A stretch of DNA of 64,000 bases from an uncultured Phycisphaerales bacterium (lineage in GTDB: Bacteria > Planctomycetota > Phycisphaerae > Tepidisphaerales > Tepidisphaeraceae), in the NCBI GenBank assembly GCA_963755915.1, contig CAVWLP010000003.1:64001-128000 (forward strand), given 5' to 3'. Numbering within the stretch: position 1 is the stretch's first letter; every line of letters begins with the position of its first letter. The notes below the pieces were generated by a model. It was not told the origin of the DNA. It saw nothing but the letters and a program-made list of their open reading frames with translations, and made no database searches. A program made the translations under genes and the position numbers. Positions 1 to 64,000 of this stretch are shown piece by piece.

Positions 1-1542
1 TTCCCGATCAGCCTCGCCGTCTTGCGAACCCATGAATCCAAGACGGCCTCGGGCGGTCTCATCGCCAGCCTCGCCATCCCATGGGGATCAAGCAAGGGGG
101 ACGGCGATCAGGGCGGTTATCACCTTGTCTGGGCACGCGACATGGTGGAAACGGCGGGCGCGTTGCTCGCTAGCGGCGCACATGATGACACGCGCCGGGC
201 ACTCACGTTTTTGCAGTCAACCCAGCAGCCGGACGGCCACTGGCCTCAAAATATGTGGGTGGATGGCACACCTTACTGGAACGGAATTCAACTCGATGAG
301 ACTGCGCTGCCTGTTTTGCTGGTGGACCTGGCCCACCGTGAGAAGGCGATATCTGACGCCGACATGCAATCGTTTTGGCCGATGGTGCAACGTGCCGCCG
401 GCTATCTGGCGCGCAATGGCCCCGTGAGTCCGCAGGATCGCTGGGAGGAAGATCCGGGGTATTCGCCTTTTTCCGTCGCCGCGGAAATAGCCGCCATCCT
501 CGTCGCTGCGGATATGGCCGCTTTGAACAATGAACCCGCCATGGCAACGTATCTCCGCGAAATCGCGGACGTTTGGCACACCTCCATCGATCGCTGGATG
601 TACGCCTCGGCAACGGATTGGTGCAAAAAGTTCGATGTGGAAGGCTATTACCTGAGAATCGCCTCCGCGAACCCGGGCGAAGGGGAACGTTTCCAGAATT
701 TTGTCCGCGTCAAGAATGTCACTGCCGCCGAAGACACCCGTATGGCCAAGCATCTGGTAAGTCCCGACGCCCTGGCACTGGTGCGTTTTGGTTTGCGCGC
801 CGCGGATGACCCGCGCATTCTCGGCACGGTAAAAGTCATCGATTGTTTACTTAAAGTGGAGACGCCCACCGGTCCCAGTTGGCACCGATATAACGATGAC
901 GGGTATGGCGAACATAAAGACGGCGCGCCCTTTGACGGAACAGGCATCGGCCGCGCGTGGCCGCTACTCACGGGTGAGCGTGCTCACTATGAACTCTTGG
1001 CAAATCGGGCTGAGTTTGCAAAGGGACTGTTGGACACGATGGAATCGTTTGCCAACGAAGGAAGCCTTATCTCAGAACAAATCTGGGACTCGCCCGACCT
1101 GCCGGAACATGATTTGTTTCTCGGCAAGCCCTCCGGTTCCGCCATGCCGTTGGTTTGGGCTCATGCAGAGTACATCAAGCTCCGGCGCTCCTTGCGGGAC
1201 GGACACGTTTTCGACCTGCCACCGCAAACCGTACAACGTTATTTAATCGACAAAACTATATCCCCGCGCATGGTGTGGAGGTTCAACCACAAGCTCCGCT
1301 CCATGCCCGCGAGAAAATCACTCCGTGTCGAAACTCTGGCGCCCGTGGTGATTCATTGGAGTGTGGATGACTGGAAAACGCATGAGGACACTAAGTCGCG
1401 CGATGTCGGCCTGGGCCTTCACGTTGCGGATCTAGCAACGCAATCACTCCCGGACGGAAAAGAAATCAAATTCACTTTCTACTGGCCCGCCGCGGGTCAC
1501 TGGGAAGGAACCGACTTTATCGTTCGCATCGACTCGCTATGA
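1..1542 (+). CDS. Glucan 1,4-alpha-glucosidase (GH15 glucoamylase/glucodextranase type), 5' end outside window
   Basis: GH15 motifs GGYHLVWARD, QLDE, QDRWEE, YNDDGYGE, GRAWPLLTGER, SAMPLVWAHAEY; frame open from the window edge. Confidence 0.9.
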   Translation, partial: FPISLAVLRTHESKTASGGLIASLAIPWGSSKGDGDQGGYHLVWARDMVETAGALLASGAHDDTRRALTFLQSTQQPDGHWPQNMWVDGTPYWNGIQLDETALPVLLVDLAHREKAISDADMQSFWPMVQRAAGYLARNGPVSPQDRWEEDPGYSPFSVAAEIAAILVAADMAALNNEPAMATYLREIADVWHTSIDRWMYASATDWCKKFDVEGYYLRIASANPGEGERFQNFVRVKNVTAAEDTRMAKHLVSPDALALVRFGLRAADDPRILGTVKVIDCLLKVETPTGPSWHRYNDDGYGEHKDGAPFDGTGIGRAWPLLTGERAHYELLANRAEFAKGLLDTMESFANEGSLISEQIWDSPDLPEHDLFLGKPSGSAMPLVWAHAEYIKLRRSLRDGHVFDLPPQTVQRYLIDKTISPRMVWRFNHKLRSMPARKSLRVETLAPVVIHWSVDDWKTHEDTKSRDVGLGLHVADLATQSLPDGKEIKFTFYWPAAGHWEGTDFIVRIDSL

Positions 1543-1569
1543 GGCGACGGGATTGTAGCTGTTAAAGCG

Positions 1570-2955
1570 GTGAAGCTCATGCTCTTGAAAACCGATACCA
1601 AGGCGAACGCCAACCGCTTTGTCTACCTTGCCACTGCCGTGGCGGCTCTAGGCGGTATGCTCTTCGGTTATGACGTCGGTGTCATTTCCGGAGCGATCCT
1701 TTTCGTCAAGAAAGATTTCTCCCTTTCTCCCGGCCTCGAAGAAGTTGTCATCAGCTCTGTCTTGCTCGGATCGTTAATCGGCGCGATTGCCGGAGGGGTG
1801 CTGGCCGACCGCTGGGGCCGCCGAAGACTGCTGATCATTACTGCGAGCGTCTTTGGGATCGGTGCCATTGGAGCGGCTCTGTCGCCGGACACCGGGTGGC
1901 TGATCGTTGCCAGGATTCTTGCGGGCGCTGCCATCGGGGTCGCTTCTTTTGTCGCCCCGCTTTACATATCAGAAATCGCGCCAGTGGCTATCCGCGGAAA
2001 GCTCGTTTCGATTAACCAAGTCGCCTTGACCAGCGGCATCGTCGTCTCCTATCTGATTGATTACGCGTTTGCAGGTGTCGGGGCTTGGCGGTGGATGTTC
2101 GCGATGGCCGTCGTTCCGGCCGCAGCATTTGGAGTCGGATTGCTCTTCATTCCCGAGAGCCCCCGCTGGCTTGTCGGACGCGGACTGGCGGACAAGGCTC
2201 GCGCCGTACTCGCACGAATCCGCACACCTGATCAGGTCGAGGCGGAATTCGCCCAGATTCAGCAGAGCGCTCAGCAACAAAAAGAGAACTGGGCAGAATT
2301 GCTCAGTCCCGCCTTACGACCGGCAATGATTGTCGGTGTCGGGCTGGCCATCGCCCAACAAATCACCGGCATTAATACGGTCATTTATTATGCACCGACG
2401 ATTTTCAAGTTTGCCGGCTTGTCTTCCGCGTCGGTGGCCATTCTCGCCAGCGTCGGTGTCGGGGTCGTTAACGTCATCCTGACCGTCGTAGCAATGCAAC
2501 TGATCGATCGAGTCGGCCGCCGTCCGCTTTTATTGATCAGCCTCGCCGGAATGTCGCTAAGTCTAATCGTACTCGGACTGGCGTTTAAGCTTCCCCAATT
2601 GTCCGCCAGTCTAGGATGGATCGCAGTGACCAGCCTGATGCTGTACGTCGGTTCGTTCGCCGTCGGCCTGGGCCCAGTGTTTTGGCTAGTCCTTTCCGAG
2701 ATTTATCCGCTCCGCATCCGGGGCCGGGCCATGAGCGTCGGCACGGTCGCTAATTGGATCGCCAATTTAATCGTTGCGCTGTCGTTTTTGACACTTACGC
2801 ATCTGATGGGTAAAGCCGCTACGTTCTGGCTGTACGGAATCGTGAGTATTGGAGCGTGGCTCTTCGCATTTTTTCTGGTGCCGGAAACGAAGGGTAAAAC
2901 CCTTGAACAGATCGAAGCACATTGGCGGGCAGGAAAACACCCAAGGGAACTCTGA
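1570..2955 (+). CDS. Sugar porter family MFS transporter
   Basis: GGMLFGYD, DRWGRR, PESPRWL, QQITGIN, PETKG motifs; ~12 hydrophobic segments. Confidence 0.95.
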   Translation: MKLMLLKTDTKANANRFVYLATAVAALGGMLFGYDVGVISGAILFVKKDFSLSPGLEEVVISSVLLGSLIGAIAGGVLADRWGRRRLLIITASVFGIGAIGAALSPDTGWLIVARILAGAAIGVASFVAPLYISEIAPVAIRGKLVSINQVALTSGIVVSYLIDYAFAGVGAWRWMFAMAVVPAAAFGVGLLFIPESPRWLVGRGLADKARAVLARIRTPDQVEAEFAQIQQSAQQQKENWAELLSPALRPAMIVGVGLAIAQQITGINTVIYYAPTIFKFAGLSSASVAILASVGVGVVNVILTVVAMQLIDRVGRRPLLLISLAGMSLSLIVLGLAFKLPQLSASLGWIAVTSLMLYVGSFAVGLGPVFWLVLSEIYPLRIRGRAMSVGTVANWIANLIVALSFLTLTHLMGKAATFWLYGIVSIGAWLFAFFLVPETKGKTLEQIEAHWRAGKHPREL

Positions 2956-3089
2956 GGGTATTATTCGAGAACAAAGACCACCGTTCCAGCGGAGAAGCAA
3001 AACGAGTAGAATTCTGGCAGACGATTGAAAACCTCGGATGACTAACTGAAGGGTAGATCGGCCAACGGCCGGCAGACCCGTCAAAGAGT

Positions 3090-3143
3090 AAGCCGACGCG
3101 ATTGAATCTCAAAATCTCGGGATTCGGTGGCGTCGGCTTTTTT
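3090..3143 (+). terminator. Intrinsic terminator/attenuator hairpin
   Basis: AAGCCGACGC (3090-3099) pairs with GCGTCGGCTT (3130-3139), inner GAATCTC/GGGATTC stem, followed by a T run. Confidence 0.75.
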
Positions 3144-3180
3144 GTTGATCGGAAAATAATGACCGGTACTAAGCACTCAG

Positions 3181-3381
3181 TTGAAAACGAAGGAGCCAAG
3201 CCGCGGGATCACGTTCACCCGCTCCACCATTTTTGGAAACATGCGCACCGGGACTGGCGCAGTTTGGATCGCAGTCGTGTTGATGCTCGTTGCGATCCTT
3301 GCGTATGTGATGACGGACAGCCTCTCCCTCAGACCCGGCAAACGGGCTGTTCAGCCGACCCCCGAGGCAATTGCACCTTAG
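3181..3381 (+). CDS. Small hypothetical membrane protein
   Basis: Short ORF with one hydrophobic segment (AVWIAVVLMLVAILAYV); start uncertain (alternative ATG at 3241). Confidence 0.4.
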   Translation: MKTKEPSRGITFTRSTIFGNMRTGTGAVWIAVVLMLVAILAYVMTDSLSLRPGKRAVQPTPEAIAP

Positions 3382-3413
3382 GACGTCTCGTTATCTAACA
3401 ATAAGGAAAGATT

Positions 3414-5841
3414 ATGTCTACTGATCTACTGGAACCCGCCGTTGAAGCTCTCAACAACGACGCCTCGTCATCCAAAGCGGGAGGTCCACTTACATCCGAA
3501 GAACTCCGCAAGATGAATTCCTATTCGCACCGCCAATTACCTCTCGGTTGGACAGATTTATCTGTATGACAATCCGCTGCTGAAAGAGCCGCTTAAACTA
3601 TCTCATGTCAAGCCACTCGTGGTTGGGCACTGGGGCACGACGCCGGGCCAAAACTTCATTTATGTGCATTTGAATCGCGTCATTAAAAAAGCTGATCTGG
3701 ATATGTTCTACGTCGCCGGTCCCGGTCACGGCGGACCGGCGATTGTCGGCAACGTTTACCTTGAAGGCACGTGGAGCGAAATCTATCCAAATGTCACCCA
3801 GGACGAAGCGGGACTGAAAAAGCTGTTCAAGCAATTCTCGTTTCCAGGCGGGATTTCGAGCCACGTCGCCCCGACGACGCCGGGTTCGATTCACGAAGGA
3901 GGCGAACTTGGATATTCGCTGAGTCACTCGTTCGGAGCTGCGTTCGATAATCCTGAGCTGATCGTCGCGTGTGTCGTCGGCGACGGGGAAGCGGAGACGG
4001 GGCCGCTGGCCACCGCTTGGCAATCGAACAAGTTCCTCGATCCAATCTCCGACGGGGCCGTGCTGCCAATCCTGCATCTCAACGGTTTCAAGATCAGCAA
4101 TCCGACGTTGCTCTCTCGAATCGAACACGATGAACTGGAGCAGTTCTTTCGCGGTTGCGGCTGGACACCCTATTTTGTGGAAGGGGACGACCCGGCAACG
4201 ATGCACCAACTCATGGCCACGGCGCTGGACAAAGCGATCGGGGACATCAAGAAGATTCAGACCACCGCCCGAGCGACGAAAGACCCGAGCCGCCCGCGCT
4301 GGCCCATGATCGTTTTGCGATCCCCCAAAGGCTGGACCGGACCCAAAGTTGTCGACGGCCTTCCCTGCGAAGGCACCTTCCGCGCGCATCAGGTTCCGCT
4401 GCTCGTGGATGCCGATCATCCCCAGCACGTCGCCCAGCTTGAAAGCTGGATGAAGAGTTACAAGGCCGAGGAACTCTTCGATGCCAACGGTCGCCTGAAT
4501 GCAGAGTTGGCTGAGCTTGCCCCAACGGGCGATCGTCGAATGGGTGCCAATCCCCACGCAAATGGCGGCATTCTTTTGCACGATCTCAAGATGCCCGACT
4601 TCCGCGATCACGCGGTAAATGTTCCTTCACCGGGCGCGGTTAACGGTCAGGACACGATGGTGCTTGGCCAATTTCTGCGCGATGTCGTCAAGCTCAATGA
4701 AAAGCCCCGCAACTTCCGCGTTTTCGGGCCCGATGAAACACTATCCAATCTGCTCGGGGCTGTATTCGAAGTGACCAATCGTCAATGGGACGCCCGTGAG
4801 GTAAAGAACGATGAATTCCTCGCCCCTGGGGGCGGCGTTCTCGATTCGATGCTCAGTGAGCATCAGTGCGAAGGGTGGTTGGAAGGATATCTACTGACCG
4901 GCCGGCACGGGCTTTTCAACAGTTATGAAGCCTTCATTCGCATTGTCGACAGCATGTTCAGCCAGCATGCCAAATGGCTAAAGGTCACATCCGAATTGCC
5001 GTGGCGCCGAAAGATCGCATCGCTGAACTATCTGCTCGCATCACACGTGTGGCAGCAGGATCACAATGGCTTCACGCACCAGGATCCCGGTTTTCTCGAT
5101 CATGTCATCAATAAAAAAGCGAGCATCGTGCGGGTCTATCTGCCGCCCGATGCCAACTGCCTTCTATCGGTTTTCGATCACTGTTTGCGCAGCCGCAATT
5201 ATGTGAATGTCGTGGTCGCGGGGAAACACGCGCTCCCACAATGGCTTAGTATGGACGCGGCCGCCGTGCATTGCACGGAAGGCATCGGGATCTGGCAATG
5301 GGCCAGCAACGATCAGAATGCCGAGCCGGATGTCGTCATGGCCTGCTGCGGTGACACGCCCACGCTGGAGATTCTCGCTGCGACTTCCATCCTTCGCCAG
5401 CACCTGCCTGATCTGAAAATCAGAGTCATCAATGTCGTCGACCTGATGAAACTGCAATCTGCCAGCGAGCATCCGCATGGCCTGAACGAGACGGATTACG
5501 ATTCACTGTTCACGAAGGATAAGCACATCGTTTTCGGATTCCATGGATATCCATGGCTGGTTCACCGCCTCACCTACCGGCGGACCAATCGCAATCTGCA
5601 CGTCCGCGGCTACAAAGAAGAAGGCACAATCACCACCGCCTTCGATATCCGAGTGCAGAACGAATTAGATCGCTTTCATCTTGTGCAGGACGTGCTGGAC
5701 CGCGTTCCGAATCTGGGGGCCAAAGGTTCATATCTCAAACAAATGATGCAGGACAAACTCATCGAGCACAAACAGTACATCGATCATCACGGCCAGGATC
5801 TGCCTGAAATCCGCAACTGGAAATGGAGCGTCTCCAAGTGA
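3414..5841 (+). CDS. xfp: Phosphoketolase, copy 1 (apparent frameshift near 3525)
   Basis: RBS AAGGA and ATG at 3414; [53 protein letters not shown]; the expected YWR codons lack 2 nt at ~3525. Confidence 0.92.
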
Positions 5842-6893
5842 ATTCAATGCAACTGACAAAAACAGCGCAAGCGCTGGTCGGCGGCCACAAAGGATTGCTT
5901 GCGATGGATGAGAGCAATCCAACCTGCAACAAGCGGTTCGCGGCACTTGGTATTCCCCAGACCGAGGCGTCCCGCCGGGCATATCGAGAACTGATCGTCA
6001 CGACAGCCGGTTTGGGCGGATCGATCAGCGGCGCGATTCTTTACGACGAATCAATACGCCAGAAAACCAGAAGTGGAAAATCCTTCGTCGATGTCCTGGC
6101 TGAAGCGGGGATCATTCCCGGCATCAAAGTCGACACCGGCGCAAAAGGACTTGCCGGATTTCCCGGCGACAAAGTCAGCGAAGGATTGGACGGACTGCCG
6201 GCTCGCGTTCAGGAATATGCCGGGATCGGCGCGCGATTCGCCAAATGGCGCACTGTAATCGCGATCGGCGCAGGCATTCCCAGCGAGGCATGCATTGATT
6301 CCAACGCCCACGCGCTCGCCCGTTACGCCGCGATTTGCCAACAGGCCGGACTGGTTCCGATCGTGGAGCCGGAAGTCGTCATGGATGGACCGCACGATTT
6401 ACAACAATGCACGGAAGTCAGCGGGCACGTTCTTCATGCTGTCTTCAATCAACTTCATGTCCAGCGCGTTTTGCTCGAAGGCATGATTCTCAAGCCGAAC
6501 ATGATCCTGCCGGGAACGGATTGTCCGCAGCAAAGCGACGACGAACAGGTGGCCGACGCGACGGTGCGATGTCTTCTCCGATCCGTTCCGGCCGCGGTGG
6601 CCGGCATTGCATTTCTGTCCGGTGGTCAGTCAGGCGAAATGGCATGCGCTAGACTGAATGCGATGAACGTTCGCTTCGCTTCCAAAATGCCCTGGCCGCT
6701 TACTTTCTCATTTGCCCGCGCAATCCAGCACCCCGCGCTGGATATCTGGTCCGGCCATGAATCAGAAGTGAAAGCGGCGCAAGAAGCTCTGATCCACCGG
6801 GCCGAGTGCAGCCGAGCCGCCCGCTGCGGGAAATACAGCTCCGAAATGGAGCGTCACCCGGCTTCGACGCCCCTGGTCGCGGCTGGCAATTAG
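5838..6893 (+). CDS. Class I fructose-bisphosphate aldolase
   Basis: [51 protein letters not shown] overlap with the xfp stop. Confidence 0.93.
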
Positions 6894-6911
6894 ACAAGAA
6901 AGTAGACCCAT

Positions 6912-9428
6912 ATGTCCTCAGACCCCAATAAATCCCTGGCTCCTCAGCAGAAGCCCGATGCCAAGGATGATCTAAAGACCCTTCCGATCGCTGAAGTTGA
7001 AAACCGATTGAGTTCGTCTCCCGACGGTCTCACCGATGTTGAGGCTAAGAAGCGGCTGGCGCAGTACGGCCCCAACGAAATTGCGGAAAAGAAGACAAAT
7101 CTCTTTTTGAAATTTCTCTCTTATTTCTGGGGTCCGATCCCTTGGATGATCGAGGTGGCAGTCATTCTGTCGGGCGTCGTTCGTCACTGGCCGGATTTCT
7201 TCATCATCCTTCTTCTGCTTGTTGCCAACGCCGTGGTCGGATTCTGGGAAGAGCGACAGGCGGGCAATGCCATCGCGGCCCTAAAGAAAGAACTGGCCAT
7301 TCAGGCAAAGGTCAAAAGGGATGGCAAGTGGATCACACCTCCGCGCGCGAGCTTGTGCCGGGCGATGTCATTCGATTGCGGTTAGGCGATATTGTGCCAG
7401 CCGATGCACGCCTTCTGGCGGGTGACGAAATCGCCGTTGACCAGTCCGCGCTGACGGGAGAGTCGCTGCCGGCAACACACAAATCCGGCGACGCTGTCTT
7501 CTCCGGCTCGATCATGCGTCGCGGTGAAATTGATGCCTTGGTTTATGCCACCGGTACGCATACCTATTTCGGCAGGACCGCGCAATTAGTAGGAGAGGTC
7601 CAGACGGTCAGCCACTTCCAGCGCGCGGTCATGAAGATCGGCAATTATCTCATCATCCTGGCCGTAGCCTTGGTGGCGATCATTATCGCTGTTGCAATCT
7701 ACCGTGGGGACCGAATTCTCACGACGTTACAGTTCGCGCTGGTGCTTACGGTTGCCGCGATTCCCGTCGCGATGCCCACGGTGTTGTCAGTGACCATGGC
7801 CGTTGGCGCTCGCTTGCTTGCAAAGAAGAAGGCGATTGTCAGCCGGTTGGTAGCGATAGAAGAACTGGCGGGGGTTGACGTGCTTTGCTCGGATAAGACA
7901 GGCACGCTGACACAGAACAAGCTCACGCTGGGCGAGACGTTCACTGTCGATGGCATCCCCGCCGACCAGGTTATCCTTGCCGGCGCTCTTGCTTCGCGCG
8001 GAGGATAAGGACACCATCGATCTAGCCGTCCTGGGCGGCGTGAAAGACGATAAGGCGTTGAAAAGCTTTGAAGTCGTTCACTTTCAGCCATTCGATCCTG
8101 TACACAAACGCACGGAGGCCACAGTAAAGGGTAGTGACGGAAAGCAATTCGATGTGGCCAAAGGCGCTCCGCAGGTGATTTTGCAGATGTCGGCGAACGC
8201 CGGCGAGATCAAGACCGCGGTTGAAAAGGCCGTTAATGACTTCGCCGCTCGCGGCTTCCGTTCACTGGGCGTCGCCCGCGCCGACGAAAAAGGCAAGTGG
8301 CGATTCCTGGGTGTGCTCCCGTTGTCCGACCCGCCGCGCGAGTCGGCTAAAGCCACTATCGCCAGTGCCAGGCAGATGGGGGTGAGCATCAAGATGGTGA
8401 CCGGCGACTCGATCGCCATCGCGCGGGAGATGTCAAAAGAATTGGGGCTGGGTTCCAATATCCTTGATGCCAGCGGCCTTGGCGACTCTCAAAAGAAGGA
8501 AACTCCCGAGGAAACGAAGCTGATCGAGAAGGCGGACGGCTTCGCTGAAGTGTTCCCCGAGCATAAGTTTCACATCGTCGACATTCTGCAAAAGCGCGGC
8601 CACATCGTCGGAATGACCGGCGATGGCGTGAACGATGCACCCGCTTTGAAAAAAGCGGACTGCGGTATTGCCGTCTCCGGGGCAACCGACGCGGCCCGCG
8701 CGGCGGCATCCATCGTTCTTCTCACCGACGGGCTCACCGTCATCATTGATGCGATCAAGGAAAGCCGCCGAATCTTTCAGCGTATGAACAGCTATGCCAT
8801 CTACCGCATCGCAGAAACCCTCCGCGTGCTGTTCTTTATGACACTAGCGATCCTCGTATTCAATTTCTACCCGCTGACTGCCGTGATGATCGTGATGCTG
8901 GCCCTGCTCAACGATGGGGCGATTCTCTCCATCGCTTATGACAATGTTCACTACAAGAATAAGCCCGAAGCCTGGAACATGCGCCTCGTACTCGGCGTTT
9001 CCACCGTCCTCGGCGTCATAGGGGTCGTCGCGGCCTTCGGCCTCTTTTACCTCGGGGAACGCGTCTTCAAACTTGATCGTCCGCATATCCAGACGCTCAT
9101 GTATCTGAAACTATCGGTGGCCGGGCATCTCACCATCTTCCTGACGCGCACGCGCGGCCCATTCTGGTCCATCAAGCCCGCGAAGATTCTATGGATCGCA
9201 GTTCTCGGAACGCAAGCCATCGCAACCTTGATCGCGGTGTACGGAGTGTTTATGACGCCTCTCGGCTGGGGTTGGGCAGCATTTGTATGGGGCTACGCCC
9301 TGGTGTGGTTCCTGCTTAACGACCGCATCAAGCTGCTCGCGTATCGAATCTTTGATCCGACGAACGCGACATCGATTGTGAAGAAGACAATCTTGCCAAA
9401 TCCGACTGTCGTTGTGCCAGCCGCCTGA
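6912..9428 (+). CDS. Plasma-membrane-type proton-efflux P-type ATPase (type IIIA), two apparent frameshifts (~7340, ~8000)
   Basis: FWGPIPWMIE, DQSALTGES, AIPVAMPTV, CSDKTGTLT, PFDPVHKRT, KGAPQ, TGDGVNDAPALK, LNDG across three consecutive ORFs. Confidence 0.9.
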
Positions 9429-9459
9429 TCATACCGTTCGCAGAAGCTGAAAGATCAGG

Positions 9460-10356
9460 ATGAAAATTAAATCAGAAGATTTTCGAGTCAACCCTGATCA
9501 CGGCGTTGAGCTCAAGAAATGGCCCACCATCGTAAAGCCGTTTTGCAAGTCTAAGAAGCGGTATCAAGAACTGCTGGCCAAACACGTCGAGGAGTTGGCT
9601 TTACTGCAAAACCTTCACTATGCGTCCAGCCGTTATGCGTTGCTCCTCATCTTTCAGGGAATGGACGCTGCCGGTAAAGATGGGGCAGTGCGGCACGTCA
9701 TGTCCGGGGTCAACCCGCAGGGTTGTGAGGTCTTTAGTTTCAAACAGCCCAGCGCGGAAGAATTGAATCACGATTTTCTCTGGCGCTCGACGTGCCGACT
9801 TCCCGAACGCGGACGAATCGGCATTTTCAACCGTTCTTATTACGAGGAGGTGTTGGTTGTCCGCGTACATCCGGAGATCCTCGCAAGCCAGCGACTCTCC
9901 GAAGAATTGCGCGACGACAAATCGTTCTGGAAAGAGCGGTATCGATCTATCGTAGACCTGGAACGCCACCTGTTTCACAATAGCACCCGCACCATCAAAA
10001 TCTTCCTGCATCTTTCGAAAGAAGAGCAGCGCAAACGATTTCTGGAGCGAATCGACGAACCTGACAAAAATTGGAAATTCAGCCTCGCCGACATTCACGA
10101 GCGAAACTTCTGGAAGCAATACGTCGCGGCGTATGAGGAATGCCTGAGCGCCACAAGCACTCACCATGCGCCGTGGTATGTCGTTCCCGCAGATGACAAG
10201 GAAAATGCCCGATTGATCGTTTCCCGAATCATTATTGACGCGTTCGAAGAACTAAAGATGGAATATCCGAAAACGACGCCCAAACGGGAGGACGAATTGA
10301 AAGCGATCCGCAAATTGTTGGTCGCCGAATCACCGAATCAACATGGGAGGGACTAG
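9460..10356 (+). CDS. ppk2: Polyphosphate kinase 2 family protein
   Basis: [36 protein letters not shown]. Confidence 0.93.
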
Positions 10357-10360
10357 GACG

Positions 10361-10975
10361 ATGGCCGCAAACGAAGCACAACATCCGCCGCGGCTTTTCC
10401 TGATCCGTCACGGCAATACCGATTGGTCTGACTCGGGCAAACACACCGGCTGCACAGACATTCCTTTGAACGCCGGCGGGGAGTCGCACGCTTGCCTGCT
10501 TGGGACGCGACTCTCGGATGAACGATTTTCTCGGATATTTGTAAGCCCGCTTATTCGTGTGCGGCGGACCTGCCAGCTTGCCGGCTTCGCTGATCGTGCA
10601 GAGATAACTCCTGACCTGACCGAGTGGAACTACGGCAGTTACGAAGGTCGGATGACGGTTGACGTCCACCGTGAGCGGCCTGACTGGTATCTCTATCGTG
10701 ACGGCGCTCCAGGTGGTGAGTCACCTGGGCAGGTTGCCGCCCGCGCGGATCGATTCATTGAAACGGTGCGGCCCATCGATGGCGATGTCGCCGCCTTTTC
10801 CAGCGCACAAATTATCCGCATGATCGTGGCCCGCTGGTTGGGCCTTCCGCCACTGGGGTCAAGATATTTTCATACCGATACCGCCAGCATTGGAATTCTG
10901 GGCTACGAGCACAATCGGAGCCAGCCGGTCGTGCGCCTCTGGGATGACGTCGGCACCCTCGACAAGAACGTCTGA
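10361..10975 (+). CDS. Histidine phosphatase (phosphoglycerate mutase superfamily)
   Basis: LIRHG, SPLIR..RT, EWNYG.YEG, GGES; the second catalytic His appears replaced (FSSAQ). Confidence 0.85.
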   Translation: MAANEAQHPPRLFLIRHGNTDWSDSGKHTGCTDIPLNAGGESHACLLGTRLSDERFSRIFVSPLIRVRRTCQLAGFADRAEITPDLTEWNYGSYEGRMTVDVHRERPDWYLYRDGAPGGESPGQVAARADRFIETVRPIDGDVAAFSSAQIIRMIVARWLGLPPLGSRYFHTDTASIGILGYEHNRSQPVVRLWDDVGTLDKNV

Positions 10976-10987
10976 AGAAATGAGATT

Positions 10988-12231
10988 ATGCAGACCGCTC
11001 AACTGCCACCAATAACACCCCCAAGGAACGTACCCGGACATTACGGATTTGTCCTCACAATTAACGGGGGATCGTCGAGCATCAAATTTGCACTGTTTTC
11101 TTCTGAATCACCGCTCAAGCGGCGCTTCGGCGGGCAAGTTGAACGCATCGGAACGCCTGGCGCCTTGCTGACAGCGACACGCGACAATTCATCAACGCTC
11201 GATGAGCATCCAATCACCGCGTCAAATTTTCATGACGGCATTCAAGGCGTTCTTGCTTATCTGAGCCAGCGGATCGAAAGGTCCACGATCATTGCGATCG
11301 GGCACCGCATCGTCAAAGGCGGCGCACATCTGGTCGACAATCAACTCATTACCACGGAAGTCATCGCCGAACTCCGCCGCATGCAGCCTCTCGATCTCGA
11401 TCATCTGCCGCGTGAAATCGCGTTGATTGATGCCTTCGTTAAGGCGTTTCCGAAGGTTCCCCAGATTGCGTGTTTTGATACTGCGTTTCACAAAGATATT
11501 CCGCGGATCGCCCAACTTCTTCCGATTCCGCGCCATTATCTGGAATCAGGCGTTCGTCGGTTTGGTTTCCACGGCTTGTCCTACACCTACCTCATGAGCC
11601 AATTGGCCGTGGTGGCGGGCGAGGAAATTGCGAAAGGCCGAGTAATTCTGGCGCATCTCGGATCAGGCGCGAGCATGGCGGCAGTGCATCACGGCAAGCC
11701 AATCGATACGACCATGGCATTCACGCCAACATCCGGCCTGATGATGGGCACTCGACCCGGCGATCTCGACCCAGGATTGTTGGTATACCTGATGAAAGAC
11801 CAAAGGCTTTCGACTGAAGACATGGACAAGTTCATCTCCCAACAGTGCGGGCTCATCGGCGTCTCCGAAACCAGCTCCGACATGCGCGATCTTCTGCTGA
11901 CACGCAACAGCGATCCGCGCAGGCTGAAGCCGTGCAGCTATTCTGCTATCAAGCTAAAAAACATCTATGCGCCCTGATTTCGACTCTCGGTGGCTTGGAC
12001 ACCATCGTGTTCGCCGGCGGGATCGGAGAACGTTCTCCAGAGGTGCGCGGCGCAATCTGCGACGGCCTGGAATTTCTGGGATTGAAACTCGATTCGTCAA
12101 AAAACGTCCGCGGATGCGATGTCATTTCCAACGACCAAAGTCGTGTTGAAGTTCGGATGATCCCGACAGATGAAGAGATAGTGATTGCCCGAATTGTCTG
12201 CTCGATTTTGCATCATTCCGGTGCTCAATGA
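10988..12231 (+). CDS. ackA: Acetate/propionate kinase, copy 1 (apparent frameshift ~11920)
   Basis: INGGSSSIKF, GHRIV, FDTAFH, RRFGFHGLSY, HLGSGAS, FAGGIGE, TDEE. Confidence 0.9.
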
Positions 12232-12322
12232 CTCGTCAAAAGCGGCGGCCTTGATTACCATGCCTGACGAGCGGATTCTCTGATGATGTGATTCGGATGT
12301 GGGACGAAAGCTGCTAGGAATT

Positions 12323-12505
12323 CTTCCCCTAAACTTCCCCTTTTTTATGCAGAATGAGCTTGTCTTGCCGCTCATGCAGAGTACAATTCAACCGGTGTTA
12401 AGGCTCTGCCTACACGGGAATTAAACGTAAATTCCGGGTTCAGCTAGATTTGCTGATTTTGGGTCATTTCTGACTCATAACCATACGGTCAAATCCACGA
12501 ATCCT
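12323..12505 (+). repeat. Island end (arm region) plus degenerate tRNA-Met 3'-half copy
   Basis: 12323-12482 aligns without gaps to 24360-24519; CTCATAACC-atac-GGTC-aaatcca-CGAATCCT stays in register with the tRNA fragment at 24511. Confidence 0.85.
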
Positions 12506-12730
12506 GATTCTCCTTTCGAAAACGAAGTTTCTCCGTCTCAAATCCAAACCCGCATAGGGGAAGAATGGGGGAAACCTGTCGAAGCAGCTAATTGAGACAT
12601 ATCAGAACTGTCATAAGCGCCTTCAGTTACAATTGAATTGAGAGACGCGGCGATGTTCGACCATCGGGTTCTCAACCCGGAGGTCAACATCTTCTTTTGA
12701 AGTAAGAAAACGCCGATTGTTGAGCCGTAG

Positions 12731-14323
12731 TTAAGATGAACTGGCGCAATCCTGTGCATCAAAATAAAGTTGCTCGGCGAATATAGAAATTCCGTAATAT
12801 CGAAAATCAACGAGCATCTGCACCGTCGCCGCAATTGCATCATGGTGAGAAGAAACACCACCGGGATCGTGAATGAATTGCAGATCGGGCTGGATGCTGA
12901 ACCAGGCATTGAGGCGAATCTTGTAGAAAGTCTCCACAGTAAGTTCCCCGCGTTCGTTGAATCCGGAGCCGGGAGCGTCGCTGAAACGGAGGTAGCTGGC
13001 GCCAAGGCCCAGAACATCGGAATCGCGCGAAGCTAGAGGTCCGGTCCATCTCAAGCCACCCCCAATCTGATAATTGGCTGCGCTGATTGCCGGATTTGCG
13101 TATCCCGCGAGGGCAAATATGGCGATCCCCGGTGCGGTGTCCTCCCCGTCCGGGGTCCTGCGCCACAGCGTCTGGTCTAAGGTCAGATACGGACCAGTGG
13201 CACCGTTTTCGGTGCCTCCGTCAAACCGATCAAACATGCCGGTATGATGCCAAATTCCGAAACCCAGCCGACCATCCCGCTTTCCCGGACCGGTCCAGGT
13301 TGCACCGATTTCACCAATCCAGAACTGGCTGGGATCATCGAAGATGTGGGCTGGTCCCAGCGATCCGGTATCGGCGCCCTCCAGTTCCGACCCATCATAA
13401 ACGCCGATTCCGGCATACACATGAGAGGTAGGATTTACGAACAATTCCGCGCCAAATGCCGGATCAGGATCCGTGGGGAAATGAAGGATTGTGGGGCTAT
13501 AGCTGGCAAAATCATTCAAAAACTCCCCTCCGTTGGCAACGAACGCAAACTCGGTATTGGCATCGATCTTTCCAAGTCTTATACGTAGTTTGTCATCGAG
13601 CATTTTTTGTTCATACCAAATCTCCGAGATTTCGGTTCGGTCGGGAGCATATAGGTGAGAGCTCGCTCCGAATGAGCCGTCCAGCGAGCGATCGTGCAGC
13701 CCGTTCTGATTCCTGAAGTTGATGAATAGCGTTCCACCATCGTAGCCGACGAGCTTTTTGCTATCGAGCGTGATGTTAATATTGAGGAGGTAGGCCTCGC
13801 CGAGAGTGTGCGTATCGGCACCACCCGTAAGATTCTTGCCCAAATAGGCTGCGAACCCACCTGCAAAAGTGATCCCATGATCTTCAAGCTTTGGTCTTAA
13901 GCCACCCCAGTCATCTGTCAGCCGCGCCCATTCCTGTGGCGGCCTGCCAATTTCAGTGGCTTGTGGTGCCGCTATGTGCCGGTCAAGCGATTGCGGCGGC
14001 TGAATTTCGCCAGACTTACTATTCTGAGTGGTTGGCAGAATTGGGTGTTGTCGGACGGGCTGTGCTGGCGGTACAGCGCTCATCCGTGTTGTCGGCGATT
14101 CGGGATGTTGGGGAAGCGGCTCCCCCGGTCGAATTGTCGGCGCTAGACGGCTCTCCTTGTCAATACTGGGTTTGTCGAAGCCGCTAATGGAAAATCTCGG
14201 GACTGCTGCGCGGCTTTTTTGAGGGATATGTGCATCAGCAAAAAAGAACTTGGCAACGCCGAACGCTGCGATAATGGCAATGGGCGTTGAAGCCAGTGCG
14301 ATTTTTCGGCGTTTGTTGCTCAT
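12731..14323 (-). CDS. OprB-family carbohydrate-selective porin with Pro-rich N-terminal extension
   Basis: LTDDWGGLR..LEDHGI, EIWYEQ, RLGKID...EF, ETFYK, IQPDLQFI.DPG. Confidence 0.88.
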   Translation of the reverse strand: MSNKRRKIALASTPIAIIAAFGVAKFFFADAHIPQKSRAAVPRFSISGFDKPSIDKESRLAPTIRPGEPLPQHPESPTTRMSAVPPAQPVRQHPILPTTQNSKSGEIQPPQSLDRHIAAPQATEIGRPPQEWARLTDDWGGLRPKLEDHGITFAGGFAAYLGKNLTGGADTHTLGEAYLLNINITLDSKKLVGYDGGTLFINFRNQNGLHDRSLDGSFGASSHLYAPDRTEISEIWYEQKMLDDKLRIRLGKIDANTEFAFVANGGEFLNDFASYSPTILHFPTDPDPAFGAELFVNPTSHVYAGIGVYDGSELEGADTGSLGPAHIFDDPSQFWIGEIGATWTGPGKRDGRLGFGIWHHTGMFDRFDGGTENGATGPYLTLDQTLWRRTPDGEDTAPGIAIFALAGYANPAISAANYQIGGGLRWTGPLASRDSDVLGLGASYLRFSDAPGSGFNERGELTVETFYKIRLNAWFSIQPDLQFIHDPGGVSSHHDAIAATVQMLVDFRYYGISIFAEQLYFDAQDCASSS

Positions 14324-14429
14324 GCCAACTTTCCGCTTCCATCGTCGACCGTGGATGCGCACCGTCCGCGCGACGGAGGCCCGCCTTGTAAATTTGGTGA
14401 AACACGACGATCAGACGTGATCGAGAAAC

Positions 14430-15362
14430 TCATCCCGAACTGCCGGCGGGCACGATGACAGGAGATTCTTCCGCTCCCTTGGACGAATGCACTCGATTCC
14501 GTCCAGCGTTCTTCGCCGCATACATTGCGCGATCGGCCGCTTCAACCAAAGTATCGCTACCGGCCGTCGCAAGATCGGATACTCCGAAACTCGCCGTTAT
14601 TTTCAGTTGTCCATTTCTGTAAGGTAGCGAGGTCGATTCCAACTCGTTGCGGACCCGTTCGGCGAACGCCGTTGCCTGTTCTAGGGATGTCCGGGGGAGG
14701 AGAGCGACGAACTCCTCGCCGCCGTATCGACACACGATGTCTTCAGCACGTGCTGAGTTTCGGAAGATACGACCGACCTGCCGCAGAACCTCGTCCCCGA
14801 CCGCATGCCCGTAGCGGTCATTGAATTGCTTGAAATGGTCCACATCGGCGATCACGCACGCCAACGACGAAGTCCCGTGTCGCTTGTTGCTGGCCAGTTC
14901 GGCGGCCAACCGCTGATCGAAGTAACCTCTATTACGCACTCCAGTGAGCCCGTCGATCATCGCTTGGTGCGACAAGAGGTCGATCAGTTCTTTGGTGCGT
15001 AATGCCGAGCGAACACGGGCCTTCAGTTCCGCCGGATCGCAGGGTTTGGTGACATAATCGACTGCGCCCAACTCCAATCCTTGGATTTTTTGTGCCGAGT
15101 CGGCTTCTGCGGTCAAAAAGATGACGGAAATGTCTTTTGTTCGGGCATCGGCCTTGAGGATGCGACATACTTCCCATCCATCGGGCTTGGGCATTTCGAT
15201 ATCGAGTAGAAGCAAGTCAGGCAGGAGTTTACCTGCCATGTCCAAGGCCTGTTTTCCATCGTACGCAGAGTGGATTTCGACCGGTTCTTCGGCCAGGTGG
15301 GTGCGCACCAAGGCATGAATCATTTTGACATTATCAGCAACAAGTACCTTATGCTTGTCCAT
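14430..15362 (-). CDS. REC-GGDEF diguanylate cyclase response regulator
   Basis: Receiver (LLDIEMP, DYVTKP) plus DGLTG..NR, DVDHFK..ND, RAED I-site and RYGGEEF. Confidence 0.93.
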   Translation of the reverse strand: MDKHKVLVADNVKMIHALVRTHLAEEPVEIHSAYDGKQALDMAGKLLPDLLLLDIEMPKPDGWEVCRILKADARTKDISVIFLTAEADSAQKIQGLELGAVDYVTKPCDPAELKARVRSALRTKELIDLLSHQAMIDGLTGVRNRGYFDQRLAAELASNKRHGTSSLACVIADVDHFKQFNDRYGHAVGDEVLRQVGRIFRNSARAEDIVCRYGGEEFVALLPRTSLEQATAFAERVRNELESTSLPYRNGQLKITASFGVSDLATAGSDTLVEAADRAMYAAKNAGRNRVHSSKGAEESPVIVPAGSSG

Positions 15363-17775
15363 CCGATGCCTCCACTGCATGGCGGCTTTGTTCGTCGAAT
15401 CCTTCGACACACTGAATTGCTTCGATTAACCCGCGAACCTTACTTTCGATTTCCACCATTTCGCAGGCAGATTTCGCCCGGTTCCCCAAATCCGCTGCGA
15501 TATCAGTCAACGGCCGGAATCCGAGGCCGCCGGCTGTTCCACGTATGTCATGCAGCTCTCGGCGAAGTGCCTCAATATCTCTCTCACGCATCGCTGCTTC
15601 CAGACGCTCAACCTGCGCGGGGAGTCCCTCAACATATTCTTGAATCAACTCGTGGTACTTTGGCTCGCCTGCTAGAGTGCTGCGCAATGACTGAGAGGGA
15701 GATGACGAATTAGCGATGGCGGGCAGTGCGTTTACCAAGCGCGGTTCCGCAACACATTTGGATATCGTATTGCCAAGCTGACCGAGCGATTCCGCGATCG
15801 TCTCTAGAAGTAGTTTCCGCTCGATAGGTTTGGGCACGTAGCCGGTGCAGCCCGCCTGCAGGCATTTAGCTCGGTCGTCGCTCATTGCGTGCGCGGTCAG
15901 TGCGATGATCGGCAGGCGACAACCCCGTTTGCGCAGTTCCGACGACGCCGTATAGCCGTCCATTTCCGGCATTTGCATGTCCATCAGGATTAGATCAAAT
16001 TGCTGCCGTTGAAACAGGTCCAACGCGATTCGACCATTTTTCGCGACGGTTACGGTAGCGCCGGCTTCGCTCAACAGCAGGGTAATTAACTTTTGATTCT
16101 CCGGACCATCCTCCGCGAGAAGAATGCTGCAATTCAACGTAAACTGCTGACTGACGGCCGGTTTGGAAGACTGCACGACCAGCATCGATTCATTAAGTCC
16201 ATGCAGCATTTCGACGCCTGCAATGGGACCACCGTCGATTGTGATTCGGAAGCAACTTCCGACATTGGCCACTGATTCAACAACCAAGTCGCCCCCGAGT
16301 AGCTCTGTCAGGCGCTTACTGATGGTCAATCCCAGTCCGGTTCCTCCGAATCGGCGCGTCGTCGAATCGTCAGCTTGCGTAAACGGTTGAAACAAGCGGG
16401 CAAGTTGCTCGCGGGTGATACCAATGCCGGTGTCGATAACTTCCAATGTGACGATGCTGGATCCATCTTTTATTTCGCAGTCAACGCGCAGCCGTACTTC
16501 GCCGCGTTCGGTAAATTTGATCGCATTACCAAGCACATTCATCAGGATTTGCTTCACGCGCAATGGATCGCTGTGGATCACACGGGGAATTGTGTTGGCG
16601 AAGGTCAAATGCAAGGCTAACCCCTGGGCGATGGCGCGTGGGCGCAGCAGGGAGACCACCTCAGCGGTGACCTGGGGCAGATCCATCTCGATCCGCTCCA
16701 CGGTCATCTTGTTCGCCTCAATCTTGCTAATATCAAGAATGTCGTTGATGAGATCAAGCAGATGCCTGCCGCTCCGATGGATGATCTGCAAACCCTCGGC
16801 GTGCTCGCCAAAATTCTCCTTGCGCTCCAGCAGCCGTTCGGCATAACCCATGATGGCGGTCATGGGGGTCCGGATCTCGTGGGACATATTCGCCAGGAAT
16901 GTGGATTTGGCATGGCTGGCCGCTTCGGCGCGGTCTGCGGCTTGGACGAGCTGCATTTGCGAGGTGGCCAGGCTTTCAGCCATCTGGTTAAATGTGCCGG
17001 CCAAGTCAGTTATCTCGTCCTTGCCTTCGACGCTGATACGTGCCGCCAGATCACCGCTGCCTAGTTGGCTGGCCTTAGTTCGGACTTCGTACAGTCGCCG
17101 CCCGAGGGGTCCGGCAGTCATCAAGGCGATCATTGCAGTTAGCGCGACTGCCACTGCTCCAACGACCACAACGATGAACCATTGCACGCCCACGCTTTTA
17201 GCCGTCTCGGCGAGGGTATCGGAGATTTCGGTTCTCGCCCCTTGTTGCAGATCGAGCGCTTTGGATACCAACCGGTGATTTTCTACGTCATTGAGCCGTA
17301 TTAACTCGCTATCGACTTTTCCCTGTTGTTCTAAGCTGGCACAAATTGCGTCCCAATTTCGCTGCAACTTCGCGCGGTCAGCATCCAATTCATCAATCTG
17401 CGCTATATGCTCTCTTTCTTCTCGAACCTCATCCTGGTTATCCGCAGCTTTCAAAATTCCGTCCGACTCATCTCGTAGTCCGCCAATTGCATCAGCCAAG
17501 CTTCGGAAATCGTTGGCAATCTGGCCCTTTGCGGCCTGAACTTCGGCGGTTTGTTTGTGGTCAATTGCGTCTACGAACTCGTCGATCTTCGCATCCAGCA
17601 CCACAGCCGACTCCGCAGCCAGGCTCGTGTCTTTCACTTCGCGAAGTGTCGTGTCGATTGTCTCGCGCAAGGAGCCGGCGGTGACCGATAAGCTGTGAAT
17701 GCTAAATGCACCGACGACGGCAACGGAGATCGCTGAGCTGACGAAGCCGAGATAAAGTTTTTTTTGAATTGTCAT
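15349..17775 (-). CDS. Hybrid sensor histidine kinase (periplasmic sensor-HAMP-HisKA-HATPase-REC-Hpt)
   Basis: Two TM segments, DEITDLA..FN.M, FLANMSHEIRTP, GGTGLGL, DMQMP, C-terminal LHDIRGTAG. Confidence 0.93.
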   Translation of the reverse strand: MTIQKKLYLGFVSSAISVAVVGAFSIHSLSVTAGSLRETIDTTLREVKDTSLAAESAVVLDAKIDEFVDAIDHKQTAEVQAAKGQIANDFRSLADAIGGLRDESDGILKAADNQDEVREEREHIAQIDELDADRAKLQRNWDAICASLEQQGKVDSELIRLNDVENHRLVSKALDLQQGARTEISDTLAETAKSVGVQWFIVVVVGAVAVALTAMIALMTAGPLGRRLYEVRTKASQLGSGDLAARISVEGKDEITDLAGTFNQMAESLATSQMQLVQAADRAEAASHAKSTFLANMSHEIRTPMTAIMGYAERLLERKENFGEHAEGLQIIHRSGRHLLDLINDILDISKIEANKMTVERIEMDLPQVTAEVVSLLRPRAIAQGLALHLTFANTIPRVIHSDPLRVKQILMNVLGNAIKFTERGEVRLRVDCEIKDGSSIVTLEVIDTGIGITREQLARLFQPFTQADDSTTRRFGGTGLGLTISKRLTELLGGDLVVESVANVGSCFRITIDGGPIAGVEMLHGLNESMLVVQSSKPAVSQQFTLNCSILLAEDGPENQKLITLLLSEAGATVTVAKNGRIALDLFQRQQFDLILMDMQMPEMDGYTASSELRKRGCRLPIIALTAHAMSDDRAKCLQAGCTGYVPKPIERKLLLETIAESLGQLGNTISKCVAEPRLVNALPAIANSSSPSQSLRSTLAGEPKYHELIQEYVEGLPAQVERLEAAMRERDIEALRRELHDIRGTAGGLGFRPLTDIAADLGNRAKSACEMVEIESKVRGLIEAIQCVEGFDEQSRHAVEASDGQA

Positions 17776-18074
17776 CTTGTCAATTTCAGGACTGGTAAAA
17801 TCTCGGCGCACGATAGGCATGAATGCGCCTGAAACGTAGATCGGCACAAAACTGCGCGTATTTACGGCAGTCCAGATTAGATAAGACAAAGTGAGTTTAT
17901 TCTTTAGTTCTGTCGAAAGAAGTTATCCCAAGCCACTTCAGGGGTGCACCTTTTCATCCGATAAAGTCGAAAGCCGGCATCCGATTTTAGCAATGGCGCG
18001 ACGGTCATGACATTCATGACGGGCCGCATTATTCCATAGTTCTGAGTCGTGACGAATCGAACTGGTGATCCGCA

Positions 18075-18637
18075 ATGACGATGAAGCAGAAAATTCTTGG
18101 CGTATTTCTTGGATCATCGATGCTAGTGGCGATGGTGGGTTGTCTGGCGGTGATAAGCCTATTTCATCTTGACAGAACATTGGTCCCCTTCAGCAATATC
18201 GAGATACCACAGATCTCTGAGGCCAACGCGATGGGAAGTGCCACGGTTGAACTCCACCGCAGTGTTGAGCAGTACGTTCGAGCCAAGCACGACCGGCGAG
18301 ATAACGATATTGTGACGCTCAGAGCACGGATTAATTCTGAATTCGATCAGATCACCCAGATAAGCAGTCAACTTCAAGACACGGTGGAATTTCAGTCTGG
18401 CCACTCGGTTTCCGGAAGTGACGATTACAAGGATGCCGAAAAGGACCAGAAGGATCTCAGAACAATCGACGATCAAGTGCAGTCGTTGCGTCGCGATTGG
18501 CGGGAGTTGGATTCACCTGCTGAAAATCAGCCGAATGCTGATCATGATCAGTTGCTCCGCACAAGAATGGATACGACGGCGTCGGGGCTCCTGGAGTCTA
18601 CGTTGGCCTTTCAACGCGGAGCCAACTCGGGAGCTGT
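18075..18637 (+). pseudogene. Truncated membrane sensor protein (TM plus helical periplasmic domain) cut by IS66 remnant
   Basis: N-terminus resembles that of the divergent hybrid kinase; frame runs straight into tnpB sequence with no second TM or kinase domain. Confidence 0.6.
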
Positions 18638-18948
18638 CTCCTTGCGGGCGTGCGTATCTGGCTAGCGACGGCAGCGGTGGATGGCCGCAAGGGATTCGAC
18701 ACGCTGTGTGGCATCGTGCGCCAAGCGCTGGGGCACAATCCCCTGTCCGGGGACATGTTCGTCTTTCGTAACCGCTCGGGTGCGAGGGCAAAAATTATCT
18801 TTTGGGATTCCAACGGACTGGTTCTTTACGCAAAGAGGTTAGAGAAAGGAACGTTCCGCTGGCCGGCGGCCGGCGAGTCCTCCATCGCGCTCAGCAGGCG
18901 CAGCTGATGGATCTGCTGGCCGGGCGAGAAGTGAAATCGATGGCATAA
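18638..18948 (+). pseudogene. tnpB: IS66 accessory protein TnpB, 5'-clipped, frameshift ~18895
   Basis: RIWLA...VDGRKGFD.L, FVFRNR, WDSNGLVLYAKRLEKG.F.WP. Confidence 0.85.
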
Positions 18949-18996
18949 AATTCATTGCAATATTCCGGTGGACCGCGCGTATTATGCGGCAGAGTC

Positions 18997-20607
18997 ATGG
19001 ACGACACGGCCCTCCTGGAACTTCCCGACGACCCGATCCTCCTTAAGCGCCTGATCGTCGAGCGCGACCAAACCATTGCCCAGCGCGACGAATCAATCCA
19101 GCTCCTGAACCAGGACAACCAACTCTTACGTCACCGCCTGGCGGCGCTGCTGCGAAGCAGCTACGGCCCTCGGGCCGAGCGCTTTGATCCCCGGCAACTG
19201 CTGCTCTTCGGCCTGCTGGTGCCCAGGATTGAATTTCTGTCGCCAGCGTCTCCTTCCCGATCCAAATCGCCCAACCGTTCCAAGCACGGTCGTCAGAAAC
19301 TTCCCGATCATCTGCCACGCCTGCCCATCGAGCACGACCTGGATGAATCGGAAAAGGCTTGCCCCTGCTGCGGCGAGCAGCGTCAGTGCATCGGCCAAGA
19401 GAAAAACGAACAGCTGGAGCACCTTCCATCGAACTTCGTAGTCCTGCAGCACATCCGCCATAAATACGCCTGCCAGCATTGCAATTCAGGACATTGCCAG
19501 AAGTGCGATGGCAACGCTCATATCGATCTGGCCACCAAGCCCCAGCAACCGATTGAAAAGGGAATGGCCGGTCCGGGACTCCTGGCGTACGTGGTGACCA
19601 GCAAGATGGCGGACCATCTGCCGCTGTACCGGCTGGAACAGATCTTCGCCCGACAGCAGGTGAATATCAGCCGCTCAACGCTGTGCGGCTGGATCGCGGC
19701 GGCGGCGAGGGTGGTCGAGCCGTTGTACAAGCTCATGTGCGACCGCGTCTGCCAAAGCGATGTCATGCATACGGACGACACGACCGTGCCGGTCCAGCAC
19801 GAAGGGCATTGCCGGCAGGGACGGTTGTGGACGTACTTTGGGAACGGGTGCCATCCCTATATTGTATATGACTACACACCGACGCGTTCTGGCCAGGGCC
19901 CGCTGGCGTGGCTGGGATCATGGAAAGGGTTCCTGCAGGCTGACGCCTACGCCGGCTATGACAAGCTGTTCGCGCAAGGCGATGTGACGGAGGTTGCCTG
20001 CTGGGCTCACACGAGACGCAAGTACTTCGACGCCCAGGAATCGGACATCGCCAGATCGCTCTGGATGCTGCAGATGATCCGCCGATTGTACGCGGTGGAG
20101 AAAGAAGCGGCCGACCGCGATGGGCCAACACGCCTGGTTCTACGGCAATCGCGATCGACGCTGATCCTGGAGCAAATCCGCTTGTGGCTCGTCGAGCAGC
20201 AACCACGAGTGTTGCCCCGCAGTCCCATTGCCCAAGCCATCGGCTACACGCTGAACCAATGGGCAGCGCTGATCATCTACACGACCGATCCTCGCCTGAG
20301 CATAGACAACAACGTGGCCGAACGCGCCCTGCGTCGGGTTGCAGTGGGAAGAAAAAACTGGATGTTTACCGGGCACGACGAATCGGCTCAGGGCCACGCG
20401 ATCCTGTGGTCGCTGATCGCCAGCGCTCAGCGTCACGAGATCGACGTGCAGTTTTACCTCCGTAGCGTGCTGGCCCATTTGCCGGGTCTGCCGCCTGATG
20501 AATTGCAAAACTACCTGCCCGACGTGTGGAAGCGCGACCTGATGGCCGAGCAGCAGGCGAAGCTCAACGCCCATCACGAGACTTTGGTTCGAGCCATCAT
20601 CCGGTGA
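18997..20607 (+). CDS. IS66 family transposase TnpC
   Basis: CPCCG, KMADHLPLYR, HTDDT, LQADAYAGY, CWAH.RR, IDNN.AER. Confidence 0.95.
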   Translation: MDDTALLELPDDPILLKRLIVERDQTIAQRDESIQLLNQDNQLLRHRLAALLRSSYGPRAERFDPRQLLLFGLLVPRIEFLSPASPSRSKSPNRSKHGRQKLPDHLPRLPIEHDLDESEKACPCCGEQRQCIGQEKNEQLEHLPSNFVVLQHIRHKYACQHCNSGHCQKCDGNAHIDLATKPQQPIEKGMAGPGLLAYVVTSKMADHLPLYRLEQIFARQQVNISRSTLCGWIAAAARVVEPLYKLMCDRVCQSDVMHTDDTTVPVQHEGHCRQGRLWTYFGNGCHPYIVYDYTPTRSGQGPLAWLGSWKGFLQADAYAGYDKLFAQGDVTEVACWAHTRRKYFDAQESDIARSLWMLQMIRRLYAVEKEAADRDGPTRLVLRQSRSTLILEQIRLWLVEQQPRVLPRSPIAQAIGYTLNQWAALIIYTTDPRLSIDNNVAERALRRVAVGRKNWMFTGHDESAQGHAILWSLIASAQRHEIDVQFYLRSVLAHLPGLPPDELQNYLPDVWKRDLMAEQQAKLNAHHETLVRAIIR

Positions 20608-20631
20608 GGATGTGGTTGTCCCAGCGTTGAC

Positions 20632-22166
20632 TTACCGAGTGCTGGGTTGGGTATGAATATCTTGAATCTCACCTCTCTGAAGCGGTGAGCGGACAACCTC
20701 CAAAGCGGACGGAATCACTTTGCCATTAGTAGAAGATGACGGATACGTAAAAGGGGTTCGAACGCTTTTTCCGTTGACTTGGGCGACAAAGATCAGCCCA
20801 TAGGCATAGTTGCTGGATTGCGTGGGATATTGCACGGCGTACGTGACATTGCTTGGACCGTTACTTCCGACAATCATTTTGACATCTGGATTAGGCTGGC
20901 CTGTGCTGTGGCCAACGCCGTCGAACTTCGCGATCGTTTCCCACGGACCAATAGACCCGGAAAAGTAGAGGGTCGCGTTGGGCGTGCCATAGAAGAGCTT
21001 TCCGAACAAAAGTTCATGAACAGTCTTGCGCTGCTGGGATTCAATTTAGTTCTCCAGAACCAGGGCGTCTTGTCCGTCGCATCTTCGAACGAGAAATACC
21101 CAAATCCCTCGCCTGCGGGCAGCCGAATCTCGCAAGCCGCAACGCATTCCGTGCCCGGTTTGAGATCATGTTCGGCAGACTGGGTTGCGGGAAACGGCGT
21201 GCTCAGGAGCGTGCCGTTCGGAAACCATCGCGGCCCTGAGTTGCTCGAAGCGAGACGAATCGAGTCCACTTTGAATTCCATACCGTTGGCCAGATGGATT
21301 GCATAGGTACCCGACCAACTCGACGTGCCGCTAGGCCGCGATGTCGGGAGGGTCAGGGGCATTCCAGTTGGCGTCGCGGGAATTGACGGCTGTAACCATT
21401 GAATGAGGAACGTCCCGGTTCCGGCGCCGGCAACGGTGACGGCGGCCAGCACCATTGCGGCGATTTTGGCGTTCGTCCAATACATGGCTTGACCCGCCTT
21501 TCGGGCGATTGCGCTCACGAGAGTTCCTTTTGCGACGGACGTGCCGGTGAAGGCGATTGTTTCGGCCAGCTTGGCCGGAGCGGCCTCCGATCCCCGAGCC
21601 GCCAACTGCGTCGCCAGCACCGCCACCGAGGGAACGGCCCCCTTGATCGCCAGGGTCGCTCTGAGCCGGGCAACGGCGCGGCTGACTCGTTTTTCCGCGG
21701 CCTTGGCGTTGATGCCTAGAGCCACGCCAACTTGCTCGAGGCTGAATCCGCGAAGGTATCGCAGAGCGACGGCGTCGCGGTCGGATGCCTTCAATTCGGC
21801 CATCGCATCGTCCAGGATCGGCGCATAGGTTTCCCACAGCGGTTCATCTGAGTCGCCGGCTCGCTCGGGCCGCATGAAAGCTGCCTGCCTTTCGTGATAT
21901 TCGCGTCGCGCGGCGAGTTTCCTGGCATCGTGCGCGGCGAAGTGAGTGGCGGTAAGAAGCCACCCCGCCAGTGGACCCTTGACACTGGCCGCCTTGCGCG
22001 ACAAGAGCAGGAAGACCACCTGGGTGACATCTTCAGCCAGATGAGAATTGCCAAACTGCCGCCGAGCCGCCGAATAGACCAGATCGATGTTTTGTCTCAC
22101 GATTTGTGCAAACGCGTCCGTTGAGGATTTTGACAGATAGGCGGATAAGAGTTGGCGGTCATCCAT
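20632..22166 (-). pseudogene. Planctomycete-type membrane-anchored ECF sigma-70 factor, frameshift ~21030, 3'-truncated by IS66
   Basis: DRQLL, AF..IV....LVYSAARR, AEDVTQ.VF, region 4 KRVSRA..RLR, TM segment; final stop comes from the IS66 terminal GTAA. Confidence 0.8.
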
Positions 22167-22233
22167 GGGACAGGTCTGCATTCATATAGTAATGGACGAA
22201 ACATCGCGAAGGCGACAGCCTATTGGGTCGCGG

Positions 22234-22330
22234 ATCGGGGTAGAGAAGGCTGGTTGATCCCGGCCTCCCCTCCCGCCGAACCGGACGGGCGGGTTTCCCG
22301 CATCCGGCTCTCCGGTTGGTGATTCTCCGC
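22234..22330 (-). mobile_element. Group II intron 3' remnant (domains V and VI)
   Basis: Minus strand GAGCCGGATGCGGGAAACCCGCCCGTCCGGTTC (D5, AGC triad, GAAA loop), then GGCGGGAGGGG...TCTACCCCGAT (D6, bulged A, AY end); no RT ORF nearby. Confidence 0.88.
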
Positions 22331-22453
22331 TTTCGCGGATTGACAGGCCAAGTTATTGAATTCGCTGATCGCGATTTGTTGGTTTTCACAGAAAATATTG
22401 GTTGAAAGAGAACGGCAGCCCACCTTAAGGCATGCGGTTGGCGGAACGAATAC

Positions 22454-23412
22454 GAACAAATCACAGCGTCCGAGCCCGGAGGAGTGGCGTCAGATTATTG
22501 ACCAGCATCGGACCAGCGGGATGACCGTGGCACGGTACTGTCGTGACCGGGGAGTCACCGAGTGCTCCTTCTACAACTGGAAAAAGAGATTGCGTGGTGC
22601 GTCGCCAACGCGACCGAAGCAATTGTCCGCACGAGCGTTCGTTCAAGTCACTCCGTCGAATCCGGCAAAGACAGATGCTATAGAGATTCTCTTGCGCGGC
22701 AGCGGTCGTTTACGGGTCGGTCCGGGATTTGACCACCAATTGCTATTGGATCTGATTCAGACGCTGGAGGCTCTGGCGTGATTGGCGTGGTGGTCGGCAA
22801 CCAGATCACGCGAGCCGGCTGCTGGGCGCACGCGCGGCGGAAGTTCGTTGATGCCGAGAAGACGCAGCCGGCCATCGCGGCGGAGGCGGTGGCGATGATC
22901 AGGCGGCTGTGCGCCGTCGAGGACCGAACCAAGGCGTTGGACATTGGGGGACGCCTGGCACTGCGCCAGCAGGAATCGGCGTCGATCTTGGCGGCGTTGA
23001 AAGACAAGCTGCACGCCTGGCGGGATCAATTGTTGCCCAAGCATCCGATGGCCCAGGCCGTGGCGTATACCCTGAACCAGTGGACGGAACTGAACGTGTT
23101 CGCCGGTGACGGGGCCGTGCCGATCGATAACAACGTGAGTGAATGCGAGATGAAGCGGATTGTGTTGAACCGGAAGAACAGTTTGTTCGTGGGCAACGAG
23201 CGAGGCGGCCAGACTGCGGCAATCCTTTCCAGCCTGACCAGCACTTGCCGCCGGCACGGCATCGATCCACAGCGATATCTCACACAACTGCTGACGAACC
23301 TGCCGGCCACGCCAATCAGTCAACTCGAGCAATGGCTGCAGGACCAATGGAAGCGGAGAAACCCGGTGCCGTCAGGGTAGGAAGCGGGATACGCGGCGGA
23401 CAGACAAGTTAC
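22454..23412 (+). mobile_element. Internally deleted IS66 (tnpA joined to tnpC 3' end)
   Basis: TnpA motifs (W..II..H..SG.TV..YCR..GV..SFYNWKKRL) followed directly by the TnpC C-terminus (CWAHARRKF, IDNN, RKNSLFVG); TTAC at 23409-23412. Confidence 0.82.
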
Positions 23413-23471
23413 GCTGCTGCACATAACCGTCGATAACTCTTGAGACGACCCCCCAACAACGGAGGCGGATA

Positions 23472-24278
23472 GTGAACACTGAACTCAATGCCTGGGGAGT
23501 TCTGCGAAAGCTGACCTGGCATCATGTGCTGATGGTGGCGGCCACGATCGTCATTGCTCGCGTGCTGATCTACCTGCTGCGACTGCTCTTGCATCGCGCT
23601 GCCGAATCGACTGCACCGCGCTTTCGTCTAACCGTTCTCCGTGTCGTGCCGATCGTACACCTGCTGATTGGAATCGCGACGATCGCCGTGATTGTGCCAA
23701 TCGTTGTCGAGCCCACTTTTGCCAACGTCGTCACCCTCATCGCCAGCGTCGGCCTGGCTTTGGCGTTCGCGCTCAAAGACTATGCCAGCAGCCTGGCCGC
23801 CGGACTCATCACCATCCTGGAACACACCTATCAATCCGGCGACTGGATCGAAGTGGACGGCGCCTACGGCGAAGTAAAATCCATCGGCGTGCGCGCCGTT
23901 CATCTTCTGACGGTGGACGACACCGAAGTGATCGTCCCACACTCGCGGCTCTGGTCGGCCAGCATCCACAACGCCAGCAGCGGCAGCCGAAGCCTCCTTT
24001 GTGTGACGGACTTCTATCTTCACCCCGATCACGACGCGACGCTCGTCCGTCAGCAACTGGAAGAGATCGCTGAATCAAGCTCCTACCGCAAGCCGGGAAC
24101 GGCCGTCACCGTGATCGTGTTGGAGAAACCGTGGGGAACGCACTATCGCGTAAAGGCGTACGTTAAAGAGAGCCGCGAGCAATTCCTCCTCATCTCGGAT
24201 GTGACGATCCGCGGCAAGCAAGCGCTTCGCCACTCCGGCATTCAATTTGCCCAGGCCACTTACGCGGAAACGGCATAA
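23472..24278 (+). CDS. MscS-family mechanosensitive channel
   Basis: RBS GGAGG; GLALAFALKD, GDWIEVDG.YGEV..IG.R. Confidence 0.9.
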   Translation: MNTELNAWGVLRKLTWHHVLMVAATIVIARVLIYLLRLLLHRAAESTAPRFRLTVLRVVPIVHLLIGIATIAVIVPIVVEPTFANVVTLIASVGLALAFALKDYASSLAAGLITILEHTYQSGDWIEVDGAYGEVKSIGVRAVHLLTVDDTEVIVPHSRLWSASIHNASSGSRSLLCVTDFYLHPDHDATLVRQQLEEIAESSSYRKPGTAVTVIVLEKPWGTHYRVKAYVKESREQFLLISDVTIRGKQALRHSGIQFAQATYAETA

Positions 24279-24359
24279 CGGCTCCGCCGTCCACACACTT
24301 TAACGTGGGATGCGGTTGACGCACCGCTCACGATAATTGGTGCTTCTGATCGTGGCGAG

Positions 24360-24510
24360 CTTCCCCTAAACTTCCCCTTTTTTGAGCCGAAAGTGCTTGT
24401 CTTGCCGCTCGTGCAGAGTACAATTCAACTGGTGTTAAGGCTCTGCCTACACGGGAATTAGACGTAAATTCTGGGTGCAGTAAGATTTGCTGTTTTTCGG
24501 GCAAATCCAA
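24360..24510 (+). repeat. Island end (arm region), second copy
   Basis: 151 bp colinear with 12323-12473, starting with tandem CTTCCCC units and abutting the tRNA core. Confidence 0.88.
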
Positions 24511-24552
24511 CTCATAACCCGGAGGTCGTAGGTTCGAATCCTACCCCCGCTA
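24511..24552 (+). other. 3' half of initiator tRNA-Met (attR-like fragment, not a functional gene)
   Basis: CTCATAA anticodon loop, CCCGG, AGGTC, T arm GTAGG-TTCGAAT-CCTAC, acceptor strand CCCCGCT-A; 5' half absent. Confidence 0.9.
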
Positions 24553-24556
24553 TACG

Positions 24557-24589
24557 AACGGCCTTGGCGATATCGCCAAGGCCGTTTTT
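24557..24589 (+). terminator. Terminator-like palindrome after the tRNA fragment
   Basis: Perfect 30-bp palindrome AACGGCCTTGGCGAT/ATCGCCAAGGCCGTT (24557-24586) plus T run. Confidence 0.8.
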
Positions 24590-24699
24590 CGTGATTGACC
24601 TGGTTATGAACATCCGACTCAGCGGCTGTATCCAACAGATCTCGGCTGATGAGTTGCCGAGTGAGCGTTTACGCTACCATTGCCTGCACCGTCCTTTCC

Positions 24700-24881
24700 C
24701 GTTCGGCAGTTCGACTGGTTCGAGCAGCGCCATGAATTATCTGCTTGAGGAACTCAAAGAGCATCATCCCGATCTGGCCAAACTCGTCATTGGCTCGGCG
24801 GTGGTGAACGCGCAACATATGAGCGAAGATCAGTTGCTCGCCCAGGCCAGAGCGTTTTATGCTGAGCATTCTCGAAACTGA
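24700..24881 (+). pseudogene. 3' fragment of a small hypothetical gene upstream of xfp
   Basis: Protein-like stretch FGSSTGSSSAM..LL.EL...HPDLA...EDQLLAQARAFY without a credible 5' part; family recognised from memory only. Confidence 0.45.
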
Positions 24882-24908
24882 AGTGGCTTCTCAAATCAGG
24901 AGCATTCG

Positions 24909-27269
24909 ATGACGGAAAAGACTTCGCCGGACGTTCTCCGCAAGATCGACGCCTACTGGCGAGCGGCGAACTACCTTTCCGTGGGGCAGATTTATCTGCG
25001 CGATAACCCTCTGTTGCGCGACCCGCTGAATCTGACGCACGTGAAGCAGATGTTGCTCGGTCATTGGGGCACTACGCCGGGGCAGAATTTCATTTATGCC
25101 CATCTGAATCGGATCATCAAGCAGTACGACCTCGACATGATTTACGTCTCGGGCCCGGGTCATGGCGGCCCAGCGCTAGTCGCGAATACGTATCTTGAAG
25201 GCTCTTACACAGAGATCTATCAAAGCATCACGCAGGATGAAGCCGGCCTGAAGAAACTGTTTAAGCAGTTCTCGTTTCCCGGTGGAATTCCCAGCCATGT
25301 TTCGCCGGAATGTCCGGGTTCCATCCATGAAGGCGGTGAGCTCGGATATTCGATCAGCCATTCGTTCGGCGCGGTGTTCGATAATCCGAATCTGGTCGTT
25401 GCCTGCGTCGTCGGCGATGGCGAAGCCGAGACCGGCCCACTCGCGACGGCATGGCATTCGAACAAGTTCCTCAACCCGATCACCGACGGCGTGATTCTGC
25501 CGATTCTGCATCTCAACGGATACAAGATCGCAAATCCCACGATTCTCGCCCGCATATCGCGCGAAGAATTGACGAAGCTGTTGGAAGGCTATGGCTGGGC
25601 CCCGTACTTCGTCGAAGGCCATGAGCCGGAACTGATGCACCGCGCGATGGCGGATACGCTCGATACCGTTGTCAAACGAATCAAACAGATTCAACAAAAC
25701 GCCACAGAAAACGGCGTCGCGATACGCCCCACCTGGCCGATGATCGTGCTGAAAAGCCCGAAGGGGTGGACCGGGCCGAAGGAGGTCGATGGCGTGCCGA
25801 ATGAAGGAACATTCAGAGCACATCAAGTACCCCTGTCCGACCCGGCCAAGAATCCAGCCCATCTGACTCAGCTCGAAAGCTGGCTGAGAAGCTACAAGCC
25901 CGAAGAACTATTCGATGAACACGGCAGGCTAAATCCAGAACTCGCCGAACTCGCCCCTGTTGGCTCGCGCCGGATGGGCTCGAACCCGCACGCGAACGGC
26001 GGCGTGCTTCTGCGCGATCTGCGCATGCCGGATTTTCGCGACTACGCCGTCGACGTTAGGTCACCGGGCATTACGACCGCCGCCGACACGCTCGTCCTCG
26101 GCAGTTTTCTGCGCGATGTCGTAAAGATGAATGAAGATCAACGGAACTTCCGCCTGTTCGGTCCCGACGAGACGCTTTCCAATCGGCTCGACGTCGTCTT
26201 CGAAGCGACGAACCGGCAGTGGGAAGCCGAGACCCAAAAGAACGATCAATTCCTCGCCCCCACTGGCCGAGTAATGGAAATGCTCAGTGAGCACCAATGC
26301 GAAGGATGGCTGGAAGGCTATCTGCTCACCGGCAGACACGGCTTATTCAACTGCTACGAAGCGTTCATCCACATCATCGATTCGATGTTTAACCAGCACG
26401 CCAAGTGGCTGAAAGTCACTTCCGGCTTGCCCTGGCGACGTCGGATCGCGTCGCTGAATTATCTCCTCGCCTCGCACGTATGGCGGCAGGATCATAATGG
26501 CTTCACGCACCAAGATCCGGGATTTCTCGATCATGTCATCAACAAGAAGGCCGAGGTTGTGCGCGTATATCTGCCGCCCGACGCCAACTGCCTCCTGTCG
26601 GTGATGGACCACTGCCTCCGCAGCCGGCACTACGTGAACGTCGTCGTGGCGGGCAAACATCCGGCCCCGCAATGGCTGTCAATGGACGCGGCGTTTCGCC
26701 ATTGCAGCGAGGGCGTCGGCATCTGGGAATGGGCCAGCAGCGATCGCGGCGCGACGCCTGATGTCGTGATGGCCTGCGCCGGCGACGTGCCAACCCTCGA
26801 AACGCTGGCGGCGGTCTCAATCCTCCGCAAAGCTTTGCCCGAGCTTAAAATCCGCGTCGTAAACGTGGTCGACTTGATGAAACTTCAGCCAAGCACCGAG
26901 CACCCGCACGGCCTGAGCGACCAGGACTTCGACTCACTCTTCACCAAAGACAGGCCTGTCATCTTTGCCTTTCACGGCTACCCGTGGCTGGTCCATCGGC
27001 TGACCTATCGCCGAACCAACCATCACAACCTGCACGTACGCGGCTATAAGGAAGAGGGAACGATCACCACGCCGTTTGACATGACAGTGCTGAATGACCT
27101 CGACCGATTCCACCTTGTACGCGACGTGATCGATCGCTTGCCACAGTTGGCCGGTAAGGGCGACTATTTGAAACAGGAAGTCGCAGAGAAACTCATTGAG
27201 CACAAGCATTACATCCGCCAGTTCGGCCAGGATCTGCCTGAGATTCGAAATTGGAAGTGGAGCTTGTGA
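24909..27269 (+). CDS. xfp: Phosphoketolase, copy 2 (intact)
   Basis: [51 protein letters not shown]. Confidence 0.96.
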
Positions 27270-27276
27270 GGCAAGA

Positions 27277-28503
27277 ATGTCCAACCGTGCTGACAACATT
27301 GCAGGGCATGCTGGCCAGCCGTTGGTTCTTACCGTGAACGGCGGCTCGTCCAGCATTAAATTCGCCGTATTCGAACTGACCCCAGCGCTGGAGCGACGGC
27401 TTTGCGGAGAAATTCAGCGGATAGGCGGACCGGGCACACAACTGATCGCCAAATGGAAAGACGAGGAACGCGAAGAAGTTCGCGCCGTCGACGCCTCCAA
27501 CTTCGACCGCGCCACGAAAACGCTGATCGAATATCTCCATGAACGCGTAGGCCCAACGTCCATCAAAGGGATTGGCCATCGAATAGTTCACGGCGGCGCC
27601 AACTTATTCGAGCCTCAACTCGTCGCACCTGAACTGATCGAGGAATTACGGAAAATCCAAACGTTGGACCTAGCCCATCTGCCAACCGAAATTTTGCTCA
27701 TCGAAGTGTTCGGCAAAGCCTTCCCCTCGCTGCCGCAGGTAGTGTGTTTCGACACGGCCTTCCATCGGGAGATGCCAACGGTCGCCCGCCTGCTTCCGAT
27801 TCCCCGCCGCTATCTCGACGCGGGCGTTCGGCGATTCGGCTTCCATGGCCTCTCGTACACCTACCTCATGACCCGCCTCGCCGAAGTCGCCGGCGAAGAC
27901 GCCGCCAACGGCCGAGTCATCCTCGCCCACCTCGGTTCCGGCGCGAGCATGGCCGCCGTCCACAATCGAAAGCCGATCGACACGACCATGGCCTTCACTC
28001 CCACCGCCGGGTTGATGATGGGTACTCGGCCCGGCGATTTAGATCCCGGGCTCCTCGTTTACTTGATGAGGCTGGACAAATTAACGGCCGATCAGATGGA
28101 CGACCTGATCTCTCACCAGTGCGGCCTGCAAGGCGTGTCCGACACAAGTTCCGATATTCGTGATTTGCTTAGAGCCCGCGCTACAGACCCCCGCGCGGCC
28201 GAGGCCGTCGATCTCTTCTACTACCAAGCGAAAAAATTCATCGGATCGTTGGCCGCAACCTTGGGCGGTCTCGATACGCTGATTTTCGCCGGCGGAATCG
28301 GCGAACATTCGCCGGAGGTGCGCCAATCAATCTGCGCCGGTCTGTCGTTTCTCGGCATAGCACTCGATACAAGCAAGAATGTCGAAAATCGCGACATGAT
28401 CTCCGCGACGACTGGCAGAGTCACGGTGCGTGTGATTGCGACCGACGAAGAAGCCGTCATCGCTCAAGCAGTTTGCGATGTAATTCCTTTGTGCCCCGCA
28501 TAG
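27277..28503 (+). CDS. ackA: Acetate/propionate kinase, copy 2
   Basis: VNGGSSSIKF, GHRIVHGG, FDTAFH, GFHGLSY, FAGGIGE. Confidence 0.94.
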   Translation: MSNRADNIAGHAGQPLVLTVNGGSSSIKFAVFELTPALERRLCGEIQRIGGPGTQLIAKWKDEEREEVRAVDASNFDRATKTLIEYLHERVGPTSIKGIGHRIVHGGANLFEPQLVAPELIEELRKIQTLDLAHLPTEILLIEVFGKAFPSLPQVVCFDTAFHREMPTVARLLPIPRRYLDAGVRRFGFHGLSYTYLMTRLAEVAGEDAANGRVILAHLGSGASMAAVHNRKPIDTTMAFTPTAGLMMGTRPGDLDPGLLVYLMRLDKLTADQMDDLISHQCGLQGVSDTSSDIRDLLRARATDPRAAEAVDLFYYQAKKFIGSLAATLGGLDTLIFAGGIGEHSPEVRQSICAGLSFLGIALDTSKNVENRDMISATTGRVTVRVIATDEEAVIAQAVCDVIPLCPA

Positions 28504-28708
28504 GCAACACCCATATATTGGAGTTGTCCTTGGCCGAACCACTGAATGTCACTGTGGACTGCGGTTCAGACCAATGGGCTCAGAGTGGAATTCAGATGGC
28601 CTGCTCGTCAGTGGTGGTGTAAGCCACATTCGCAGCTAATCTCTCAAGCCGCCCGCCGAAAACAAACCCAAAACACCACTTTGACAAGGCGACGGGTAAT
28701 ATAGCGAG

Positions 28709-28758
28709 CCCCTGCTATACGAACGGCCTTGGCGCTGGCACCAAGACTGTTTTTGTTT
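28709..28758 (+). repeat. Eroded copy of the tRNA 3' end plus terminator (outermost island border)
   Basis: CCCCTGCTATACGAACGGCCTTGGCG matches 24544-24569 at 25/26 nt, followed by a decayed right arm and T run. Confidence 0.8.
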
Positions 28759-28917
28759 GCATACCTTGGGAGGAAATCTTCAATTCTTTGCTTCCCACAG
28801 CACGGGGCAGGGGTGAGTTCGGTAAATCCCTCGGTCTGTCTGGGCCGACAAACATTTTGTCGCGGCTGGTGTCGCACTTTTCGGGGTTCATTCAGCCAAA
28901 TCTACAGCAGATGAAAC

Positions 28918-28932
28918 TGGCATAGGGCTTGC
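28918..28932 (+). promoter_or_regulatory. Putative sigma-54 (-24/-12) promoter
   Basis: TGGCATAGGGCTTGC fits TGGCA-N6-TTGC with GG-N10-GC spacing, ~95 bp upstream of the ATG at 29027. Confidence 0.55.
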
Positions 28933-29026
28933 CTTGCGTTCGTTGACTTCGCGGCGGCATGTCAACTGGCCGCGACGGTCTCGGACACAATTCATTTTTG
29001 GCTCTTTTAACCCCAAGGGAGGTTTT

Positions 29027-29539
29027 ATGATCCGACGTCTGGTTGCATTTTCGGCGCTGCTTTTTTTGCCTGCGCTGGCGTACGCCCAAAACATCGCGAG
29101 TGATGCCGGGCCTTTTGAAGTCACGGTTCAGGGCATTGGGCAAAATGACCGGGAGTTTGAGAATGGCGGGTTTTCGCTGGCGGGAGGCGTAGGGTTTTTC
29201 GTCATCCCTTGGCTGGAACTGGGGGTTCGGGATGGGGTTGATTATACGAGCGTCAAAAATGGCCCGAGCGGCTGGGACAACACCGTGAAGGGTGCGCTGG
29301 ATTTCAATATTCCGCTGGATCATCTTGAGCCGTACATCGGGGCGAATGTGGGGTATTACTCGAGCGATGTGAATCGGAGCACGCCGGAGGCGGCGCCGGA
29401 AGCGGGGCTCAAGATTCTGTTTACGAAGAATGTGTTTCTGTATGGGTCGGTGGAATACGACTTCCTCTGGCGCCGAGGCGGGGTGGACCTGGATACCGGC
29501 AACTTTGCGTATGGGCTGGGGATCGGGCTGCGGTTCTAA
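29027..29539 (+). CDS. Small outer-membrane beta-barrel protein
   Basis: RBS GGAGG, signal peptide ending AYA, PYIGA.VG, C-terminal YGLGIGLRF. Confidence 0.85.
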   Translation: MIRRLVAFSALLFLPALAYAQNIASDAGPFEVTVQGIGQNDREFENGGFSLAGGVGFFVIPWLELGVRDGVDYTSVKNGPSGWDNTVKGALDFNIPLDHLEPYIGANVGYYSSDVNRSTPEAAPEAGLKILFTKNVFLYGSVEYDFLWRRGGVDLDTGNFAYGLGIGLRF

Positions 29540-29563
29540 GTTCGTTTTTCTGTCGCTGTTGAT

Positions 29564-29609
29564 TGCCCCCGCTGCGGGTTTGTTTTTCGCAGCGGGGGCA
29601 TGATTTTTT
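29564..29609 (+). terminator. Intrinsic terminator
   Basis: TGCCCCCGCTGCG / CGCAGCGGGGGCA 13-bp stem then a T run. Confidence 0.75.
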
Positions 29610-29698
29610 GTGAGGACGGACGAGGTGAGGTGCGATGTTCCTAACATTATACTGTTTCCGGTGTCTGATCAGGCAGATAGCCTTAAAAGGCAAAGAGC

Positions 29699-31024
29699 AT
29701 GGCAAGACGGATATCCCTGATTATCTGCGTCGTGTGCGCGCTGGGCGGCGGCGTCTTTGCGGCGGGGCCGCAAGAATCGGACGATACGAGCCGGTTTTTC
29801 GGAAGCTGGTCGGTAACATTTCTCTATCTCAACATTCCGGTGACGGTTGTGTCGGTGCATGATGTGAAGGGGTACCAGAATTATATCCTGACGCCGGAGG
29901 GGGCGGCGCCGGCGGGGGCCGGGCATTTTGCGGCGGCTAATGGAAGGTGGAGCAGTGATGACACGGCAGCACCGAATAATGGGGGGACGTATTCGTTCGT
30001 CGATAACAATACGCTCTATTCAACGAATGCCCTGGGGCAGGGCGGAACCTGGCAGCGGTACAATTTGCCGCTGCCGCAGATCGTTGCCAGCGGGGGAAAC
30101 GGGGTGTCGCTGGGGAACGATCTCACGCGGGTGAAGTCGAGGGACGCGATGGCGGCGTCGCGGGCCGTTGCGGCAACGTGGCAGTCGGATGCCGTGCTGC
30201 TGTGGATGCAGGTGGTTTCGCCGAATCCAGATGGGACGGTGAATATCCTGGCGCATCCGCAGGCGTTTAATTGTTTGTACTACTCGCCCTCGGCGAACGG
30301 AGAGATTTCCGTCGTGAGCACAGCGCCGACGGGGGTGATGGTGATTGCGGCGCCGGTGAATGTGCGGCCGGCGCCGACGATCGCGATTAAGCCGCAGGCG
30401 ATCGATCTTTCACAGGCGTTCGCGAACTGGAAACTGTTTGGGTTTAACGGGAACGCGTCGCAGGCGACGTTGAGTTTTCAGGCGGCGCGGAATAAGCCGA
30501 TGCGGCTGGTGTGGGAAATCCAGGCGGGGGCGGCGTATCCGCTGGTGGCGTCGGGGGCGACGGGTGCGTTGCTGAGCCCATTTGAAATCGTGGACGATAA
30601 GGTAGCGGATTACAACGCACTGGCGGCCTCGCGCACGAGGCGCGGGGGGATGAACAGTTCATCCGGATTCCGGACGCAGACGGGGATTAACTTCTGGCCG
30701 GTTGAGGGCTCGACCAATTCGGAAAATCCGAACAATCCTTCTGGCGGGACCGACGAAAGCGCGGAGGCGGAGAGGAATTCCGCTCTGCAAAACGCGTATG
30801 ACGCCGGCGACATGGCGGCGTATAACCGCATCCAGAACAACGAAATGACCGACGCCGACCGGGAAAACTATTTCAACGGCACGGGGCCGGGTGAAGTCGT
30901 GAACGATAACGGCGGAGACAATGCGAATAACGACAACGGCGGCGGCGGGAACGAGGATGTGGCTCCCGCTCCGGAACCGGAACCTGAGCCGGCTCCCGAA
31001 CCTGTGGGCGATGAAGGGGGATGA
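29699..31024 (+). CDS. Secreted hypothetical protein with acidic/Asn/Pro-Glu low-complexity tail
   Basis: 441-aa ORF with signal peptide and G/C-biased third positions; no family confidently recognised. Confidence 0.75.
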   Translation: MARRISLIICVVCALGGGVFAAGPQESDDTSRFFGSWSVTFLYLNIPVTVVSVHDVKGYQNYILTPEGAAPAGAGHFAAANGRWSSDDTAAPNNGGTYSFVDNNTLYSTNALGQGGTWQRYNLPLPQIVASGGNGVSLGNDLTRVKSRDAMAASRAVAATWQSDAVLLWMQVVSPNPDGTVNILAHPQAFNCLYYSPSANGEISVVSTAPTGVMVIAAPVNVRPAPTIAIKPQAIDLSQAFANWKLFGFNGNASQATLSFQAARNKPMRLVWEIQAGAAYPLVASGATGALLSPFEIVDDKVADYNALAASRTRRGGMNSSSGFRTQTGINFWPVEGSTNSENPNNPSGGTDESAEAERNSALQNAYDAGDMAAYNRIQNNEMTDADRENYFNGTGPGEVVNDNGGDNANNDNGGGGNEDVAPAPEPEPEPAPEPVGDEGG

Positions 31025-32106
31025 ATATGAATCGCGGGTCGATGATGTTGCACGATCAGCCTTACGCTGCGGCCGATAGTCTCTTGCGATGGTCGGTGCG
31101 CGTTGGGCTCGGGCGTGCGCTGGTTGCGGCGGTGGTTGGATTTGGGGTGTTTGCATCTCGCGCCGCCGCGGATCCTACGCCTGCGGGCGGCAACCCGCAG
31201 GCACTGGCGGCGGTTGAGCACGGAGACGCGGCGTTCGCAAAGCGGGATTACAAGACAGCCATTGGCGAATACAACGCCGCCGCGGGGATCGATCCGCATC
31301 TGGAAGCGGCCTACGTGCACGCGGGGGATGCATATCTGGCGACGAATGATTACGCCTCTGCGCTGGCTCAATATCAGAAAGCCGTTGACCTGGGCAATGG
31401 GGACATCACGGCGTATATGCGGCACGCGCGATGTGCGTATCAGCTCAACGACATCGATACGGCCATGGCCGATTGCAACAAGGCGCTGGACATTGACATG
31501 CGCTGCGAAGACGCGTGGATGTTCCGAGGGAATTGTTATTCGGCCAAGGGAGATTACACGACGGCGGCCGCGGACTATTCGGAGGCGGTGGCGGTCGATC
31601 CGCAAAGCGGGGATACATGGTATGCGGCGGGTTTCGCGTTCGCGGAGGCGCAGGAATGGCAGGCCTCCATCGTGGCTCTCTCGCAGGCGATCAGGCTCCG
31701 GCCCAAGTTTGCCTGGGCGTATGGCGAGCGCGGATTCGCCTATTTCAAACTGGGACAATATGCGGCGACGATTGCGGATGAGAAGACGGCAATTTCACTC
31801 GATCCGAAGACGTGCTATTGGCATCTGGATTACGGGGATGCGATGGTGAACACGAAGAATTACGACGCCGGTCTGGCGGAACTGAATATCGCTGTGCAGC
31901 TTTTGCCCAACGACGCGGTTGCGTGGAATGATCGGGGCTATTGCGAATTCGAAATGGGGAATGCCCAAGCGGCGATCGCCGACTATCAGAAGGCGGTCTC
32001 GATCGACCCAAACTTTGCTTTAGCGCAAAGCAATCTCAAGGCGGCGGAGGAGAAGGTCGGTGCTCCTGGCGGCTGGAATAACCGCCCGATACAAATCAGG
32101 CAGTAA
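31021..32106 (+). CDS. Tetratricopeptide repeat protein
   Basis: Repeated ~34-aa A...Y..A...DP / AW..RG pattern; ATGA overlap with the upstream gene. Confidence 0.9.
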   Translation: MNMNRGSMMLHDQPYAAADSLLRWSVRVGLGRALVAAVVGFGVFASRAAADPTPAGGNPQALAAVEHGDAAFAKRDYKTAIGEYNAAAGIDPHLEAAYVHAGDAYLATNDYASALAQYQKAVDLGNGDITAYMRHARCAYQLNDIDTAMADCNKALDIDMRCEDAWMFRGNCYSAKGDYTTAAADYSEAVAVDPQSGDTWYAAGFAFAEAQEWQASIVALSQAIRLRPKFAWAYGERGFAYFKLGQYAATIADEKTAISLDPKTCYWHLDYGDAMVNTKNYDAGLAELNIAVQLLPNDAVAWNDRGYCEFEMGNAQAAIADYQKAVSIDPNFALAQSNLKAAEEKVGAPGGWNNRPIQIRQ

Positions 32107-32131
32107 ATAAACGCTCCCCTGCGGATCGCCC

Positions 32132-33880
32132 TCACGACGCGAAAATTGAATTGATCGCCTGCTCCAGCGCCTCAAGGGTGACGGGTTTTACGATGTGCAT
32201 TTCGAAGCCGGCGTCTTTGCTGAGTTTCTGGTCGTTTTCAGAGCCGAAGCCGCTGAGGGCGATGCCTTTCAGGTTGTGGCGGGCGCGGAGTTGGCGCATG
32301 AGATCGTAGCCGCTGCGGTCGCGCAGGCCGAGGTCGCTGATAACGAGGTCGAAGGGTTTTTTGGAGGCGGCGTGGGCGGCCTGGCGAGCGCTGGGGACGG
32401 AGTGGAGTTGGTAGTCGCGCTGGCGGAGGAGGATGGTGATCGCGGAGCGGGTTTCGGCGTGATCTTCGACAAGGAGAATGCGGAGGGGTCTTTGGGCAGC
32501 GTGGGCGGCGCGGGTGCGAAGATGGGAATCGGCGGGTTTTCCGTTGTGAGATTCTGCGACCAGGGGAAGGGAGATGATGACGGTTGCGCCGCGATCTTTT
32601 CCTTCGCTGCGCGCTTCAATGGTACCATTGTGGGCCTCGATGATGGAGCGGGAGATGGTGAGTCCGAGGCCGAGGCCGCCGAAGCGGCGGGTGATTCCTG
32701 TTCCGCCCTGCTCGAAGAGGTCGAAAATTCGGGGAAGGACATCAGGCTCGATGCCGACGCCGGTATCGGTGAAGCGGATTCGAACCATACCCTGGGACCG
32801 CGTAAAACCAATGGAGATCTGTGCGCCGTCGGGCGTAAACTTGACGGCATTTCGCAGGACATTCCAGAAGACCTGGAGGAGGCGGACGCGGTCGCCGTTT
32901 ACGGGGATGGGAAGACAATAGAAGTCGGGAAGAAGGACAAGCCGGCGGGTTTGCAGGTCGGGCCGGCAGATATCCAGAGCCTCGCGAATGACGTCGCGGA
33001 GATCGAGCCGCTCAAAATCGGTGCGGAGCTTTCCGTGGAGGATTTTGTTGAAGTCGAGGAGGTCGTCAATAAGACGAACCTCCAGGTGAATATTGGTGAG
33101 AACGACGCGCAGGTCGTGACGGACATCGTCGGGCAGAGCGGGATCTTGCGCCATTGCGGAAATGCAAAGAAGAGCGGGAGTCAGCGGGGTGCGCAGCTCG
33201 TGGCTGAGCATGGCGAGGAAACGATCCTTTGCATCGTTGGCAGCCTGGGCAGCGGCGCGCTGTTGGACGGCGTCGGCGATGCGCTGCTCGGCCACGCGGC
33301 GTTCCTGGTCAAGTTGAGCGCGGCCTGTCAAATCGGTGATGGCGGTGAGATAGACCATGCCCTTCCCCGAGTCGCGGCCGACGTAAACGGCTGAAAGCTG
33401 GACGTGAGAGTATCCGCCGGAGGGGTTGCGAAGGCGGAGCTCCACCCAGGGCTTGGTCTGTCCCAGTGTTCCGGGAGCGGTGAGCAGGAAGTTGAGCAAA
33501 GCCCTTCGGTCCTCCTCATGCACGTAGACGAGCAGCGGACGGTGGATCATCGTTTCACGCGAAGCGCCCATGAGGCGAAAAGCGGTGAGGTTTGCCTTTT
33601 CGATGACGCCGTTTCGGTCAAGGGTCAACAGACCCACGGGCGCCTGTTCGTAAAGGCCGGCGTAGAGATTTTTCGAGCGTTCCAGTTCGAGCCGGGCTTC
33701 CCTGAGCTGCTCATTCTGGGCCAGGACTTCGTCCTGATGGGCGGTAAGGGCTTCAGCCAATTTGGCCGGATTCAAGGAGAGATCGTGTTGTCGGTAAAGG
33801 CGGCGTTTGGGTTTCGAGGAGTTCGGGGGAGCAGCAGCTTTCCTGCTTGCCGCGGAGATTGGGAATCGCTTTACCGGCAT
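32132..33880 (-). CDS. PAS-containing hybrid histidine kinase/response regulator
   Basis: QNEQLRE coil, PAS, FLAMLSHELRTPL, GGLGLGL, receiver LVEDH..SDLGL..KP. Confidence 0.93.
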   Translation of the reverse strand: MPVKRFPISAASRKAAAPPNSSKPKRRLYRQHDLSLNPAKLAEALTAHQDEVLAQNEQLREARLELERSKNLYAGLYEQAPVGLLTLDRNGVIEKANLTAFRLMGASRETMIHRPLLVYVHEEDRRALLNFLLTAPGTLGQTKPWVELRLRNPSGGYSHVQLSAVYVGRDSGKGMVYLTAITDLTGRAQLDQERRVAEQRIADAVQQRAAAQAANDAKDRFLAMLSHELRTPLTPALLCISAMAQDPALPDDVRHDLRVVLTNIHLEVRLIDDLLDFNKILHGKLRTDFERLDLRDVIREALDICRPDLQTRRLVLLPDFYCLPIPVNGDRVRLLQVFWNVLRNAVKFTPDGAQISIGFTRSQGMVRIRFTDTGVGIEPDVLPRIFDLFEQGGTGITRRFGGLGLGLTISRSIIEAHNGTIEARSEGKDRGATVIISLPLVAESHNGKPADSHLRTRAAHAAQRPLRILLVEDHAETRSAITILLRQRDYQLHSVPSARQAAHAASKKPFDLVISDLGLRDRSGYDLMRQLRARHNLKGIALSGFGSENDQKLSKDAGFEMHIVKPVTLEALEQAINSIFAS

Positions 33881-33986
33881 TGCGAGGGTTTCATTGGTTT
33901 AGCCCGCAGAACTTGCGAAGCGACTAATTGTAATCTGATTCCCGGGTAATGAGAATCCAGGAATTTTCAGGAGGCGGAAAAAAGGC

Positions 33987-36738
33987 TTACGGTGCTTTGG
34001 ATCGCGGATCAAGGGAGGGGCCGGCGGGGTTTGGATCACCGCGCCCCTGGATTTCAAAAAGGGCGATGACCGCGCCGTCGATGCGATTGTCGATGTTTTT
34101 GTAGGGGCGGATGCGCAGGGAAAAGAGCTTGCCGTTGCGATCGCGGCATTCGCTTTCCTTGACGGACATGGAGTCGACGGCTTCGGCGATAAGTGCCTCG
34201 AGATTGGGGCAATCGATGTTGGGCTTGATGTCGCTGATGGGACGCCCCACGTCGGTGGGAATAAGGTTGAGAACCCGCTCGGCCATTGGGGTAAATCGCC
34301 GGATGCGAAGATCGTTGGAGACCATCACGATGGCAATCTGGACGCTGGCGAGCAGATTGATAAGGTCGGAATTTACCCGGCTCAGCTCCTCGTTGCGGGA
34401 TTGAAGCTCTTCGTTGACGGTGTTCAGCTCTTCGTTGGTGGACTGCAATTCTTCCTTGGCGGTGTCGAGTTCCTCGTTGGTGGATTGGAGTTCTTCGTTG
34501 GCGGAGAGGATCTCCTCGTTGGCGGATTGGAGCTCCTCGTTGGCGGCTTCGAGGTCCTGGATGATGGCCTGGAGATATTCGCGGCTAGCGGCCAATTCCT
34601 TTTCCAGCTCGCGAACGCTGTCGGAGCGTTTGTCCGTTTTTCCCTTGTCTTTTTTCGAGTTTGCGGAAGTGCGGCTGGACTTTTCAGGTTTGGCTAAATG
34701 CGGATCGCCGCCGGCCTGACGCTGCTCCTCAAAAAGAATGAGAAAATGTCGTTCTCCCGGCAAGGCGCAAGGGGACGACCTCGATGGCGACGGGGCTCAT
34801 GCCGCCGTTGCTGCGAACGCGGAGGCCTTCGCGGCGAACGGATTCACCGAGTTTGCGAGCCTCCTGGATGGCGGATCGGATGCTGTAGAGAAGGCCTTCG
34901 CGCGCCATTTTAAGGAGGTTGAGGCTGGGATCGCCGGGAGGGGGCTCGAGGAATTTTCCGGTCTGGCCGCGGAATTGGATAATCTGGAGATCATCATCGA
35001 CGACCACACCGGCGGGTGAATATCGGGAGAGAATAATGTGATTGGCTTCACTCTGGATGGAAGCCGGACGGAGCTCGGCGGTGGCCGCTTTTGCGCGCTG
35101 GGGCTGGGCCTGGGTATAGGCGCCGACGGGGAGCCCGGCTTCGGCATTCTCGGTGGCAGGTTTCTTGGCGTAGAGCTTGTAGCGTTTATCAACGATGCTG
35201 AAGGAGTCGGCGCCGGCGCCGACGGATTCGGCGCTGCCAAGCATGAGAAAGCCGTTACTTTTCAGGGCGTAGCGGAAGACGCCCATGAGGCGCTTTTGAA
35301 GATTGGCGCCGAGATAGATGAGGACATTTCGGCAGAGGATGAGATCGAGCTTGGAGAAGGGAGGATCGCGCGTGATGTCCTGCCTGGCGAAGATGCAGAC
35401 GTCGCGGATGCTTTTTTTGATGCGGAATCCAGCGTCGGTGCGGGCGAAAAAGATTCGCAGGCGTTCGGCAGAGACGTCGGCGTTGATGCTTTCGGGATAG
35501 ACGCCGGCGCGGGCATGTTCGATGGCTTTGTCGGATACATCGGTGCCGAAAATCTGTATCCGGGTTCCCGAGGCCTGATCGCCCAGATATTCGTGAAGGG
35601 CGATGGCGACGGAATAAGCCTCCTCGCCAGTTGCGCAGCCGGGAACCCAGATTCGGATCGGCGAATCCGTCGGGCGATTGGAGGAGATGGGGGCGTAGAC
35701 CTTCTGGTTGAGGACCTCGAAAGATTCTGGATCGCGGAAGAAGCGGGTGACGTGGATGAGGATGTCCTGATAGAGACTGTTCACCTCGGCGGGGTTTTGC
35801 TGGAGGAACTTGATGTAATCGTCGAGGTTGATGAGCTTATGAAGGACCATGCGGCGCTGGAGGCGGCGCTTGATGGTGGGCTGCTTGTAGTGGGTGAAAT
35901 CGACGCCGCTGGCGTTGCGCAGCATGTTGAAGATTCGGGGGAGCCGCTCGTCGATGCCGGTGATCTCGCCCGATTGTCTGGCTTCGCCGCGAACGAGGGG
36001 GTGGGAGGCGATGCGGATGAGTTCCTGCGCGATGCCGCTGGGTGGGCGGACCAGATCGACGGCGGAAGTGGCGATGGCGGCGCGCGGCATGCCGTCGGAC
36101 TTGGCGGTGGTCGGTTCCTGGACAATGGTGATGCCGCCGGCAGCTTTGATTTCGCGAATTCCGATTGCGCCGTCGGAAGCGGTTCCGGAGAGAACGATGC
36201 CGATGGCGCGATTTTGGGCGTATTCGGCAAGGGATCGGAAGAAAGAGTCAATCGGCATGTGCTGCGTGCGATCTTCCGGACGGGCGATGAGATGGAGCAC
36301 ACCGTCGGCAATCTTCATGTGGGCGTTGGGAGGGATGACATAAACCTGATTGGCCTCGACGCGGACGCCTTCCGTGACCTGAACGACGTTCATTTTGCAG
36401 TGGGAGGCGAGCAATACGGGCAGAAAGCTCTCGTGGCGGGGTGCGAGATGCTGTACGACGATCAGGGCGAGACCGAGGTCAGCGGGAAGGTCTTCAAGAA
36501 GCTGAGAGCAGGCCTCAAGACCGCCGGCGGAGGCGCCGACGCCTGCGATCATGAAATCGGGGAGAACTTCGACGGCGGTGTCGTCGGCGGGCGCCGGGGC
36601 GGCTGGGGGCGCGGCAGTTGCGTGCTGTTCGCCGTGGGTGGAGCTCTGTGCGGCGGAGGATTTGGGTTGGGCGCTCTTTTTGTAGGACGGCGCCGCAGCC
36701 TGGCCGGATCGACTCTTCCTGGGCCTTGGTTTTTTCAT
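33987..36738 (-). CDS. CheB methylesterase/CheR methyltransferase fusion with coiled coil and PAS (frameshift ~34765)
   Basis: GASAGGLEA, VQHL, LSGTASDG, TRFFRD, WVPGCATGEEAYS, CRNVLIY, EELQS(A/T)NEE repeats. Confidence 0.9.
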
Positions 36739-36908
36739 TTTGCGCCTTTGCGATTTGATGGATCGATTTTGCGGGGGGTGCGGCCGGCGGATACGCGCAC
36801 ACAGCAAAATCGCCCGGAATCCCGAAACAGAAATGCTAAAGCTGCGGGCGGGAGGGGTCAAGGCAGAGCGAAACGTGGAGAGGCTGGATGATGAGGAGTT
36901 TTAAGCGT

Positions 36909-37214
36909 CTATGCATTGATCGCAAGGGCTCGCGGCTTTGTGCGGCGGGCGCGGTGTCCGTTGCCATTCGGCTTTTGCGCAGCGCCGTTTTCGCCGGCCA
37001 TGCGCTGAAGGATGACTTTCGCCACGTCTGCCTCGATTGCCGAGGGAATGAGTCGCTGGACGATAGCCTGAATGTTTTCGTCCTGGTCGCAGAACCAATC
37101 GATCAGGTGTGAGACGGCGGCGAGCTTAGTCATGCCCTTGTCGTCGCAGAATTGATCGAGCCGGGTTTTTGAGGACGGGGCGATCTCAATCCGCATGATG
37201 ACGCGTTTGTTCAT
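36909..37214 (-). CDS. Hypothetical protein, possibly ribbon-helix-helix-like DNA binding
   Basis: Strand-helix-helix pattern MRIEI....K..L..FC...GMT....SHLI.WF. Confidence 0.6.
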   Translation of the reverse strand: MNKRVIMRIEIAPSSKTRLDQFCDDKGMTKLAAVSHLIDWFCDQDENIQAIVQRLIPSAIEADVAKVILQRMAGENGAAQKPNGNGHRARRTKPRALAINA

Positions 37215-37399
37215 AGCTTTATTACCGTTTTATCTTGGAAACTGGTAGCCGCCCTTGAGCCCGCTGTCTATCAGGAAAATCGGCAGTTGGGTGATTATCT
37301 TGTGGCAAGGGAAGGGGCATCAAATGGAATGGCGCATTACCCGATGGGGTTGGTGGTGGGAATTGCCCGAAATGAGGCGGTCCGCGTAGGATCGTCGGC

Positions 37400-38750
<1,351 letters not shown>

Positions 38751-38779
38751 CATAAGTTGCTTCAGCCTGGGCTCGCAGC

Positions 38780-40163
38780 ATGTTCACGAAATCCACAGTA
38801 CTTCAAGGGGATAAAACCCTCCCAGCGCGGGAAACGCGCCTGCATCCGGAGTCGTGGGGCGAGCGCGGGGGGTTGAATGTTTTCCAGCGGCTGGTCCGGC
38901 AATGGGAATCGCTGCATCCGTATAACGGCGCAGGTGCTGAAAATCGAGGGGGAAGTCGATCTGCAGCTTTGCCGAAGCGCCTGGCTCGATGCGCTGGCGG
39001 CGCTCAACCTTGGGGTTGTATCCATACAAAAGAATTCCTACCGCTATCGGCGAATGAACGGGGAGGCGATTTACCATGGAGTCGTCGAATGTCCGGCGGG
39101 AACGCGGCTGGAGGAGTGGATCAGCCAAGAAATGAACCGGCCGTTTGATGATGGGCAGGGCGTACCGTTTCGGCCCTTTGTGATCCGGGAAAGCGGGCAT
39201 TTCTGGATGGGGTTGTGCTACCGGCACTGGGTGGCGGACAGCACGTCGATCCGGATGCTGATTCACGAGTGGTTCGCGCGGCAGTTTGAGCCGGAGGCGG
39301 CAGTCAATCGTCCGCTGCGGATTCACGCGGGGGGATATCTTTCGCTGTTTGGGCCGCATCGTCCGGGCTCGCGGCCGGGAAGCGCGCTGGCGTCGACGAT
39401 GCGCTGGCATGAGGAGTTTCGGCGGGTGAGGCGAATCGAAGAGCCGGTGAAGTTTCGCGACATGACGCTTGGATTTGAACTTTTTGACGCGCCGCCCGGG
39501 TTGATCGATTCCGTTTGCAAATCGGCGCACTGCGCCGGGGCGAAGGTGAACGACATATTTCTGGCGGCGATCGCGAAGGTGTGCGATGAGTTTGTGCCGG
39601 CAGAGGCGAAGTTTCGCCGCCGGCAACTGGCGATCGGGAGCATCGCCGATCTGCGTCCCTCCGCGGGGAAGCCGGTCGGGGATGTGTTTGATCTGCTGCT
39701 CGGGTTCGCGGTCGTGCGGTGCAAGGCCCATGAGATGAACGATTGGCCGAAGCTGGTGGGAGCGATTGCCCGGCAGACGCAGGACCAGAAGCTGGGGGCG
39801 CTGCCGCTGAGCAGCTTTATGCGGATGGGGATCGGGCTGATCGCCGGGAAGTGGCTGTCGCGGGAAAAGGTGATGGAGTTTTACCGCAAACGGGTATCCC
39901 TGGCGGGGGCAAATTCGAATGTGAATGTGAACCGCTGCTGGGCGGGGAAGTATGCGGGGTGCCGGCTGCTGGATTATGTGCGGGTGGCGCCGACCGGGCC
40001 GATGACGCCGCTGGTCTTTGCCACAACGACTTTCGGGAGCAATCTATCCGTGGGCCTGACCTACCGGCCGGCGATCGTGCCGGCCGAAACCGCCCGGCGC
40101 GGGGGCGAGATTCATCGAATATCTGCAAGAGATTCCGGGAAGCCTCAGGGCATAAGCAAATAA
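38780..40163 (+). CDS. Stand-alone condensation-domain/CoA-dependent acyltransferase-like protein (frameshift ~38930)
   Basis: RHWVADS variant of HHxxxDG, GAKVNDIFLAA, IADLR, SNV. Confidence 0.65.
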
Positions 40164-40369
40164 CCGATCAGGACCGCAAACAGGCCAACGAGGATGGCGA
40201 GCCCGACGGCAAAATTCGCCCGGGCGGCCGGGCCGATGCGTGCCCCCGGATTGCGGCAGGTTTCGCCGCAGGCGGGGCAATGCCAGCGGGCGTGGTCGTG
40301 GCTGGAATCCCGCGGGTGCAATTCCACCCTGGGGTTTCCGCAATGGGGGCAGGACAGGTTGATTTCCAT
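40145..40369 (-). CDS. Small Zn-ribbon membrane protein
   Basis: CPHC...CPAC and a C-terminal hydrophobic helix. Confidence 0.55.
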   Translation of the reverse strand: MEINLSCPHCGNPRVELHPRDSSHDHARWHCPACGETCRNPGARIGPAARANFAVGLAILVGLFAVLIGYLLMP

Positions 40370-40596
40370 AGGCTCTCTCCGCAGTGGATACGCGCTAAAA
40401 CGGCCGGCCCTGCGCACTATCACGATGGGGGATTTTTATAATGGGGGACGGGATAACGCGCTTTTCTTGCGCTATCGGGCTTTACTTTTTGCGCGAGGCG
40501 GATATCTTTTGAAGCCAAGAACATGGAAACCGGCGTGGAAAACGCCGGTAAACGGATTGCTTCATAGGTCTATCAGGCGCACATGGAGGTGCCGCA

Positions 40597-41952
40597 ATGT
40601 CCTTCCGATCCCTTCTCCTCGCGGTCGCGATTTCGATTGCCCCCACGATAAAGATATTTGCCGAGGACGCCCTTTCGACGCCGGAAGTGGCGAATTCCAA
40701 ATACCAGATCAACGGGGTTATCAACGTTGATTCGGTCTACGTGCGCAGTGGTCCCGGGGAGGGGTATTACCCGACCGCGGAGCTCGCCAAAGGCGCACAG
40801 GTGACCGTCGTGGGGATCAAGTTTGACTGGCTGAAGATTCTGCCGCCGGCGGACAGCTTTTCTTATGTCGGCGAGAAGTTTGTGGATCATGACGCCAACT
40901 CGACGGTGGGGAAGATCAACCGCGACGACGTGAACGTTCGGGCCGGGAGCATGGTCAATGCGATGAAGACGACCGTGCAGGCGCGGCTGAACACCGGGGA
41001 CCAGGTGGAAATCATCGGGACGGATGAGGACTATCTGAAGATCAAGCCGCCGGCCGGGGCGTATCTGTATGTGAAGAAGGATTTCGTGACGATTTCCAGC
41101 GCGGTGTCGCCGGCCAATACACCGGCGCCGGCAGTGCAGCCGATGACCACATCGGCTGTGCCGACGCCGCAGGTCGCGGCGACGAATCCTCCGGTTGCGA
41201 ATTCGGGGGCGATTGTGACCAGCACGCCGACGACGATGCCGACAGCGCCGATGGCGGCGGCATCAGTCGCGCCGACGACAAATCCGTCGGCGGTTGCTTC
41301 GGCAGCGCCGGCCCCGTCAACGCAGCCGGCGGCCCCGCCGCCGAGCCCGGAGGAGCTGTTCGCGGCTTATGAGTCGCAGTTCAGCGCGATCAGCCAGCAG
41401 CCGCTGGATGCGCAGCCGATCGACGAAATGATTTCGGATTACAAGGGAATCCAGGGCAGCGAGCAGCTTTCGGATGATCTCAAGACCGTGGTGCGGATTC
41501 GCATCGCGACGCTGCAGGCTCGGCTCGACAACAAGGCCAAGCTGATCGAAATGAAGCGGCTGGAAAAGGTGGCCGCCGATCGGCAACTGGCGCTTCAAGC
41601 GGAGCAGCAGGAGCTGGCCGAGCGGCTGAAGCAGTCGCAGGTCCAGGTCTTCGCGGCCGTCGGCCAGTTGCAACCCTCAAGCTTGCAGATCGGCGGCGGG
41701 ACGCTCTATCGGCTCGTGGATCCGGCGACCGGACGGACGGAAATTTACGTCCGCACCGGCGACGCGAAGATTACCGCGATGATGGGGCAGTTCATCGGCA
41801 TCTCAGGGCAGCCGGAGACAGATCCGCAACTCAGCCTGCGGGTGATCGAGCCGACGGATGCGCAGGAAGTGGATGAGTCGAAGGTGAACGCCTCGATCAT
41901 GGCGGATATTGTGCCGCCGAGCATGTTGGCCAGGCAAGCAGCTTCTAACTAG
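40597..41952 (+). CDS. Secreted SH3-domain protein
   Basis: Signal peptide, VYVRSGPG and VNVRAG SH3b motifs, Pro/Thr linker, coiled coil. Confidence 0.88.
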   Translation: MSFRSLLLAVAISIAPTIKIFAEDALSTPEVANSKYQINGVINVDSVYVRSGPGEGYYPTAELAKGAQVTVVGIKFDWLKILPPADSFSYVGEKFVDHDANSTVGKINRDDVNVRAGSMVNAMKTTVQARLNTGDQVEIIGTDEDYLKIKPPAGAYLYVKKDFVTISSAVSPANTPAPAVQPMTTSAVPTPQVAATNPPVANSGAIVTSTPTTMPTAPMAAASVAPTTNPSAVASAAPAPSTQPAAPPPSPEELFAAYESQFSAISQQPLDAQPIDEMISDYKGIQGSEQLSDDLKTVVRIRIATLQARLDNKAKLIEMKRLEKVAADRQLALQAEQQELAERLKQSQVQVFAAVGQLQPSSLQIGGGTLYRLVDPATGRTEIYVRTGDAKITAMMGQFIGISGQPETDPQLSLRVIEPTDAQEVDESKVNASIMADIVPPSMLARQAASN

Positions 41953-41960
41953 ACCACAGC

Positions 41961-42150
41961 CGGAGGCGAGGAGCGGTACTCCGCATTGGCTGGAGGCCAT
42001 CTGCCCGGAGGGCAATCTCTACTTGCGGAGGCGAGGAGCGGTACTCCGCAAAAGCTGGACGCGTCCGCCAAGGACGGCACTCTTTAATCCCGGAGGCGAG
42101 GAGCGGTACTCCGCAATGGCCGGACGCCCATTGCCACGGGGGGCAGCCTC
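41961..42150. repeat. Three-unit tandem repeat with 65-bp period
   Basis: CGGAGGCGAGGAGCGGTACTCCGCA exact at 41961, 42026 and 42091; the intervening 40-mers resemble one another. Confidence 0.92.
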
Positions 42151-42166
42151 TCGATGTTACGAAATT

Positions 42167-43658
42167 TTAATCCCGTTCGGCACGGGGTTCGCGCAAGCAG
42201 CAAGATATTGAGATTGCGCCTTTGATCTTTTTATGGCATGCTGCCGGACGTGCAGGCAAGACTGAAGGAAAAAGAGATCCTGTGCCTCGGACATCTGCGG
42301 CGCGTCTTCGCGCTGCTGCCCACGCTGCGGGATGTGGGCTGTGAGCGGGATCGAGCCGGGAACCGCCAGCTTCACTTCGACGATTATTGCAAGCTGGTTT
42401 TGCTTTACACCTGGAATCCGCTGATCCAATCCCTGCGGGATCTTCAGGAGGTTGCTGAACTGCCCAAGGTGGCCAAGGCGCTGGGAATTAAGCGTTTTTC
42501 CGTGGGCAGTTTCTCTGAATCGGTTCGGGTGTTCGAGCCGGGGCGTTTGACGCCGCTGATTGAGGAATTGGCGGGGGAACTGCCCCAGGCGCCCGATCCG
42601 CGTCTTGCGGACTTTGGGCAGGCGATCACGCTGGTCGACGGGACGGTGCTGACGGCGCTGAGTCGGCTGGCCAAATCCGCTTGCGGCATCAATGCGCACT
42701 ACAACACCTCCCGGGACGGGAAAGCGGTCTATGGCTGGCGTTTGCACGTTCAATTCGATCTGGAGACGTTCAAAGTCCATCGCCTCGACCGCACTGGCGC
42801 TCGCAACGCGGGGGCCAACCGTGAAAACAACGTCCTGCGGCGCAGCCTGGAAGCAGGACGGTGCTATGTAGGAGACGGCGGCTACGCCGACCGGAGCCTC
42901 TTTGCGGACATCGCCGCGGCGCAAAGCTCCTTTGTGATGCGGGCCGCGGAAAACTCGGTGTTTGAGCTGTTTGAAGAACGATTGCTTTCACAGGAAGCAT
43001 TGGACGGCGGCGTGGTGCGAGACGCGCTGGTGAAACTCGACGGCCTGGAGACGGCGGCGGATAGGGTGGTGCGACGGGTGGAAGTGCAGGTGAAACCCCA
43101 TCCGCGCCGCACGCGCAGCGGCAACAAGCCGACGGACCTGATCATCCTGTACACGAACCTGCTGGACCTGCCGGCGGAATTGATCGCCCTGATTTATCTG
43201 TACCGCTACACCGTTGAGTTGTTCTTCCGGATCTTCAAGCAACTGCTGGGCATGCGTCACCTGCTGAGCCAACGCCAGGAGGGGATCGACATCCAAATCC
43301 ACTGCGCGCTGATCGTCTGCGTGCTGATTCAGCTGATCAGCGGCAGGAAGCCGAACAAGGCGATGCGGAACATGATCGGCTGGTATCTGCTGGGGCTGGC
43401 CGAGGAACAGGACGTGCTTCGATTCCTGAACAAGCCGGATAACACCGGGATTAAGCTGAGGGCAAGAGCGGAGGCCTTGAAAAAACTGGGAGTAAACTGA
43501 AGGGGAATCCGTCGCCGCGGAGACCTCGCGGTTGATGCTGCGCTCTTGCGGACGCCGGCGTGCAGCAGGGGAAAGTAAAAGTATCTAAGCTTCAATTGTT
43601 TCGCGTCCTCCACAGCTTTGGAATGCTCCGATGAAGCCTGCGTGCCGAACGGGATTAA
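42167..43658 (+). mobile_element. IS4-family insertion sequence
   Basis: Perfect 18-bp terminal inverted repeats TTAATCCCGTTCGGCACG (42167-42184) and CGTGCCGAACGGGATTAA (43641-43658). Confidence 0.92.
42238..43500 (+). CDS. IS4 family DDE transposase
   Basis: LVDGT, YVGDGGY, Y..RY.VE.FFR..KQ (YREK). Confidence 0.92.
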   Translation: MLPDVQARLKEKEILCLGHLRRVFALLPTLRDVGCERDRAGNRQLHFDDYCKLVLLYTWNPLIQSLRDLQEVAELPKVAKALGIKRFSVGSFSESVRVFEPGRLTPLIEELAGELPQAPDPRLADFGQAITLVDGTVLTALSRLAKSACGINAHYNTSRDGKAVYGWRLHVQFDLETFKVHRLDRTGARNAGANRENNVLRRSLEAGRCYVGDGGYADRSLFADIAAAQSSFVMRAAENSVFELFEERLLSQEALDGGVVRDALVKLDGLETAADRVVRRVEVQVKPHPRRTRSGNKPTDLIILYTNLLDLPAELIALIYLYRYTVELFFRIFKQLLGMRHLLSQRQEGIDIQIHCALIVCVLIQLISGRKPNKAMRNMIGWYLLGLAEEQDVLRFLNKPDNTGIKLRARAEALKKLGVN

Positions 43659-44225
43659 CAAAAAGCCACATATCATCCCGACGAAAACACGAAGGACCGA
43701 GGGGCCGCCGATAAGTTCGACGGTCCCTCGATAGGGAATGTGGGCCGGTGAAGGAGGGGCCAGGATGGCTGGCGGCGGTGCGTTGGAGTCGCCGGACGCG
43801 AGCATCTTCTGAATAATGGGTCGCATTTGCTCGATTGTTATGCCGGCGCGATTTAGACATTGGCAGGCCTTGCCGTCGGATTCACGCAAGAGGCCGAGGA
43901 GCAGGTGTTCCGTGCCCACGTGCGTGTGGTTCATCAGGCTCGATTCTTCGATCGCGTAAATGAGGACGTTTTTGGCGTGAAGCGTTTGCGGGAGTTTGAT
44001 CCGGGCAGCGGGGATGATGACGGGATTGACGGATGCATGGATGTGATCGAAAACCTTAAGTCCAGCCGGCAGCGACTTGAGGGCGCCGGCGCCAACGCCG
44101 CCGGCTTCGATGACAAGTGCAAGAAGAATATGTTCGGTGTCGATGGCGGCGTAGCCGCGGCGATTGGCTTCGAGATTGGCGATCGCCATGACTTTGCGGG
44201 CACGATTGGTGAAATGTTCGAACAT
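43659..44225 (-). pseudogene. Clp N-terminal (ClpC-like) repeat protein interrupted by IS4
   Basis: MFEHFTNRARKV, TEHILLAL, GTEHLLLGLL; frame enters the IS right IR inside a hydrophobic segment. Confidence 0.75.
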
Positions 44226-44395
44226 GCGTGCTGCGCCGCCAGATTATATGCGAGCAAATGGGAAGGGAAAATGTGTCAGGATTGGAAAATGCGCGAGGTG
44301 CGGCAGGGTAGTTTGGGGATAGAGCAGAACGTGCTCCCCTGCGGGTCGCGGCTAAACGGGGAAGGCGAGGGGTGGGCTTTGGGTCTCTGAGTTGG

Positions 44396-45637
44396 TTAGG
44401 CCGCGTCGGCGACGATGTGCAGCGCTGGTTGGCGATCGATGTCGGGCTGGTATTCGGGGACGAACCGGCAAAGAGCCTGGACGATTTCGCGGTGAGTGGC
44501 GCTGGTGATGGCGCTTAGAGTTTGAAGCATCTGCTCAATCTGCTCCGGCGTCGCCCGGGGGAGTTGCCAGACGCGGATTTTGGGATGGCTGGTCGGGCGG
44601 GTTTGCTCGCTGGCGCAAGCGAGTTCTTCGTAGAGCTTTTCGCCGGGGCGGATGCCGGTGAATTCTATTTGGATGTCCTTGTTGGGTTTGAGGCCCCGGC
44701 CGCGGATCATTTCTTTGGCGAGTGATAATATCTTGACGGGCTTACCCATGTCGAGGATGAAGATTTCCCCGCCGCGGCCGATGGCGCCGGCCTGCATGAC
44801 GAGCTGGCTGGCTTCGGCGATGGTCATGAAATAGCGTTTCATCTCGGGGTGGGTGACGGTCACGGGGCCGCCGGCGTCGATCTGCTTGTTGAAGATGGGC
44901 ACGACGCTGCCGCTGCTGCCGAGGACGTTGCCGAATCTCACCGCGACAAATCTCGTGCGGGAATTCTCGGTGTTCAGGGATTGGACGTAGAGCTCGGCGC
45001 AGCGCTTGGTGGCGCCCATGACGCTGGTGGGATTCACGGCTTTGTCGGTGCTGACCATCACGAACGCGGCGGCGTTGCAATCGCGCGCGGCATCCGCGAC
45101 TAATCTTGTGCCCAGGACATTGTTCTTGATCGCTTCGCCGGGGTTGATCTCCATCATGGGGACGTGCTTGTGGGCGGCGCAGTGAAAAACGACGTGGGGC
45201 TCGAAGCGCTGGAAGATCTGGGAGATGCGGCGCGAATCGCCGATGTCGGCGATGACCGGGATGATTTCCGCGCCGACCCAGCGGTGGCGGAGTTCGCGGT
45301 CGATTTCGAAAAGATTGTTCTCAGCTTGATCCAGAAGGATCATCCGGCGCGGGCAGAATTTCATGGACTGGCGGCAGATTTCAGAGCCGATGCTGCCACC
45401 GGCGCCGGTGATGAGGATGTCTTTGTTGGCGAGGAAACGCTGAAGCTCGGGGGTGTCGAGGCTGACGGGGCGGCGGCCGAGGAGATTGTCTAAAAGGGGG
45501 GACGTGATTTGAGGATTTCGAGAGACGCGCTGGGCAAGCCCGGCAGCTACACGGGGAGTGGAGGCGGCGCCGCGCGTGGTTTGGCGAGGCGTTGGCTTTC
45601 GCGGCGCACGCGCGTGGGAGGGTCCGCCTGGTGGCAT
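44396..45637 (-). CDS. CapD/PglF-like nucleoside-diphosphate sugar epimerase/dehydratase (soluble domain only)
   Basis: ITGAGGSIGSE, HCAAHKHVP, STDKAVNP, MGATKR, VRFGNVLGS, RPGEKLYEEL; start uncertain. Confidence 0.9.
   Translation of the reverse strand: MPPGGPSHARAPRKPTPRQTTRGAASTPRVAAGLAQRVSRNPQITSPLLDNLLGRRPVSLDTPELQRFLANKDILITGAGGSIGSEICRQSMKFCPRRMILLDQAENNLFEIDRELRHRWVGAEIIPVIADIGDSRRISQIFQRFEPHVVFHCAAHKHVPMMEINPGEAIKNNVLGTRLVADAARDCNAAAFVMVSTDKAVNPTSVMGATKRCAELYVQSLNTENSRTRFVAVRFGNVLGSSGSVVPIFNKQIDAGGPVTVTHPEMKRYFMTIAEASQLVMQAGAIGRGGEIFILDMGKPVKILSLAKEMIRGRGLKPNKDIQIEFTGIRPGEKLYEELACASEQTRPTSHPKIRVWQLPRATPEQIEQMLQTLSAITSATHREIVQALCRFVPEYQPDIDRQPALHIVADAA
45533..45557. repeat. REP-like repeat, second copy at 48190-48214
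   Basis: GGCAAGCCCGGC(A/G)GCTACACGGGGA, 24/25 identical between the copies. Confidence 0.75.
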
Positions 45638-45813
45638 AGCGATGGTTAAAGATCGGCAAAATGAGCGATTGGCGCTTAGATATTCTCGGACGTTGGCATA
45701 CAATCCGTTGCAATTACATGTGGTTGGAAATACAGCGAAAAACCCCCTCCCCGACCCTCCCCTCTTCGAGCCTGAGCCTCAGAGCCGAAGGCCGGATTAC
45801 CGGGGGAGGGGGA

Positions 45814-47705
45814 ATGAGCGGGATTCTTGCGTTGATGGCTGTGGGACTTGCGGCGTGCGCGACACATACAGCCCCCCCACAGCAGCCGGTGGCGGCGGCG
45901 CCGACTCCTGCGACTGCGCCCTCGGTGGTGGTCAGCGATGCGCCGGCGGCAACGGATTCGGATCCGAAGGATACGCTTCCCTATCTGGCCAGCGATGAAT
46001 TGCAGGGGCGCGGCGTGGGGATGAAGGGGCTGGACATGGCGGCGGACATGATTTCAGGCGAGTTTGCCGCGGATGGTCTTAAGCCCGTGCCGGGATTGAC
46101 GGATTATTTTCAGCCGTTTGATTACACGACGCAGGGGGGGCCGGGGGCGAGGACATCGCTGGCGCTTGGGGCGCGGACGCTGAGGCTGGAGGATGATTAT
46201 CTGCCGATGCGGTTTTCGATCGAGGAGAAATTCAGCGCGCCTGCGGTTTTTGTGGGGTATGGCGTGAGCGCGCCGGAATCGGGGTATGACGATTACGCGG
46301 GAGTGGATGTGCGGGGCAAAGTGGCGATCGCGATGCGGTATGAGCCGATGAATGCGCGGAGCCAGAGCCGGCTGGTCGATGGGCCGGATGCGGGGTCATG
46401 GTCCACGCACGCGACGTTTGACGCGAAGGCGAAGGCGGCGGCGGATCATGGGGCGGTGGCGCTGCTGCTGGTGAATCCGCCGGATTCGGAGCCGGATTTG
46501 CTGTTGCCGTTTGCGGGGGCGTTTGCCAGCCCGGCGACCATCCCGGTAATCCAGGTGAAGCAGCATGTGGTGGAGGAAATTTTGGGGGCGGCACTGGCGC
46601 CGGATTTAAAAGCATTGCGCTCGCAGATCGACACGACGTTTAAGCCCTGCTCGACGGCGCTGGGGACCGTGAATGTTTCGGGGGAAGTGCAGATCGATAC
46701 GGTGACCGCGCATTTGAAGAATGTGATTGCGGTGATCCCGGGTACCGGGCCGACGGCAAATGAATATGTCGTGGTTGGGGCGCATTACGATCACCTGGGG
46801 CTGGGGCGATTGGGCGAAGCGTTTGGGCCACGGGGAAGCATTTATCATGGGGCGGATGACAACGCATCGGGGACGGCGACGCTGCTGGAGCTGGCGTCGC
46901 GATTGTCGCAGGCGCCGCCGCCGCGCGCACGATTGTGCTGATCTGTTTCACCGCGGAAGAAGAAGGGCTGGTGGGGTCGACGTATTTCATGAACCACTGC
47001 CCGATTCCGGCGGATAAGATCGTGGTGATGGTGAACCTGGACATGGTGGGACGCATTCGCGACCAGACGCTCTTTACCGGCGGGCAGGGAACAGCGAAGG
47101 ATTTCGACGCGATTTTGACGCAGGCGGATGAAGATTCGCCGCTGCAACTGAAGAGCATTGGCCGCGGCGGGCTGGGACCGAGCGATCATATGGCATTTGC
47201 ACGCCGGCATATTCCGGTGCTCTTTTTCTTCAGCGGGATTCATGCCGATTATCACCGCCCCACCGATACGGCCGACAAGATCAATTATGAAGGGATTGGG
47301 GAAGTTTGCGATTTCACGGCGAAGGTGGTTGCGGGGCTGGAGCATATGCCGCGGGATCCGTACATCGCGGAGGCGGATCGGGATTCGATGCATTTGTTTG
47401 GGACACCATTTTTCGGGGCCGACCCGATGCCGCGCGTGGAATTGGGCGTGCTGCCGGACATGGCGTCGCAGGAATCGCGCGTGGGGGTGCTGATCACGGG
47501 AACGCGGCCGGGGACGCCGGCCGAGGTGGCGGGGCTGCGCGAGGGGGATTTGCTCGTGCAGTTTGACGGGCAGAGGTTGGAAAATCTCATGGATCTGGAT
47601 CAGGCGCTGGGGCGGAGCAAGCCGGGGGATCGGGTCACGCTTCGAATCATTCGCGGGACGCAGACGCTTTCGTTTGATGTGATTCTCACGCAGAGGAAGA
47701 GTTAG
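45814..47705 (+). CDS. M28 family peptidase lipoprotein with PA and PDZ domains (frameshift ~46925)
   Basis: Lipobox LAAC, LASDELQGR, GAHYDHLG, GADDNASG, AEEEGL.GS, NLDMVG, SDH, YHRP.D, C-terminal PDZ. Confidence 0.9.
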
Positions 47706-47708
47706 GAC

Positions 47709-48143
47709 ATGGCCAAATCAGCAAGCGAAATCGGGATTGTCATCGTCGATCATGGCTCGCGCCTGGAGCAGAGCAACCGGATGCTGGAGGAGCTTGCAGG
47801 GTTGTTTGCGAAGCGGTTTTCCGAGAGATATGCGATTGTCGAGCCGGCGCATATGGAAATCGCGGAGCCGTCGATCGCCATCGCGTTTGATCGATGCGTT
47901 GCGCGGGGGGCGAAGCGCGTGGTGGTTTGTCCGTATTTTTTGGGGCCGGGCAAGCATTGGACGCAGGATATTCCCCGGTTGACTGCCGAGGCCGCGGCCA
48001 GGCATCCGGGGGTAAAATATCATGTTGCGCAGACGCTGGGGATCGATGATTTGATTTTGGATTTGCTGAACAAGCGCGTGGAGCATTGCGTTGGGTGTGA
48101 GTATGAGTGCGAGGCGTGCCGGGGGACGCTGCGGGCGGGGTGA
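47709..48143 (+). CDS. CbiX/SirB-family chelatase, short form
   Basis: VDHGSR, AHME.AEPSI, PYFL.PGKH..DIP. Confidence 0.88.
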   Translation: MAKSASEIGIVIVDHGSRLEQSNRMLEELAGLFAKRFSERYAIVEPAHMEIAEPSIAIAFDRCVARGAKRVVVCPYFLGPGKHWTQDIPRLTAEAAARHPGVKYHVAQTLGIDDLILDLLNKRVEHCVGCEYECEACRGTLRAG

Positions 48144-48228
48144 TCGGAGAGACGAAGACGCGCCGGGCCGTTCGGCATTGCTCACGACAGGCAAGCCCGG
48201 CGGCTACACGGGGACGGGGGGAAGGGCA

Positions 48229-49641
48229 TTACTCCACCTGCCTAAGCTGGATCGTATCGACGACTTTGTCGTGGGCGAGGATGTTGGTGATGACGACGAG
48301 CCATGAGCCTTCGTCGGACCAATTTTTGCGTTTGAGATAGGCCATGGCGTTGAGGATGGTTTCTTCGGGGTCTTTGCTGAACGGCATGAGGAACGGCTCC
48401 ACGCCCCAGGGAAGCAGGAGCTGACGGAAGAGGGCTTCGTCGTCGGTGAAGGCGTAGATGGGGACGCCCACGGCGCGGAGGGCGGCCAGGGTGTAGGCGA
48501 GGAAGCCGCTGCGGGTGAAGACGACGATGCCCGATTTGCCGAGCTGCTGGGCAAGCACCGCAGCCGAGCGCAGCATTTTTGCCTTGGGTTCCTTGAGCTC
48601 GATGACCTCGTTGATGCCGCGTTTTTCAGTCGGCTCGATGGTGTTGACGATATTTTTCATCACTTCCACGCATTCCAGCGGATAGAGGCCCGTGGTGGTT
48701 TCGCCAGAGAGCATGACGGCATCGGCGCGCTCGCGGACGGCGGTGGAAATGTCGGAAATTTCGGCGCGGGTGGGCATGGGGGCGGAGATCATCGATTCCA
48801 GAAGATGGGTCGCGATGATGACCGGGCGTCCTTCGGTGAGGCAAAGTTCGACGATGCGGGTCTGGACGAGGGGGAGGGTGTGGTAATCGACTTCGATTCC
48901 CAGGTCGCCGCGGGCGACCATGATGGCGTCGGCGATTTTGACAATCCCCTCGAGGTTTCGCAGGCCGCCCTGGTCTTCGATTTTGGCGATGATGCGGGCC
49001 TTGGAGCCGAGATGATCGAGCAGCGCGCGCAGGACCAGGACATCGTCGCTGCGGCGGACGAACGAGAGGGCGATGAAATCGATGCCGGCGGCGACGCCGG
49101 CGCGGACGTCGCGCTCGTCTTTTTCGGTGAGGGATGGGAGATTCACGTCGACGCCGGGCAGATTGATATGCCGTCGCGAGCCGACTTTTCCGGGCGTGAG
49201 AACCCGGCACTGAACGTGGGTTTCGTCCTTGGTGAGGACCTGAAGACGGATCAACCCGCTGTCGAGCAGGACGATATTGCCGACCTGGAGATCGAGGGGC
49301 AGGCCGGGGTAATTGACGCTGACGCCGCGGCAGCCATCGGAGGGGGTTTTCGTGTAAAACTCGAAGGTGTCGCCGACCTTGAGGTCGATCGGTTCGGCGA
49401 CGACGCCGGTGCGGATTTCGGGGCCCTTCACATCCATCATCACGGCGACGTGACGTTCCACTTCCGCCGAAACCTCGCGGATTCGCTTGACGACTTCGGC
49501 GACCCATTCACCGGTGCCGTGGGCCATGTTGAGGCGGATGACGTCGACGCCGCTGGTGACAAGCTGCTTCAGCTTGTCGCGACTTTCCGTGGAGGGACCG
49601 ATTGTGGCAATGATTTTGGTGTGTCTGTAGTGACCGCGCAT
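48229..49641 (-). CDS. pyk: Pyruvate kinase
   Basis: TKIIATIGP, RLNMAHG, KGPEIRTG, IAKIE, MVARGDLG, VMLSGET. Confidence 0.96.
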   Translation of the reverse strand: MRGHYRHTKIIATIGPSTESRDKLKQLVTSGVDVIRLNMAHGTGEWVAEVVKRIREVSAEVERHVAVMMDVKGPEIRTGVVAEPIDLKVGDTFEFYTKTPSDGCRGVSVNYPGLPLDLQVGNIVLLDSGLIRLQVLTKDETHVQCRVLTPGKVGSRRHINLPGVDVNLPSLTEKDERDVRAGVAAGIDFIALSFVRRSDDVLVLRALLDHLGSKARIIAKIEDQGGLRNLEGIVKIADAIMVARGDLGIEVDYHTLPLVQTRIVELCLTEGRPVIIATHLLESMISAPMPTRAEISDISTAVRERADAVMLSGETTTGLYPLECVEVMKNIVNTIEPTEKRGINEVIELKEPKAKMLRSAAVLAQQLGKSGIVVFTRSGFLAYTLAALRAVGVPIYAFTDDEALFRQLLLPWGVEPFLMPFSKDPEETILNAMAYLKRKNWSDEGSWLVVITNILAHDKVVDTIQLRQVE

Positions 49642-49765
49642 TTTGTTTCGCCCGTTTTTCTGTGCGCGGCTGGTTACTTTAGCGGGCGGTGAGTGTATCA
49701 GATTGGCGGGGGTTCACAAAGTTTTGTTTTGCGCTTGGGTTGGATTAGGTGGAAGAAATGCAGTG

Positions 49766-49840
49766 GAACCACGGATTACACGGATGGGCACGGATAAGAG
49801 GGATTTTTTTTATCCGTGAAATCCGTGTAATCCGTGGTTC
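49766..49840. repeat. Palindromic repeat built from CACGGAT units
   Basis: Perfect 20-bp IR GAACCACGGATTACACGGAT / ATCCGTGTAATCCGTGGTTC plus inner CACGGATAA/TTATCCGTG. Confidence 0.85.
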
Positions 49841-49851
49841 AATTCTTTAAG

Positions 49852-51294
49852 TCATTCCCCGGTTTCGGCGACGGGCGGGATGATGCGGGAGCCGATTCCC
49901 GGGTCGTCGATGATGGATGTTTCCATCGCGGGGACCGACGCCCTTCCGATTCCCGCCCCCATCAGGCGATGGGCGAAACCCTCGGACTGGTCCACTTCCC
50001 CATGCACGATCCAGGATGACGTTTGCTTGCCGAGCGTCGGCTTCAGAAATCGCAGCAGCTCGTCGCCGTCGGCGTGGGCGCTGAGGCCGTGAATCGTGCG
50101 GACCTGGCAGCGGACGTCATACCAGCGGTCGAAAATGCGGATGCGTTTCTCACCGCCCTGGAGGCGGCGGCCGAGCGTGTTGGAGGGAATGTAGCCGGTG
50201 AAGACGACCAGGTCATCCGGGGTTTCGACGCTTTGGGTGAGATGGTGAAGGATTCTGCCAAACTCGCAGGTGGGGCTGGAGGCGATGATCACGCAGGCGC
50301 CGGTTTGTGAATTGATTTTCTTGCTGTCATCGACCGAAGAGGCGAAGGTGACCCGGGACATTCCAAAGAGGTCGCCCCGACCGATCTCTGCGCGGGTTTC
50401 GTCGTCGTAGCATTCGGGGAACTGCGTGTGGATTTTGCTGATCGCCACGCCCATCGGGCTGTCGACGAAAATCGGGATCTCGGGGATTTGCTTGTGCTGG
50501 ATGAATCGCTGAATGTACCAGAGCACGGTTTGCGTGCGCCCGACGGCATAGCTCGGGAGCAGCAGGCGGCTCTTTCGCTGGATGCAGAATTTAACCGCGT
50601 CCAGGAACTGCGGGCCGACCTGGTCCATCGGGGCGTGCGTGGCATTGCCGTAGGTGCTTTCGGTGATGAGATATTCGACGGGTGCGGGAATGGGATCGGG
50701 GTCGCGAAGGATGGGGGTGTTATATCGGCCGATGTCGCCGGTGAAGAGCAACGAGCGCGAACGGCCGTTCTCGGTCCATTCGATGAGCACGTAGGCGGAG
50801 CCGAGAATGTGCCCGGCGTCGTGGAAGGTGAAGCTGACGCCTTTGCCGATGTCGGTCTTCTGGCCGTATTGGACGCGACGCATGAGGTTTATCGTGGCGG
50901 GGATATCCTGCGGCGTGTAAAGCGGGGTGAGCGGCGGCTCATGGGGGTCGCGTGTGCGGCGGTTGAGGTATTCGAGGTCTTCCATCTGGATCATCGCCGA
51001 ATCGTTGAGGACGATGCGCGCGACTTCAGCGGTGGCGGGGGTGCAAAAGATGGGGCCTTTGAAGCCGGCGCGGGTGGCGACGGGGAGCTTGCCGCAGTGA
51101 TCGAGATGGCCGTGCGAGAGAATGATCGCATCGGCGGTTTTGACGTCGGCGGGGAGGGTTTCGTTAATCTGCCGGGCCTCGTCGCGCGAGCCCTGGTAGA
51201 GGCCCATGTCCAGAAAAATTCGCAGGCCGTTCATTTCCAGAAGATGGGAAGACCCCGTGACGGTGCGGTCGGCGCCGCAGAATTGGATGCGCAT
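49852..51294 (-). CDS. MBL-fold beta-CASP ribonuclease
   Basis: VTGS, SHGHLDHCG, AGHILGS, TGDIG, ESTYG, GRTQ, SAHAD, VHGE. Confidence 0.92.
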   Translation of the reverse strand: MRIQFCGADRTVTGSSHLLEMNGLRIFLDMGLYQGSRDEARQINETLPADVKTADAIILSHGHLDHCGKLPVATRAGFKGPIFCTPATAEVARIVLNDSAMIQMEDLEYLNRRTRDPHEPPLTPLYTPQDIPATINLMRRVQYGQKTDIGKGVSFTFHDAGHILGSAYVLIEWTENGRSRSLLFTGDIGRYNTPILRDPDPIPAPVEYLITESTYGNATHAPMDQVGPQFLDAVKFCIQRKSRLLLPSYAVGRTQTVLWYIQRFIQHKQIPEIPIFVDSPMGVAISKIHTQFPECYDDETRAEIGRGDLFGMSRVTFASSVDDSKKINSQTGACVIIASSPTCEFGRILHHLTQSVETPDDLVVFTGYIPSNTLGRRLQGGEKRIRIFDRWYDVRCQVRTIHGLSAHADGDELLRFLKPTLGKQTSSWIVHGEVDQSEGFAHRLMGAGIGRASVPAMETSIIDDPGIGSRIIPPVAETGE

Positions 51295-51347
51295 GGCGGG
51301 GAGTCTAGCAGACTGTGAACCCACCGACGAATGGCTAACATAAGCCC

Positions 51348-52193
51348 ATGAATCTGGGCATCGACATCGGGGGAACTTCGGTGAAGGCGGCGGCGCTGGA
51401 AGGGGAGCGGATTGTTTGGACGGGGCAGAGCGAATTTTATTCGCGGCCGGATGCAGAGGCCTTGCAGGCGGCGATTCGCCAGGCGGTTGACGGGCGGGTT
51501 AACCGGATCGACGCGGTGGGGCTTTGCGCACCGGGGTTGCTGGATGCGGATCGAAGGGAGATTACCTACGCGATCAATGTTCCGGGAATCGCGGGAATAC
51601 CGCTGGATCGGCTTGTGCCCGATGCGGTGAAGCTTCCCGCCAGTGGTCGCGCGACCATCTGCAACGACGCGCATGCCGCCGCGTTTGACATTTTTCAGGT
51701 CCGCCGGATTTCCGATCGGCTGCTGGTGCTGACTTTGGGAACGGGGATCGGCTTGTCGGTGCTCGACAACGGCCGGGCGCTGCACGTGGAAGGCGAATCG
51801 CCCGGGCACGTTGGGCAAATCGACATTTCAATTCCCGGCGACGATGTCGTCGGACCCGACGGCGGAGCCGGTGGCCTGGAAGGATATCTCGGCGTGGCAG
51901 CACTGCGGAAACGATATGGCAACGACCTTTGGCATGCCGTCGCCGGATTCAAAGGCGACGAGACACCCATGCTCGCCCTGGTCCGGGCGATTCGCATCGT
52001 GCATGCGATTTATCGCCCCAACCATGTCTGCCTCTGCGGCGGCATCGGAATCCGGCTCCAGCATTTGCTGCCTGAACTGCGGCGGAGAATCGAAGACAAA
52101 TTGACGAATCTTGCCCGGCACGGATGGACATTCACAACCGGCGACGACCTGTTTCACGCCGCCCGCGGAGCAGCGCGGCTTGCGGGCGGTTGA
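51348..52193 (+). CDS. ROK family sugar kinase
   Basis: GIDIGGT, NDAHAAA, TLGTGIG, GHV, LEGY. Confidence 0.88.
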   Translation: MNLGIDIGGTSVKAAALEGERIVWTGQSEFYSRPDAEALQAAIRQAVDGRVNRIDAVGLCAPGLLDADRREITYAINVPGIAGIPLDRLVPDAVKLPASGRATICNDAHAAAFDIFQVRRISDRLLVLTLGTGIGLSVLDNGRALHVEGESPGHVGQIDISIPGDDVVGPDGGAGGLEGYLGVAALRKRYGNDLWHAVAGFKGDETPMLALVRAIRIVHAIYRPNHVCLCGGIGIRLQHLLPELRRRIEDKLTNLARHGWTFTTGDDLFHAARGAARLAGG

Positions 52194-52229
52194 TGTAAAG
52201 CCGTGCGGAGCGCAAACTGCCGGTTACGA

Positions 52230-52916
52230 GCCGATCGCGTAAAACGCGGCCGAGGATCGGACCCCAGGAGGTCGAGGGATTTCTGCGCACCAATTATCCG
52301 CGCGTTTGCCGGATGGCGCTGGGACTCTGCGGCAGCCAGAAGGCGGGAAACGCGGCCGTGAAACTGATCGTGCGCAAAAGTCTGCACGCTCTGCCGTGGT
52401 GCGATAGTGACGCGGAGCCGGCCAACTGGTTTGCCCATCACACGATTCTCACCTGCCGCGAGATGTCGGCTGCAACCCCCACGGCCACCGAGGACGTGCT
52501 GGTGCGCGTCATCACATCCCCCCCGCCGGGGCACATCGCGTTCGTGAAAGCACTGCGAGGTTTGCCCCGGCAGCAGATGGAAGCCTTTTTGCTTTTGCGG
52601 TGCGAGCATTTGGATGCGCGGGGCGGCCGTCGCGATGGACTGCTCCACGCAGGCGGTCGCCACGCACCACGTAGCGGCAACCAAGGCCCTCTCGGAAATC
52701 GCCGGCAACGAATTCGAAGCACGGACGGCGGAATTAATGCGGGCGTATGCGTCGCTCAGCCCCACGGAGCAACTGGTCGAGCAGAATGTGAACATCGCCG
52801 GGCGCAAAATGCGCCGCACAAGATTTTGGCGGTTCATCAAGAACCTGATCCTTCTCGCGCTTCTGGCCGGCGTGGCGTGGGTGGGGTGGCGGCTTTGGAA
52901 AATGATCATTATCTAA
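52230..52916 (+). CDS. Divergent ECF-sigma-like protein with C-terminal TM helix (frameshifted, start unclear)
   Basis: YPRVCRMA..L.G, region-4-like AL..LP.QQ.EAF.L...E.L....A.AM.CS, TM at the C-terminus. Confidence 0.55.
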
Positions 52917-52925
52917 GGAGTTACG

Positions 52926-55148
52926 ATGGCGCGGAGATCTCAGGCAATATTTCTCATCGTATTGCTCGCGGCCGGCTGCAAATCCACCGCCGTGAATTCA
53001 TCGCTCGACGTCAAAATCGGCGAGGCAACGATCCAAGCCGCGGCAGTCACTCCCACGGCATTTCGTCTCTCCGTTTCTTATGACGGCAAACCGGCGCCCG
53101 CGCATAGTATTTTTCTCGCGCCTGATCCCTCGCCGGTGCAAGCGACAACCGTCCAGGACGGCAAATGGACGGGTGTGAAAAACGCCGCCGGAGAATTGCT
53201 GATCGATCAGGCCGAGGGATTGTGGACGCTGCGCAATTCCAGCGGAAAGGAGATCATTCCTCCGGGCCCCATCAGCCAGATCAACCGTGATGTGACCAGG
53301 GGCAAGCCAACTGTGACATTAGACATCGCCTGCCCATCCGCCAAATCATTCCAGGTATACGGCTGCGGCGATGGCGCAAATTCGCTCCTTCAATCGCAGG
53401 CGCATCCGGAGCTTGGCAATGGGCACGCCGTTGTCCCCTACTACTGGAGCCCCACCGGCTACGCCGCGCTGGCCGTCAGCAATGACGACAACGAGCCGGC
53501 AAGCTGGACGGCCTCGACAGAAAGCAGCCGCGTGGAGTGGGTCTACTCCGGCACGTCCGCGGACCTCTATCTCATGCCCGCGGCGACGATGAAATCCGCC
53601 TGCCATGCCTACGCGGAATTGTCAGGACCGGCGGCCGTGCCTCCGCGGTGGACGTTTGGATATCTCCAGAGCCGCTGGGGGTGGAAGGACCGGGCCTATA
53701 TCGACGATGCGATGCACCAGTTCCTTTCCCGCAAGCTGCCGGTCGACGCGTTCATTTTTGATTTCGAGTGGTTCACCACCACGCCCGACTACGAGATACC
53801 GAAGAAGGGACTGCCGACGTACACCGATTTTTCCTTCAATCCCAAGCTGTTTCCCGATCCGGCAGACCAGATCGCCGAGATGAAGGCCAACGGGATTCAC
53901 TTCGTCGGCATTCGCAAGCCGCGGCTGGGCAACAGCGCGCTTCTGGCCATGGCGGGGGCCAAGGGATGGCTTTTTGCGCAAAACGCTTCAGACCCCGTTG
54001 ACGCCCGCAACCTGGATTTTCCCAACCCTGATGTCCGCGCCTGGTATGCGAGTCAGACCGTCCCCCTGCTTCAGCAGGGCGTCGCCGGCTGGTGGGATGA
54101 CGAAGGAGAAATCCGCTACAACCAGTATTACTGGTGGAATCAGTCCGAAGCCGACGCACTGCACCAGGTGAATCCGGATGCGCGCCTCTGGACCATCGAC
54201 CGCGCCTTCACTCCGGGCGTACAAAGATTCGGAATCGCCGCCTGGACCGGCGACATCCACGCCAACTGGACGGAGCTGGCCAAGACGCCCACGCATCTGC
54301 TGAACTGGAGCCTGGCTGGAATGACCGACTGCGCCTGCGACATCGGCGGGTTTGGCGGCAACACCACGCCCCATCTGCTGACGCGCTGGATAGAGGCCGG
54401 CGTTTTCTTTCCGGTCATGCGGACCCATTCCGAAATCACCGTCAAACCGCATTTCCCCTGGCTCTGGGGCCCCGAAGCGGAGGCCGCGATTCGCAAGGCG
54501 CTGGATTTGCGCTATCAGCTCGTGCCCTATCTCTACAGCTTGGCTCACCTGACGTACGAAACCGGCCTACCGATCATCCGCCCGATGGCGATGGAATTTC
54601 CGGACGATGCGCGCTGCGCAAACCTGTCCGACCAGTGGCTCCTCGGACCGGGCCTCATGGCCGCGCCAATCCTGGAAGACAAGGAGGCCCGGCAGGTCTA
54701 TCTGCCGGACGGGACCTGGTACGCCCTGGGCAGCGGAAAGCCAATCCAAGGCGGACGGGACATCACCGTCTCGGCAAAGCTCGACGAGATCCCCATCTTT
54801 GTCCGAGCCGGCACGATTCTGCCGATGGGTCCGGTTCTTCAGCACACCGACGATTTGCCCGGCGGACCACTGGAGGTTCATATTTATCCCGGTCACGACG
54901 CCGTGTTTACGCTCGTCGAGGATGACGGCGTTTCAACCGCTTATCTTGAGGGCATCCTCCGGCGAACGAATTTCACCTGGGACGACGCCAAACGGACTTT
55001 AAGCTGGATCGTCGATGGGCCGTATCAGGCGAAGGACATTTTTACGGAACTCCGGATTACGGTTCACGACTCCGACGGTGACCACTCAACCACCGCCCCG
55101 ATCGCCACCGGCGGTACGCAAATTATCCAAAGCCAAACCCATTTTTAA
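52926..55148 (+). CDS. GH31 glycoside hydrolase lipoprotein
   Basis: Lipobox AAGC, PPRWTFGYLQSRW, GWWDDEGE, WTGD, DIGGF, RTH. Confidence 0.92.
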   Translation: MARRSQAIFLIVLLAAGCKSTAVNSSLDVKIGEATIQAAAVTPTAFRLSVSYDGKPAPAHSIFLAPDPSPVQATTVQDGKWTGVKNAAGELLIDQAEGLWTLRNSSGKEIIPPGPISQINRDVTRGKPTVTLDIACPSAKSFQVYGCGDGANSLLQSQAHPELGNGHAVVPYYWSPTGYAALAVSNDDNEPASWTASTESSRVEWVYSGTSADLYLMPAATMKSACHAYAELSGPAAVPPRWTFGYLQSRWGWKDRAYIDDAMHQFLSRKLPVDAFIFDFEWFTTTPDYEIPKKGLPTYTDFSFNPKLFPDPADQIAEMKANGIHFVGIRKPRLGNSALLAMAGAKGWLFAQNASDPVDARNLDFPNPDVRAWYASQTVPLLQQGVAGWWDDEGEIRYNQYYWWNQSEADALHQVNPDARLWTIDRAFTPGVQRFGIAAWTGDIHANWTELAKTPTHLLNWSLAGMTDCACDIGGFGGNTTPHLLTRWIEAGVFFPVMRTHSEITVKPHFPWLWGPEAEAAIRKALDLRYQLVPYLYSLAHLTYETGLPIIRPMAMEFPDDARCANLSDQWLLGPGLMAAPILEDKEARQVYLPDGTWYALGSGKPIQGGRDITVSAKLDEIPIFVRAGTILPMGPVLQHTDDLPGGPLEVHIYPGHDAVFTLVEDDGVSTAYLEGILRRTNFTWDDAKRTLSWIVDGPYQAKDIFTELRITVHDSDGDHSTTAPIATGGTQIIQSQTHF

Positions 55149-55330
55149 CAAACCACGGCAGGCGATCAGGTTTCTTATATTGGCCACGGCGCGAGCACCG
55201 AGAGGTTAGCCCGGTCTTTCGCCGATTGCCGAAAAAACTGATTGCAAAAAGGCGTTCCCAAAACCCCGAAATGTTGCCTATTATGCAGGGAATCATCAGA
55301 ATAACGGATCACATAGGGCGCAGAGAGACG

Positions 55331-55573
55331 ATGGACACCAAACCGCAGATCGCCAGGCTTCTGATCGAGGCAGATGAAGCGATCGATTCACGAACCAACG
55401 GCCTGATGGATCGCGAGGATTTTCTGGTCCTTATCCAGCAACTTTCAGGGGTCATCCGCGATCTGCTGGTCGAGCGCGAAATCATCCATCCGACGGGTAT
55501 CGATCTTCCGACAAACTATGATTCGGCGCCGACCGACCCGCTGCAAAAATCTTCCATCCCTACGGGGGCATAG
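55331..55573 (+). CDS. Small hypothetical protein
   Basis: 80-aa ORF with a purine-rich RBS region; no family recognised. Confidence 0.45.
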   Translation: MDTKPQIARLLIEADEAIDSRTNGLMDREDFLVLIQQLSGVIRDLLVEREIIHPTGIDLPTNYDSAPTDPLQKSSIPTGA

Positions 55574-55614
55574 ATCATCTCTGAATTTTCCGCGAGCACG
55601 GCTAGCAGCTCCTC

Positions 55615-56108
55615 TCACTGACCCTTCCTAGAAGCCGCCTCAGCCTTATCCCCAGGCAGGTTCCGCCCGAGCACCTCGAAGAAAGTATTCAGCGTAGCCA
55701 TCCCCCGGCGAAAATCCTCGTTCCAAAAGAAATCCTGCATCAATCTCCAGAGCCCCGGCGGCTCCGGATGTTGGACCATTTTCTGCAGCGTCTCCGGAAT
55801 GATCCGCATAAATGTTTTGAGCGATTCAGGCTCGATCGCGCCCAGCGTGTTGATTACCAGAAGGAGATTACGAATGCCGCGAATCGATGCCGGCGATTGC
55901 GCCGCCGCGACGACGATTTCCAGCACTTTATCCCCCGAGCCCAGCGCCCGCGCATCAGATCCAGTGCGCCCCGATCATGCAGGCCTTGGAGCACTTCATA
56001 TGCCGCCAGCAAAGCTTCCGCATGTTCCGCCGGGGCATTCTGCAACCGGTTCTGAAGCTCAACGCGCGGGTCGGCGGGCGGTGGCTCCAATGCGATGGGT
56101 TGAGCCAT
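55615..56108 (-). CDS. DUF1641-family partner subunit of ForC-type formate dehydrogenase (frameshift ~55945)
   Basis: MAQPI, L..LH.RG.L.L, C-terminal GL..L.....D.RRG pattern; directly downstream of FDH alpha. Confidence 0.8.
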
Positions 56109-56113
56109 AAATA

Positions 56114-59071
<2,958 letters not shown>

Positions 59072-59552
59072 GGGTCGACCTCTCGATAGCTTCGACGGAC
59101 AGGCAGGCGCCGGTGACCTGCGGGTGCGGAAAGGCATCTTCCTGCGACTCATCCGTAGCGTCAACACATTCAAAATCCTTCTCGATGAGGATCTTCAGTG
59201 CGCCTCCGTCGCAGCCGACCTGGATACTTTCAATTCCGACCTGGCCCGTCTCAGCCCACTGATGCATCAAAGCGTTCGGTATGCGAACAATGATGCGGCC
59301 ATCCTCGAAACTTGCCGTTACGGCAGGAAGATTCGGGCCGGCACATAACACGTACTTGAGCCGCTGACTTCCGGAGATATTGAAGATTGTTGACTCTTCG
59401 ACGATGCCTTGATCGAGCATTCGCCGCACTTCGGATCGGCCCAGCCGCAAGCGGATTGAGTTACCTTTGATTCTTAGCTTCATGCCTTGCCTCTAATCTC
59501 GTCAGGGCAGATCCGAGCTCATGCATTCTTACAATCCGGTACCCGAAATGCA

Positions 59553-60965
59553 TCAGAAAATGAACTGAAATTGTACCTGTCCAATCACCTCGTTTCCGCG
59601 TTGACTCGCCAGGAGGTCGTCAATGGTGCTGGAGACGGGTGAGCCATTGGGCAGATAGGTGGCGTCCGCGGATAATTTTGCGCGATGGCCGTAGAAGTAA
59701 TAGTTGAATCCAAAGGTCGCGTCGTAGACGGTGTTGTCGGTGCCGGTTGGTAACTCACGGCGGTCGAAATCGATCCATTCGAACCTTACGAACGGCTCCC
59801 AGTGCTCTTGAATGAGATAAGCCGCCATTAGTCGCACTGAGGCGTCGTAGGTATCGAAAGATGGGCCCGATCCGGTGAACCCACCGTCGGTAGTTGGAGG
59901 CCCGCCATTGTCCCTCACATATCGGCCAAGGTAAGCCCCATACAGGGTCAGTCCATTCGGAAGCGTGTATTGGATATCCGCCACGTGGGTGAGGCCGCCA
60001 GTGGCCCCCGCTTCAGTATAGTCGAGACCGCCGCCGAGAACCAACAGTGGCTCCTTGTTGTTGAGCCCCGTGAATTGGTTGTAGTCGATCCAGTCGCCAA
60101 ACAGTTTGTATTCAAAACGCGCGGCCGCGCCCCAATTCGCCGAATTGGTGGGAAACTGTTCGAAGTCGGTGTCGAAGTTTCTCTCGCCACTTGTGAACGC
60201 GACTTCCGTGCGGAACGGATAATTGCCGTCATACCCATAGCTGAGGCTGGCGCCTTTGACGATGTTGTCGCCATTGAGCAGCACGTTGTTCACGATCGAA
60301 CGTCCGGGCGTGAGCGATTTCGTGGCGAACACGATCTGCTCATGATCGACAGGATCGCGGATCTGTCCGGCCTCGAGCGCGAACGGTGTGTTAGGAATGT
60401 GGTACCGCGCCCACGCGTCCTGGAGGCCCAAATCCCCGGTGGTATCGCCGGTGGCCCAGATGAACTGGTAAGTCAGGTTGGGTGAGACGAGGTTGCCATC
60501 GATGATGAATTTCGCCCGCGGCAGCTCGAAACCATTCTCAGTATCGCTGGTCGTGGCCGTTGCATTTTCCCGGTAATTCGTGGCATTGCGGATCTGCACA
60601 AAAACCCAGGGGTGAAACAGGAAATTCCCGTCGTCGCTACGGATGACGAATCCTTTGTTCGGGTCATAGCCGGACGCGAGTCCTTCCATATCCGCAAACT
60701 GGCTGTGCTGCCCGGCATCCTGAACGATTTGATTCATCGTGTCCTGATTGGTGGGCGCTTGGACGACCGCAGCGCTGGGCCGCGTCGTCGACTGCGCCGT
60801 AGCCACCTGTGCACGAAGCTCCTTGACTTCCGAACGTAGAGCACGGACTTCGTCAAGCAGCTCCCGCGACGTTGGATCACCGGCATTTGCCGCCTGCGCC
60901 CATAGTTTGCTCGTCATGAGGCCGCAGATCGCAACGAAACACGTGTATTGGGCAATCGCTTTCAT
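59553..60965 (-). CDS. Outer-membrane porin (OprO/OprP-like)
   Basis: Signal peptide, coiled coil, GF.I.S.DGNF, F..PRA, LQDAW, NYYFYGH..K, C-terminal QFQFIF. Confidence 0.82.
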   Translation of the reverse strand: MKAIAQYTCFVAICGLMTSKLWAQAANAGDPTSRELLDEVRALRSEVKELRAQVATAQSTTRPSAAVVQAPTNQDTMNQIVQDAGQHSQFADMEGLASGYDPNKGFVIRSDDGNFLFHPWVFVQIRNATNYRENATATTSDTENGFELPRAKFIIDGNLVSPNLTYQFIWATGDTTGDLGLQDAWARYHIPNTPFALEAGQIRDPVDHEQIVFATKSLTPGRSIVNNVLLNGDNIVKGASLSYGYDGNYPFRTEVAFTSGERNFDTDFEQFPTNSANWGAAARFEYKLFGDWIDYNQFTGLNNKEPLLVLGGGLDYTEAGATGGLTHVADIQYTLPNGLTLYGAYLGRYVRDNGGPPTTDGGFTGSGPSFDTYDASVRLMAAYLIQEHWEPFVRFEWIDFDRRELPTGTDNTVYDATFGFNYYFYGHRAKLSADATYLPNGSPVSSTIDDLLASQRGNEVIGQVQFQFIF

Positions 60966-61090
60966 TGGACCGTCTCCTTTATACCAATGAACATTTGATT
61001 ATCGTATAAACAATCAATTCCTTGCGATTTGTATTGAGTCGATATCCGCTTCCCGATCCGCTCGGGCACGCCAGACAACGCTCCGTTCGT

Positions 61091-62356
61091 TCACGGAGGC
61101 ATCATCATTTCTTCGGCCTTCGGTATTGCGTTAAACGTCGCCTTATCGATGTTGAGATGTGCCATGACCAATTCCGGCGGCGTATGGGACAGCCACTCGG
61201 AGAACGAAAGATCCTGGTAATTGGGGGATGCGAACATTTCCAGGAAGACCAGGTCGCTGTCCCCCGTGTTCTCGACGTAATGCAGCAGGCTTTTTTGTAC
61301 GTACCCAACGTCTCCGGCCTGAAAATCGAGGGTGCGAGCCTTGTTACCGGTGTCTATGACCGTCATCCGGCCCTTGCCGGCGATGTAGTATTGCCACTCG
61401 TCGGCGTTCGGGTGCCAGTGCAGTTCGCGCAGCCCGCCCGGGTGAACGGTGACCATCGCCATGGAAATGGCCGTAATCTTGAACTTGCTCGAATCAACGA
61501 TGCGGACATCGCCCCCCTTGGTGCTTTTCGTCGGCGGCATCTCCATCGTGCGAAACGCGAAATCGACCGGCGACTTCCCAAGGTCACCCGCGGCCGCATT
61601 CTGATCGTCATCCAGCGATCCGGGAACATCGGTCTGGAAAATGAAGAGCTCCTGTTTAGGCAGATTCTTCAAGGCATCTTGCGGAACGCCGAAGTTCTTC
61701 GACAGGACTTCGGGGGGCGTATGCGAGAGCGCGTCGCTCAGCAGCAGGGTCTCGGTCTCCGAGAACGCTCCATCATCGAAGACCAGCATGAATTCGGTGC
61801 CGTCGGGTCCCAAACCCTGAATGGAGTGTGGAGTTCCGCTGGGGAAGAACCAGAGATCGTTTTGTTTCACGTCGGCGACAAAACTCTTGCCGTCCTGGTC
61901 GATCGCCGTAATCCGCGCATTGCCGTAGAGGATGATGGCCCATTCGCCAGCCGTGTGCCAATGCAGCTCACGAACCCCGCCGGCCGTAAGCCTCATGTTT
62001 ACGCCTGCCAGGGTTTTAGAAACCGGCAGTTCCCGGATGGTCACTTCCCGAGACCATCCGCCTTCATAAGTCCGCTTGTTCGCAAAAGAAAAAGGATACT
62101 TGAAGTTTTGGACCAAACTCTTGGAATCTGTTGCCGGTGGCCATTCGGAGTCCAAGTTCTGCGCGTCGAGATCAGGATTTTGAGGACCGGGATCGGTCTG
62201 ACTCCTGTCCTCCGCAGCCGCGGCCATCATGGGCAGAAGTGCCGCCCCGGCCAGCGCCGCAGCGGGCGCGACCTGAAGCATTAAGTTTCGCCGCGAAACG
62301 CCAACATTCCTGTCATTCATGGTATTGGTCTCCGTTCTGCGGGCCTTGCTTACCAA
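61091..62356 (-). CDS. oxdC: Oxalate decarboxylase family bicupin with twin-arginine signal
   Basis: Two RELHWH Mn-binding motifs, GGWSRE, PHSIQG, FSE lid; SRRNL followed by a hydrophobic stretch; alternative start 62320. Confidence 0.92.
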   Translation of the reverse strand: MVSKARRTETNTMNDRNVGVSRRNLMLQVAPAAALAGAALLPMMAAAAEDRSQTDPGPQNPDLDAQNLDSEWPPATDSKSLVQNFKYPFSFANKRTYEGGWSREVTIRELPVSKTLAGVNMRLTAGGVRELHWHTAGEWAIILYGNARITAIDQDGKSFVADVKQNDLWFFPSGTPHSIQGLGPDGTEFMLVFDDGAFSETETLLLSDALSHTPPEVLSKNFGVPQDALKNLPKQELFIFQTDVPGSLDDDQNAAAGDLGKSPVDFAFRTMEMPPTKSTKGGDVRIVDSSKFKITAISMAMVTVHPGGLRELHWHPNADEWQYYIAGKGRMTVIDTGNKARTLDFQAGDVGYVQKSLLHYVENTGDSDLVFLEMFASPNYQDLSFSEWLSHTPPELVMAHLNIDKATFNAIPKAEEMMMPP

Positions 62357-62596
62357 GTCCCATACCGAGTTTTAACTGCGCGATTCAAACTGGGTCACGC
62401 CATCGATATTCGCCCAACTTTCTGTTTGCGGTTTTGATGCCGACTCCTACCGCCATATCCCCGAGAGCTATGAGCGGAAGCCATGGACATTTCCGATGGG
62501 GAAAGGATTCGTGGCTGCAAACGCCCCTGGCTCATCCGACGAACGAGCAACTTTTCCACGAGAAGCTCAGCACGACATGGAAGTTCTGCGAATCGG

Positions 62597-63496
62597 TTAT
62601 GTCGTTACTTTTTGACCAACCCGAACATTGCCCTCTATTTCGAGGGCTTTGATCATCGCTGATGCATTTTCCTCACCCCATCCCTGGTTCACAGCCGATT
62701 TGATCGTCTCGCGAATCACCGCCCCCGCCGGAATAGGCGAATTCAAATCCTGCGCAAAGCGGTCGATCAGGTTAGCATCCTTCAACAGGTGCTTGAGCGC
62801 GAAAAAGGTGCTGAAATCCCGCTTAATCAGTGCCGCCCCCACCCCGGACAAAATCGGCGATCTGAAATCCGTCACCTTCAGCACCCCCAGCACGTCCTGG
62901 GCATCGAGCCCCGCCTTGGTCGCCAGCACCATTGCCTCCCCCAACGCCTCCAATTGCGCCGCGACAATAAGATTCCCCACCAGCTTCATCGCGGACCCCT
63001 TGCCGCAGTCCCCCATAAAGTGCACAGTCACCCCCATCGCCTCCAGGATCGGACGAACTCGCTCAAAGACCGCGCGCTTCCCCCCCGCCAGAACCCACAG
63101 CCCCCCATTGGCCGCTTCATTCTTGCTCCCAAATACGGGGCAATCCAAAAATTCCACTTTCTTCTTCGCATATGCCTTCCCCTCTTTCCGGCTCGTCTCG
63201 GGATGCACGGTTGAGATGTCGACCGCAATCTGCCCCGCACTAACCGATGCTAAAACCCCGCCCGCCCCAAACACAACCTCTTCGACCGCCTGATCGTCGC
63301 TCAGGCAATACATCACTACTTCCGCCCCTTTCACAGCGCTCGCAATATTCGCCGCCGCCTTGGCCCCTTGTTTCACCAGCGGCTTCCCCTGTTCGTGGCG
63401 CCGGCTCCAAACCGTCACCTCATACCCAGCTTTGAGAAGAGTTCCCGCGATTCCCCCACCCATCACACCCAAACCGATGAATCCAATTCGTTTCAT
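62597..63496 (-). CDS. NAD(P)-dependent beta-hydroxyacid dehydrogenase family protein
   Basis: [25 protein letters not shown]...KD. Confidence 0.9.
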
Positions 63497-63709
63497 GTCA
63501 GCTCACTCCCGTAGTGAGGCCAATTCTTGCATAGCGCCTTTATCTTAGCCACACCGGAACGCACATGAATCCATTTCCAAAAAAATGGTGTGCCTCAGCT
63601 TGTCCCCTCTTTTTCACGGGTCTTCTCGAAAATACTTTTGCCTTTCCGTCCGGCAATTGCCTACGCTTCCCCACAGGATATCGTTCGCGCACTCAACCGG
63701 GAGGACGCA

Positions 63710-64000
63710 ATGAAAATCGGCTTTATCGGTTTAGGCATCATGGGCAGCCGCATGGCCGCCAACCTGCAAAAACAGGGTCACAATCTTTTCGTCTTCAACC
63801 GAACCCGCGCCAGCGCCGGCTCCCTCTTGGCCGCCGGCGCCAAATGGGCCGACTCCCCCGCCGTCCTCGCTCCCCAGGTCGAAATCCTTTTCACAATGCT
63901 CGCCCATCCCGACGCCGTCGAAAAAGCCGCCCTCGGCAAAGACGGATTTCTCCCCGCCATGGAACGAGGCCGAACCTGGGTCGACTCCAGCACCGTCAAC
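63710..64000 (+). CDS. NAD(P)-dependent beta-hydroxyacid dehydrogenase family protein, 3' end outside window
   Basis: RBS GGAGG; MKIGFIGLGIMGSRMA.NL...VDSSTV read from the sequence (not in the ORF track). Confidence 0.88.
   Translation, partial: MKIGFIGLGIMGSRMAANLQKQGHNLFVFNRTRASAGSLLAAGAKWADSPAVLAPQVEILFTMLAHPDAVEKAALGKDGFLPAMERGRTWVDSSTVN

Follow-up and report, generated by a model that had tools for sequence, protein, structure and literature searches.

Islands probably accreted at an initiator tRNA-Met gene in a soil planctomycete: three seams of a larger array

Introduction

In Streptococcus thermophilus, elements of the ICESt1/ICESt3 type have been described as integrative and conjugative elements (ICEs) that accrete site-specifically in tandem, together with cis-mobilizable elements, or CIMEs (PMC5704250). 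As far as the available part of that account goes, the locus reported here resembles them: behind one conjugative-type element with an integrase come segments that have att flanks but no genes for integration or transfer, all of them co-oriented at a single target gene and with decayed genes and IS elements inside. It differs in its planctomycete host and initiator tRNA target, in being known from sequence alone and in its two crossover places within the same tRNA, used by different arm families.

The available part of the Islander study (PMC4383910) reports 3919 islands, 2083 anticodon-centred attP, 125 tandems of at least two islands and 4 of at least three. Measured against what that part says of tDNA islands, the present ones likewise have a displaced 3' tDNA fragment at each island end and a tyrosine recombinase integrase, and our two arm families fall at Islander sublocations: X_B at site A (anticodon loop) and X_C at site J (T/acceptor junction or 3' end). 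Unlike islands under the Islander definition, they have fragments that are present and co-oriented while the regenerated intact tDNA is missing from the assembly, and the array supplies an integrase for only one of the three islands considered here (island 1). Under the strict rule of one integrase per island, the single integrase found in the first 152 kb of the contig (C3:1-152 kb) means that the locus would not count as a tandem array.

The host is a soil planctomycete of Tepidisphaerales type known solely as a metagenome-assembled genome (3 contigs, 6.6 Mb, 81% complete, 8% contamination). The window, the whole 64,000-nt stretch analysed, lies on contig C3, where its positions 12474, 24511 and 28709 correspond to C3:76474, 88511 and 92709. 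We confirm that it contains three junctions derived from an initiator tRNA-Met gene, most probably the seams of several mobile islands inserted there in succession.

Results

Anticodon-loop junctions

The preliminary description of the window had placed three tRNA-Met-derived junctions in it, and repeat search and alignments located all of them. In the first two, 12323-12505 pairs with 24360-24542 at 84% over 183 nt (repeat family D4). The 151-nt arms at their left, said earlier to stand in identical register, do so with 132 of 151 positions identical, and each leads directly into CTCATAA, the anticodon loop of initiator tRNA-Met. The features are as follows.

12323-12473, + strand: arm X_B copy 1, P-arm-like right end of island 1
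12323-12341: direct, arm-type repeat of X_B copy 1, CTTCCCCT-AAA-CTTCCCCT
12360-12387: promoter-like TTGTCT-16-TACAAT of X_B copy 1
12474-12515, + strand: core CTCATAA (12474-12480), then degenerate tRNA-fMet 3' half
12516-12685, + strand: conserved left-end module of island 2
12557-12573: inverted arm-like repeat GGGGAAG-AAT-GGGGGAA within that module, read from the sequence
24360-24510, + strand: arm X_B copy 2, right end of island 2 (arm repeat 24360-24378, promoter-like site 24397-24424)
24511-24552, + strand: displaced initiator tRNA-Met 3' half, perfect, positions 32-73 from anticodon loop to discriminator A
24553-24589, + strand: terminator, with a perfect 24-nt palindrome GGCCTTGGCGAT/ATCGCCAAGGCC at 24560-24583, then GTTTTT

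The perfect half reads CTCATAA-CCCGG-AGGTC-GTAGG-TTCGAAT-CCTAC-CCCCGCT-A, and its sole difference from the intact tRNA-Met(CAT) of relatives is a compensated T-stem pair (GTAGG/CCTAC versus GGAGG/CCTCC). A terminator of this type also follows intact tRNA-fMet genes in three other genomes (G003, G013 and G052). The half at 12474-12515 retains CTCATAACC; beyond that, 25 of 42 positions match the intact half. Decay has gone further in this middle half than in the outermost one, whereas simple left-side accretion predicts the reverse. Together with about 175 nt it forms a module conserved in three genomes: arm, degenerate half and left-end module align with G053 at 94% over 12323-12680 and with G001 at 81% over 12323-12685, and beyond the module the DNA of both is unrelated to the window.

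The 19-mer CTTCCCCTAAACTTCCCCT starts both arms and is also present between tRNA and integrase. Only four exact copies exist in the 6.6 Mb, plus one inverted copy with one mismatch, and all five sit at tRNA-fMet-derived junctions; a word so rare and so confined excludes a chance origin of the repeats. Conservation begins exactly at the 19-mer in an alignment of six X_B copies from five genomes. The arm is 83-94% conserved in G001, G015, G051, G053 and the unpublished G014, next to unrelated cargo.

Arm X_B, the tRNA 5' half and X_A, a different arm found beside the integrase, lose their similarity directly to the left of C32 in CTCATAA. Identity blocks start at a defined tDNA sublocation, which is the anticodon loop for X_A and X_B and CCCC(C)GCT for X_C. 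A natural recombinant pair, G051 and this genome, locates the crossover to within 9 nt: window 10000-12482 recurs with 100% identity at G051:C3:6691-9173, and divergence sets in immediately after CTCATAACC, a good tRNA half following in G051. As the two part ways at that point, the crossover is placed in the anticodon loop, and the core of the initial proposal, tyrosine-integrase crossover there with tandem pile-up, holds.

Third junction

A 46-nt stretch at 28709-28754, made up of the 9-10 nt that end the tRNA and of the terminator, repeats 24544-24589 at 39 of 46 positions (repeat family D9). This direct repeat bounds island 3, and its right copy is the right limit of the foreign block.

28648-28708, + strand: arm X_C, divergent copy, right end of island 3
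28709-28754, + strand: core CCCCTGCTA, the final acceptor-strand nucleotides of the tRNA, plus a degenerate terminator copy
28728-28745: terminator-like hairpin

The arm aligns with six other X_C arms, three within this genome and three ahead of integrase loci in other genomes, in a pattern of CCAAAACGCCACTTT and, further on, GACGAGTAACGTAACGG abutting CCCCCCGCTA. The seven junctions share one arm family and all lie at CCCC(C)GCT(A); unlike X_B, the X_C family has its crossover in that tRNA at the acceptor 3' end. The three islands had been thought related, which is right for the first two junctions and wrong for the third. The complete chromosome of G052 has, in order, an intact tRNA with such a terminator, 8.4 kb of integrase-less kinase cargo, X_C with its core, and the integrase element.

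GC skew shifts at 28.7 kb, from about 0 leftward to between +0.09 and +0.24 rightward; GC content is 56-57% in islands 2 and 3 versus 59% in the genome. Synteny with the closest relative, G001, starts at about 28822. An empty tRNA site had been anticipated beside the gene at 29027, and in G001 that gene adjoins unrelated core genes.

Integrase and target tRNA

A tyrosine integrase and an intact tRNA had been expected on the same strand upstream. The integrase is there, 33 kb left of the window (C3:30848-32119; PF00589 E 6e-14; R..HxxR..Y motifs readable in translation as LRREE, RHTFGS and RRHY), and is the only one that the PF00589 genome scan finds in C3:1-152 kb. The adjoining tRNA is a 3' half only, with arm X_A ahead of it; in relatives an intact tRNA with the same 3' half precedes a tyrosine integrase. 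Among 185,579 species genomes, relatives of this integrase occupy 14 loci. A tRNA-fMet half lies about 74 nt upstream in 10 of the 14 (nine intact tRNAs and one X_A junction), the others being three X_C junctions and one fragment. Of the 14 loci, 11 have the 19-mer at an identical offset.

Initiator tRNA-Met is distinguished by its CAU anticodon, three consecutive G:C pairs (29-31:39-41), a 1:72 mismatch and A11:U24. The intact genes of relatives have C1 opposite T72, the anticodon stem TCGGG/CCCGG and the D stem GAGC/GCTC with A11:T24. ARAGORN calls them tRNA-Met(cat), and the half in the window has the 3' strands of the initiator features. A target search gave 27 relatives with a match. Among their 51 matches to the 3' half, 46 were examined, comprising 26 intact tRNA genes (CGCGGGGTAGAGCAGCCTGGTAGCTCGTCGGG directly followed by CTCATAA) and 20 junctions with foreign DNA leftward; 26 of the 27 relatives had an intact tRNA-fMet among the examined matches. 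Several relatives carry same-strand arrays on a single contig, for example G012:C18 at 15418, 76756 and 132605.

Island 1

Described at first as lying within <1-12.5 kb, island 1 has the right end then assigned to it and is in fact an element of 45.7 kb (C3:30816-76505) that begins 33 kb left of the window. Its cargo within the window is listed below (Pfam).

1-12322, + strand: right-hand cargo of island 1
1-1542, + strand: GH15 glucoamylase
1570-2955, + strand: MFS sugar transporter
3619-5841, + strand: phosphoketolase
5823-6893, + strand: class-I aldolase
6912-9428, + strand: P-type ATPase, split over three frames
9460-10356, + strand: PPK2
10343-10975, + strand: histidine phosphatase
10988-12231, + strand: acetate kinase, broken in two

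This is a sugar catabolism cargo with pseudogenes. A paralogous operon stands at C2:2136812-2148913 (81-84%), but the closest copy of all is that of another genome, G011 (88-89%).

The NCBIfam names RlxS, TrbB_P and IncP-type TraG presumably point to ICEMlSymR7A/Tn4371-like elements with P-type Trb transfer genes. Like these, island 1 has an RlxS-like relaxase, TrbB, TraG/VirD4, ParB, SSB and a tRNA-targeting tyrosine integrase, and it also encodes RES/Xre. Unlike these, it does not contain TrbE, TrbL, TrbG or TrbI, and its scores lie below the curated NCBIfam cut-offs: 359 versus 850 bits for the relaxase despite E 6e-107, 289 versus 305 for TrbB and 516 versus 674 for TraG, which makes the transfer genes distant relatives. 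An ICE unites integrase, relaxase, coupling protein and a full mating-pair-formation T4SS between its att ends. Here TrbE/VirB4, TrbL, VirB9 and TrbI are found at C3:6-15 kb; with this remainder of the P-type T4SS outside island 1, the conjugative element is incomplete or rearranged.

Islands 2 and 3

12686-24359, mixed strands: island 2 cargo (12-kb island, signalling; Pfam, Rfam)
12731-14362, - strand: OprB porin (Pfam)
14430-15410, - strand: response regulator-GGDEF (Pfam)
15349-17889, - strand: hybrid histidine kinase (Pfam)
18955-20607, + strand: IS66 transposase (Pfam)
20874-22181, - strand: sigma-70-like ORF (Pfam)
22234-22312, - strand: group II intron domain V-VI remnant (Rfam)
22778-23380, + strand: IS66 fragment (Pfam)
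23472-24278, + strand: MscS channel (Pfam)
24590-28647, + strand: island 3 cargo, xfp-ackA (4.2-kb island; Pfam)
24909-27269, + strand: phosphoketolase (Pfam)
27196-28503, + strand: acetate kinase (Pfam)

These contents bear out the view that the cargo is metabolic or signalling. With matches to IS66 (IS66 fragment, 57-67 kb), the sigma-like ORF and the intron remnant set aside, island 2 found nothing in 12 genomes of the genus besides partial matches to the kinase (64-66%) and matches at 75-78% over window 15794-15999. The best matches to island 3 in relatives reach 74-77%, in other contexts with unrelated flanks. Neither island is syntenic in any of the 12 genomes, and the block is not the shared core DNA that would have spoken against an insertion.

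Island 2 ends in the core with its degenerate half and inverted arm-like repeat on one side (12474-12573) and in X_B with its half on the other (24360-24552). No integrase, relaxase or T4SS was matched in islands 2 and 3 (Pfam; PF00589 genome scan). Both combine att-type ends with a lack of integration and transfer genes, as CIMEs do, and are consequently CIME-like passengers that would need help to move. CIMEs also excise or transfer together with a neighbouring ICE, and public contigs yielded no informative joints for such an event here.

Extent of the array

The array takes up at least 92.7 kb of C3, starting before position 1 and reaching 92754, and has at least five tRNA-derived junctions (25487, 30774, 76474, 88511 and 92709), the right-hand three of which fall in the window. 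All five lie on one strand, oriented as accretion would have them. The whole genome has 12 tRNA-fMet-derived junctions and no intact gene: the initiator tRNA is absent from all three contigs as an intact gene, and its 5' half was not found anywhere in the assembly with up to 6 mismatches allowed. The array is thus one without a demonstrable attL that has regenerated the gene. ARAGORN calls no tRNA gene in the window, as expected where only half genes exist. The absence of an intact tRNA-fMet is possibly an assembly gap.

Discussion

We regard accretion of integrative elements into an array at the initiator tRNA-Met gene, with the window holding its right three seams, as the best explanation (probability about 0.8). 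Directly visible are the sequence architecture, the breakpoints and the fact that other genomes conserve this architecture.

In the attP of lambda-type heterobivalent integrases, arm-type sites flank the core. Here, similarly, the direct 8-mer repeat CTTCCCCT-N3-CTTCCCCT (11-bp spacing) forms putative arm sites on both sides of the core, at a distance of about 150 bp on the left and about 114 bp on the right, and a further inverted copy of the repeat occurs at about +548; unlike in the lambda-type system, no excisionase gene was identified. The integrase at C3:30848-32119 would be heterobivalent, recognising this arm-type repeat and the anticodon stem-loop, and would exchange strands within CTCATAA, the nucleotide-exact position being our inference. 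The incoming element would supply its own replacement 3' half and terminator, and the chromosomal 3' half would be displaced to the opposite end, where the 151-bp arm X_B precedes it. Repetition may have stacked island 1 (of conjugative type, with partly decayed glycogen/phosphoketolase cargo) and island 2 (porin, c-di-GMP and two-component signalling genes, IS elements), and island 3 (xfp-ackA) would have joined through a second element family, at the acceptor-stem end, with arm X_C, core CCCCCGCTA and terminator. The order of these insertions, like any present-day mobility, we infer.

The junctions could also be genuinely att-derived while their order reflects homologous recombination, inversion or translocation between tRNA-fMet repeats, or chimeric joins in the bin. 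The 12 junctions without an intact gene would fit such reshuffling, and in an assembly of this completeness and contamination joins at repeats could be chimeric. In G001, moreover, a point that this genome reads through without a break (C2:2573385/2573455, where a gene is truncated) has the array end joined to one side and the 28.8-kb flank of the window to the other, and the T4SS genes that come directly after the integrase module there are separated from it here. However, the module of X_B and degenerate half, and X_B with the GTAGG-type half, recur in the independent assemblies G001 and G053, 12035-12348 and 28583-28908 are matched with zero mismatches by contigs of other public runs, and the common strand of the five C3 junctions is that of accretion. 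We consider reshuffling or chimeric joining unlikely as the source of the order.

Far less probable still is that arm and half together form expressed RNA genes (promoter, structured leader, tRNA-like 3' domain, terminator) and not passive scars, with a product that mimics a tRNA in a regulatory role or provides one half of a split initiator tRNA. Promoter-like hexamers do precede both X_B copies, and a conserved TTGAAA-17-TACCAT precedes the five X_A copies; however, such sites are not enriched (7 found versus 7.2 expected from shuffles). The X_A hairpin shows compensatory changes (GCAGTGG..CCACTGC versus CTCAGGG..CCCTGAG) and a different terminator hairpin follows six of seven halves, with none seen after C3:516099, yet no Rfam family matches, a YrlA match being far under threshold (23 versus 69 bits). 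The lack of an intact initiator tRNA in the assembly would suit a split gene, but no 5' half exists anywhere in it as a pairing partner, and relatives that share these arms possess normal, intact initiator tRNAs as well. The arms, finally, lie exactly where attP arms belong and share the integrase-side repeat.

Beyond accretion as such, the integrase-less segments might make up a cassette system served in trans, with the tRNA locus as a multi-site docking platform on which integrases from resident conjugative elements would capture and exchange cargo. The arm modules X_B (151 bp, CTTCCCCT repeats) and X_C (about 60 bp) keep 83-94% identity across genera around wholly different DNA: TOTE defence genes in G015, PAS/GAF kinases in G052, porin/c-di-GMP and xfp-ackA here. 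We find this extension rather doubtful. If true, it would give Tepidisphaerales a platform with two sites, one in the anticodon loop and one at the acceptor end. If all target copies have been consumed (12 junctions, none intact) and this is not an assembly gap, an unconventional supply of initiator tRNA would be needed.

The array of accreted elements is a clear and well-documented but ordinary case of a known process, ICE/CIME accretion, and leaves the current understanding of how such elements work unchanged. It is a well-resolved case from Planctomycetota, a phylum with little-described mobile elements, in which the integrase is defined, an arm-site repeat has a candidate, the crossover is mapped and one initiator tRNA has two crossover sublocations. 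Long-read metagenome assemblies from this group probably break at tRNA-fMet arrays, and a bin can end up without an initiator tRNA. The locus also shows a route by which extra central-carbon genes (phosphoketolase, acetate kinase, a glycogen-degradation operon) and signalling genes enter soil bacteria of this group.

Junctions derived from the initiator tRNA

The window corresponds to positions 64001-128000 (+) of contig C3 in the studied assembly, whose three contigs measure 93 kb, 5.0 Mb and 1.5 Mb (59% GC) and which is rated 81% complete with 8% contamination. ARAGORN detected no tRNA genes over the whole window, and the presence in it of junctions derived from the initiator tRNA-Met (tRNA-fMet), first noted in a preliminary description, is confirmed. 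A repeat search of the window paired 12323-12505 with 24360-24542 (84%, 183 nt) and 24544-24589 with 28709-28754 (85%, 46 nt); positions without a contig name are those of the window. By direct count, the 151-nt arms preceding the first two junctions are identical at 132 of 151 positions, the displaced 3' half of the tRNA at 12474-12515 matches that at 24511-24552 at 25 of 42 positions, and the copies of the 46-nt repeat agree at 39 of 46. All coordinates of the preliminary description are correct; its reading of the region as islands stacked at tRNA-fMet stands in its core, and the details need correction. The segment 24511-24552 runs from the anticodon loop of an initiator-type tRNA-Met through the 3' strand of the anticodon stem, the variable loop, the T arm and the 3' strand of the acceptor stem to the discriminator; behind it come a perfect palindrome of 24 nt and a run of T residues. 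In total, the assembly contains 12 tRNA-fMet-derived junctions, seven of which carry a copy of the half, opening with the anticodon loop CTCATAA. Three arm families, X_A, X_B and X_C, are distinguished among the sequences to the left of the junctions.

Junctions derived from tRNA-fMet on contigs C2 and C3 of the studied assembly
C2:6928, half; X_A arm C2:6781-6927
C2:24852
C2:27243; X_C copy C2:27203
C2:574776, half; X_A arm C2:571855-571985 and 574757-574775
C2:3577268 (-); X_C copy C2:3577308 (-)
C3:25487 (+), half; X_A arm C3:25276-25486
C3:30774 (+), half; X_A arm C3:30563-30773
C3:76474 (+), window 12474, degenerate half; X_B arm
C3:88511 (+), window 24511, half; X_B arm
C3:92709, window 28709; X_C
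C3:516099 (-), half; X_A arm C3:516100-516231 (-)
C3:550493 (-); X_C copy C3:550534 (-)

The array that reaches into the window contains at least five junctions, spans at least 92.7 kb and has its left end beyond the contig. Only two glycoside hydrolase genes lie between the halves at C3:25487 and C3:30774, which are 5.3 kb apart and both preceded by X_A. Contig C2 starts in a similar way, with junctions at 6928, 24852 and 27243, and the terminator at C2:6928 is that of the last junction in the array of a relative, G012. TTGAAA-17-TACCAT is conserved in the five X_A arms, which also share a hairpin whose C3 and C2 versions differ by compensatory changes; the tRNA-Phe(aaa) called by ARAGORN at C3:30734-30816 is an error. 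An IS21-family element (IstA/IstB) of 2771 bp splits one X_A arm at C2:571986-574756 and occurs, nearly identical, in at least seven other places.

The initiator tRNA gene and alternative readings of the junctions

The half pattern, with up to two mismatches, matches 28 of the 31 genomes of the genus, family and class, the studied genome included. Flanks were read for 46 of the 51 matches in the 27 relatives having one; the remaining five all come from G014, an unpublished genome. Of the 46, 26 are complete tRNA genes, their 5' half being CGCGGGGTAGAGCAGCCTGGTAGCTCGTCGGG, and in the other 20 unrelated DNA lies to the left of CTCATAA. The complete genes show the hallmarks of initiator tRNAs: C1 faces U72, the stem above the loop has three G:C pairs, and A11:U24 is present. 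In the studied assembly, none of the three CAT tRNAs reported by ARAGORN is of the initiator type, and neither Infernal (RF00005; 150 of 243 candidates scored) nor a 13-nt stem-loop pattern search yielded an intact gene of this type. The missing gene is likely to reflect a gap in the assembly, since an intact gene is among the matches examined in 26 of the 27 relatives and both array contigs start inside island DNA. The sole tRNA-Met(CAT) of the 5-Mb contig lies within C2:3699152-3702079, where 26 tRNA genes (27 according to Infernal) are packed into 2.9 kb. At C3:160152-170489 an elongator-type tRNA-Met carries one island of the ordinary sort; its gene is intact (160152-160224), the integrase lies at about 160.5-161.1 kb, and 170429-170489 is a partial copy of the 3' end.

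Readings of the junctions as RNA genes were rejected. For a group I intron or an intron-containing tRNA, no Rfam intron or tRNA match was obtained at the junctions; within 1.2 kb upstream of the seven halves there is no acceptor 5' strand, only two chance matches to GCGGGG. A permuted or split tRNA was rejected on the absence of the 32-nt 5' half from the whole genome at up to six mismatches, and a 5'-half motif search with two mismatches returned only noise. The single match to a YrlA-like RNA scored 23 bits against a gathering score of 69. Excision and alternative junctions were sought among contigs of four soil-metagenome runs from one study that contain parts of the window; these contigs gave only short pieces, with no joint skipping 12,037 or 4,165 bp, and none of the pieces listed bridges 12482 or 24511.

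Integrase and putative attachment-site organization

Behind the half at C3:30774 come a terminator hairpin, the 19-mer CTTCCCCTAAACTTCCCCT (at +114) and a tyrosine integrase gene, C3:30848-32119, whose 423-aa product matches PF00589 with readable catalytic motifs. Genome-wide, PF00589 has 24 matches, none of them between C3:32044 and 152203. A search of 185,579 species genomes revealed relatives of this integrase encoded at 14 loci (44-94% identity). The half lies at the same upstream distance in 10 of the 14, nine with an intact tRNA and one with a foreign left flank; of the remaining four, three have an X_C junction and one is a fragment. Eleven of the 14 loci have the 19-mer at a matching offset, and 11 have an inverted copy within the integrase gene. 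One locus, L084, in a record titled Methylococcaceae bacterium isolate 8, encodes a 79%-identical integrase behind a Tepidisphaerales-type tRNA-fMet, 5' half included; it seems to be a planctomycete contig placed in a gammaproteobacterial assembly, not a case of transfer between phyla.

The same 19-mer forms the first 19 nt of both 151-nt arms of the window. It has only four exact copies in the 6.6-Mb genome (C2:27325, C3:30888, C3:76323 and C3:88360), and an inverted copy with one mismatch lies at C3:31321. The CTTCCCCT repeats are putative arm-type sites. Joined through the core, the pieces would give a complete attP-like layout of X_B, CTCATAA, replacement half, terminator, 19-mer and integrase, in which the replacement half, terminator and 19-mer would be supplied by C3:30781-30906, with arm-type repeats on both sides of the core.

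X_B adjoins the half in G001 (twice), G015, G051, G053 and the unpublished G014, at 83-94% identity. In an alignment of six copies from five genomes, similarity starts exactly at the 19-mer, and the DNA to its left is unrelated, with the sole exception of G051. This genome is 100% identical to 10000-12482 of the window, across the broken ackA, X_B and CTCATAACC. Directly past CTCATAACC the two diverge: G051 continues into a good tRNA half and another terminator, the studied genome into the degenerate half and island 2, which locates the exchange inside the anticodon loop or at its edge.

The region 12474-12680, containing the degenerate half, is also present in G053 (94%) and G001 (81%), whose DNA past about 12680 is unrelated to the window; judged from these copies, it is not a private decay product. 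It includes an inverted arm-like repeat at 12557-12573 and may represent the conserved left end of an island-2-type element. The rule that the outermost fragment is the oldest and most decayed does not apply here.

The third junction differs in its arm. The 60 nt to the left of 28709 align with six other sequences, the three X_C copies of the studied genome and those before integrase loci L081, L086 and L088 in other genomes, and all end at CCCC(C)GCT(A), the final tRNA bases. X_C is a separate arm family, the block of identity being the acceptor end and terminator. In the complete chromosome of G052, an intact tRNA with a GAACGGCCTTGGCG-type terminator precedes 8.4 kb without an integrase, carrying two PAS/GAF hybrid kinases and a MEDS protein, and beyond it come X_C|CCCCCGCTA and an integrase element. 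The layout of 24544-28754 is the same, with xfp and ackA as cargo. An integrase fragment lies at C3:553.5-554.3 kb.

Content of the islands and their flanks

Islands of the array
Island 1, C3:30816-76505, 45,690 bp; probable conjugative element
Island 2, 12,047 bp, between the junctions at 12474 and 24511; integrase-less signalling island
Island 3, 4,202 bp, bounded by the 46-nt repeats at 24544-24589 and 28709-28754; integrase-less xfp-ackA island

Island 1 encodes the integrase, RES/Xre, TrbB, TraG/VirD4, an RlxS-like relaxase, ParB and SSB, the NCBIfam scores of the transfer proteins all lying under the curated cut-offs. In addition to unknown ORFs, it carries a glycogen and sugar catabolism block extending into the window: phosphorylase (split), a PGM fragment, debranching enzyme, GH15, MFS, xfp, aldolase, P-type ATPase (split in three), PPK2, phosphatase and ackA (split). 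This operon has a paralogue on C2 (81-84%), and its nearest relative is in G011 (88-89%). This agrees with its having been acquired as a redundant copy that is decaying.

To the left of C3:25487, as far as the contig start, lie metabolic genes, AbiEi, P-type T4SS genes (TrbE, TrbL, VirB9 and TrbI) and a restriction-modification cluster. An inversion between C3:15.2 kb and 34.25 kb may have separated these T4SS genes from the integrase module. In G001 the T4SS segment shares just 83.5% identity with C3:9-15 kb, while the integrase module reaches 94%, and the studied genome has two further copies. It is consequently at least as likely that the T4SS genes belong to a separate, related element.

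Among 12 genomes of the genus, island 2 has matches only at IS66, a sigma-like ORF, an intron remnant and weak kinase fragments. The remnant is a group II intron domain V-VI match at 22234-22312 (-), scoring 53 bits, above the gathering score, and without a reverse transcriptase; the adjoining sigma-70-like ORF, 20874-22181 (-), has 88-90% DNA matches in three other genus genomes. Orthology of the flanks of xfp-ackA in island 3 was rejected, as in six relatives the genes alone match (70-77%) and the flanks do not. The GC content of islands 1, 2 and 3 is 0.573, 0.564 and 0.571, lower than that of the right flank (0.595) and of the genome (0.591); the GC skew, about 0 to the left of 28.7 kb, is +0.09 (locally up to +0.24) to its right.

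Synteny with G001 (90-93%) begins at about 28822. An empty tRNA site, sought beside the gene at 29027, is not present there: the left neighbour in G001 is an unrelated reverse-strand ORF next to core DNA. About 5.3 kb (32117-37372), lying between flanks that are 90-93% identical, has no counterpart in G001 and represents one more insertion or deletion on the array's right side. At 41961-42155 there are three tandem 65-nt units, 71-74% identical, each opening with CGGAGGCGAGGAGCGGTACTCCGCA. The two sides of C2:2573385-2573455 form continuous DNA in the studied genome, where a gene is truncated at the join; in G001 (C2:530063, C4:953704) one side leads to the end of a tRNA-fMet array and the other to the counterpart of window 28.8 kb. 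Behind this lies a large rearrangement, or else a difference in binning or assembly, that involves the whole 1.5-Mb contig.

Probable island stacking at the initiator tRNA

The Islander article (PMC4383910) defines islands by a regenerated tDNA and a displaced fragment, and counts 3919 islands, 2083 of them with anticodon-centred attP sites, 125 tandems of two or more and four tandems of three or more. As outlined in a review of IMEs (PMC5704250), an ICE or IME can decay to a CIME that retains its att sites, and accretion occurs when a newcomer integrates into a resident element's att site. The array of the window fits this framework of decay and accretion and is a further case of an already known kind of element stacking.

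L068 (G015:C303:1040-8108) is an integrase-less island of 7 kb that has an intact tRNA-fMet on one side and an X_B junction on the other; its cargo includes a TOTE-type conflict system made up of an AEP primase-helicase and a SWIM protein. Co-oriented series of an intact gene and junctions occur on single contigs of several relatives, G012:C18 (gene at 15418, junctions at 76756 and 132605), G010:C5 (gene at 65543, junction at 13344) and G015:C303 (gene at 8046, junction at 1040), so that island stacks at the initiator tRNA are common in this lineage.
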